Shown: piece by piece, positions 1 to 42,824 of the stretch
Numbering within the stretch: position 1 is the stretch's first letter
Layout: every line of letters begins with the position of its first letter
Assembly: GCF_001186125.1 (NCBI RefSeq)
Contig: NW_014040451.1
Location: forward strand, 44,959-87,782
DNA: 42,824 nucleotides
Direction: 5' to 3'
From: Sphaeroforma arctica JP610
Taxonomy: Eukaryota
Made by a program: the position numbers and the translations under genes
Notes under the pieces: generated by a model
Database searches by the model: none
The model's input: the letters and a program-made list of their open reading frames with translations, nothing else
Told to the model about the DNA's origin: nothing

Positions 1-460
1 TATATAAATACCAACCTTTCATTCTCTATACGTAATTTTAAATACACAGATGAGTTGTACACAAATCAAACGAGTTACATGCTGTGCAGACTGCCTATGT
101 CTATAAGGGGAGCAGCACATGTGTCCGAAATTTTGATCTCGTGGAATCAAAGTAACGGACATTTGAACCTGGCGATTGATACCCTGTATAAATCTACGCT
201 ACAAATATTATATTAGATAGTATGCCAACTTCTGCAAGAGCTGATTTATATAGTAAGATGGAAATACAATTCTCATATGGTCCTGTAAAAAGGCATCATC
301 GACCACGTGAGTTGCGCACTAGGTAGTGAGATAAACTTGAATGAAGTATCATATACAAACAACAAATAATAAAAGACGACAGAACATACCTTAACAAATT
401 CATTCGTCAAAAATTGATATAGCCGAAGGCTCTTTAATTTAAATTTAAACAAGTTTGCAC

Positions 461-588
461 GATAAAGTCACTAAATGGACATAAAAATAATTGGGAATGT
501 CGCTAAATGTACATTTGTACATATTTGATCAATATTTCAGTACGTTTTCATCGACAAAATGGATACATGTACATTTAGTGACTTTGTT
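461..588. repeat. Small fold-back (inverted repeat arms ~22 bp), possible MITE remnant
   Basis: GATAAAGTCACTAAATGGACAT (461-482) is a near-perfect reverse complement of ATGTACATTTAGTGACTTTGT (~567-588); a partial direct copy GTCGCTAAATGTACAT lies at ~499-514. Confidence 0.4.
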
Positions 589-729
589 CAGAAATATACA
601 AGTGTCAATTAGGTGTCATCGAATGACACCAACCGCCGTAGAAAAATGTTAAAATAGAACACTTATATGAGGTATATTATGTACACGTTAAAAACAAATT
701 ATGTTACTTTTATCAGTAGTTCATATGGT

Positions 730-1754
730 TTAACAGAGTGCTGAGTAAATGCTCACTAACTCCATATCCCACCTCAGTTTTTTTGTGCGTAATATTGTCT
801 GTGAATCGTGTATGATGCAAGCAGATTCGCACAGATTTCGACTAGCAACTAATGATGACGAACTTATACCATTTTTCTTGGTTAAAATTGCTGGGAAAGA
901 TAATGCTATATGTTCAGGCAGTAGAGTTAAAATGGCCGGATCAGTAGAATAGAAAGTAGCCCCACAGCTCTTACCATCTATAGTTGTCTTTTTCTTATTA
1001 TACACGTACTTCATATGAATGATGTCAAAGTCTTCGTCGTCACTCATGACTAAGTGATACACAGATTCTGGCCATTCGTGTCTGCGAGTATATGATGATA
1101 TATCACAGCCTGTGCATGGTAGCCTTATGTTCCAGATGATATCGGGTTGCCAGTAAAAGACCTTCTTCCAATAGAGACAATCTATGTTTCCCGCATACTT
1201 GATATGTGCTGACGGAATAGGAGGGTGTTCCCATAGATAGCACCGTCGTATTCTGTTCTATGTATCATCAGATCTTAATTCTACTTGAGCCTTCAGACCA
1301 TTACAACGCTTGTTGAGGAAGTGTTGTCGCAAAGGATATTTCGGTATAGTATCGACAGGTGGTGTATTGATGTTTGGTCTGATTTCGTCTCTATCGATCG
1401 TGCCTACGAATGTCTTTGTACCCGCGACAGCTGAATTTCTTTGATGAGGTTGATTTGTATTGTCCGATGTGTGTGCAGTATTGATATCGATTCGGACTCG
1501 TTTGTCAAGAAATGGATTAGTAGTTGTAGAGAGACAGTGTTGCTGAGAGAAGTTGCAGGGTTTGTTGTAGTGATGAGTGTGGTGTCCGTTTGTATTGCGA
1601 GTGTAGTACTGTAAGTTTCTACGGCTGCAGGTTGTCTGATGTTGAACATTCGCTTGGCGTTGGCTTGTGCGCGACGCAGGTCCTCTTGAGACTTGGGTGT
1701 CTTCTCGGATTGCTTACGGCCACTGTTCTGGCGAGAACCGCCGTGAGAGCTCAT
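730..1754 (-). pseudogene. DUF6729-like (probably transposon-associated) protein, disrupted
   Basis: Extending ORF 730-1062 upstream in frame reads LWEHPPIP..VFYWQPDIIWNIRLPCTGC..V.D....Y......CGATFYSTDPAILTLLPEHIALSFPAILTKKNGIS, matching the pattern I recall for DUF6729 (W.P...W...L.CP.C ... D..IL..LP......FPAILT.K). There is an in-frame stop at ~1258-1260. The N-terminal part is ORF 1404-1754, starting MSSHGGSRQNSGRK. Confidence 0.5.
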
Positions 1755-3151
1755 AGTAGCAACAGCAGTATTAAAATGACAGGATATAAATGTACAGGCA
1801 ATAAATTGTGTTATTTATATACGGTGTTTTGTACAACATTTTGGCTCCAAATTGCGCCTGCGGCGCCAAAAAGGCCTATTTGTTTTTTACTTCAAGTTTT
1901 AGCCAGTAGTGAGCAGGCTCAACACACGTACTATGCGAGCTTAATATAAATAAATAAAAATCCCATGGCGACGTCACTACTATGTGGCTCATGAGTCATG
2001 ACTGCCTACTGCCTTTGACAATGGGCATTGGGCCGGCTATGGCTAGTCCCGTCGTCCCGAGCAGCCTGATTCTGAGTCCCGAACTTCTGACTCTTGCGAA
2101 GTTTTCCTTCTGCAAGTGAGTAGAAAGCAGAAACCTGTCATAGATTCCAGGGAGGATGTCAAAGTAAACTTAAGTTTTCTTTGTTAGGATTCGAACCCTA
2201 AGGCCTAAGACCTAAAGTAGCTCAAGTCGTTTCCCGTTAAAACTTTTATATCTTGGCTATAAAAGCGTTAATATTTAATTTTTAAAACACATTTGGTCCT
2301 GTAAATTTCCATAGAGGTGCTATTTCTAGGTCCGCAGATTTGTCCCAATACAGATGCGCTTGTCCAAAATTTTTTTATGACAACAACCGTTAGGCGTTAT
2401 GATATCTCTACATACAACCGACTAATCAAAACACAAATCAAACACTCTTGTTTGTTCATCACTAACAACTGTGAGCTATAGACATACAGTGCTATAAAAT
2501 TGTCTGCAGGTCCGCCACGGTTTGTGTGTGTGATTGTGTGTTTGCCACTGTTTGCGAATCGCAAAAGTTAGTGTGAAAATGACAAATGTGCTGTCAGTTG
2601 GAAGTTGGAACTGCATCATCACTATTTATGCTAGCTTATGACTGGTCAAAAAGATAGGCGCATAGTCGAAGTGCAATTTTGAGGGGCTCGTTGGTCATTT
2701 ATAAGCGTCGAAATCGGTTTTTTAAGAATAAGTTTATACGACATGAAAATAAACATCAATGTTTATGCCGGTTGGGCGGGCGAGTCTAAACCAGGTTTCT
2801 CTTCAGGATCTCCAAACTCCAGCTGCCATGTTTCATTTTAGAAGGCTATGGCCAGGCGTGAGGCCGCAAGCTGTCCAAACTCCAGCCCACGAGGGACGAG
2901 GCGCGAGAACTCTATTTTTTGGCGATATTTTTTCGAACTGCGAACACATGCATCATCATCATCATGCAACGAGACTACGAGAGTCGAGACTCTAGACTGA
3001 GAGTATGATATCTTCATAAATAAATAGCCTTGTTTGATTTTAAAAAAAGGATTTCAGAAATATTTTAAATACCTACATACTAAGGTATAATTTAGAAAGC
3101 TATAGTAAAAAGACCTATGAATCGTGATATTTGCCGGTAAAAGCAGGGCCG

Positions 3152-4112
3152 TCAAAGGTGCCCGGATGAGTGCTCGACGCAGGGGTGTGTTTTGGGGGGA
3201 CATTTTCGACGTGAAACGCAGCGATCATACGTAAATGTAAGCATCTTGGAGAATTGAAATTTCTCCAGGATCATTTGGACAACTCGGAAGCCAACTACAT
3301 TTTTAGCGAGTTCGAGGTTGGTCAATAAATAATGTTGAGTTAGATTGTTGAAGAGCCATGTCTCATCGTTGGAACCAGGGTTAACAGCTGGTATAATTTC
3401 ATCCACGTAGAGCAGAACCATGATGTCGCGACTGGAATGACGCCAGATGCTTTCGTCAGCGACTGATTGAACATATCCATGGGCACGTAGTTTGTCAGCA
3501 ATATCATGGTTCCAAAGCCGGCCGGCCTGTTTCAGGCCATAGAGACCTCGTTTCAACTTGAGGATGGTACCCGCATGATAGTGACCGAGTTCTACCCATC
3601 CTTTTGAGGAAATATATACACTGGAACATCTAATTTACTGTAAAGGAACGCAGAGAGGACGTCGAAATGATAAATTTTCTTACGTTCAAAAGCGGCGGTA
3701 TCCAGGAAGAGGCGTAGGGACATAGAGTGTGCTGCGGGAGCACAGGTTTCCATATAACTGTCGCCCTCAATATGTTCGTCGCCCCGGGCGACCATACGTG
3801 CTTTGTAGCGCTTCAAGTTGCCATGTTCGTCATGTTTTAGTGCGAAGAAAATATTGTGGATGATCTTTGTGGTAGAAGGGACAGAAGACTGAGGAACAAT
3901 ATCAGCTAGTTCATTACGGATACGATTTGGCGTTCGGGTTCGATGGCTTCGGACATTTCGGACCAGTGTTGAGTCTTCTGGGCAGCCGAGATCGATTTCG
4001 GGATAGTAGGATCATGCATGGAGTCTAGTTCGGGCAATGTCGGCTCAGAACGTGTGGTGGGGGTAATCGCACGAACGTGGGGGAGGTCAAGTGGGAGGGT
4101 GGTTATGTATCG
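3152..4112 (-). pseudogene. Copia-type reverse transcriptase (RVT_2), frameshifted and truncated
   Basis: Motifs PKSISAA..W..A...E, KRYKARMVARGD, FDVLSAFLY, KRGLYGLKQAGRLW and LLYVDEII are spread over ORFs 3906-4139, 3592-3816 and 3152-3556. Confidence 0.92.
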
Positions 4113-4437
4113 TGTAGCATCTAGGGACCAGATTATCAAAAAACCAATCCAAATCCCAAACCCAGAATCATCAAATACAGAGTTTTGGAATTAGTATTGG
4201 AATATTTCCGATAATAGAGTCATCAGAAACATTAGGGGTAGAACCGGTAAAATATACTGGGACCCCCGCGTGAGAGAGAAACACTCAAGTAAATCCCGAG
4301 TCTAGTGAAAACACAAATAAAGACTCATTTCGGTTCTCTCAGACTAGGGGCTTTTCGTAGCTGAGGTAACCGTACTTGAGAAGAGGTCTATTGTATCCTA
4401 TTGTCTCGTACCTTTCAGCTACTCTTCATACTCTACA
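4113..4437 (+). repeat. 5' LTR of Gypsy element 1 (325 bp)
   Basis: Direct repeat of 12470-12781 with a 13-bp indel and about 23 substitutions by manual count; TG...CA termini. Confidence 0.95.
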
Positions 4438-5705
4438 TTTTTTACCATATCATTACTTAAATAAGTCAACCAGACACACTACACGTTAAGAAGTTATCGT
4501 AGTTAGTGAAGCATAAGCCAACCGATTCCGAAGAATAGGAGGAAGTGGAAGCAAATAGAAGAAGCTTTATTAAAACCGTGAGGAAGCCAAGGGGGGATCC
4601 AATAAATCACACACAAAAAGGCAAATCAAACAGCACATAAATCCGGCTGGTAGACATCAGCCGTATATAGATATATATATATACAATCTTATAGATACCA
4701 CTATAGAACATTCCACCACTTTAGAACACTATACAGAAGGATACCAAACAAACTCCAACTATCCATCAGATAGAAGAAGGATACACAGATCACACAGAAA
4801 GGGGTAAATCAAACAAAGCAAAATCTCAAATACTACAGGACTAGTAGAACACGAGTCACTATTCAGGCACAGAAAGAGAATCACACAAGAATACTCTAGC
4901 ACAATTGAGGTGTTACACATCTAGCACAATTATTGTGATACACATCTAGCACAATTACTGGGATACACATTGATATTTAGCGAACAACACGCAAAAGCAC
5001 GTTCAATTCAACCAATGGCAGGCTATGTGCACATACAGAGAACATAGTTCATGACGAATATTACTAGCATAGCACATAGAGCTATACGATTCATAGAAAG
5101 ACAAGTGAGCCATCACTGAAATATACAACCAAGTATCAAAGGTAGACAAAGACGGAAAGACGCTCTCAGATCAATCAGATCTCAGAAATAAGCATCTAAT
5201 ACAATCCGTCACACCATTCGAGTGCTCAAATAAATCACAACCAAAAGCAAAGGACGAAACAAACAATGATAACGCAAGACATTGGAGTATATAATCCCTA
5301 ACGACATATCGGTCAGGGTAGAATACGGAAATCAATCAGATTCAACGTACGAGCAGCTAATGTGTCCCACACAGAGCAACAAACATACTATTCACACACA
5401 AGAGTGAAATCTCAACCACAGATTCACATTATAAGAGGAGTTAACTCATACTAATCGCACACGAATACCAAGTAGTCGTGACAGAACATAATGAAAGCTT
5501 GTTGTAACAATCACACTGAATCCACAGCAGTTCAAACAAAGTACTTCACTATAAGTTACACAAGATTGGCAAATGCTAGAAATAGAGCAGGCAATACACA
5601 CGTAAGTGTACGAGAAAGATCACAAACATACATATACACAACAAGTATATCAAATGACAGGACCCAAACAATAGTTTGGCACACATATGTCACCACTTGT
5701 CTGGT

Positions 5706-5929
5706 TGACATCAATAAGACCGAACTTCCTCGGTGACGTCAAAAAGACCGAACTTTCTCGGTGACGTCAATAAGACCGAACTTCCTCGGTGACGTCAATA
5801 AGACCGAACTTCCTAGGTGACGTCAATAAGACCGAACTTCCTAGGTGACGTCAATAAGACCGAACTTCCTAGGTGACGTCAATAAGACCGAACTTCTTCG
5901 GTGACGTCCCCAGGACCGAACATCTCAGT
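5706..5929 (+). repeat. 28-bp tandem repeat x8 (TGACGTCAATAAGACCGAACTTCCTCGG) in the 5' leader of element 1
   Basis: Units start at 5706, 5734, 5762, 5790, 5818, 5846, 5874 and 5902, with no spacers. Related ~30-bp units containing GTGACGTCAC follow at ~5995-6065. Confidence 0.95.
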
Positions 5930-6196
5930 GAAACCACATATGAGAAAATAAATTCTCACATGACGGAATAACACTAGTGACAATAAGTTCTCACGTGACG
6001 GAATAAGCCCAAGTGACGTCACCCATGCCGGAATAAACCCAAGTGACGTCACCCATGACGGAATAAGCTTGACAAACAAACACCGTTTTTATCCCTCATA
6101 AATACAGGGAATAAAGCAACAAGCTACCGGGCAATACAGCACGGTAAACACTTCCAGCGGAAGTGCAGCAAAGCAACAACACTATAACAGTAAGTA

Positions 6197-6778
6197 AAAC
6201 AAATACAAATTTTATTTATTTTATATGAATTATTACTAAAGACGGGGGGGGGGGGGGGGNNNNNNNNNNNNNNNNNNNNNNNNNNNNNNNNNNNNNNNNN
6301 NNNNNNNNNNNNNNNNNNNNNNNNNNNNNNNNNNNNNNNNNNNNNNNNNNNNNNNNNNNNNNNNNNNNNNNNNNNNNNNNNNNNNNNNNNNNNNNNNNNN
6401 NNNNNNNNNNNNNNNNNNNNNNNNNNNNNNNNNNNNNNNNNNNNNNNNNNNNNNNNNNNNNNNNNNNNNNNNNNNNNNNNNNNNNNNNNNNNNNNNNNNN
6501 NNNNNNNNNNNNNNNNNNNNNNNNNNNNNNNNNNNNNNNNNNNNNNNNNNNNNNNNNNNNNNNNNNNNNNNNNNNNNNNNNNNNNNNNNNNNNNNNNNNN
6601 NNNNNNNNNNNNNNNNNNNNNNNNNNNNNNNNNNNNNNNNNNNNNNNNNNNNNNNNNNNNNNNNNNNNNNNNNNNNNNNNNNNNNNNNNNNNNNNNNNNN
6701 NNNNNNNNNNNNNNNNAAACAAATACAAATTTTATTTATTTTATATGAATTATATATAAGACGGGGGGGGGGGGGGGA
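6197..6778. other. Assembly gap (N run 6260-6716) with duplicated flanks
   Basis: AAACAAATACAAATTTTATTTATTTTATATGAATTA..GACGGGG(n) occurs on both sides of the gap, so it is probably an overlap broken at a poly-G tract. Confidence 0.85.
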
Positions 6779-6927
6779 GGCTGAAGAGCGCGCTTTCGCA
6801 CAAGACATATCCTTTGTCTTTATTAATAATCCACTAACACCCACACATCAACGCAGACATCTGAAAATGCCAACAGCAACCAGAACAAGCAGGTAGTGAA
6901 GGCGCGGGTGACGCGGGAGTCAGCCCA

Positions 6928-8400
6928 ATGGGGGAGGGAAGCCCAGGCAGTAGTTCGGGTCAGCCTACACCGGCAGGGGTATCCATCGCAGCGTCAGCAA
7001 TGCGTCTAGAAATAGATAAGAGTATCTGTCAAAGCAATCATGTTCTGGTGAGTCGATTTGTGTCCAAATTGGAACAAACAGCACCGGTGTCCATACCAAC
7101 TCTACATAATTTAAGGGTAGGCATACATGATCAACAGCCAGAGCGTCGTATGCTACTAGTGGATGCGGAGCTTAGACGGCAATATGACCAAGCGATCAAC
7201 GATTGCGGTGATGATGAGGAAGACAAACTTATCCAAATCAGACTGTACATTAGTGAGCTAGAGCTCATGCGTTCAGGGTTAGGCGACCAAATAAACGAAC
7301 CATCTCTTAAGAAATTACTCAAGACTTCAGAATTTCTCAAGATGCCTAAGGATAGTTTCTTTAGATTGGAAAATTCCGAGGATGTCATAGAGTTCACTAC
7401 ACAATGTAGTGATCTATTCTTAGCTACGTCGATGCCACTGTGTCAGTATCCAGCACTAGTGAGAAGACTATTAGATTTCACTGATGCAACGGATAAAACC
7501 AAAGCAGTACTCAATAACATAAGAGACTATGCGACACAAACGACTAGGCACTTCACTGATCCTGAGCAGTTCAATCGAATCATTATTGATCGACTCAGAT
7601 CTTACCCAGTAGACTATCTATTGGAGAAGTTTATCAAATGACATGCAGAATAAAAAGATGAACGTCGAAGTGCGCACAGAGCGTGTGCACAAGACAATGG
7701 CGATTTTACAGGAGCGTTATCGCAACTCAGACAAGGAACCCATACACTTACAAATCCTCAAAGTACAAAGGTACCTAGCACTTAAGTACTATGGACTACA
7801 ATCAGTCGTGGACATCCTAATCAAAGGAGACAAGCAACCTGATGGAAGCGAAGGACACTTGTCTGACATAGAACATACCAAGTTTCATAGACACACATAA
7901 GAATAGCGTCGGTGACGCATGACTGAGACACGCATAAGAATAGCGTCGGTGACACATGACTGAGACACACATAAGAATAGCGTCGGTGACACAAACTGAG
8001 CGTAAGTTAAGGGATCAGGCGCGAGCTGCAAATAAGTGCAACAACGCACAGACGAACACGCAGGTGGAGGATAACTCCACGAACGCCAACAAACGTCATA
8101 AACCAGATAATGGTGTGCACAACCAGAACAAGCAAGGGGGGGCAGACATAGAAAAAGAAAGGAGCACGTGAAGAGCGTACATGCCCTTACGGCCAGGCAA
8201 TGCCTTCCCCACATCGGTACAGCGAATGTCATGAGAAGAAAGCAAATCAAGCCAAGAAGGCTGAACAGCGAGCCAAGAAAGATGTGCAGATAGCAAGACT
8301 ATTCATTACATCTGGCAAGGTGGAAGACATCACATAAGGTGATGAGCACTGAAAACACTGGTGGGCGGAAGCAAATATGATTGACCTGGCTGACATACTC
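6928..8400 (+). pseudogene. Gag-like region of Gypsy element 1 (frameshifted)
   Basis: Consecutive ORFs 6928-7641, 7643-7900 and 7956-8171 lie between the 5' leader and the protease. Assignment is positional. Confidence 0.65.
7889..7998 (+). repeat. ~37-bp tandem triplication within gag
   Basis: AGACACACATAAGAATAGCGTCGGTGAC(G/A)CATGACTG occurs about three times. Confidence 0.85.
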
Positions 8401-8469
8401 AATGTATTTACAGATGAAGAAACGTTGTTAATAAATGCAAATGATATAAATTATCAACCTTTAACGCTT

Positions 8470-10260
8470 ACACATTGATATGCGAATCAATGGCAACACA
8501 TACAATGCACTAGTAGACTCAGGTGCATAACGCTCATGCGTGGACCAAAGTGTAGTTTCAGAACTATATCTGTCTGTTAGAGAGCAACCAGGGTAAATAC
8601 AACTAGCACAAACAGATGCAAGAATACAACGTACTGTACAACAGAAGTTTGTGACATTAACTATGGAGGGAGAAAGACCTCTCAGTGTTTTGAAGAATTG
8701 TACTTACCAGACAAGAAGACACCAATACTTCTAGGTATGGACATTTTTATCATACATAGGTATATACATAGCAGGTTAATCAACCCACTCATACCAACAG
8801 ATGCAAAATGGGAATCACTCCTCACACCACATGAAGAGGACCCAGAGCACGAACAAGAAGGTTTCAGAGAGTCACGTACAGACCTCCTGGACATCAATGC
8901 GAATATACCTCCTGATGTTCATTGCAACCTATCAGGCTCCACAGTCACGGTAGCTGCAAATGAAATCAACGGCAGACAAATGAGGCACGCTAAAGTCAAC
9001 TTTGTTCCGCACAGATACATTCCGCAAACGGACGAGAATGTGCAACGATGGCTTAAAGATGGCCACATATACAAATGCGACAAGCCCACAACGGTAAACT
9101 TGCCGTTGTTATCAACAGGTGAACATGACCAAACAGGTCTACTTAAAAAGGTCAGAACATATCTAGACTTACGTGAGATCAATTATCAATATGAGCAGGA
9201 CAAGTTTGTGTTACCAAAAATAAAGGAAGTGTTACACAACTTACAAGGAGCACAGTTCCTTTCAAAGCTAGATCTTACAGGAGGATTTCACCATTTCCTA
9301 GTGTACGAAGTAAGCCAACACTTCTTCACATTCTCATGGAGAGGAGCAAAATACTCATTCTAGTCCGCGCCGTTTGAGCTACACTCACTCACAGCACAAT
9401 TCCAGAGAGTCATGCCGAATCTGCTCGTAGATATCAAAGGAGTGCAAGTGTATGTAGATGACATAGTCATTGCGAGTCTTACAGAAGAACGCCGCAAAAC
9501 AGTTCGTGAAGTAATCAAGCGACTGAATAGCGCAAACTTCCGACTCAATCACAACAAGCGTGCCTTTGCGATCAAAGTGGTCAACATTCTTGGGGTGAAA
9601 GTCACCACACAAGGACTCAAAGCAGACCCTGAAAAACAGAAAATAATGATGGATTGGCCACTAGCCAGAACTAAAAGAGATCTGCACAAAGCAGTGAGAC
9701 TAGCAAATTCCATGCGAGACCATGTCCCCAACTTTGCTCACACAGCGAAACACTTTCGGAACATAATGAAAGTGAAAATGAACCAGAACATATCCATGTT
9801 ATGGACTCCGGAACTGATAAAGAAATGAGAAGAACTCAAAGAAGCCATCGCCTGTTCAGCGACGCTATCATATCCTGTTGATGGGGTACCGTTTCAAAAT
9901 ATAAACGACGCTAGTGACTATGGCATAGGAGGGTGTTTATTTCAAGTCATCGATGGAGTTAGAAGAGACATTATATACTTCTCAAAAGGCTTGAATCCAG
10001 CACAACAACGCTATGGCACAAATACCAAAGTGCTATTAGCGCTGGTATACAGCCTGGGACACTTCTCCGAATACATCAAAGGGGGGGGGGAATAACACTG
10101 TGGACAGATCACAAAGCGCTCACGCAAATGAACAGTCAACAGATGTTACACCCAATGCTGGCCAAGCGGATAGCAAAAAACGTTCCACCACCATTTCTCC
10201 ATCATACATGTCCCAGGCAAGGACAGCCAGATGGCAGATATGTTGTCACGTCTCCATGAA
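8470..10260 (+). pseudogene. Element 1 pol: aspartic protease, reverse transcriptase, RNase H
   Basis: NALVDSGA (~8505-8530), PILLGMD, KVRTYLDLREIN, SKLDLTGGFHH, VYVDDIVI (9448-9471), DASDYGIG (~9908), DHKAL, HVPGKD...ADMLSRL; several stops and frameshifts. Confidence 0.93.
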
Positions 10261-10373
10261 GATACTTTAGAATTAAAGAGTCAAAAGTATTACAACAGGC
10301 GAATGAGGCAACACATAATAGCCAAGAGTACACCACCTTGGAAACGAACATGCCCATAACCATATCGGCTATA

Positions 10374-10769
10374 GACTGGATCTTACATCCCAGATTCTAT
10401 CAAGAAGCGGAACAAAGGTTTGGAAAGTGCACAGTAGTTAATGTTTGCATCGGCACACAATGCGCACACAGATAAATACTACACCAAAGTACAGAATGCG
10501 CTACAACAAAAGTGGGCGCAGGAAGTTGATGCATGGGCGAATCTACCATGGGAACTCGTACCTGATGTCCTTGACAAAGTCATTGAAGAGGCAACCTGCA
10601 TCACGATATGTGTACTATATTACTCCAATACCTCGTGGTTTCCAAATTTCTTGTCTTTGCTAGAAGAAGACCCGATGCCAGTGGAAAACACAAACAATAC
10701 GTTCCTCAAAGCGGCAAGAAGGCTTACGGCAAGACCCCATTGGGTGTCACATTAGTCGCAATGATAGGA
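10374..10769 (+). pseudogene. Dam-like DNA amino-methyltransferase domain in pol of element 1 (between RNase H and integrase)
   Basis: Reads DWILHPRFYQEAEQRFGKCTV/(fs)MFASAHNAHTDKYYTKVQNALQQKWAQEVDAWANLPWELVPDVLDKV...CVLYYSNTSWFPNF...NTFL/(fs)SGKKAYGKTPLGVTLVAMIG. This fits the phage Dam (PF05869-type) and DIRS MT pattern; the catalytic NPP[YFW] motif reads NLPW here. Confidence 0.82.
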
Positions 10770-10879
10770 GTTAAGTCTCCATACTTTGACGCAACGCGGG
10801 AACAACCTGCTATATACGTTGCAGCGTCAGAACCAGTTCATTCTGGATACGCACCACAGGCAAAAGAATATGAGACACA

Positions 10880-11760
10880 TGTCAACATCGTTGAGCAATA
10901 CCACAACTTGGGACATTACACTCCTGAGGAAACAGTACACAAGTTGCAAACAGATGGACATGATTGGGCTGATATCCAACAACATGTACACAAATTCATT
11001 GACGGATGTATACCATGTCTCAAAAATAAAATACACAAAAATGGATTTCACCCCTTACAATCAATTACAGCCGCATATCCAAGCGACAGAGTCCAATTGG
11101 ACACCATAGGGCCACTATTGGATTCCAATAGAAGACACACATACGTGTTAATATACCTCGACGTATATTCATCGTACGTCATTTTGAGTCCAATGATGGA
11201 CAAATCAGCGGCTACCATAGCCCACACACTGGTACCAATTATGTGTGAACATCCGTATCAACCTAAAGTCTTAGGCGCGAACGAGCGATCACATAGAGAC
11301 CTCATGCCACTGCTACGGAAATTCGTGGAACAGAATCCAGGTAACTGGTCACGACTTCCATTCGTATATATGGGCCTCAATCTGCGTACATCCAGAAAAG
11401 ACAAGTCACCGCGCTTTAATGTGTACGTTGGTCGCAGACAGAATCAACTCACGGACTACAATGTGCCAGTGACCGCACCCAGTACAACAGAGCGACTGCA
11501 AAATCTAAAAGACGCCATTAAGCCACAGCTAGAGAGCAATGTTGCACAATATCAAAAGAAGATGCGAGCAGTATACGATCAAAAATACCAACAGAAATAT
11601 GTAAACTTCCAGGATGGGGACCTTGTCTTGGTCCGCTATCAAGGTGAAATGAACAAGTTAACAGCACCAAATGGCGGACCATACTAAATAGTATCCAGAG
11701 AGGGCAACGGGTATTTTGTCTGTACCCTTGTTGGGACTAAAGCCCCCGAATATACTGACT
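10880..11760 (+). pseudogene. DDE integrase of element 1 (internal deletion around the second Asp)
   Basis: HHCC zinc finger HNLGH...CIPC, RVQLDTIGPL, YLDVYSSY, PY.P...GANER and GPY in ORF 10608-11687; the SDNG segment is missing. Confidence 0.9.
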
Positions 11761-11861
11761 CGATCAGTGATGAGCTACTTGGCCTCGTAAAAAAGGCCAA
11801 TGCTCCGGAAGCATTTACTTCCAACAATCACGTACAACCAAACAAAGAGACTCAGTTCTCC

Positions 11862-12101
11862 TTGATAGTCGACGACAGGCCGTCCATCCGAGGTGATGGA
11901 TCCCAGGAGTACCTACTGCAATGGACAGATGAGAAGCGTACCTGGACGCATGAATCAGACATCGCATATGCTGTTGTCATTACAACATATCGTCAACGCC
12001 GGAGACGTAAAAGAAGGCAGTCAAGGCCAAAGAAGCCAGCGACAACAAGCACTGATGAAAGATCAGCGAGCCACAGACACCGCACGAGGCGGGGGACCTA
12101 A
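11862..12101 (+). pseudogene. C-terminal chromodomain-like module of element 1 integrase
   Basis: IVDDR....G..EYLLQWTDEKRTWTHESDI matches the chromodomain I..R...EYLVKW....TWE pattern and is followed by a basic tail. Confidence 0.75.
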
Positions 12102-12469
12102 GCAAGTCTTACTGATACCACAGGACACTCCCACTTTTCGCGCCTAGAAGCATGTTCCCCCCCCACACCAGAGAGACAAGGACCAGAGACTCGGTTGTAG
12201 AGCCACCGTTGAGATGCATTTTCCTAAGCCAAGTTGAGATCAACCGAGAGCACCGGTCAAGACTGACCCCGATGAGCGTGGTAGAGGACTCCTGCTATAG
12301 TAGAAATTTAACGGTAATATGTAATAGATAACGGTGGCAGGTTTTTCATCTTATGCCCCCTAAAGGACAAGATTTTTCCTGTATACAAACACCAACCTCT
12401 AGATAATCTAGTACTGTAAGATGTCACTTTATACTCCTACGCAGGCTAAAAAGCATAAAGTTGGGGGGC

Positions 12470-12781
12470 TGTAGCATCTAGAGACCAGATTATCAAATCC
12501 CAAACATAGAATCATCAAATACTGAGTTTTGGAATTAGGATTGGAATATTTCTGACATTAGAGTCATCAGAAGTATTAGCGGTAGAATTGGTAAGATATA
12601 CCGGGACTCTCGCGTGAGAGAGAAACACTCAAGTAAATCACGAGTCTAGTGAAAACACAAATAAAGACTCATTTCGGTTCTCTCAGACTAAGGACTTTTC
12701 GTAGCTGAGGTAACCGTACTTGAGAAGAGGTCTATTGTATCCAATTGTCTCGTACCTTTCAGTTACTCTCCATACTCTACA
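12470..12781 (+). repeat. 3' LTR of Gypsy element 1 (312 bp)
   Basis: Direct repeat of 4113-4437, preceded by a PPT-like G-rich tract and followed by the ATCG duplication. Confidence 0.95.
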
Positions 12782-13789
12782 ATCGGACTGAGTGTTCGAC
12801 TGAGTCGAGATCCTGGTTCATGACGTCCGGAGAGAGTGGGGAGAGATCGGTATAAGGCAATGTCAAGCAATCGGGTGATGGTTGAAGATAAGAGGCCTGA
12901 TGGGGCGAATCATCGTGAGTAGGGATGTAGGCAGGAGCAGGCGTCTAGTGGTTAGAACTGGCGGAAGGGCTCACAATGGGTGGAGGGGCAGTCGGCGTGG
13001 GTGGGAGACTGTCGTATACATCTGGAGGATGATTAGCAGGCAGCAGAGGGTGTGACCATGGGTCACGATTGAGCGGCGGTGGGGCATACGGACTTGGAGG
13101 TCGGCGCGGGTGTGGGGCAGGAGGATGAGACCATTGACCGGGAGGGACAGGTGGGGGGTAATACGGTTGTAGAATAAGGCGTGGGATGTGGTGGTTAAAA
13201 CGTGTCCACTGATTAGAGAGAGGAGGCCCTGGTGTATAGTGCTGAGGATGTGGCAAAGGATACTGAGCCATATTGGGAGGGGATATAGGCATGGGTCGCG
13301 TGTAGGGAAGTGGGGGGGGTCATAGGAAATTGTTGGAAGTATTGAGGGCCAGGGATCCATCCGGGACTGCGAGGAGGTGTCGAGGAGTAGGAAGGCGTAG
13401 GAGTGTATATGACCTCATCCGACTGAGGTGGACGTGGGCGGTCATCGGGGACATGCGAAGATGGTCTAGGCATGTCTGTCGGGAGAGGGTTAGGGGCAAG
13501 AGCAGGTCGAGGGGTTGGATTGGATGTACTGGCGTCGAACGGGGCAGGCAGTTGAGCATCAGCAGGCTCAGGATGTATATCAGCTTGAGGACTACGACCG
13601 GGGGTGGGTGGTAAAGTGGCATCCTGAGGCTCCAGTTGTATGGCATTTTGGTGCAGCGAGTTGAACAGGCCAAGTAGGGGGGGGGGGGGGGGCGAACAAA
13701 TGGGATACTAGTCATGTCAGGATCAGATGTGAGGGACATTCAGTCAACCGGGATGTCATAGCTAGAGGGAGTATCGGATGAAGATGCCA

Positions 13790-14520
13790 CGTTACAATCG
13801 GCGGACCATCCAGCATTACATTCGGTAAGGAACTTAACGGTCCTTGGTGTAAGTTTGGGCTTGGATGTCAAGGGTTTGGATCCTATAATAATCGAGGGTA
13901 GAGTTGGGAGCCCGATCAAGAAGGCCGCCATATCCAGCTTTGGGTAGGTATTTGTGGCGGCCTTTTGCCTTGTCGCCCTGGAGTTTGTAAAGAACGATGC
14001 AACCAAAACGTGCGCAAAGATCCCGAAAATCATACCGTTGGAGGAAGGTCTCGGCGGGTGTGCGAAATTTATTGCCTTTAACAAAACAATTGTTGCGGAG
14101 GTTGCATGCCCAGAGGAAAGTATCACTCCATCCAGGTTTAGGCATGCCAGCATCGATCAAGAGTTTGCGGACATATATATTGAGCATATCATGAGGACGC
14201 TCTACCTTGGCATTGCGTTGGGGGTGTGGGGAGGGTAAGGAGGGAGCTGCAGAAGTTGCATCTTATGGTCGAGGACGAGGTCCGTCATAGCAGTGCTGTG
14301 GAATTCCTTAGCGCCGTCAGCCACAAGTATATCCGGTTTTCAATTACGAGCAATCGAGATGTGAAGGCGTTTGACATGTTGGGCAATATTTTGGTGGTCT
14401 GGGAGTAGAGAATGAAGACTATATCGGGTCCAGCATCGAATATACTGAGTGTGTATTCGCTTCCATATCTGTCGGGCTCGATGGAGCTCTGTGTATTCAC
14501 GTGCCATCGCTCACTAAGGC
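13790..14520 (-). pseudogene. Copia-type DDE integrase
   Basis: RWHVNT...Y.LSIFD, ILVADGAKEF, TPQRNAKVER, DAGMPKPGWSDTFLWACNLRN, TPAE, ARFGCIV; frameshifted. Confidence 0.88.
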
Positions 14521-14691
14521 CGTAGACCGTGATAGTAGGCGTGGGAAACCGTGATAGTAGGCGTGGGAAACCGGGCCAGCTTGTATGTTGCCTTCGAGAC
14601 ACGTGTGGCAGTGCTTCGAGAACTCTGGGTGAAGTTTCACGAAGTCAATGGCAGCCTGGAAGTCTGGACCAGGAGTAGAGTGTGTATCGAT

Positions 14692-15099
14692 GCTGCCGAG
14701 GAGGACAACAATGATAAATACCCAAGTGAGTTTACCAACTGTGGTAGTGCCGTGTCGTTGGAAGGTAGTAGTAGTATTTTAGACGATGACTGGCTGGCCT
14801 TGAATGTGAGCCATAAGGGCATTCCACCAGGTGGCTTGAAAGCGAACGGGAACAGCCATCACAATCCGGGATCCGCAGCGTGCGTTTTTATTGATAATAT
14901 CCTCGATCAAAGACCATGGGGAACAGGCATATGCTAGCTCCTTGGTGAGATACACCTCAGTCCATCATTTGAATACGCCACCACCTTCAGGGCTAGCAAA
15001 ATAGGGAAACTGAGCATTGCTTGGCACGATGTCTATCGTAAGATGAACGCATAAGAATTCACAGGCCGTTTTAACTAGTGCAGGGTCAAACATCCAGGA
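14692..15099 (-). pseudogene. Dam-like methyltransferase domain in the Copia pol (between protease and integrase)
   Basis: One frame through two stops reads SWMFDPALVKTACEFLCVHLTIDIVPSNAQFPYFASPEGGGVFK*WTEVYLTKELAYACSPWSLIEDIINKNARCGSRIVMAVPVRFQATWWNALMAHIQGQPVIV*NTTTTFQRHGTTTVGKLTWVFIIVVLLG. It is collinear with the Gypsy MTase domains over its whole length. Confidence 0.75.
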
Positions 15100-15289
15100 T
15101 TTCGTGTTGATATACTGTGGAGGTGGGTGGGTAAGTTTTATGATATTCTTTTTCGCCATGCAAAGAGTAGTAGATCGTTGTCGATGACCGGTGGCACGGT
15201 GGTATGCATAGTAAGTCATGGTAGTTTTGATTGCATGACCTTCAAATAGACTGAGTATGGTGTCCACGGGCGGTGTGAGTAGAAGCCGA

Positions 15290-15610
15290 AGTGCGTTGTA
15301 GGGAACATAGTAGCCGCCCTTTTGCGTGGGATGGTGAGTTTGTCCTTATCAAGTTGGAGTAGGCATTTACGTTTGTGTTTCGAGAATATGAGTTCAAACC
15401 CCGAGTCTTGTAGGCTGTTTTGAGCGATAATAGCTTAGGTTAAGTCTGGATTAAGGTATGTTAGGCCGAGACCGGGGAGTTGACCACGCTCCGTGACATA
15501 TTTAACATTTCCGTCAGCAAGTTTAAGAGGGAAATTGCCAGATGTTATGTCTACATTTCTTGCTTTAGAGTTCATGAAATTAACTGTAGCACCTCCATCT
15601 ATAAATTAAG
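15290..15610 (-). pseudogene. Copia-type aspartic protease
   Basis: Minus strand reads FIDGGATVNFM...LKLADGNVKYVTERG...YLNPDLT*AIIAQNSLQDSGFELIF...C. Confidence 0.8.
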
Positions 15611-15687
15611 AGTATATGTCAATATTATCTGATTGTAAGGATATTCTGCAAACTGTGATTTGTATCACAATATAGGGATAATTTTAT

Positions 15688-16600
15688 TTATTTCAAAAGA
15701 GATAAGCTGCAAGTGGAGTTGACAAGGGGGTTCAGTAGAGCATCCATGCTACGGGCAAGAATTTTGGGCGCTCGTTCACGTGTGCAGTGGGCCGCCCGCT
15801 TGATATGAAGATAGTGGATTAAAGCTGCTTTCGTAGAGTCGGGATAATCTTGGGAGCGTGGGTCGATAGTTTTATCAAGTTGCCTTTTCAACGTAAGTGT
15901 TGCATGTTGAGACCGCAGCGACCACAATTCTTGGGACAATATAAAGAAGTGTGCTTGTCGTTACAGCACAGGTAGTATTTATTGCCATTCGAAGTGCGGT
16001 TGCGTTGAGTCTTAAGTTCCCCAATCATGCGTACAAGGTCAGCAATGGAGGAGTCAGTAGAGGTTGCATTGAGTGCATTTACTGTGGAATTGCTTAAGGG
16101 ATAGAAGAGCGAGCAGTATAATGCCCTTTCTCCAAGTATACATATAGGATGTCGATGTCAAGGTTGTTACGAGTTTCGTGGGTTTGGAGATAAACATTGT
16201 TGATCTGATTGCGGTCTGCCTGGCCAAGCTGGTTGATAAATAGATTTTGTTGTACGGCTGGACTAAGTGTAATACCTTGTTCAAAACCAGTTTCGCAGGC
16301 ATATTCACATCTGGTTGCCCTCGTGGCGAAGAGATTCGGTAGGACCACGAGTGAGAACCGCAAGGTAAGCAGTGTCGACAGTGCAGTGGATGGGTTGTAA
16401 TTGATGCTCAAACTTGGATTGAAGGACATTGTAGAGGCTCCGAGGATGTTCACGTTTGGTGAGACAGGGCCATGCTTACACGGAGTTTAGGATGCATTGA
16501 ACTGAGGACGGATGTTCGGGCCTTGTGGCAAGTGCCGTTAGCGATGACACGTTCGATGTATGTTTGTAGTTCCACCATATATTCCTTGTAGTCGCTACGA
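15688..16600 (-). pseudogene. Copia gag region (degenerate, Cys/His knuckle remnants)
   Basis: Lies upstream of the protease; degenerate Cys/His clusters such as YLCCNDKHTSLYCPKNCGRC near 15910-15975. Confidence 0.55.
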
Positions 16601-16772
16601 TCGTTAGTACGTGTAGCTAAGATATGGGCGTAAGTTTGCGGTGGATTTCAGGGGTCCTTTGGAAATTTTTGATCAAATTTAAGAACAGAGGTAAGTATAA
16701 AAGTCAGGCTAACCAGGCTGACTATCGATGTCAATAAGTTATAGATGAGCTAAAGATTAGGGGATTTAAGAC

Positions 16773-17475
16773 TGTGACTATTGTCTTTATGGCTCCGCTC
16801 TATTCACTCAATACTTCGGTCTAGGTTTATTTGGTGTCAGTAACTAAGATCAGATTTCATTTCATTGGATGTATGATATTTCGTTTTATATCATTTCATG
16901 CCTCGAAACAATCTCTCAATCGCAATTACAATTAAAATAACTCTAAGTCCAACTTAAAAGAAATCAAAAACACCATGATGGTACAGTTAAATGTCTGTAC
17001 CTATACCCCATCACATGGTACCTAGCTCTCCATCCCATTGAAGGCATAGACGGGCACATCTAGTTGGCTGGCCAGGAGGGATCATTTTTATGCCCCATTT
17101 CACAGTGGGCTATCTCGCGCTGAGAGTATTCGGTAATACAACATGTGTCATCAAGTGTCAATATCACCTGAGACTCACCCATTTGTTGTATCCCAATATT
17201 TTGATGGAAAACATATCATAATAGAAAAACCATCATATCAATATCAACAGAGTCTCCGGCCTCTGTCGTATACAATTGTATTTCCAAATATCTCAAAATA
17301 AATTGTTTGTTTGTTTGTTTGTTTTCTGCCAATTCAATACATCTATAATTAGATTATTTGACAACTATACAGATACAAATATCTACAATTGCGTTTCAAC
17401 GTATACCAGTTTTATAACCATAATAGCATTTAACCGTTAATACGGTTATAATTTACGTTAACATGTGCTTCTACT
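16773..17475 (-). repeat. Putative 3' LTR of Gypsy element 2
   Basis: Starts TGTGA at 16773. It shares GGCACATCT.GTTGGCTG and ATCTCGC..AGTATTC blocks with the element 3 LTRs, and 17131-17486 is repeated at 29393-29647. Ends are approximate. Confidence 0.6.
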
Positions 17476-18234
17476 ATAGGGACCCGTTATATGTGATTTG
17501 AAGCACATAGACTCAAAAAGCTCACATGAATTGTACAAGCGAATAGAAGAAACGGGTTTCGATCATATAATGGCCTCAATGCTTATATTATATTCTCTTA
17601 GACAAAGTATACTTAGACTTTATAAGTTACTCGGTTACTCTATTACGTTTGGGTTTAGGTCCTTGAGGTCCCCGATGGTGGATGGGGCGTTTCTTAGTGC
17701 CTTTAGGAGGTACATACATTCCATGGTCTTCGAAAATAGAAATGAATAATGTCTGCGGATAGACCTTGATTACATCAGGTCGTTTGTTTTTAGGTAAGAT
17801 CGCGTCTGCGTCTGCCTTGTTCTTATGTAGACGCTTACGAAACTTCTTATTAAAAGCCTTCAATACATCTGGATTATCGAATGCCGATGGAGGTAGATCG
17901 TATTTTGCGCCATCTGCAAACTCCGTTGTGTAGTAAGTGATACTCTCATGTATGTACTTCCACAGCATTTTTTTAAACTTGTAAAACATAAGAAGTGTAG
18001 TAGCTTCACGTGTGCGACGAAGGATGATTTCTGTCGTTGGAATTTGATGTGAACCGATATTAAGAGTACTTGAACCGACAACATTGTTAACTTCATGAGT
18101 TCCGCTCTTCTTATCGGCCACTCTCAATTAACTGGGTACAGACACAAATGAACGAGACACCGGATTCAGTCACTGGTACAACACCCGCTCACTATTTCAG
18201 GGGCCGTCTCGGATGGTGTTCATTTGGTGGTTTC

Positions 18235-18635
18235 AACTGGACCTATTCGACATATTATTGTATGTCGCCAAAGAGTCTTCTGGACTGCACGGGTACCCTG
18301 ATAGATGAAAGTATCTACCGCTCTATCCACATATATGGGCTCACATTGTATCATCGATATCAAATGTGGTAGCCATTTATCTGAATGTCTTAACGGGTAA
18401 CACAACGTGATGGTAGCATCTTGTATATGAACATATTTCAGCAATTGTGGTATCAGCAACCACGGTGGATTCGCCCATGCGTTCTCATCGGATAAGTCGA
18501 TTTGAAACCCATCACCGTCTGGATGTTCCAGAGTCCGGTATCGCGGTATGATGTGCTGCAAACATGTCGATGGTATGTGGTCCATGTATATTGTCTGCAA
18601 TTTTAAACCACCTAGGATTCGCCATCCAATCCAAT
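18235..18635 (-). pseudogene. Dam-like methyltransferase domain of element 2
   Basis: DWMANPRWFKIADNIHGPHTIDMFAAHH/(fs)YRTLEHPDGDGFQIDLSDENAWANPPWLLIPQLLKYV...TLCYPLRHSDKWLPHL...DTFIYQGTRAVQKTLWRHTIICRIG; intact NPPW at 18460-18471. Confidence 0.88.
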
Positions 18636-21405
18636 CCGTAGCTAACAATCCACGGACCATCTTGTCGAAGTCCTGTACAAAGCACAACAGCATATCCGGT
18701 AAGTGATTGTGTATGCCCGATATATGTGTTATGCTGAAAGAAAACTTTGCGATCGTATCGTGCCATCGACTGACCAATTGTGCATTGGGTTTCATGTCTT
18801 TTAAGTGTTGCAACGATTTCTGATCGCACAGTACATTAAAATGTGTACCGTAAACGTAGTCCTTAAAATGAGTGAGTGCAGTTACAACAGCTAGCAGCTC
18901 CTGTTGCACCGTCGGATAATTGATTTGTGACGAGTTCATAGCCCTGCTAAAGAACTGCACGTATCTTGGTTTAATACAGAACGCCTCCTAGCGCCATGTC
19001 GGATGCGTCTGTAGCCACCATGAAGGGCACTCCATCTTTTGGTGGCTGGACTATTGGAGCTTGTTGAACTACTGTTTTGAGCTGCTTAAAGGCATCATCA
19101 CATTCTTTGGTCTATAACGTTCCTAATTTGCCCTTATAGCATCGTCAATGTCCGAAAGACTTCAGGTAGCTCGCCAGGTGGGAACTTCATCTGACAGGAA
19201 GTTGACGAATTCGCACATGCTGTTAACGTCCTTGCCTGTAGTGGGGGTTCTCCAATCCAGTAAGTATTCTACCTTTCCAGGGTCGATCATAATACCTTCC
19301 CCAGATAATCGATAACCCAACAGTTGTATTTTGTTCACACCGAAATGACATTTCTTGCTGTTGATCTTAAACCTGTGTTCGTTGAGCCTCACCAGTACTT
19401 CCCGCACAACCCTGTCATGCTCCTCTTTAGTTTTAGTAAACACGACAATGTCGTCTATATACACTTGTACATTATCCATGTCTCTAAACAGGTCTTGCAT
19501 GATTTGATGAAAGAGGGCTGGTAACATATGTAAACCAAAAGGGGCTCCTTTAAACGAATACTGCTGTCCATCCCAAGTGAAGGTGAAATACTTCCGGTGT
19601 GGCTTGTATATCTTCATTTGATGGTAGCCTTGCTTCAAATCGATGGTCGAAAATATCTTGCACCTTCCATTTTTCTCAGCATTCCGTTGATTCTTGGTAA
19701 ATGAAAGTTGTGTGAGAGTATAAGAGAGTTTGTAGGACTCATATCCAAACACACGCGAACCTTCTTTAACGTACCGTCGGAGTTGAACTGGTCTACAGCC
19801 AAGAGCGCTAAGTTGACAGGGGTAGGTTCATAGTTGACTGCAATTACCCCGTCTTCTAACCATGCTTTAACTTGTTCTCATACTACTTGTTCGTGACGCC
19901 ACGCTACGTAGTTCCGCGTTGGACATTTCAACTTCGAAAAGTCTACTTTTGTCAAGTCTGAGCTCACGATTCGTTGTTGAATCTAAACTGAGCCCCGTCG
20001 GTGATCTTTAACTTGTTGTTCTCAAAAATAAGATCCTTTAGCTTCTCTGTGAATTGGGGTATTAATTCTTTCACAGTCTTAGAAGGCTTGTATACAGGCT
20101 TCAGCAGATTCTCGTCTGACTGATTCTTCTGGGGGTAGATGTTTGTCGGCAAACCGGTAATCGTTATACCTAGCAACAATAAATATCCCATTCCCATTAT
20201 TAAATCATAGTCTGGCGAAGTGTTACAGACAACTGCCTTCCATTCGGCTCATGTTGGGTCATGCGCCAGCTGCAATCTGTCTCAGCACAGTCCTTGGTCT
20301 CCTTGTACTTCGGTTTAGGAGGATCGGCTGCCTGATTAGACTTATTGCCCAAAGCCCCTCAAGTGTTGACATTGTTCTTTGACCATCAGCACCTTGCACT
20401 TGCTTGTTCTTCTGGACTCCTCTGTCACACCCTTTGTTCCCTTTGTTGTTTTCCACACCCGTATGAGAGTCTCGGCCGTTACCTGGTCCTCCATTCGCGT
20501 TGGGCACCGTCTTCTTAGTAGACGGTGTGAATTTCACCACAGAACTCGGCCGTTTCGAAAACGTCTAGTCTGCTCTCGAGTAAAATTCAGTCCAAGACAA
20601 GTCGGCGAGTTTCATGATGCCGTAAGTTGGCCCTTCAATCGAAATCTCACGTACCTTGTCTGGAAACGATTGACGCATATCTGCGTACAACACCTATTGA
20701 TCTTTTCGGTGAAGAGCTGAGCAGAAAATGGTTTGTACCCACAGGACGCACATACTCAGCTTGTCTGGCGACATTTCTTGCGTCTGAGCACGTTGTATGT
20801 GAGTGTCCAGTTTCAGGAGGTAATGTGACACTGGTGTTCCTTCGTCCGGTGGTACCATTATCGATACCAATAGTTCCGGTCTAGGATCGGTTGAGAACAG
20901 ATGGACTATCATCTCGCTCTGTTCATTCCACGTCTTCAGCTTTGTTATAGCAGCCTTAACCTTCTCCAACTTATTATACTTATAAGATGACGGCTTAAAA
21001 CTCTGTTGCGCAGCCTCAAACCATAGGTTCTTACGTAAATTTGCAGTAAGCATGATTTGACCAAACTCTTTCAAAGATCGTGACAATAACGCTAAGTTAC
21101 TCGTATCGATTTAGTTCTTACGGTCTTTCCGATCTGGACGATACGTAGTGGGTAACTTACCTATGTCCTTGACGAACTTCTTACTGTCCACTGACTTTTC
21201 AGCGTGTATGATGCGTAGCTCCGTATCGATCTTGAATTGAAAGTGCCTCGCCAATGTCATTCTCAAGCTGGCTTACTCTATCTTCCCTTGATCTATTGCT
21301 AGCGTCACCTCTTCTTCTGCATTTAGCATTCGAGCAGTGAAATCAGCAATCTTCTTGTCACTCTCCGAAATCTCGTCAACTGCCGTGTTTGTCTCCTTCA
21401 ATCCA

Positions 21406-22151
21406 TGTAATATTCGGTCTCTCAAGGCGATATTAACACCTTAGAGTAATTAAACGCTTAGGTTAAGTCTAAGTATAAATAATTTCGAAGTAAATAAACG
21501 AAATGAGTCTTTTAGTAAAGTTAGGTATGCCTCGTGAAAACAGCAATACTCTGAGGGATTGTGAGGCTGAGACATTGCCTATATATAGTCCTCTCAGTAC
21601 TGTTTTCGCCGAAAGGATTTTATTCAGTGTTTCGTTGTCGCTCTAATAGAAACTATGGTATATATCGTTGGGGCGAATCCGAGAGACTCATAAAATCCTA
21701 TCTTTAGAAAAAAAAGAAAAGAAAGACTCTTGATGTCCATAGTTATTGCAATACTAAATAACTTGCCACTTATCAAGAATTACCGACTTAGCCTTCATCA
21801 GATTGGCACATCTGGTTGGCTGAACGGGGGATAAACTAAGCAACGCTAATAGTCGTTAGAAACCTATGTTCGGTTGAGCCATCTCGCTACCGAAGTATTC
21901 AGATATAAATAGGTTTGGAAGGATAATATAGTTATATTAATAGAACTAGACCAAATATTATATTTGGTATTTTACTGGGGCCTTTTAATGGCCTTGTCCA
22001 AATATATGATATGTAAAAGGGAAAAGGTATTTAATTAATAAAAACCGTTGAAGACCATTTAAGAGTTTACGTACTTTTAAGAGTACGTTTTACGTACTAT
22101 TAAGAGTACGTTTATATTACAAGATTTTAATGTAGAGGCCCGGCTTTTACA
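21406..22151 (-). repeat. 3' LTR of element 3 (~746 bp)
   Basis: TGTAA...TTACA termini; 21406-21982 is a close direct repeat of 28804-29393; PPT-like tract adjacent. Confidence 0.85.
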
Positions 22152-22289
22152 CAGCCCCCACCCAGCTTTGAGACCCAGGAGAAGCAAGTTGCTCACTCAA
22201 GCTGATTATGAGTCAAAAAGCGAGAAAGGAAAACGGGTTGAAAACATTAAGTAGCATAACGTATAGTTAATGTTTCTCAGGCGGAGAAG

Positions 22290-23700
22290 TTAAGCGTTCT
22301 GGGATACCCTGTGAGTTTTGGGTTTAGTTCCAGTAGGTCCGTGGTGGTCTACTGGACATTCCTTACGCTTCAATGTTTTTGGAATATATGAAGGATGAGC
22401 AGTAAAGCTCGGGATAAATGCTGTTGGCGGGTAAGTTTTAACTTCCGTGCCTTCAGACGATGGAAACATGCTATCTTTTTCAGCCCGTGACTTATGTAGG
22501 CGTTTACGCCATTTTCTGATGAAGGCCTTTAAATGGTCCTGATTGTCAAAAGCATCTGAAGTTAACTCAGTGATTGTACCGTCTATAAAGCGTGTACGAT
22601 AGTATATATATCCTCCTTTATCCGTTCTCCATATAATATCTTTGAATTCGGAGCGGTCAAGAGGTGCAGTATAATCATGTCTTCTTGCGAGAACAATCTC
22701 AGTAGTCGGAATTCGACTAGTGCCTATATTTAAAGCACATACTTTTAGTGTCTCCTACAGAGATTATATATGGTCCTATCCATTTCGATGTTAGTACAGT
22801 AGCATCGTAATTACGTTGACGGATGTTAACTCTGTCTCCAACCTGATACTCTGATATCGTTTTGGTAGCATTCCATTTATTTTGCCTTTTTAATAAGGCC
22901 ACATTAGGTGTCTCTCGCAAGCAAGGATATACATCGTTGTGTATTCGTTGTACCTTCTCTAACCATGGTAACTCATGGCGATCAGGTTCGTCCTTGTTAA
23001 AGGGTATTTGTAACTCACTATATGTGCCACGAAAATAGTGAGCGGGTGTTGTACCTGTAGCCGGATCAGCACACTCGTTCATCTGTGTCTGTACCCACTT
23101 AAGGTGGTACGGCCAATCATCTGCATCATCCGTTAATGCAGTACGTAAGACGAAATTAAGTCTTCTGTGGCGCGTTTCATTAGCGCATTGTGTTTGTGGT
23201 TTATATGGTACACCCCTTTTATGGCTTATGCCTGACACGAGTACTAACGTTTCCATTACGTCATCGCAGAACTCGCTACCGTTATCAGTGCACATTATAC
23301 CCGGCCACCCGTGGTCAGCAAAGACTTGGCAACATAATTCTGCCACGGTCTGCGTATTCATATCCTTTAATGGATAGAGCAAGTTAAACCGTGACGCCAC
23401 ATCAAAGAAGTGGCATACGTAACGGTCGCCTGTGTGCTCGGACGTGGGCAGGTCAACCAGATCAATGATGACCCTGCGCCATGGAACATCTTCAGTCACA
23501 CTCTTAAGCGGTGCGAGCCCATAGCGCTTGATCTGATTGAGATCACAGTCTGTACATGACTGATATACTCTGTCAACTAAAGTTGCCAGCTTAGGGTGCG
23601 CGATCCCTTTTCGCTTAGCATCTATAAGTGCGTCTACTACGTTCTGGTGCTTCAGCTTATGGTTTTGCGTCAGCCAATCAAGAATGTTTTTATCATTCTG
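22290..23700 (-). pseudogene. Integrase plus chromodomain-like tail of element 3
   Basis: HKLKH...CTDC, RVIIDLVDLP, FFDVASRF, TDNGSEF, PYKPQTQCANE and KWIGPY in ORF 22717-24243. Downstream of the stop, the minus strand reads FKDIIWRTDKGGYIYYRTRFIDG. Confidence 0.92.
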
Positions 23701-24124
23701 CTCCTCCAGAATAAAGGTAGGGTGTTGAGAATCCACTTGCGTGGTCTCTAAGTCTGTGGTGTTTCCAGACTCCTGTCCTGCTTTCGCATGAGTGTCATAA
23801 GTGCGCTCATGTGCGTTAGATACACCTGACTTATTTAATAGTCGCATTATAAGTGTATATGCTTCGGGATTATCTTTCATTAATCCCTTTAAAAATAGGG
23901 TTTGAAAGACTTCGGGCTTAGACTTTATGTTAATAAACAGAGTCCTAGCTAGAGACTGACACTTCTTAACTGTAGTGTCATTAGTAGATTGTATTTCTTG
24001 TGTACAGACTTCAAGTGCTGTGTTGCCTTTGAACTGCTTAACGTTCAATATATTGGCGAGTGGAATCTCCGATTCTTTGACCTTGTTAAGGAAGGTCTCA
24101 GAAGGGGTCCATTTAGTTGTTCCA

Positions 24125-24620
24125 ATGGGACCTACACGACATATTATAGTATGTCTCCAGGGCGTCTTCTGGACGGGTCGGGTACCCTGATATAGGAAAG
24201 TATCTACTTCCCTATCTAAATATATTGGCTCGCATTGTATCATGCTTATTAATTTATTGAGCCATGGATCTTTAGAGTTTTCTTTTTCTTAATAAATCCG
24301 CAGTCTCCCTGAATTGGTTTAAATTTTTTCTAGTTTTTAACCTCCCATTCAACCTACTCCGTAATGGGCAACACAACGTGATGGTAGCTTTGTGTATATG
24401 AACATAATTTAGTAATTGGGCAATTAAATGCCACGGTGGATTAGCCCACGCATTATGTTTGGAGAGGTCTAGTTGAAAGGCATCTCCTAAAGGATGATTT
24501 AAAGTCCTGTAATTCTTAAGTTGTGCATTATGATGTGCAGTAAACATGTCAACTGTATGTGGCCCAAATATCCTTTGAGCCAGTTCAAACCACCTGGGGT
24601 TACATTTCTAATCAGCGGCT
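24125..24620 (-). pseudogene. Dam-like methyltransferase domain of element 3 (split by an 80-bp insertion)
   Basis: NPRWFELAQRIFGPHTVDMFTAHHNAQLKNYRTLNHPLGDAFQLDLSKHNAWANPPWHLIAQLLNYV..TLCCPLRS[insertion]KDPWL..MIQCEPIYLDREVDTFLYQGTRPVQKTPWRHTIICRVG; NPPW at 24431-24442. Confidence 0.9.
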
Positions 24621-24659
24621 AGTAACTCACGTACGGATTTATTAAAGTCCGGTATGAAG

Positions 24660-26375
24660 CGTGATAACATATCTGGTACATGGTTATGTATCCCTGGTAG
24701 ATTTTTGATATCGAAATGAAACTTTGATACCGTATTATGCCATCGGCTCAGTATTTGAGAGCCTGGCTTCATCTCCTTCATATATTGAAGGGACTTCTAA
24801 TCACACATCAGCGTAAAAGCTGTTCCGTATAAGTAATCGAGGAAGTGTGTTAGAGCTGCTACTATGGCTAGTAGCTCTTGCTTCACAGTTGGATAATTCA
24901 ATTGTGATGCATTCATTGCTCGGCTAAAGAATTGTATATACCTAGGTTAATTATCTATAATCTGGTATAGTACACGTTCGAGTGCTAAGTCTGATGCGTC
25001 CGTTGCTATTTGACTGGTCCTTGTACAACAGGGGCTTGTTGGACTGCGTGCTTGAGCGCTTTAAATGTGTCATCGCACTCTTCAGTCCACAAGTCCCCTA
25101 GTTTGCCTTTATGACATTTTAAGTGTCCAAAGGGTTTAAGATAATCAGCCAAGTGTGGTACTCCATCTGAAAAAAAGTTTACAAACCCACACATGCTGTT
25201 CACATCTCTTCCTGTAGTTGGTGTTCGCCATTCTAACAGGTGTTCTATCTTACCGGGGTCGATTTTAATACCTTCCCCAGATATACGATAGCCTAAAAAC
25301 TGTATTTCGCTCATGGCGAAGTGACATTTCTTCTCGTTGATCTTGAAGTTTTATTCGTTGAGTCTTTTAAGGACTCGCCTGACTAATATGGCATGTTCGC
25401 CCTTAGTTTTATAAAAGATGACTATGTCATCTATATAGACTTGCACGTTAGGTATGTCTGCAAACNNNNNNNNNNNNNNNNNNNNTAAACCTGTATTGCT
25501 TACCTTTCCAGGTAAAACCAAAGTACTTACGATGGGGTTCATATATGGATGTAAACACAGTAGCACCTTCCATTCGTCTCAGTAACTCGGTTATATGAGG
25601 GAGATGGAAACTATGAGTCGGCAATAACTTATTTATTGGACTCATATCTAGACATACTCTGACTTTCTTAAATGTCCCGTCAGAGTTGTGTTGATCAACT
25701 GCCAATAATGCTAAGTTAACTGGCGTTTGTTGGTAGTTGATTTCGATTATTCCATCGGTTAACCATTTCTCGACTTGTTCTTTAACTACAGCTTCGTGTC
25801 TCCAAGAAACATAGCTTCTTGAAGGACATTTGAGCTTAGTAAAGTCTACCTTGGTTAAATCAAGGCTGATGTATCCGTCGTTGAAGCGGAATTTCGCCCA
25901 GTCGGTTATTTTTATCTTCTTATTTACTAATATAAGATCCATCATCTTATCGGCAAAGCCAGGAATTGATTCCGTGACTGTGTCCGATGGTGGTGTATAT
26001 GGTTTTAGACAATTATCGTCTGACTGATCCTTTAATGGATCTATGTTGTTGGGTAAGCCTGTTACGGTTATCCCTAAAGTGAGCAAATCGCTCATTCCTA
26101 CTATAATGTCGTACTTCTGTGACATCTTAACGATCACAGCTTGAGTTGTGATATTTCTATCATCGGCCAGGGAGATTTTAACATCTGTGGCCATGGTATC
26201 ACACTTAGAAGTTTTATCATCTGCTAAAATTAGGTGAGTGGTTTGAGTTCGCCTTTCAATGTCTTTCAGTAATGCAAAGCGGTCGGATATACATGAAATT
26301 TCTAAACCGGGATCAATCAATGCAAGGACTTTATTTTCGTTGCAATATACAGGGATTATTACATGCTCATCTAAG
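24660..26375 (-). pseudogene. Element 3 protease, RT and RNase H
   Basis: ALIDPGLEISCIS (protease-like, catalytic triad reads DPG), LADD, DIIVGM, KVRVCLDMSPIN, VYIDDIVI, TDASDLAL, KQELLAI, HVPDMLSR; small N gap at 25466-25485. Confidence 0.9.
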
Positions 26376-26449
26376 GAGTCGTTGTATTTCCTTTGTAACG
26401 ATTGTACCTGGTAGTACTTTCACTCCAACTTAATGTCGGGCCTTTTGTC

Positions 26450-28622
26450 GCAAGACTTGGCGTGATAGCCATTGGTCTTCTCACACTTGTCACACTTAGT
26501 AAGAAAGTGTGTACAGGTGGGTGCATATCTGCCATTCCAATAACCGTTAGGGGTCAATTGGTACATGTCATATCCACACTGTGCGTCGGCACATTTCTTA
26601 ATCTCCTTAAATGTGGGTTTCTTGTGCTTTGTCTCCGCGCGTGCCCGTTTATTGGGTCGCGTTGATTGAGTGGAGTCGCGAGCACGTGTCTGGTTAGGAC
26701 GCGTCTGATGAGGTTTATCATCTGACTTCTGGCGTGAGAGGTATCCTTGATCAGGGAGCTCGCGCGGTTTCTTATTTCCCGCCTTTCCATTCGAGGTTGC
26801 TCGGTGTACGGGGAAAAGAGTGCATACACAGTATCATAAAACTTTTCCCACGTAAGTCGGGATAGATGAAACTTTGTTTCATGTCCCTTGTCTCGAGCCT
26901 CAGTTGCGTATTTACGTCGCAACTTGGTGTACAGACTTTCACGGTCGTTGTTCCCTGTGTTCTTACAGAAAACATGCATAACCAGGAACTCGTACCATCG
27001 CTGTGCTTTGTTCTTTGTTATATCTGGACGCTTAAGGTCAGCATCAAGTTTCAGAATGTAACTCTGAATAGAAGTATTCTCAACTGGTTCAGTTAAGATT
27101 GAACTCAGTCCTGGACTGCGCATGTCTTTGCTTAATAAGGACGTAACCAACCAACACACAGCTGGCTAGTCACGACAAGTGTCTAGCTCATGCTGGTGTC
27201 GCTGCAGGATCAAGTAACTTGTTCCTGTAGGGTCAAACGATTGCATTAAAGCAGAAATCCATTGCAGGGGAGTGATACCATTCGTCTCCAGCATGACCAT
27301 AAACGCATTAAGCGTACAGGTTAGCGTGTCGAGGTCATGGTTGTTTATAAACTCAACCTGCTTGCTGTTGGCATCCCAGTTCGACTTAAGTCGACTGATC
27401 TGTCCCTTGTACTTCTGGTTATCCCGGTGGTCTTGCCCACGCTGGGCCTGAAGTAGCTGATCGATGCGCTTCTGCTTGATCGCGATCATATTAGCAAAAT
27501 ATGACACGTCTTCAGCATGGTGCTCGTCATGGGCGATTTCCATCTTAATGGTGTAATCGTCGACCGATTTATTAGTTTCGGTCACCTCGTCAGAGTGGAA
27601 ATCCTCTGCGGGTTGGTGTAATGCGGTGCGATCGAAGCGATTAAATTCGACATCGTTAACACGTTTATGGGAGTGTTTATTACCCCTTATAAAGTCCCTG
27701 GTCGAGGCCTTTCGGTGCTCTGTTCCTTGGATAGTTGTTGGTATTATAATTTTGGGTGATTCATGCGTCTGGATGACATACCCAGTCTTAACTGGTTTCC
27801 GACGATTGTGATCCCAGTTGGGTAAGGTGGCGGAGTATTTTTTCCTGCCTCTGGGTCTATAATACCATCAAGGACGGGCGACTCATGCCCGGGCGTTAGA
27901 ACAGGCAAATAATTAGCCTGGAGTTCTGGTGGTAGTACATCGTAAGGTATAGATACGTTGAACACATCTGGTTCAACTGCCACAGGTGTAGCGCTCAGGT
28001 CCTTACACTTTTCGGGCGTAATTGCGAGTCGACGTTCTGTCCACTTCTTTAGGGCTTCAGTAGTGCCCGGAGAAACATGCTCGCGTAAGTGCTGTGCGTG
28101 TTTTCCTGATCCATACGTTCGATCTACTTGTTCAACAGTCATGCCGTTCATAAGGGCGACTAACTGATTCTTAAGATCAGTGTTTTCAGTAGTTAACTTA
28201 CTTATGCGTGTTGGCTCAGTGGTCTCGGTCGTAGATTCGGGTTTGCCACTTGAGCTTGCCTCCTCTTCTGGTTCCGTTATAGGTACAATTTCAGATTCGT
28301 CTTTGTCCCCTATAATTATGGACTTTTCTTTCTGAGTTTCGTCAGAAGAATTGGTTGGGGCGTCTTGAGACGTGTCCCTTGTCTCACTTCTTGGCTTCGT
28401 AAATTCAAGCTTCGAAGTTGAGGCAATAGTTAGCCCTCGGGCTCTATCTGCAGGAGTAGTCTTCTTAATCGGAGTGGCTACGTCCTTATTCGAAGCATTG
28501 TCCTGACTATTATTGTCAAACACAAGTGCTTCGGCTACGGTGCGGTCAAACGCATCGGCAGCAACGGTGGTTGCTTCTGCGTCAGCAGTAGCTGCTGCAG
28601 CGCTAGTGGCTTCTCTCTCCAT
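26450..28622 (-). pseudogene. Gag region of element 3 with long low-complexity N-terminal extension and atypical Cys/His knuckle
   Basis: ORFs 27744-28622, 27166-27585 and 26554-27159; CDKCEKTNGYHAKSC at ~26450-26495, just upstream of the protease. Confidence 0.7.
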
Positions 28623-28803
28623 CTTTTTATGTTCCGCCTTGCGTTCATTGCAGGCGTATTGTCTTTCTTTGTCATAATCTTAACTTATGACTTCAGTATT
28701 ATTCTCTTAAGGAATGACTGTGCTTAGGAAAGATTTCGTGGTAATTATCTACCTTTACGTTTAAGTAGTCTAAGTAGTTAATACCTTTGCTAAATTTAAA
28801 ATG

Positions 28804-29392
28804 TGTGATTTTCGGTCTCTCAAGACGACATTAACGCCTTAGAGTAATTAAACGCTTAGGTTAAGTCTTAGTGTAATTAAATTCGAAGTAAATAAACGAA
28901 ATGAGTCTTTTAGTAAAGTTAAGTATGCCTCGCGAAAACAGCAATACTCTGAGGGATTGTGAGGCTGAGACATTGCCTACATATAATCCTCTCAGTACTG
29001 TTTCCGCCGAAGGGATTTTATTTAGTGTTGCTTTGTCGCTCTATTAAAAACTATGGTATGTTTCGTTGGGGCGAATCCGAGAGACTCATAAAATACTATC
29101 TTTAAAAAGAAAAAGATAAAAAAGAAAAAGAAAAATACTCTTGATGTCCATAATAATTGCATTAACCAATAACATGCCACTTATCAAGAATTACCGACTT
29201 AGCCTTCATCAGATTGGCACATCTGGTTGGCTGAACGGGGGACAAACTAAGCAACGCAAATAGTCCTTAGAAACCTATGTTCGGTTGAGCCATCTCGCTA
29301 CCGAAGTACTCAGATATAAACAGATTTGGAAGGTTAATATAGTTCTATTAATAAAACTAGACCAAATGTTATATTTGGTATTTTACTGGGGC
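28804..29392 (-). repeat. 5' LTR of element 3 (outer part replaced by element 2/4-type sequence)
   Basis: Matches 21406-21982, then switches abruptly at 29393 to sequence matching 17131 onward. Confidence 0.85.
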
Positions 29393-32300
29393 CGGTAATA
29401 CAACATGTGGCATCAAGTGTCAACATCACCCGAGACTCACCCATTTGTTGTATCCTAGTATTTTGATGGAAAACATATCATAATAGAAAACCCATTTGTT
29501 GTATCCTAGTATTTTGTTTGACTATTATACAGATACAATTATCTACAATTGTGCTTCAGCAGATACCAGGTTTTACAACCGTAATAGCCTTTAAACGTTA
29601 ATACGGTTATAATTTACGTTAACATGTGCTTTTACAATAGGAACCCGCTGATTTTAGTTAAGGTAAGCAGTATACTGGGAAGACATGGCGAGCTACGAGT
29701 CGCTCTTCTAGAGGTCTATATTGAAACCATCCTTGTCAAGGACTGTCCAGGACACTGTAGCACCCTTAGTGGTTAGTTGAGTACAATTAGATAGCATAAT
29801 GCCCGTTTTCTCTAAAATGGGCCCATAGCCTAAAGAGATCTATGAATCGATTTACTCAAAGGCTAAGCTTTATTGTTAATGCTAGGTACAATAATATTAT
29901 TTTCAAAAAAGATAAGCTACAATGTATGTATGTTACAATGTATGTACATATGGTATGGCTCTCATAGCCGTTGTAATGGTTCGGGAAAGATCGATGGGAA
30001 GAAGTGGTCAGTAGATTTTAGGTAATCCTTTCCGTTTATCTCGTGTGTTCTTATGTAAGCGCTTGTTCCATTTCTTATTAAAAATACGAAGGAAGTCGCG
30101 AGATTCACGAAACGCATCGGAGGTTAGCCAAGCTACTGTCCCATCCATAAAACGTGTCTTGTAGTAAGTGTAACCGTCTTTTAATGTTTTGTCTATTATA
30201 TCTTTGACTTGTGACTCCATAACTGGGACATCAGAATCAAATGAGCGAGTGAATGAGAGTTCGGAGGTAGGATTACGGCGAGTGTTTAGATTAGTTGCGC
30301 TAGTACCATCTATGTTATTCACTTCGTAAGTATCACTCTTCTCATCATGGTAGGAAATAACAAACGATTCAATTGTCTTAGAAGAGAGTTTTGTAACGTT
30401 GGCTTTGCGATTTATAATTTTAACATAATCGCCTACTTTGAACTGAACAATGTTCTTAGTGTTATTCCATCAATCATACGCTTTAAGTAGGACACGATTT
30501 TTGTGCTCGAGTCAACAGGGGTAAACAACGTTTTGCATATGCTAGATCTTTTGTAGCCATGGAGTAACATGTTTCTCGGGCGCAGTTTTGTCAAACGTTG
30601 CTTGTAATTCACTATAGCGGCCAAGGAAATAGTGAAACGGGAGTGTTCCAGTTTGAGGATTTATGCAGTTATTCATTTGAGTCTGAACCCATTTCTAATG
30701 ATAAGGCCACATATCCTCAACGTCATTCAATGCGGTACGCAATAGCTTCTTTAGTTCTCTATGATGTGTCTCATTTGCACCCTGCGTTTGAGGTTTATAA
30801 GGAACACCACGCCTATGGGTCATACCTGATACGAGTATAAGTGCCTCCATTACGTCGGTACAAAACTCACTACCGTTATCAGAACATAGTACTCGGGGGA
30901 AACCGAAGTCATTAAAGACGTGATAGCATAACTCTGCCACTGTTTGCGGGCGTTTGTTCGGTATTACTTTATATACATCGCCAGTGTACTTGGATCGCGG
31001 GAGTTTAACCAAATCGACTATGACTCGGCGCATCGGTTGGTCTTCTGTCACACCTTTTAGGTGGCATTACCTCGACTGCACCCTTGTTGGGTGCATGTGT
31101 TGTACGAGTCTTGAGCTTTTGTTCAAACTTCTTAGACTCCTCTAGTTTCTAAGAACTCGGTTGAGGGTTTCCACTTAGTGGTACCTGCAAGACCGATGCG
31201 AAAAACAATGGTGTGTTTCCAAGGCGTCTTCTTAATAGAATAGGATCCCGGATACAAGAACGTGTCGGTTTCACGATCGACATAGATAGGCTCGTCTTGT
31301 ATCATATTAATTAAATCACGTATCCATGGGTCGGAGCTACGTAAGGGACAATACAGCGTCATGGTAGATTTAGTAATATTAACATAATTTAACAACTGTG
31401 CAATAAGTTGCCAAGGTGAGTTAGCCCACGCATTATGCTTTGATAAGTCAAGTTGAAAGGCATCACCTTTAGGATGAGTCAACGACCTATAATCAGAAAC
31501 CTGTTTGTTATGTTCTGCGGCGAACATATCAATAGTAAATGAACCCAATCTTGATTGAGCGAGGTTAAACCATTTCTTATTAAGCATTCAATCGGTTGCT
31601 AATAACTCTTTAACTGTTTTCTGGTAGTCAGGGACAAGTCGAGAGAGCATGTCAGGAAGATGATTATATATTCCTGGTATGTGTGTAATGTTAAAAGCGA
31701 ACTTAGCAATAATGTCATGCCAGCGGCTCACCAACTGTGAATCAGGGTTCGTGTCCTTTAAATATGTTACAGACTTTTGATCACAGGCGACAGTGAAGTA
31801 ACTTTCTTAAAGGTAGTCTTTAAACTGTCTTAGCGCAGTGTCAATAGCAAGGAGCTCTTGTTTGACGGTAGGGTAATTCCGTTGACTCTTATTATAACTC
31901 GGCTAAAGAATTGTATATAGGTAATGAGAAAGACGAGGTACCAAATCCGAGAAGAAGTTGACAAACCCACACACAGAGTTCACATCTCTTTCAGTAATCG
32001 GTGTTGATAAACCAACAGAAATTAATTTTTGTCAGGATCAATTTCTACCCCTGCTGCAGATACCTTGTAACCAAGTAAGTGTATTGTATCTTTAGCAAAA
32101 GAGCACTCGTCCTCGTTAATCTTAAGTTTGGCATGGTTTAGTCGCTTTAAGACTTCCTTAACGAGTTTAGTATGTTCATGTATTGTCTTTGTAAAGATAA
32201 CTATATCATCTAAATATATCCGACAGGTCCGTAAATAGTTCCATCATAACTTGTTGGAAGAAAGAAGGTAACAAGTGTAAGCCTTCAGGTGCACCTTTAA

Positions 32301-33015
32301 ACTGGTACTTCTTACTTTGCCAAGTAAAGAAGAAGTATTTCCTATGCGGCTCATATATTTGAAATTGATGGAATGCAGCTTTTAAGTCTATCTTGGAAAA
32401 GATAGTCGCACCTTCCATTTTGCGTAGTATCTCGCTTATCTTTGGCAGGGGAAAACTATGTTGCGGAATTAGTTTGTTGATTGGCGACAGGTCTAGTACT
32501 ACTCTTGTCTTACTAAACGTTCCATCAGATTTATATTGATCGACCCCTAAAAGAGCTAAGTTAACTGGGGTTGCATCATATTTGATTTCAATTAGACACT
32601 TTTTTTTAACCAATCTTCAATTTGGGGTTTGACAACGTTTTTGTGTCTCCAACTCACGTAGTTATGTGAAGCACACTTTAACTTAGAGATGCCGACGTTT
32701 GTCAAGTCAAGTTTAACGTACCCGTTAGAGAACTTAAAAAATACACCCGTCAGTTATTGCAATCTTTCTGTTTTGTATAATTAAGTTCATAATTATATCG
32801 GTAAAGTGCGGAATCATATCCTTTGCTTCACCTTCCAAAGGTTTAGGTATCTTTAACATGTTATCATCTGACTGATCTTTATTTGGGTCTAGCCCATTAG
32901 GCAGACCAGTGAGAGTTATACCTAAACTGAGAAGATCTGTCATACCTATAATTTAATCGTATTTCTGAGGCATGTCAGTAACATTTAGGTGAGTCTTTAT
33001 TTCTCTTCTATCTGA
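29393..33015 (-). mobile_element. Gypsy element 4 (5'-truncated in protease; several internal deletions)
   Basis: Protease tail/RT 32000-33015 (KIDLKAAFHQ, YLDDIVI); RNase H remnant 31630-31920 (KQELLAI, CDQKSV, HLPDMLSR); MTase 31132-31600; integrase 30400-31051 (SDNGSEF, PYKPQTQGANE); chromodomain-like 30008-30322. Confidence 0.88.
31132..31600 (-). pseudogene. Dam-like methyltransferase domain of element 4 (uninterrupted ORF 31132-31587)
   Basis: MLNKKWFNLAQSRLGSFTIDMFAAEHNKQVSDYRSLTHPKGDAFQLDLSKHNAWANSPWQLIAQLLNYVNITKSTMTLYCPLRSSDPWIRDL...KKTPWKHTIVFRIG; the motif reads NSPW. Confidence 0.9.
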
Positions 33016-35693
33016 CCTCAGACTTCAAAACAAAGGATTAAGAAAGGATAGAGGAGGATTGCCAAGACTACTTGAATCGTAAGCTTTGACTTGTACTTTT
33101 TGGACTAGGATTTTTGGGCTCAGGGCTTTCCGGGTTTGGCCAAGGATTTGTGGAATCTTGAGATTGCCGGCTACGATCAAATCGGGATCAGGACAGGAAA
33201 TTAGGGTTAGGATCTTATAAACTCGAAAAAATAAAAATAAAAATATGAAGGAATACAAAGAATACAAAAATAAATATTATCTAGAAGTAGAGAAAAAGAT
33301 TACAATCCATCTGAATAATGGGAGTTGTCATCCAACAAAGATACAAACTGTTCGGGAGCAAATATTTAGTTCGAAGCTCTTGTACACTCTATTTTTGTTT
33401 TTAAAAAACAAGCAAATGTTTATAGTAGTTACATTATTTATTTAGTTCGTTGGCAACTTGGCACTCTCTCTTCAGTCTCTTCTTGTTGAGTCTACTCTTC
33501 ACTTTCTTGTGACGTCTTTCCCCCCCCCGAGCATCACAAAAGGACACAGAGTGTCAGAGACTCAGAGTCACAGTATCAATTTATCATCACAGTGAGTCAG
33601 TGACAGGTCTCGAGCCTCGGCTCCCTCGTGGCTCGTTGTCCGTGCTCGAGAAATATAAAAAAAAAAAAAGAGGCCTAAAGCCTACAATCAGTAGTTCAGT
33701 ACTAATAAATATGTACTAGTAGACCAAAGTCCAAAAGTGAAAAGTCTCTATTCTCAAAAGTCCTTTCTCCAAAGTCCATAGTCCAAAGTCCTTCGATCTC
33801 GGATGTATCGATAAATAAATACACTTTCGACTCTTTGAGTAAAACATCGACTCACAACTCACAAGAGTCACAAGTCACAGGTCACAACTCGCTGAGTAAC
33901 AAAATGCCAAATGTGGATACATACTGTATTTTGCTCTGACCAGGTGGCAGGTAAGTAAACGACATGGTCTTTTTGATATAAAATACCCTAAAACCGAAAC
34001 GGCATGGCTAAAAATAACATGTCGGTCGGTAATCTATGGTCGTTTATTGTTCCCAGCTGACATGGAGTCTTCGCTCTGACTACATATCTTACCAACAATG
34101 TTTACTTAGCAGGTCACCTTCAATATCGGCTAGCTATATGTAGTCCTTCGGACGTTAGTTCGATCCCCTATATTTTAGTTATATTTCTATTATTCTTCAC
34201 TAGTAGAGGGTCATGTGGTTACCGAGCAGGTTGTGTATATAAATAACTATATAACAAGTTCAAATATATAAATAACCATTTCAGCAAACGATCTTTTAGT
34301 AGTATTTATTTAGTAAATAGAGTCTAGTGTAGAGTTGTTATATGTAAAGCCAGACAACCGCCACAAAAGGATCTATGTATATAAACGACCATGTCGTTTA
34401 TTCGTTTTTCTAGTAAGTGTGTACAATCAAAATATTCCGACCTCGTCGATGTCGTTTACCTGGTCAGATTTTACAATGATCGAGACTCAAATTCCATTGC
34501 CCGATGGCAATCTAATGCTTTTTTATTCTTTCAGTCCCAGCCTCCCAGTCCCTACTCCCTAAGCCCAAGGCCCCAGGGCTCAGATATCTATTTTTTCTTT
34601 TTCCTTTCCCCAACTGTTTTTTATATATATATTTTTTATCTATAGCTTTGTGTTTATATTTTATAAAAAACTTTACATAAGATCTAAAAAAAAGAATTTT
34701 AGAAAATTGTTTGTTTATATATATCAAATACATTATCGCCTTTTTATATATTTTATCAGTTGTTTGAAATTGCTTGTACTTTGTCAGCATATTTTTCTTC
34801 TTTAAATTTTATAAATGTTTTTAAAAACAATTAACAGAAACAAAATCATAGCCTTCTAAAATATACAACATTTTTTTCTTCTTGTTTCTTTTCAAAAGTA
34901 TTTAAAAAAAGTCAGTGTTATTTTAAAACAAAAACTTTAAAAGGAAATGGTAGTTATGTTATTGGGGGTTTAAAAATACACACACTATGATACATAAATA
35001 TGTATATACATGACTTCGTCACTTCGTTGATCTATTTGTTTACAAAAATATTTATCTCTTTTTACTTCTAAAGAGTAGAAGGCTGTTTCAATTCAGTCTT
35101 CAGTCTTCTTTTATAATTTTGTTTGTTTCGAATTTTTCGATCATTGCATCGTAGTTTTCTGAATATACACACAAGGGAGAGAGTGCTTTCTGGCTACGAA
35201 TTTGAGAAAGTCTGAGATTGTCATCGCAGTGATATTGGCAATTTGGCATATATGCGCCATGTTTATTGCACAGTGCACATCAAATATTTACTCTCGACTC
35301 ATTTTTAGAGGGGTATAAAATACTTTTGTCGTTATTTTCTTCAGTTTTTATAGTTTTCATTTGAAATACAAACGCTATATTGAATAGAACCAAGAGACAA
35401 ACAAGAACAAAAGCATGAACAAACGAAAAATCAATTTATATATTTCTTGTTTGGAAACCAAAACTATACATGTTTCAACATTACAATAACCAATTCTTCT
35501 GACACACTACAACCACCCTACCCCACGCACACTCGTAGAAACGCATCCTTCCCTCAAATAGCATGCATATTTGCGCTTTCATGCTTCATCTTTTAGGATT
35601 CAGCCATAAAGCATCGAGGAAAACAATTGCAAAACGGGGTATCGAAGGCAAGTTTAAAGAATTAGTAGCGGTCGTAAAGTAGATGATTGCAAA

Positions 35694-37202
35694 ATGAGCA
35701 TCAAGAAAATAATTAAAATATTTCGCCGAGAAGGTTCGAAAGGAGGGTCAAGAGTGGAAGGAGAGCTTGTCAACGATGTTTCCGGAGATGAACTTGTAGA
35801 GGGGTCGTTAGAAAGTGCTATCACGGACAGTAGTGTACGCAAGGTACCCGACCAAACATTGCTCACGCTTAAAGTGCGTGATTTACATTTACCTGCAGAA
35901 CCATGTTTACCCGCATCTGAACATTTAGATAAAAACCAACCTCAGTCAAAATTTAGTAGGGACGTACCAGTACAACAACGCCAACAACAAGTAGCGTCTT
36001 TCCGCCGGAGCAGAGTACTTACTTCCCTAACCACTAACCAATTCTCAAGCTTAGCAACTGAAGAGGATGGCTTACCTGCAGCATTTAGTCCAAGAGCCCG
36101 GCGCATGTCATGCCCAAGTGTATCTTCGCCTGAAGTTGGGCGTCTACATGCACCTACTAGTACTCTTTCAACAAAAAATAAGTTGCCGATAGTTCGACCC
36201 AGATCAATAATACGTCCTACGGCAAGGGCTTTGCCCACTCCGAGTTTAGCTCGACAACGAAGTCCTTCTCTCATAGCAGATGATTCAGATATACAGGCAC
36301 ATATGGAGCAATACATATCGGAGCCTCCCGTGTCCGATCGAAGTCCACCGCAATCGAAAGTCTTGGGCAACTCGTCAATTGACGAATTCAAACCACGCCG
36401 CTCGACCGGCAGGCGTCTGTCATGCCCAAATGTGGACGTTTCACACTTCTACAATCCCGATGTGCCGGCAGTTGAATCTCCGATTTTAAGTCCTTTGATC
36501 AAACACCGAGATGGGATATCTAAAACACCTGGAATACCAATTTCACCGAGGTCTGGGGTAGCAAGAGCAAGGCCTCTCTTACTTACATCAATCGTTCACG
36601 ATAGTACTATAGCTCCACTGCAAACGACACGTACACAGGAGACAAAACGGAAGCCTCCTTCTACGTGGCGAAAGCTCTCGGAATATGGCCGTCGACCGAC
36701 TTGTCCAATTAAATTTAGAAATATTGCTCGAAGAAACACATTTGCTCGAAGAAACACATCGATAGAGTCTGCTTTAAAAAAACGTACACACCTTATGGTC
36801 ACTGAGCGCGGTGTAACGGACAATCACAGCCCTGTGATTGGCAGCGTCGTATCATCGACACCCAAACCCCAACCTCAAGGGTATGACGATAAAGGTATTG
36901 ACGATACTGATATATTTAGAAGAAAAGTGCATAAAAGACGGGTCAAGTTCCTCAATTCACATACGGTACATCATACATTCTGCGCTGATGAGTATGACCG
37001 CTCTAAGCCGCCACAACGGGAGGAAGACATAGAGCCCATTATGACTGTATATCGTGAGTTGATGAAGTACAAGATCACCGAGATGGTAGTTCACCAAGAC
37101 GCACTACAATACACCAATCACCATTTGTCTCGTAGGGATGAGGCAGCCCACAACATTATGATGGGTACTATTCGGGCCATCATCAGTGAATTCACAGAGT
37201 AG
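35694..37202 (+). CDS. Intronless 502-aa largely disordered protein with C-terminal Phactr/Bni4/neurabin-type protein phosphatase 1-binding module
   Basis: RVxF motif (RRVKF) followed by V..TF..DEYDR and REL..YK..EMVVH...YTNHH, resembling the Phactr C-terminus (ELNEFKSTEMEVH...TRFH). The Ser/Pro/Arg-rich N-terminus has repeated RRxSCP sites; no RPEL motifs seen. Confidence 0.8.
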   Translation: MSIKKIIKIFRREGSKGGSRVEGELVNDVSGDELVEGSLESAITDSSVRKVPDQTLLTLKVRDLHLPAEPCLPASEHLDKNQPQSKFSRDVPVQQRQQQVASFRRSRVLTSLTTNQFSSLATEEDGLPAAFSPRARRMSCPSVSSPEVGRLHAPTSTLSTKNKLPIVRPRSIIRPTARALPTPSLARQRSPSLIADDSDIQAHMEQYISEPPVSDRSPPQSKVLGNSSIDEFKPRRSTGRRLSCPNVDVSHFYNPDVPAVESPILSPLIKHRDGISKTPGIPISPRSGVARARPLLLTSIVHDSTIAPLQTTRTQETKRKPPSTWRKLSEYGRRPTCPIKFRNIARRNTFARRNTSIESALKKRTHLMVTERGVTDNHSPVIGSVVSSTPKPQPQGYDDKGIDDTDIFRRKVHKRRVKFLNSHTVHHTFCADEYDRSKPPQREEDIEPIMTVYRELMKYKITEMVVHQDALQYTNHHLSRRDEAAHNIMMGTIRAIISEFTE

Positions 37203-37787
37203 GAGTACGATATAGATAAGGATAAGAAAGAACGCCTAAGAATGATCGTGAGTTGATGAAGTACAAGATCACCGAGATGGTAGTTCACCAACATTCACTA
37301 CAATACACCAATCACCATTGGTACCGGAGGCAGCCCACAACATCATGGTGGGTACCATTCGGGCCATCATCAGGGAGTTCACAGAGTAGGAGTACGATAT
37401 AGATAGGGATAAGAAGGAGTGCCCAAGAATGATCGTAAGTTGATGAAGTACAAGATCACCGAGATGGTAGTTCACTAAAACTCACTACAATAAACCAATC
37501 ACCATCGGTACCGGCCACAACATCATGATGGGTACCATTCGGGCCATCATCAGTGAGTTCACAGAGTAGGAGTATGATATAGATAATGATAAGAAGGAGC
37601 GCCTAAGAATGGTCGTGAACAAGATCACCGAGATGGTAGTTTTCCAAGACTCGCTACAATACATTAATCACCATCGGTCCCGGAGGCAGCCCACAACATC
37701 ATGGTAGGTACCATTCGGGCCATCATCAATGAGTTCACAGAGTAGGAGTACGATATAGATAAGGATAAGAAGGAGCGCCTAAGAATG
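37051..37787 (+). repeat. Four tandem copies (~180-194 bp) of the 3' end of the PP1-binding gene
   Basis: Units start at 37051, 37245, 37432 and 37612 (ATCGTGAGTTGATGAAGTACAAGATCACCGAGATGG...CACAGAGTAGGAGTACGATATAG...CCTAAGAATG); copies 2-4 carry small deletions. Confidence 0.95.
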
Positions 37788-38620
37788 CGAAATTGCAAAT
37801 GTTCCGTATTCACGAACACTGCGGTAGCACGCATTCAGAATAATCCAATGTAAGCTTTAGCGCTCTCCCAACACGACATTGGACATCTGCAAGACCGCTC
37901 ACCAGGAAAGCCAAGGTGTAGTAGAGGGTTATCTTGTTTGAAATCAGGGAAGTAGTGCTGAGATACTGAATAGTGAAAACATGCACTAGCGCACAGCCAA
38001 ATTAATATGCACACGACTGGTGTTCTCGGCCCAAGGGTTGTTATTATTATAAAATCGTCTTGACCGATAAACACATATTTGGCTTGACGGAGATCTCGGG
38101 ATAGAAAAATCAACAAGGTTAGTAGAGTCAAACCTTCCAATTGAAATGAATCTCTGATCAGAAGGTAATAAAATAAAATTCACTGCTAGTTTCGTAACGT
38201 TGCTATATGATTACAGGAGAGTCCTCTATCTTTCACAAACCAAGAGTGGATTTATTCAGGAAGTACGTAGCCCTTCACCTAATCTTGTAAAATCACCGTG
38301 AAGGCTGGACACTTGCTCTATGACTACGAGAAAATAAGAGTTTTACGATTAACTAATTATGTCAATCTCTGTTACAGCAGGATGAAACAGGTCTGTTGAC
38401 AAAGCCAACCGCAGCCACCATACCATTGATCTCGCCTCAGTGGAATACTCGTGGGATTTTTTTTTGCGTCGGCGTTCATGTCTTGATGAAAATCACATCT
38501 TTTGTGTATATCTAAATCTAGAAGGCCATGTCTGCCACGATTCTATATGATTATCAAAGCAATCCACTAGGGAAACTACTTGAAGTGCGCCTGCACTAGG
38601 TACACGCTTCGATCAGAATC

Positions 38621-41600
38621 CTACTTGGCTTCTGCAGACCCCGGGGGCGTTAAAGTCTCGTCATCTTCGCTATCAAGTTCAGCATCCCTCTCCCAGGGTG
38701 GTACATCATCGAAGCTCCACTCCTTTATCTCATCTCTTCTGCTCACCATTTCCTCGACCGTACATCCGAAAGGATAGTGCACATGCGTCAGATATAGACC
38801 TTCAGGTTTGGCCGTCACGTACTTGTAGCGACTACGATCCTTTGCATCGAGAACCTTCCGAAGATCTGTGGAGAAATTCACGAAACAAAAAGCTATATCA
38901 TTGCATACATAGCCACAGTGTGTAACTCATTGTAATGGGGTTCCAGCAACGCCTTGAACACACAAGAGGCTTGAAACTACTTTTACAGATCGGCGCATCT
39001 GTAACATTGTGAATACCCACAAAACAGCTACACAAACAATTATGTGTGTCGGACACACATATAGCAGACTTAGCGAACCGCAAAGGAGGCTTATCTCACC
39101 GACATCAATACATATGTAAATTCATGAACTACTCTAGCAAGTGATATAGTCCAAGTCTCATCAGTACACAATAATACACTGCCTCTATAGCCTCAACGAT
39201 TGGAACACGCATGTTCGCATTGTAGTTACCTGCAGCAGACCATCGGTCCGACCCCACCATCACAAGTGCACCCACAATATTCCGGACCTGCCGGTATAAG
39301 AAACCCTTGGCGTATATGGTGATGTGTGCCATTTCTCCGTCACTGCCAGGTAGCGGTAGTACGGACATGAGCTACGAAAGGCTATTTCTGATCTGCAACC
39401 AGAAATGCTTCTGGCTACCCTAAAGGTTCGAACAGGTTCTTGGGGTTATACATATTCAGACTCTTATCAGACTCTAATATAACAACCCATCAAACTGGAA
39501 TCTGCCTTATCAGATTAATAAAAAACCCATCAAACTTGAATCTGCACTCATCGGGCTCGGATCAGATTCTGAGCCCTAACCCACGTGGCTACTCTGGTAT
39601 GCAAAATCTGCCTTTTGGGATTGAATGTGAACCTGTGTTTACATGACCACTGCAGAACTGCAAATGCACTTTGTAATCAATAGGTACGACATGAACGAGA
39701 CGGAGATGACCATGACATAGGATATTCTGCGCGATATGCTTGGCAATATCAACTACCAATGAAAACAGATAAAAGAATAAACTGAAGGTCAAGGCTTCAT
39801 CACACGAGAGGAATGGGAAAAGGTCTAGATGTCAGTCCATAGATCAAAGCCACACAGACACATCTGTCCCTGCATTGCTACTCACTTATTTCTGAGGCCT
39901 AACTACCATTTTCAGATTGTGCACACACCAGCCCGGTTTAACGCGGGATGCAACCGCTTGTCATATCACTTGCTGCAGATTTCGGATTTTTCAAGTGTTA
40001 ACTGTGATTTGTGGATTTCAATATTATTTGAGAAACAAATTCTATACGGATACTCAGACACTTGGATACCACCAAATATACATACGGGAATGGGCAAGCA
40101 GCTCACCTTATGCTGCTAAACTCGGTCTGCTCACGAGTGACAGACAAACTGTACACTGTGCGCACAGGCTGGCTCGCCTGACAGCCGGACGCTCGGAACG
40201 ACGAGAAGTCATGCGTTCCAACTAATATTTGCGCCGCATCCTGTGAGGTGATGCATTCGTGAAGTGTGAATAGGGGTTTGTGTTATGGTAGAGCTGTTGG
40301 ATTTATGCTTGATGGGCACATGTCGATATACGAGTATGTATACTATGGAAGCAAAGGATGCGTAATCTTGCGCGTATAAAATGTGTGATCACCCATGAGA
40401 TTTAGAAGTCATCGATCGATGTCTATGTTTATATCGATGCCGCACACAGGTCTACCAGATATGTTGTGCGCCAGCTATGCACAATATACTAATAGAAAGT
40501 TTATCACCCAAAGACTCGTATATATGGTTTCCTTAGTCTTTTTTGAGTCAACCCCATGATACGACAAAACACAGTATAGACATGAAGCCAATTATATTGA
40601 ATCGCCCAGGTACAACGTAATGATTGTTCCTACGCTGGATACAGTGACCAGTGGCTCGGATGCGTACCCCGAGTCCTGTAAAGGATGCTTTAGGAAGCAA
40701 GCGCGAGTTCAACCGTGAAGGTCCCGCACAGCGCTCAGGATATGCACACCTAGCCCTGAACGGACGGGTGTGACATGCGAGCGGGAATCACATGATCAGA
40801 AGTGATGGTAAACAACTAATCACATACGTTTATGGTTTCTATCTGAGCGCCATCACAGCACAATATACGGAACAGGACCCGCACACTTATAATCAATGAT
40901 ATACAACACTAGACATACGTTCATGGCTTCTATGTTGAGCGAGAGGTTTTTCGGAACGTCAGCCACAGCTGCGCGTCCCTCATCAAATGCACTGCGGTGG
41001 GTGCTATTGTGCATCAGCCTATACGTGTATGTTCGTCCGGTAGCCATAAATCTGGAGACATGGAGGACCGAGTCTATTTAATACATATCCATAAGTATGT
41101 GTGCTGCTATTTTTCAGTCGATAGGGCTATGTTCGACCGGCACTTATGAACTTGATAATGCAAACCCAATAGTTACGTGTGATCACCTAATGATGCTGTA
41201 TCAGATTGTGAGGGGAGGAAGGACTGGCCATGAGCGCTATATATGTCGTACGCATAGATAGAGCGAGGTTTGCCAAATAATGAAAGCAACTACTATTATG
41301 AGAAATGCACCGAAATATGCGAATGTAACATTTATTAAAACATAAGGTAGACTGCGAAATCACCACTAAGCACATTGAGACTCAAAGAATATTTGATTTG
41401 GCGTGATAAGGCACGATGTGATACACAATCCATACATATATCAAAATAAATAATATTTTGTAAATATCATATGTGCGTGTGTGCGTTTACGCGCCACTTA
41501 CCGACAATTAAATGTTGGGTGTACCTCCAAACACCCTCGTATCCGCACTTCCGTGATCGGTATGAAGTGGTTGAGTGCATCTCTGACTTTGTACGGCTGC

Positions 41601-42308
41601 AGGAACTATTCGTGAGCAAATAAAGATCATTGCAACAATCAGTGTCACGTGCTGTATCCAGTTTTATTATGAAATAAAGCAATAATTCGATAAACTGGTA
41701 ATTACTAGTCTCAAACTCTTACAAGTAGAACTGCGTGAACTCGAATAGAAATCTATCAGATATATATCGAGTCTTTGTATTTGTAACCTCATGTTGCAAA
41801 TAGCCGGATATACTCATAGTTTATCAGCAGAATCGCGCACCAGTATGCTCCCCACCACCAAAGTTCATAGTAACAACCAAGATATGATGCAAATCTTACA
41901 AGGAAGTATTTGGCTGGCTTGCGTGCGTGGTGAATTTGAACTAACCTCTCCATTTCTTCGAACTGGTGTATCACAATGCATGGTGTTCATCAGGCCGTGC
42001 ACACCCGTGTCTGTGCGTGAGGAGATCCATGTTTTGATGGGCGCCTGGTACAGCTTCTGCAGCGCTTCCTGAGAGAAATGTCGAACAATACGTAACTCAT
42101 AAGACTTTATTGTCTTGTAACGCGGTCGCGGGTCAAGCTAATAAAGCCACTGCATCAGTATTAATTGGCAACGCGAACTTGGGACACTCGTGCGGCAGAA
42201 ATCATGTATATGTGTCTATATACAGTGTGCATCGAGGACGAACAGATATATACCTCAATGTAATTCTGCACAGCGGGAGGCTTCACATTCTGCGTTCGGG
42301 CGACACCG
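38621..42308 (-). CDS. TruA-family tRNA pseudouridine synthase, PUSL1-like; multi-exon, 5' exon(s) and some middle exons not resolved
   Basis: GT-AG-bounded exons: 42254-42308 ([18 protein letters not shown]), 41946-42068 ([17 protein letters not shown], catalytic Asp), ~41550-41582 (DALNHF), 40919-41051 ([16 protein letters not shown]), 40107-40240 ([28 protein letters not shown]), 39230-39342 ([17 protein letters not shown]), 38621-38865 ([14 protein letters not shown]). The first two and the last four join in phase. Confidence 0.9.
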
Positions 42309-42824
42309 CTTTGATGTGAGCATTTCAATTTGAAAGCGAGTTGATCAGTTCACAATACGATGAAGAGGTGGGTGCGGCAGAGTCACGACTTCACAGTGGC
42401 ATTTGATTTCGAAAAGACAATATGTAGTGGATAGCACACGTGGTTATGGTGAAGTAATAAACATGTGATGTATGTGATAAGACGAACAGGAATGATCTCA
42501 GTTCCCATATACATTGCATCACTGGAAATAACAAAGACAACATGGAACCTTGACTTTAACCAATTTGTTCCTGCGTTCTCCACAAACTCACAATCGCAGC
42601 TTTACGGAAATTAAAGTTTTAGACAATCTTTTAGAAGTGTGGTTTTCAAAGAGGTGGATAAGGAAAGATAGGATTGTATTTATAGTTAGCGATATATTCT
42701 GACTGCACGGTGCTATATGAATGTATCAAACTATGAACTTGAACTGAACGAACAACCGATATACATAAATACATAAATATATATAAATATACATACTTGT
42801 ACACACACACATATATAATATATA

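Follow-up and report, generated by a model that had tools for sequence, protein, structure and literature searches.

A Dam-type methyltransferase-fold domain in decayed Ty3/Gypsy retrotransposons of Sphaeroforma arctica and a probable worn version of it in a Copia-type neighbour

Introduction

Fernandez-Moreno et al. (bioRxiv 10.64898/2026.05.21.726589, May 2026) described DAM-LTRs and named Pirum, Abeoforma and S. arctica as their ichthyosporean hosts. In S. arctica and A. whisleri, DAM-LTRs are more often marked with 6mA and more expressed, and the authors already proposed the cDNA-marking model that is considered below. Eukaryotic DAMs did not raise the 6mA level in dam-minus E. coli, and the ichthyosporean lineage is said to lack chromodomains. 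The words 'copia', 'Ty1', 'PCIF1' and 'purifying' are absent from the main text of the preprint, whose supplements may list more. The methyltransferase-bearing Gypsy architecture, which the initial annotation of the present locus took to be possibly undescribed, is therefore known, and our result confirms the preprint for a species that it covers itself.

Two further reports are relevant. Iyer et al., in the part of the paper available to us (PMC4738411), judged the methyltransferase (MT) domains of DIRS elements to be likely inactive and placed them with PCIF1. Group II chromodomains, which have an incomplete aromatic YWY cage, occur in chromoviruses and are reported for plants only in the available part of PMC3605345.

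The window analysed here is a stretch of 42,824 nucleotides of S. arctica JP610 (contig NW_014040451.1), and its elements are called E1 to E4 (Table 1).

Structure of the Elements

We are nearly certain that E1–E4 are decayed Ty3/Gypsy LTR retrotransposons with a Dam-type MT-fold domain in Pol between RNase H and integrase. The domain was found in all four places for which it had been annotated. Three of the four ORF pieces tested (E1, E3 and E4) match the Pfam Dam family PF05869, with E1 (31.9 bits) alone above the cut-off of 28.1 bits and E3 and E4 below it; the frameshifted E2 piece gave no PF05869 match in the Pfam scan. When a profile made from database relatives was used, all four copies scored, at 81–137 bits.

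Motif IV is preserved as NPPW in two copies, E2 and E3, just as had been claimed. Other copies of E1 and E4 in public sequencing runs have Pro at 10544 and 31419, respectively, so the NLPW of E1 and the NSPW of E4 are changes private to the window copies. The RNase H end motif (.DML.R) had been ascribed to every copy, and this fails for E2, which reads DMLLC.

All four copies are pseudogenes with 4–11 stops each and frame breaks. The E3 domain is split by an 82-nt insert (24273–24354), E2 has lost the integrase core, and E4 the H2C2/linker. In E1, part of the integrase core is deleted by comparison with the intact relative P0012, to which the protease-RT-RNase H stretch of E1 is 62% identical. 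An alternative genetic code was rejected, since the stops mix TAA, TAG and TGA and accompany frameshifts. E3 appears to be nested inside E2. No LTRs were found for E4, and no TGG-type PBS was seen 3' of the 5' LTR of E1 or E3. A scan of the window for tRNA and Rfam families gave no match, and ApT, CpG and GATC frequencies revealed no element-specific signal.

Table 1. Features located in the window (positions count from its first nucleotide).
Feature	Position	Strand	Evidence and remarks
Copia RT (RVT_2)	3155..4011	-	PF07727, 43 and 52 bits; cut off from 5' half by E1
E1 5' LTR (TG...CA)	4113..4437	+	89% identical to 12470-12781; preceded by TSD ATCG at 4109-4112
E1 gag-like ORF piece	6865..7638	+	inferred from place between LTR and protease; no Pfam match
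E1 protease, RT (9121-9606), RNase H (9886-10269)	8374..10269	+	stop-broken; Pfam RVT_1, RT_RNaseH
E1 Dam-type MT domain	~10374-10778	+	NLPW at 10540, frameshifted; PF05869 31.9 bits
E1 integrase H2C2 and partial core	10890..11438	+	Pfam Integrase_H2C2 and rve
E1 divergent chromodomain	11847..11999	+	own profile 21.3 bits, shuffle max 3.6; hhalign prob 94.8
E1 G-rich polypurine tract and 3' LTR (12470-12781)	12460..12781	+	followed by TSD ATCG
Copia-order 5' half	13837..16000	-	Zn knuckle 15938, protease motif 15602, MT-like domain, CxxC 14610, integrase D/D/E-like 14455/14324/14214, SH3 14007
Fifth, divergent Dam-like domain	14690..15099	-	tblastn E 1e-12; own profile 61 bits, shuffle max 5.2
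E2 3' LTR pieces	17131..17486	-	partner pieces 29393-29647, 87-94% identity
E2 chromo-like C-terminus	17837..17989	-	weak by profile
E2 Dam-type domain	18232-18639	-	NPPW at 18471; 113 bits, profile from relatives
E2 RNase H, RT, protease remnant	18667..20233	-	Pfam
E3 3' LTR	21406..22153	-	polypurine tract at 22154-22163
E3 H2C2, integrase core (23020-23496), chromo-like end (22506-22658)	22506..23682	-	rve 35.9 bits
E3 Dam-type domain	24121-24616	-	NPPW at 24442; PF05869 23.1 bits
E3 gag-like ORFs, protease, RT, RNase H	24644..28679	-	Pfam
E3 5' LTR, truncated	28804..29393	-	90.5% identical to 21406-21982
E4 integrase core and chromodomain (30065-30220)	30065..31048	-	Pfam rve; predicted chromodomain fold
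E4 Dam-type domain	31183-31596	-	NSPW at 31422; PF05869 22.1 bits
E4 RNase H, RT, protease remnant	31624..33012	-	Pfam
Host ORF	35658..37199	+	100% identical over 56% of its length to S. arctica JP610 SARC_02403

Placement among Retrotransposons and Selection on the Domain

The Ty3/Gypsy identity proposed in the initial annotation holds, as judged by direct LTRs (TG...CA), a polypurine tract, a 4-bp TSD, the order protease-RT-RNase H-integrase and the RT tree. The LTRs of E1 are complete and flanked by the TSD ATCG, E3 has an LTR pair with a polypurine tract, and E2 has LTR pieces. The same order with a DDE integrase, whose core is deleted in E2, is also seen in intact relatives. In the RT phylogeny, E1–E4 and 11 Dam-bearing relatives form one clade with support of 98/98, and the DIRS-like rows, labelled by architecture and not by a YR gene, form a separate clade (100/100).

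It is very improbable that the locus represents DIRS pol genes in which an unrelated integrase is nested, or that the domains are neutral leftovers. In the AU test, run on the RT core, a tree that unites the clade and the DIRS-like rows was not rejected (p 0.35), a value which concerns the attachment point of the long DIRS branch. However, the RTs are 39–43% identical to the best Dam-less Gypsy RT vs. 28–30% to the best DIRS-like RT, single-ORF relatives carry both protease and DDE integrase, and no tyrosine recombinase was matched among the 102 ORF pieces scanned. Taken with the LTRs, TSD and polypurine tract, the separate DIRS-like clade and, as regards neutrality, dN/dS values well below 1, these data largely refute both readings.

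Of the checks suggested with the annotation, the search for intact single-ORF copies returned 14 RT-MT-IN polyproteins among the best 150 matches. The single-ORF relatives include the intact P0012, a relative of E1, and the near-identical P0165, a relative of E4; the named relatives of the window elements are S. arctica and A. whisleri proteins. Subgroups of the RT tree recur in the MT tree, and the domain is co-inherited with the RT. The dN/dS analysis indicates purifying selection, with values of 0.15 and 0.19 in the two of three pairs that had estimable dS. The pN/pS ratio is 0.32–0.34 for MT and 0.25–0.33 for RT, and identity among seven intact Pols amounts to 44% in MT, 45% in RT and 17% in the linker. 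The dN/dS evidence is an addition beyond the main text of the preprint.

Predicted Fold and Possible Function

The Dam/DIRS-MT-type fold assigned at the outset is backed by PF05869 and by a structure model that resembles N6-adenine methyltransferases. The model of the E4 domain has a pLDDT of 93.3. Searched against BFVD, it matches predicted phage N6A DNA MTases at E 1e-7 to 1e-5 (11–21% identity) and viral PCIF1-like proteins at E 5e-4 or worse. All six PDB Foldseek matches with E<=0.001 are CAPAM/PCIF1, and the VIA structure comparison ranks CAPAM first (Z 10.1), followed by ErmE/KsgA/DIMT1 (8.2) and the T4 and E. coli Dam (7.6). When the MT alignment was searched by sequence against the PDB, no methyltransferase was returned, and the matches came from flanking RT/chromo columns.

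The explanation that we slightly favour as a whole is that of such elements whose domain, in intact relatives, would place N6-methyladenine on the product of the element's own reverse transcription. The window copies are dead, and the proposal concerns the intact relatives. The domain would be packaged in Gag-Pol, adjoining the integrase N-terminus, and the putative SAM-using enzyme would methylate adenine in the cDNA or the RNA:DNA intermediate. After integration, the host AMT1 would maintain the mark at ApT, as in the model of Fernandez-Moreno et al., and new insertions would thereby resemble active host chromatin. To this mechanism of Pol-borne 6mA writing and subsequent AMT1 maintenance we give an even chance.

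The published 6mA enrichment on DAM-LTRs is a correlation, and the host could be the writer. The failure of eukaryotic DAMs to raise 6mA in E. coli, as reported in the preprint, speaks against this proposal.

Among solved structures the RNA methyltransferase PCIF1/CAPAM comes closest, so the substrate may be RNA or a hybrid: a PCIF1/CAPAM-like enzyme could act on the element transcript, or on the RNA strand of the hybrid in the particle, rather than on dsDNA. This we consider unlikely. It agrees with the exclusively CAPAM/PCIF1 hits in the PDB, the top Z score of CAPAM, the PCIF1-clade position of the DIRS MT in the available part of Iyer et al. (PMC4738411) and the negative genomic-DNA assay in E. 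coli (preprint). However, the better BFVD matches to phage N6A DNA MTases suggest that PCIF1 may be merely the nearest solved relative, and DAM-LTR DNA is enriched in 6mA according to the preprint.

Likewise rather unlikely is a conserved non-catalytic module with nucleic acid, SAM or a host partner as its ligand for the pre-integration complex, in which case the host AMT1 would write the 6mA of DAM-LTRs as a consequence of transcription. Motif IV is NPP[WF] in 15 of the 17 clade relatives despite RT divergence of >50%, and the altered motifs of E1 and E4 are private to the window; both observations weigh against such a module. The intact-ORF P0165, however, reads CPPW and several other Dam-Gypsy matches read FPP or NIPF, which implies that the catalytic Asn is not required everywhere for conservation. 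The degenerate motifs of the Copia-order domain described below, the E. coli assay (preprint) and the inactivity argument for the DIRS MT in the accessible text of PMC4738411 point the same way. The intact single-ORF P0001, P0012 and P0165 offer constructs for the question of what the MT domain of DIRS and LTR elements methylates, if anything.

Chromodomain at the Integrase End

The elements had also been described as chromodomain-bearing. This stands for E1 and E4 in divergent form; the E2 signal is weak, and the profile score of the E3 end lies within the shuffle range. E1 scores 13.3 bits with Pfam Chromo, under the cut-off, which is reached in none of the four window ends or four relatives. 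The predicted chromodomain fold of E4 resembles SUV39H1 (Z 7.7, rmsd 1.8 Å over 59 residues). Foldseek with the E4 C-terminus gave no match with E<=0.001, chromodomains appearing at E 0.05–0.1 (MPP8 rmsd 1.1–1.8 Å).

No window copy has the complete group I YWY cage: none of the four retains the third aromatic residue, three also lack the first, and the central W is replaced by F in E2–E4. E1 and E4 are predicted from profile and model to end in a chromodomain fold whose cage is incomplete, contrary to the 'lacks chromodomains' of the preprint. A chromodomain at the integrase end and an incomplete cage are common to these elements and the group II chromoviruses, as far as the available part of PMC3605345 goes; the cage probably decayed independently here and in plants. 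If real, the hidden chromodomain corrects the published lineage description and links adenine marking with chromatin targeting.

A Fifth Domain in a Copia-Type Element

A fifth, related domain at 14690–15099 on the reverse strand was overlooked by the initial annotation. Its motifs are degenerate (TIDIVP, ACSPW), and it shares a frame with flanking GGYY and CxxC motifs, between protease and integrase. The motifs of the surrounding stretch we take to be Copia zinc knuckle, protease and integrase parts. The TSD of E1 makes this half collinear with the RT half on the other side of E1, and the resulting order is that of Ty1/Copia, with an RVT_2-type RT and the integrase upstream of it. The integrase gave no Pfam rve match and was assigned from its motifs and from its Atlas look-alike cluster, 56% of whose members carry SH3_retrovirus. 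No terminal repeats were found for the element.

The fifth domain, known from one decayed copy, has no Pfam or PDB match and no longer homologue among 493 candidates; the Copia RT and integrase ORFs have no related metagenome locus. The homologue and metagenome searches have little power when the query is decayed. Derivation of the domain from a recently nested Gypsy fragment was rejected, there being no blastn similarity and protein identity of <=31%.

To judge from sequence, the adjoining Copia-type element probably bears a worn form of the Dam-type domain. The occurrence of the MT beside integrase twice over may point to action in the pre-integration complex. On balance we lean towards the joint reading that the domain of the ichthyosporean DAM-Gypsy elements was captured anew in this host, by a Ty1/Copia family, and came to lie once again directly before the integrase zinc finger, in a form missed by PF05869 screens, that the Gypsy donors are cryptic chromoviruses and that the domain acts in the pre-integration complex. 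If this is true, DAM-LTRs extend to the other LTR superfamily, the Copia copy is a further independent capture, and Pfam-threshold screens undercount such elements.

Comparison with Known Systems

Several known systems resemble the window elements in part. In DIRS1-like pol (Piednoel et al., PMC3266345, available part), which has the order RT-RH-MT, a homologous MT directly follows RNase H, as it does here. DIRS elements, however, have a tyrosine recombinase, inverted repeats and no TSD according to the same text, whereas the window elements combine direct LTRs and a TSD with a protease and an integrase of the DDE type. Phage Dam (PF05869) and PCIF1/CAPAM share the fold and NPP[YFW] in what is available of PMC4738411; the window domain differs in being embedded in a polyprotein. 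In KnitGypsy-Dnmt3 and SymbioDIRS/LINE-DNMT (de Mendoza et al. 2018, PMC5890265, in part), a methyltransferase was likewise captured into Pol and is under purifying selection, but these enzymes are of the C5-cytosine type, structurally unrelated according to that source.

The closest likeness is to the ichthyosporean DAM-LTRs, with the same host, a Ty3/Gypsy RT, PF05869 in Pol, the NPP triad and the same proposed function. The window elements group with Abeoforma whisleri proteins and, like the DAM-LTRs, show no Pfam-detectable chromodomain; unlike the published description, a sub-threshold chromodomain fold is predicted here.

Dam-type domain in four Ty3/Gypsy elements

Six-frame translation finds the extra domain (MT) at all four places where the initial annotation had claimed it, in the decayed Ty3/Gypsy elements E1 to E4, and Pfam confirms its placement between RNase H and integrase (RT_RNaseH upstream, Integrase_H2C2 or rve downstream). 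Pfam Dam (PF05869) matches three of the four ORF pieces tested, E1 at 31.9 bits, over the 28.1 cut-off, and E3 (23.1 bits) and E4 (22.1 bits) under it. With a profile from database relatives, all four domains score 81–137 bits. In the E1 MT row the first 20 or so residues are translated in the wrong frame, with a slight effect on that row only.

The catalytic motif IV reads NLPW in E1, NPPW in E2 and E3, as had been proposed for two copies, and NSPW in E4. All four copies are broken (4–11 stops plus frame shifts in each); E2 is without the integrase core, and an 82-nt insert lies inside the E3 domain. Public runs contain many contigs related to the window elements (85–99% identity), and in run X1 Pro is found at E1 position 10544 in 30 contigs and at E4 position 31419 in 40. 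Since related contigs carry Pro there, the E1 and E4 deviations are attributed to private decay.

E1, inserted inside a Copia-order element, is complete and has both a G-rich PPT and a 4-bp TSD (ATCG). Judging from LTR positions, E3 is most likely nested within E2. For E4, which lies on the minus strand, no LTR was found in the window. K2P between LTR partners is 0.06–0.13. Over long pol alignments E2–E4 are 64–68% identical in DNA, and therefore the window elements represent four families. Short adapter-ended contigs of run X21 occur at two sites only, neither with a tRNA or Rfam match, which suggests an LTR and a repeat as sources of small RNAs.

Features of the window
Feature	Position	Strand	Remarks
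DUF6729-containing ORF	733-1814	-	43 bits; possibly a DNA-transposon remnant
E1 LTRs	4113-4437, 12470-12781	+	89% identical, TG...CA
Tandem array	5645-5952		28-bp unit, within E1 5' region
Fifth MT-like domain	14690-15099	-	extra tblastn match to MT at 14644-15096
Copia-order element			Zn knuckle, protease, MT, CxxC, integrase D/D/E-like motifs, SH3, [E1 insertion], RVT_2
E2 LTR pieces	17131-17486, 29393-29647	-
Inverted integrase piece	18128-18197 vs 23033-23102		70 bp; marks loss of E2 integrase core
E3 LTRs	21406-22153, 28804-29393	-
X21 contigs	33020-33197, 21507-21553
Host ORF	35658-37199		100% identical to Sphaeroforma arctica SARC_02403 over 56% of ORF length
Repeats of ~180-187 bp	37051-37869		overlap host ORF end
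tRNA pseudouridine synthase (PF01416) host gene, pieces	38624-39371	-

Relatives and phylogeny

Among 1.84 billion representatives searched, 242 matched, the top named relatives being from Abeoforma whisleri and S. arctica. The best 150 of the 242 comprise, at thresholds set in this analysis, 14 RT-MT-IN polyproteins, 4 MT-IN, 40 RT-MT without integrase, 91 MT alone and 1 RT alone. In the RT tree (60 rows chosen from 116; bootstrap incompletely settled), E1–E4 and 11 Dam-bearing relatives form a single clade (98/98) among chromodomain Gypsy elements, and 14 DIRS-like rows form a separate one (100/100). This bears out the Gypsy placement. It is very unlikely that the elements are DIRS chimeras or neutral relics: although an AU test does not reject a DIRS branch attached beside the Dam-Gypsy clade (p 0.35), RT identity is 39–43% to Gypsy vs. 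28–30% to DIRS-like elements, and LTRs, TSD, protease and DDE integrase favour Gypsy.

RT subgroups recur in the MT tree, which points to a single capture of MT that would then have been co-inherited with RT. Further Dam-Gypsy relatives (P0009, P0019, P0039/P0126, P0174/P0175, P0182, P0247) lie in other parts of the tree, amid elements that have no Dam, in agreement with the repeated captures of Fernandez-Moreno et al. (bioRxiv 10.64898/2026.05.21.726589), who report at least four DIRS-to-LTR transfers among DAM-LTRs. P0020 and P0038, on a very long RT branch, are odd LTR elements that combine a LINE-like endonuclease domain with Dam, in the order (protease)-endonuclease/exonuclease/phosphatase-Dam-RT-RNase H-H2C2-integrase, and keep NPPW. 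The chromovirus-like Pols P0223, P0247 and P0265 have their Dam-like domain, a divergent one with NFPF/NVPF motifs, ahead of RT and on a separate MT branch.

Selection, fold and possible function

Between E2, E3 and E4, pN/pS is 0.32–0.34 for MT and 0.25–0.33 for RT; MT dN/dS, well under 1, is 0.15 and 0.19 in the two of three pairs with unsaturated dS. Identity among seven intact Pols is 44% for MT, as conserved as RT (45%), and 17% for the linker. NPP[WF] is present in 15 of 17 clade relatives (exceptions P0165, CPPW, and P0017, NPSF).

The E4 domain model (pLDDT 93.3) resembles amino-methyltransferases, as the initial annotation expected, matching predicted phage N6A-MTases at E 1e-7 and TM about 0.7. 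Its best solved-structure match is CAPAM/PCIF1 (all six Foldseek matches at E<=0.001; Z 10.1, rmsd 2.9 Å, 129 residues). It seems improbable that MT works on RNA or a hybrid in the manner of PCIF1. That MT is a non-catalytic binding module is rather unlikely too, despite the negative E. coli assay of DAM activity by Fernandez-Moreno et al. and despite Iyer et al. (PMC4738411), who place DIRS MTs within the PCIF1 clade as likely inactive. The most likely reading, at an even chance or slightly better, is that the Pol-borne enzyme would place adenine methylation on the reverse-transcription product and that the host adenine methyltransferase AMT1 would keep the insertion permissive after integration.

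A predicted cryptic chromodomain

The elements had also been described as chromodomain-bearing, which holds in part. Pfam Chromo gives no match up to the cut-off at the C-terminal ends of the four window elements and four relatives. Even so, E1 reaches 21.3 bits (shuffle maximum 3.6) with a profile built on 29 other chromodomains, and a clade chromodomain profile scores E4 at 20.8 (shuffle maximum 6.4), E2 weakly at 5.3 and E3 at 3.0, which for E3 is inside the shuffle range. In the E4 C-terminus model, pLDDT is 81–90 in the chromodomain part, and the top three structural matches are all chromodomains (Z 7.3–7.7, rmsd 1.8–2.0 Å). E4 thus likely ends in a cryptic chromodomain, a prediction only, because Z <8 can be common and the modelling alignment included relatives with clearer chromodomains. 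The aromatic cage of the predicted window chromodomains is incomplete, which casts doubt on a canonical reading of methyl-lysine.

A fifth domain in a Copia-order element

The fifth domain scores 61 bits on the MT profile (best of 500 shuffles 5.2; reversed -2.7). Pfam gives no match to it; at the DNA level it resembles none of the four Gypsy domains, and protein identity to them is at most 31%. It lies in a single frame with 2 stops in 274 codons, from the post-protease motif through to the CxxC motif, and its own motifs are degenerate (TIDIVP, ACSPW). Its branch in the MT tree is 1.9 long and falls, at an unsure position, on the side of the ichthyosporeans. The Zn knuckle, protease and integrase motifs are presumably of Copia type, as supported by a look-alike cluster with SH3_retrovirus on 56% of members. 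Overall, this is a probable Copia capture of a Dam-like MT. A family trait is only slightly the likelier reading, because no relative of the domain or its element was found (493 candidates; metagenome loci by Copia RT and integrase ORF), nor LTRs in the window.

Comparison with known systems

The novelty suggested for MT-carrying Gypsy elements does not stand. They are real, but known: Fernandez-Moreno et al. describe an ichthyosporean DAM-LTR lineage, said to be without chromodomains, in Pirum, Abeoforma and S. arctica, report DAM-LTRs to be 6mA-enriched and more highly expressed, and propose the cDNA-marking/AMT1 model. Neither 'copia' nor 'Ty1' occurs in their main text, and no report of a Dam-type domain in a Copia element was found in the literature searched. 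The elements of the window add two modest points to this, a predicted cryptic chromodomain and a probable capture by Copia.

What the first reader, a model, noticed from the sequence alone, without database searches (positions are those of the whole stretch)
14692..15099. The same methyltransferase domain is also in the Ty1/Copia element, again upstream of integrase
Seen: between the Copia protease (15290-15610) and Copia integrase (13790-14520), the minus strand reads in one frame SWMFDP...LTIDIVPSNAQFPYF...LTKELAYACSPWSLIEDIINK...IVMAVPVRFQATWWNALMAHIQGQPVIV*NTTTTFQRHGTTTVGKLTWVFIIVVLLG. This aligns block for block with the Gypsy copies: LSKHNAWANPPW.LI..LL / TLC.PLR....W...L / IQ.EPIY / DTF..G...V.KTPW..TI..RIG, and with element 1 ENTNNTF...GKTPLGVTLVAMIG. 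The ORF track hides most of it because of two stops. I did not see a clear HxRLGH pre-integrase motif between it and the integrase core. Established: Copia and Gypsy have different pol orders and are deeply diverged. Inference: one MTase module has been exchanged between, or independently captured by, two LTR superfamilies in the same genome, both times N-terminal to integrase. This suggests an MTase-integrase unit acting at the pre-integration complex and a host-specific selective pressure.
Basis: partly seen in the sequence, partly recalled or inferred. Interest (0 to 1): 0.92.

Follow-up and report, generated by a model that had tools for sequence, protein, structure and literature searches.

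The report
Adenine methylase inside Copia integrase
A dead Copia-type jumping gene, likely from the animal relative Sphaeroforma, carries a DNA adenine-methylase-like domain so far described only in other retrotransposon groups, and it likely sits inside the integrase's zinc finger, where it would travel with the element's DNA to new insertion sites.

Summary
Observation confirmed, placement corrected. The segment is a homolog of the window's Gypsy Dam-like (N6-adenine methyltransferase) domains: 63 bits against a Gypsy-only profile, best of 2000 shuffles 7.6; about 30% identity; two stops, no frameshift. The host element is Ty1/Copia (RVT_2 RT, Copia-type integrase), split by a nested Gypsy. 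The domain likely lies inside integrase, not upstream: HxxxxH (15201/15186) precedes it and CxxC (14610) follows in the same frame (joint match reached by 2 of 3000 shuffles). Its codon bias matches the Copia and differs from the Gypsy elements, which argues against a recently inserted fragment. Gypsy 'DAM-LTRs' of Sphaeroforma arctica are already described (2026 preprint, whose main text never mentions Copia). A Copia-borne Dam was not found in my literature searches; this scan had noted only C5-cytosine methyltransferases in Copia elements of other genomes. Limits: one decayed copy, no second copy shown to carry it, altered motifs (DIVP, CSPW), donor (Gypsy or DIRS) unresolved, activity untested. 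A swapped 'MTase-integrase unit' is not supported: the methylase moved alone. New variant of a known kind.

The parts
14659..15099 (-). Dam-like (PF05869-type) N6-adenine methyltransferase homolog; motif I reads TIDIVP (15039), motif IV YACSPW (14931); stops at 14967-14965 and 14781-14779
15184..15204 (-). YHRATGH: likely His pair of the Copia integrase zinc finger (GAG-pre-integrase), same frame as the methylase, 29 aa before it
   Evidence: best PSSM match between PR and IN core, 2 of 300 shuffles reach it; alignment
14599..14610 (-). CHTC: likely Cys pair of the zinc finger, same frame, 16 aa after the methylase
   Evidence: best PSSM match, 23 of 300 shuffles reach it; joint test 2 of 3000
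15304..15321 (-). KGGYYV: likely start of the pre-integrase region, just after a frame change from the protease frame
   Evidence: read by eye
15330..15620 (-). Copia aspartic protease (FIDGGAT at 15605), with stops
   Evidence: motif read by eye, not a family hit
13837..14573 (-). Copia-type integrase core and C-terminal part (ADGAKEF 14321, NAKVER 14214), frameshifted; 22-nt tandem duplication at 14573-14530
12782..13740 (-). Pro-rich IN-RT linker, shared in kind with relative P0008
3314..3918 (-). Copia reverse transcriptase (RVT_2), one frameshift, YVDE at 3409
   Evidence: Pfam above cut-off
15936..16640 (-). Copia gag remnant with Cys/His knuckle at 15968
   Evidence: read by eye
15671..15907 (.). 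High-copy repeat (solo-LTR-like) inserted between gag and protease
   Evidence: depth up to about 170 times that of the flanks
4113..12781 (+). Gypsy element E1 nested in the Copia between IN and RT; LTRs 4113-4437 and 12470-12781, 89% identical; target duplication ATCG; own Dam at about 10375-10770
18223..18631 (-). Gypsy E2 Dam domain (NPPW), frameshifted
24112..24616 (-). Gypsy E3 Dam domain (NPPW), in two pieces
31174..31599 (-). Gypsy E4 Dam domain (NSPW)

Best explanation
This is a decayed Ty1/Copia retrotransposon that carries a Dam-like adenine-methyltransferase domain in frame in pol, likely inserted into the loop between the His pair and the Cys pair of the integrase zinc finger and likely taken from co-resident Gypsy DAM-LTR elements. 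Shown: homology, frame, Copia identity of IN and RT, Copia-like codon bias. Inferred: the domain was part of the working Copia pol for a long time; protease processing could not release it without breaking the zinc finger, so it would stay on mature integrase and enter the nucleus with the cDNA. Most likely job (inferred, borrowing the preprint's model for Gypsy DAM-LTRs): putting 6mA on the element's own reverse-transcribed DNA so that host AMT1 keeps the new copy in transcription-permissive chromatin. I put residence in a working Copia at about 0.75 and a catalytically active writer at about 0.5.
For: Profile score 63.3 bits vs shuffle maximum 7.6. Whole Gypsy pols match the Copia only over the Dam domain plus one weak IN-core stretch, with no RNase H or linker spill-over and no DNA-level match. 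Third-position bases match the rest of the Copia (p 0.75; four-fold sites p 0.94) and differ from Gypsy Dam (p 0.0012; 0.0021) and other Gypsy ORFs (p 0.0017; 0.00085), although E2-E4 lie on the same strand. No frameshift in about 146 codons while the copy has at least five frame changes elsewhere (by eye; RT one confirmed). HH and CC halves are each the top PSSM match, in order and in the methylase frame; joint score reached by 2 of 3000 shuffles; 191 aa between His2 and Cys1 against about 20-34 in 10 ordinary Copias. The ML tree places it among the S. arctica-type Gypsy Dams (87/88), sister to the E2/E3/E4/P0001/P0002 clade (82/84). Preprint: DAM-LTRs in S. arctica have more 6mA and more transcription than other LTRs.
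Against: One copy only: no other contig reaches 80% identity over PR-MT; 0 of 36 integrase relatives carry the domain, and the two nearest (P0004, P0008) are fragments that do not reach that region. Zinc-finger halves score below every reference (15.5 vs 21.9-47.8; 10.3 vs 16.7-31.1), CC alone is not significant, and HMMs of the halves missed them; without the insert 45 aa remain between His and Cys, longer than usual. Motif I DxFA reads DIVP, motif IV NPPW reads CSPW; 21 of 44 near-invariant columns kept against 29 of 35 in this copy's RT. Two stops do not exclude long neutral decay (45 of 500 simulations gave two or fewer). Tree support is unstarred, the branch is long (1.55), no DIRS sequence was included, and placement outside all Gypsy Dams is not rejected (AU p 0.051). 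The preprint found no activity of any such Dam in E. coli.
Confidence: 0.6

Rival explanations
1. Copia-resident but catalytically dead: the domain was kept as a DNA-, 6mA- or SAM-binding module on integrase, for example to steer integration toward or away from 6mA-marked chromatin.
For: Both catalytic motifs are altered; Cys (TGT) at the Asn position is two substitutions from an Asn codon, so unlikely to be simple decay; long branch; 12 of 28 deeply conserved columns kept vs 18 of 28 in E1. A position on integrase suits a targeting role (inference).
Against: The intact Gypsy pol P0001 also has CPPW, so Cys occurs in open elements; by another column set the Copia keeps as many as L002 (28 of 67 each); 12 vs 18 of 28 is a small sample; part of the loss is decay of this copy.
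Confidence: 0.2
2. Independent capture straight from a DIRS element rather than from Gypsy; same outcome, different donor.
For: The preprint counts at least four DIRS-to-LTR transfers. YACSPW resembles a DIRS-type YAFPP motif (recalled; not found in the supplements searched). AU tests do not reject a position outside the Gypsy Dams (p 0.145, 0.051).
Against: Highest identity is to the window-type Gypsy domains (29-33% vs 20% to L002), including the C-terminal TF..G....K..W block.
Confidence: 0.25
3. A passive fragment of some Gypsy or DIRS element that landed in this one Copia copy and never worked there.
For: This copy has taken two other insertions (E1 and the 15671-15907 repeat); no second copy shows the domain; an insert in a zinc finger could be disabling; stop count inconclusive.
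Against: In frame, same orientation, ends at the domain boundaries, no LTR or flanking donor sequence, no DNA-level donor in the window; Copia-like synonymous bias. The two true secondary insertions are LTR-type repeats, and E1 has a target duplication.
Confidence: 0.15

Closest known systems
Ichthyosporean DAM-LTR lineage (Fernandez-Moreno et al., bioRxiv 10.64898/2026.05.21.726589; whole main text read; supplements not seen)
   Same: Dam-like domain in pol of an LTR retrotransposon; reported from S. arctica, Abeoforma and Pirum; the window's Gypsy E1-E4 fit that description
   Different: All DAM-LTRs classed there are Ty3/Gypsy-like (RVT_1 tree); 'copia', 'ty1' and 'RVT_2' occur 0 times. Here the carrier is Ty1/Copia, the domain likely sits inside the integrase zinc finger, and motif IV is CSPW rather than NPP-aromatic
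DIRS1-like MT domain (Pfam Dam PF05869; PMC3266345 and PMC3783388, passages read)
   Same: Same domain family; function unknown there too
   Different: DIRS pol is RT-RH-MT with a tyrosine recombinase and no protease or DDE integrase
Retrotransposon-borne cytosine DNMTs (de Mendoza et al. 2018, PMC5890265; passages read)
   Same: A DNA methyltransferase captured into pol, repeatedly, across retrotransposon classes
   Different: C5-cytosine enzymes unrelated to Dam; in LINE, DIRS and Gypsy; that paper says Symbiodinium Copia lacks DNMT
Phage N6-adenine methyltransferases (Edwardsiella phage eiAU, Aeromonas phage APT65)
   Same: Weak tblastn hits of the Gypsy E4 domain (E 0.2-0.4); aligned D.xA and NPPY motifs
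   Different: 16-17% identity to the Copia segment; stand-alone genes

Membership tests
Ty1/Copia | RVT_2-type reverse transcriptase | tested here: met
   52.4 and 43.1 bits, cut-off 31.6
Ty1/Copia | Order PR-IN-RT | tested here: met
   PR 15605, IN 14570-13840, RT 3918-3314 on one strand once nested E1 is set aside
Ty1/Copia | Copia-type integrase | tested here: met
   36 hits; 13 of the 18 scanned carry RVT_2 or GAG-pre-integrase, none RVT_1
Ty1/Copia | Paired LTRs, PBS, RNase H | tested here: inconclusive
   No LTR pair for the Copia in the self-comparison; nothing recognisable after RT; copy looks truncated
Eukaryotic DAM family (PF05869-like) | Sequence homology over the whole domain | tested here: met
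   63.3 bits vs shuffles up to 7.6; the profile's members hit PF05869, as does L002
Eukaryotic DAM family (PF05869-like) | Direct Pfam Dam match | tested here: not met
   0 families at E<=1
Eukaryotic DAM family (PF05869-like) | Asn-Pro-Pro-aromatic catalytic motif | tested here: not met
   CSPW in this decayed copy; intact P0001 has CPPW, P0002 NPPW
Eukaryotic DAM family (PF05869-like) | Methyltransferase fold | tested here: inconclusive
   Only the Gypsy E4 domain was folded; mean pLDDT 44
Eukaryotic DAM family (PF05869-like) | 6mA deposition | not testable with these tools
   Also negative for known members in E. coli (preprint)
DAM-LTR as defined in the preprint | Ty3/Gypsy-like RT (RVT_1) and organisation | tested here: not met
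   RT is RVT_2 and the order is PR-IN-RT; works like a DAM-LTR at most, not a member of a described lineage
DAM-LTR as defined in the preprint | Host with AMT1 and 6mA | tested here: inconclusive
   Host inferred from named S. arctica relatives; the preprint reports 6mA in S. arctica; no genome held

The most novel reading that the evidence does not exclude
The first Dam-type adenine methyltransferase in a Ty1/Copia element, passed across LTR superfamilies from Gypsy within one 6mA-using host and built into the integrase zinc finger, making an uncleavable methylase-integrase fusion that marks or reads 6mA at the integration step.
Probability: 0.4. Interest if true: 0.8.

Novelty: new variant of a known kind. 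Interest (0 to 1): 0.62.

Why it matters
It would extend the DAM-LTR strategy from Gypsy to the other major LTR superfamily, in a species already shown to favour such elements, and show that Pfam-threshold screens miss cases (this segment has no Pfam hit; the preprint screened at E 1e-5). The function of retrotransposon Dam domains has been open since DIRS. An insertion inside integrase, if intact copies confirm it, ties the domain to the pre-integration complex and so makes 'acts on cDNA or target at integration' testable against 'acts during reverse transcription'. It would also mark a loop of the Copia zinc finger that tolerates a 150-residue enzyme.

Tried and rejected
No whole genome held, so other genomic copies could not be pulled. 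Word-based homolog searches with the Copia IN and RT ORFs for longer proteins: 0 of 114 and 0 of 194 candidates. Copia IN alignment against metagenome and viral contigs: 0 of 74 and 0 of 53 pattern hits confirmed. Dam queries against viral contigs (0 of 25, 0 of 5, 0 of 48) and prokaryote genomes (0 of 28). No remote homolog search was run with the Copia methylase segment itself, so intact Copia-borne relatives could have been missed. Fold of Gypsy E4: pLDDT 44, not searched further; PDB by sequence: one chance hit. Atlas with E4: unnamed eukaryotic clusters at 0.95, one set with Dam in 14% of members. Second laying of contigs did not list the record coordinates of the related contig, so its length across the methylase site is unknown. 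No RNA holder listed. HMMs of the zinc-finger halves were too weak (script ended in an error before the shuffles). First tree had two mis-cut rows and a long-branch phage row; rebuilt without phage F341. Grouping the Copia domain with CPPW-bearing P0001 and E4 is rejected (AU p 0.011). Literature searches for a Copia-borne adenine methylase listed no title or abstract start describing one; one search was off-target.

Full report
Observation. It hits all four Gypsy domains in the window by tblastn (E 8e-11 to 9e-6; next hit 0.72). A profile built only from Gypsy domains scores it 63.3 bits against a best of 7.6 in 2000 shuffles. The Gypsy domains are Dam-like: Pfam PF05869 on E1 (above cut-off), E3, E4, P0001 and P0002 (below cut-off), with weak hits to phage N6-adenine methyltransferases. 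The Copia segment has no Pfam hit. Contigs from three runs span 13707-15739 in one piece with 0-2 differences; the fourth, shallow run covers it in pieces.

The carrier. RT at 3918-3314 is RVT_2. The integrase ORF finds 36 proteins; 13 of the 18 scanned carry RVT_2 or GAG-pre-integrase and none RVT_1. IN and RT are separated by Gypsy E1, inserted with 89% identical LTRs and a 4-bp target duplication. Named relatives are Sphaeroforma arctica JP610 proteins (P0003, 90% over 34% of E4; P0004, 50% to IN; P0008), so the host is likely S. arctica or close kin (inference).

Where the domain sits. Ungapped profiles from 10 ordinary Copia integrases give YHRATGH (15204) as the best His-pair match and CHTC (14610) as the best Cys-pair match between protease and core, both in the methylase frame. 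Shuffles reach them in 2 of 300 and 23 of 300 cases, and the ordered pair in 2 of 3000. His2 to Cys1 is 191 aa, against about 20-34 in the references. Against this: both halves score below all references, HMMs missed them, and 45 aa remain without the insert. In intact Gypsy pols the HHCC is whole and lies about 140-190 aa after the Dam; in L002 the Dam precedes RT. So the methylase moved alone, and its place differs between elements.

Resident or stray. Whole Gypsy pols match the Copia only across the Dam domain, with no flanking donor sequence and no DNA-level match. Third-position and four-fold-site composition match the rest of the Copia (p 0.75, 0.94) and differ from Gypsy Dam (p 0.0012, 0.0021) and other Gypsy ORFs on the same strand. 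The segment has no frameshift, while the copy has at least five frame changes elsewhere (by eye). Stop count alone does not decide (45 of 500 neutral simulations gave two or fewer). No second copy could be examined: no other contig reaches 80% identity over PR-MT, though one single-copy relative matches patches of IN and the 5' end, and 0 of 36 integrase relatives carry the domain.

Donor. In a 10-row tree the domain falls among the S. arctica-type Gypsy Dams (87/88), sister to E2/E3/E4/P0001/P0002 (82/84), on a long branch. Positions outside are not rejected (AU p 0.145, 0.051), grouping with P0001+E4 is (p 0.011). No DIRS sequence was available, so direct capture from DIRS stays open.

Mechanism. 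Established knowledge: Copia pol is cut into protease, integrase and RT, and the HHCC motif binds zinc (recalled). Inference: an insert between the ligands would remain on mature integrase and accompany the cDNA. The preprint proposes that such Dams put 6mA on reverse-transcription intermediates, recruiting host AMT1, and reports more 6mA and transcription on S. arctica DAM-LTRs, but no activity in E. coli. I adopt that as the most likely role. The altered motifs (DIVP, CSPW; 21 of 44 conserved columns kept vs 29 of 35 in RT) leave a dead, binding-only module as a real rival, although the open Gypsy pol P0001 also has Cys in motif IV.

Known and new. Gypsy DAM-LTRs of S. arctica are described in bioRxiv 10.64898/2026.05.21.726589 (main text read in full; supplements not seen); it has no mention of Copia, classifies by RVT_1 and screens at E 1e-5. 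Searches listed no Copia-borne adenine methylase. Earlier notes of this scan report C5-cytosine methyltransferase folds between protease and integrase in Copia elements of other genomes (unchecked), none of the adenine type (0 hold all words).

Verdict. Real homology and a likely Copia-resident domain with an unusual placement, resting on one decayed copy. New variant of a known kind; interest 0.62.

Noticed in passing
L002:2568-9800 (+); same element in L001: Open 2411-aa Gypsy-like pol with order protease - Exo_endo_phos nuclease (PF03372) - Dam (PF05869, WANPPW) - RT - RNase H - integrase. An LTR-type element with both an AP-type nuclease and a Dam ahead of RT; I did not see this order in the preprint's main text.
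   Followed up: partly
L002:10984-12837 (+): 618-aa ORF after that pol with a PHD-like Cys pattern and a possible HxD...H dioxygenase motif (read by eye); no Pfam hit.
   Followed up: no
P0001 (82% to window E4, 31174-31599): Open Gypsy pol whose Dam motif IV is CPPW instead of NPPW; the shared Cys with the Copia domain looks convergent (AU p 0.011).
   Followed up: partly
window 4113-12781: Dam-bearing Gypsy E1 is nested inside the Dam-bearing Copia, and E2-E4 follow in the same 30 kb: a cluster of five Dam-carrying elements.
   Followed up: partly
window 15671-15907: High-copy solo-LTR-like repeat between Copia gag and protease.
   Followed up: partly
window 5645-5952 and 37051-37869: 28-nt tandem array inside E1's 5' region, and 170-190-nt repeats of the 3' end of the 514-aa ORF at 35658-37199.
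   Followed up: no
P0003: S. arctica gene model that joins a Gypsy Dam C-terminal piece to what looks by eye like a DIRS-type RT fragment, suggesting DIRS elements in this genome.
   Followed up: no
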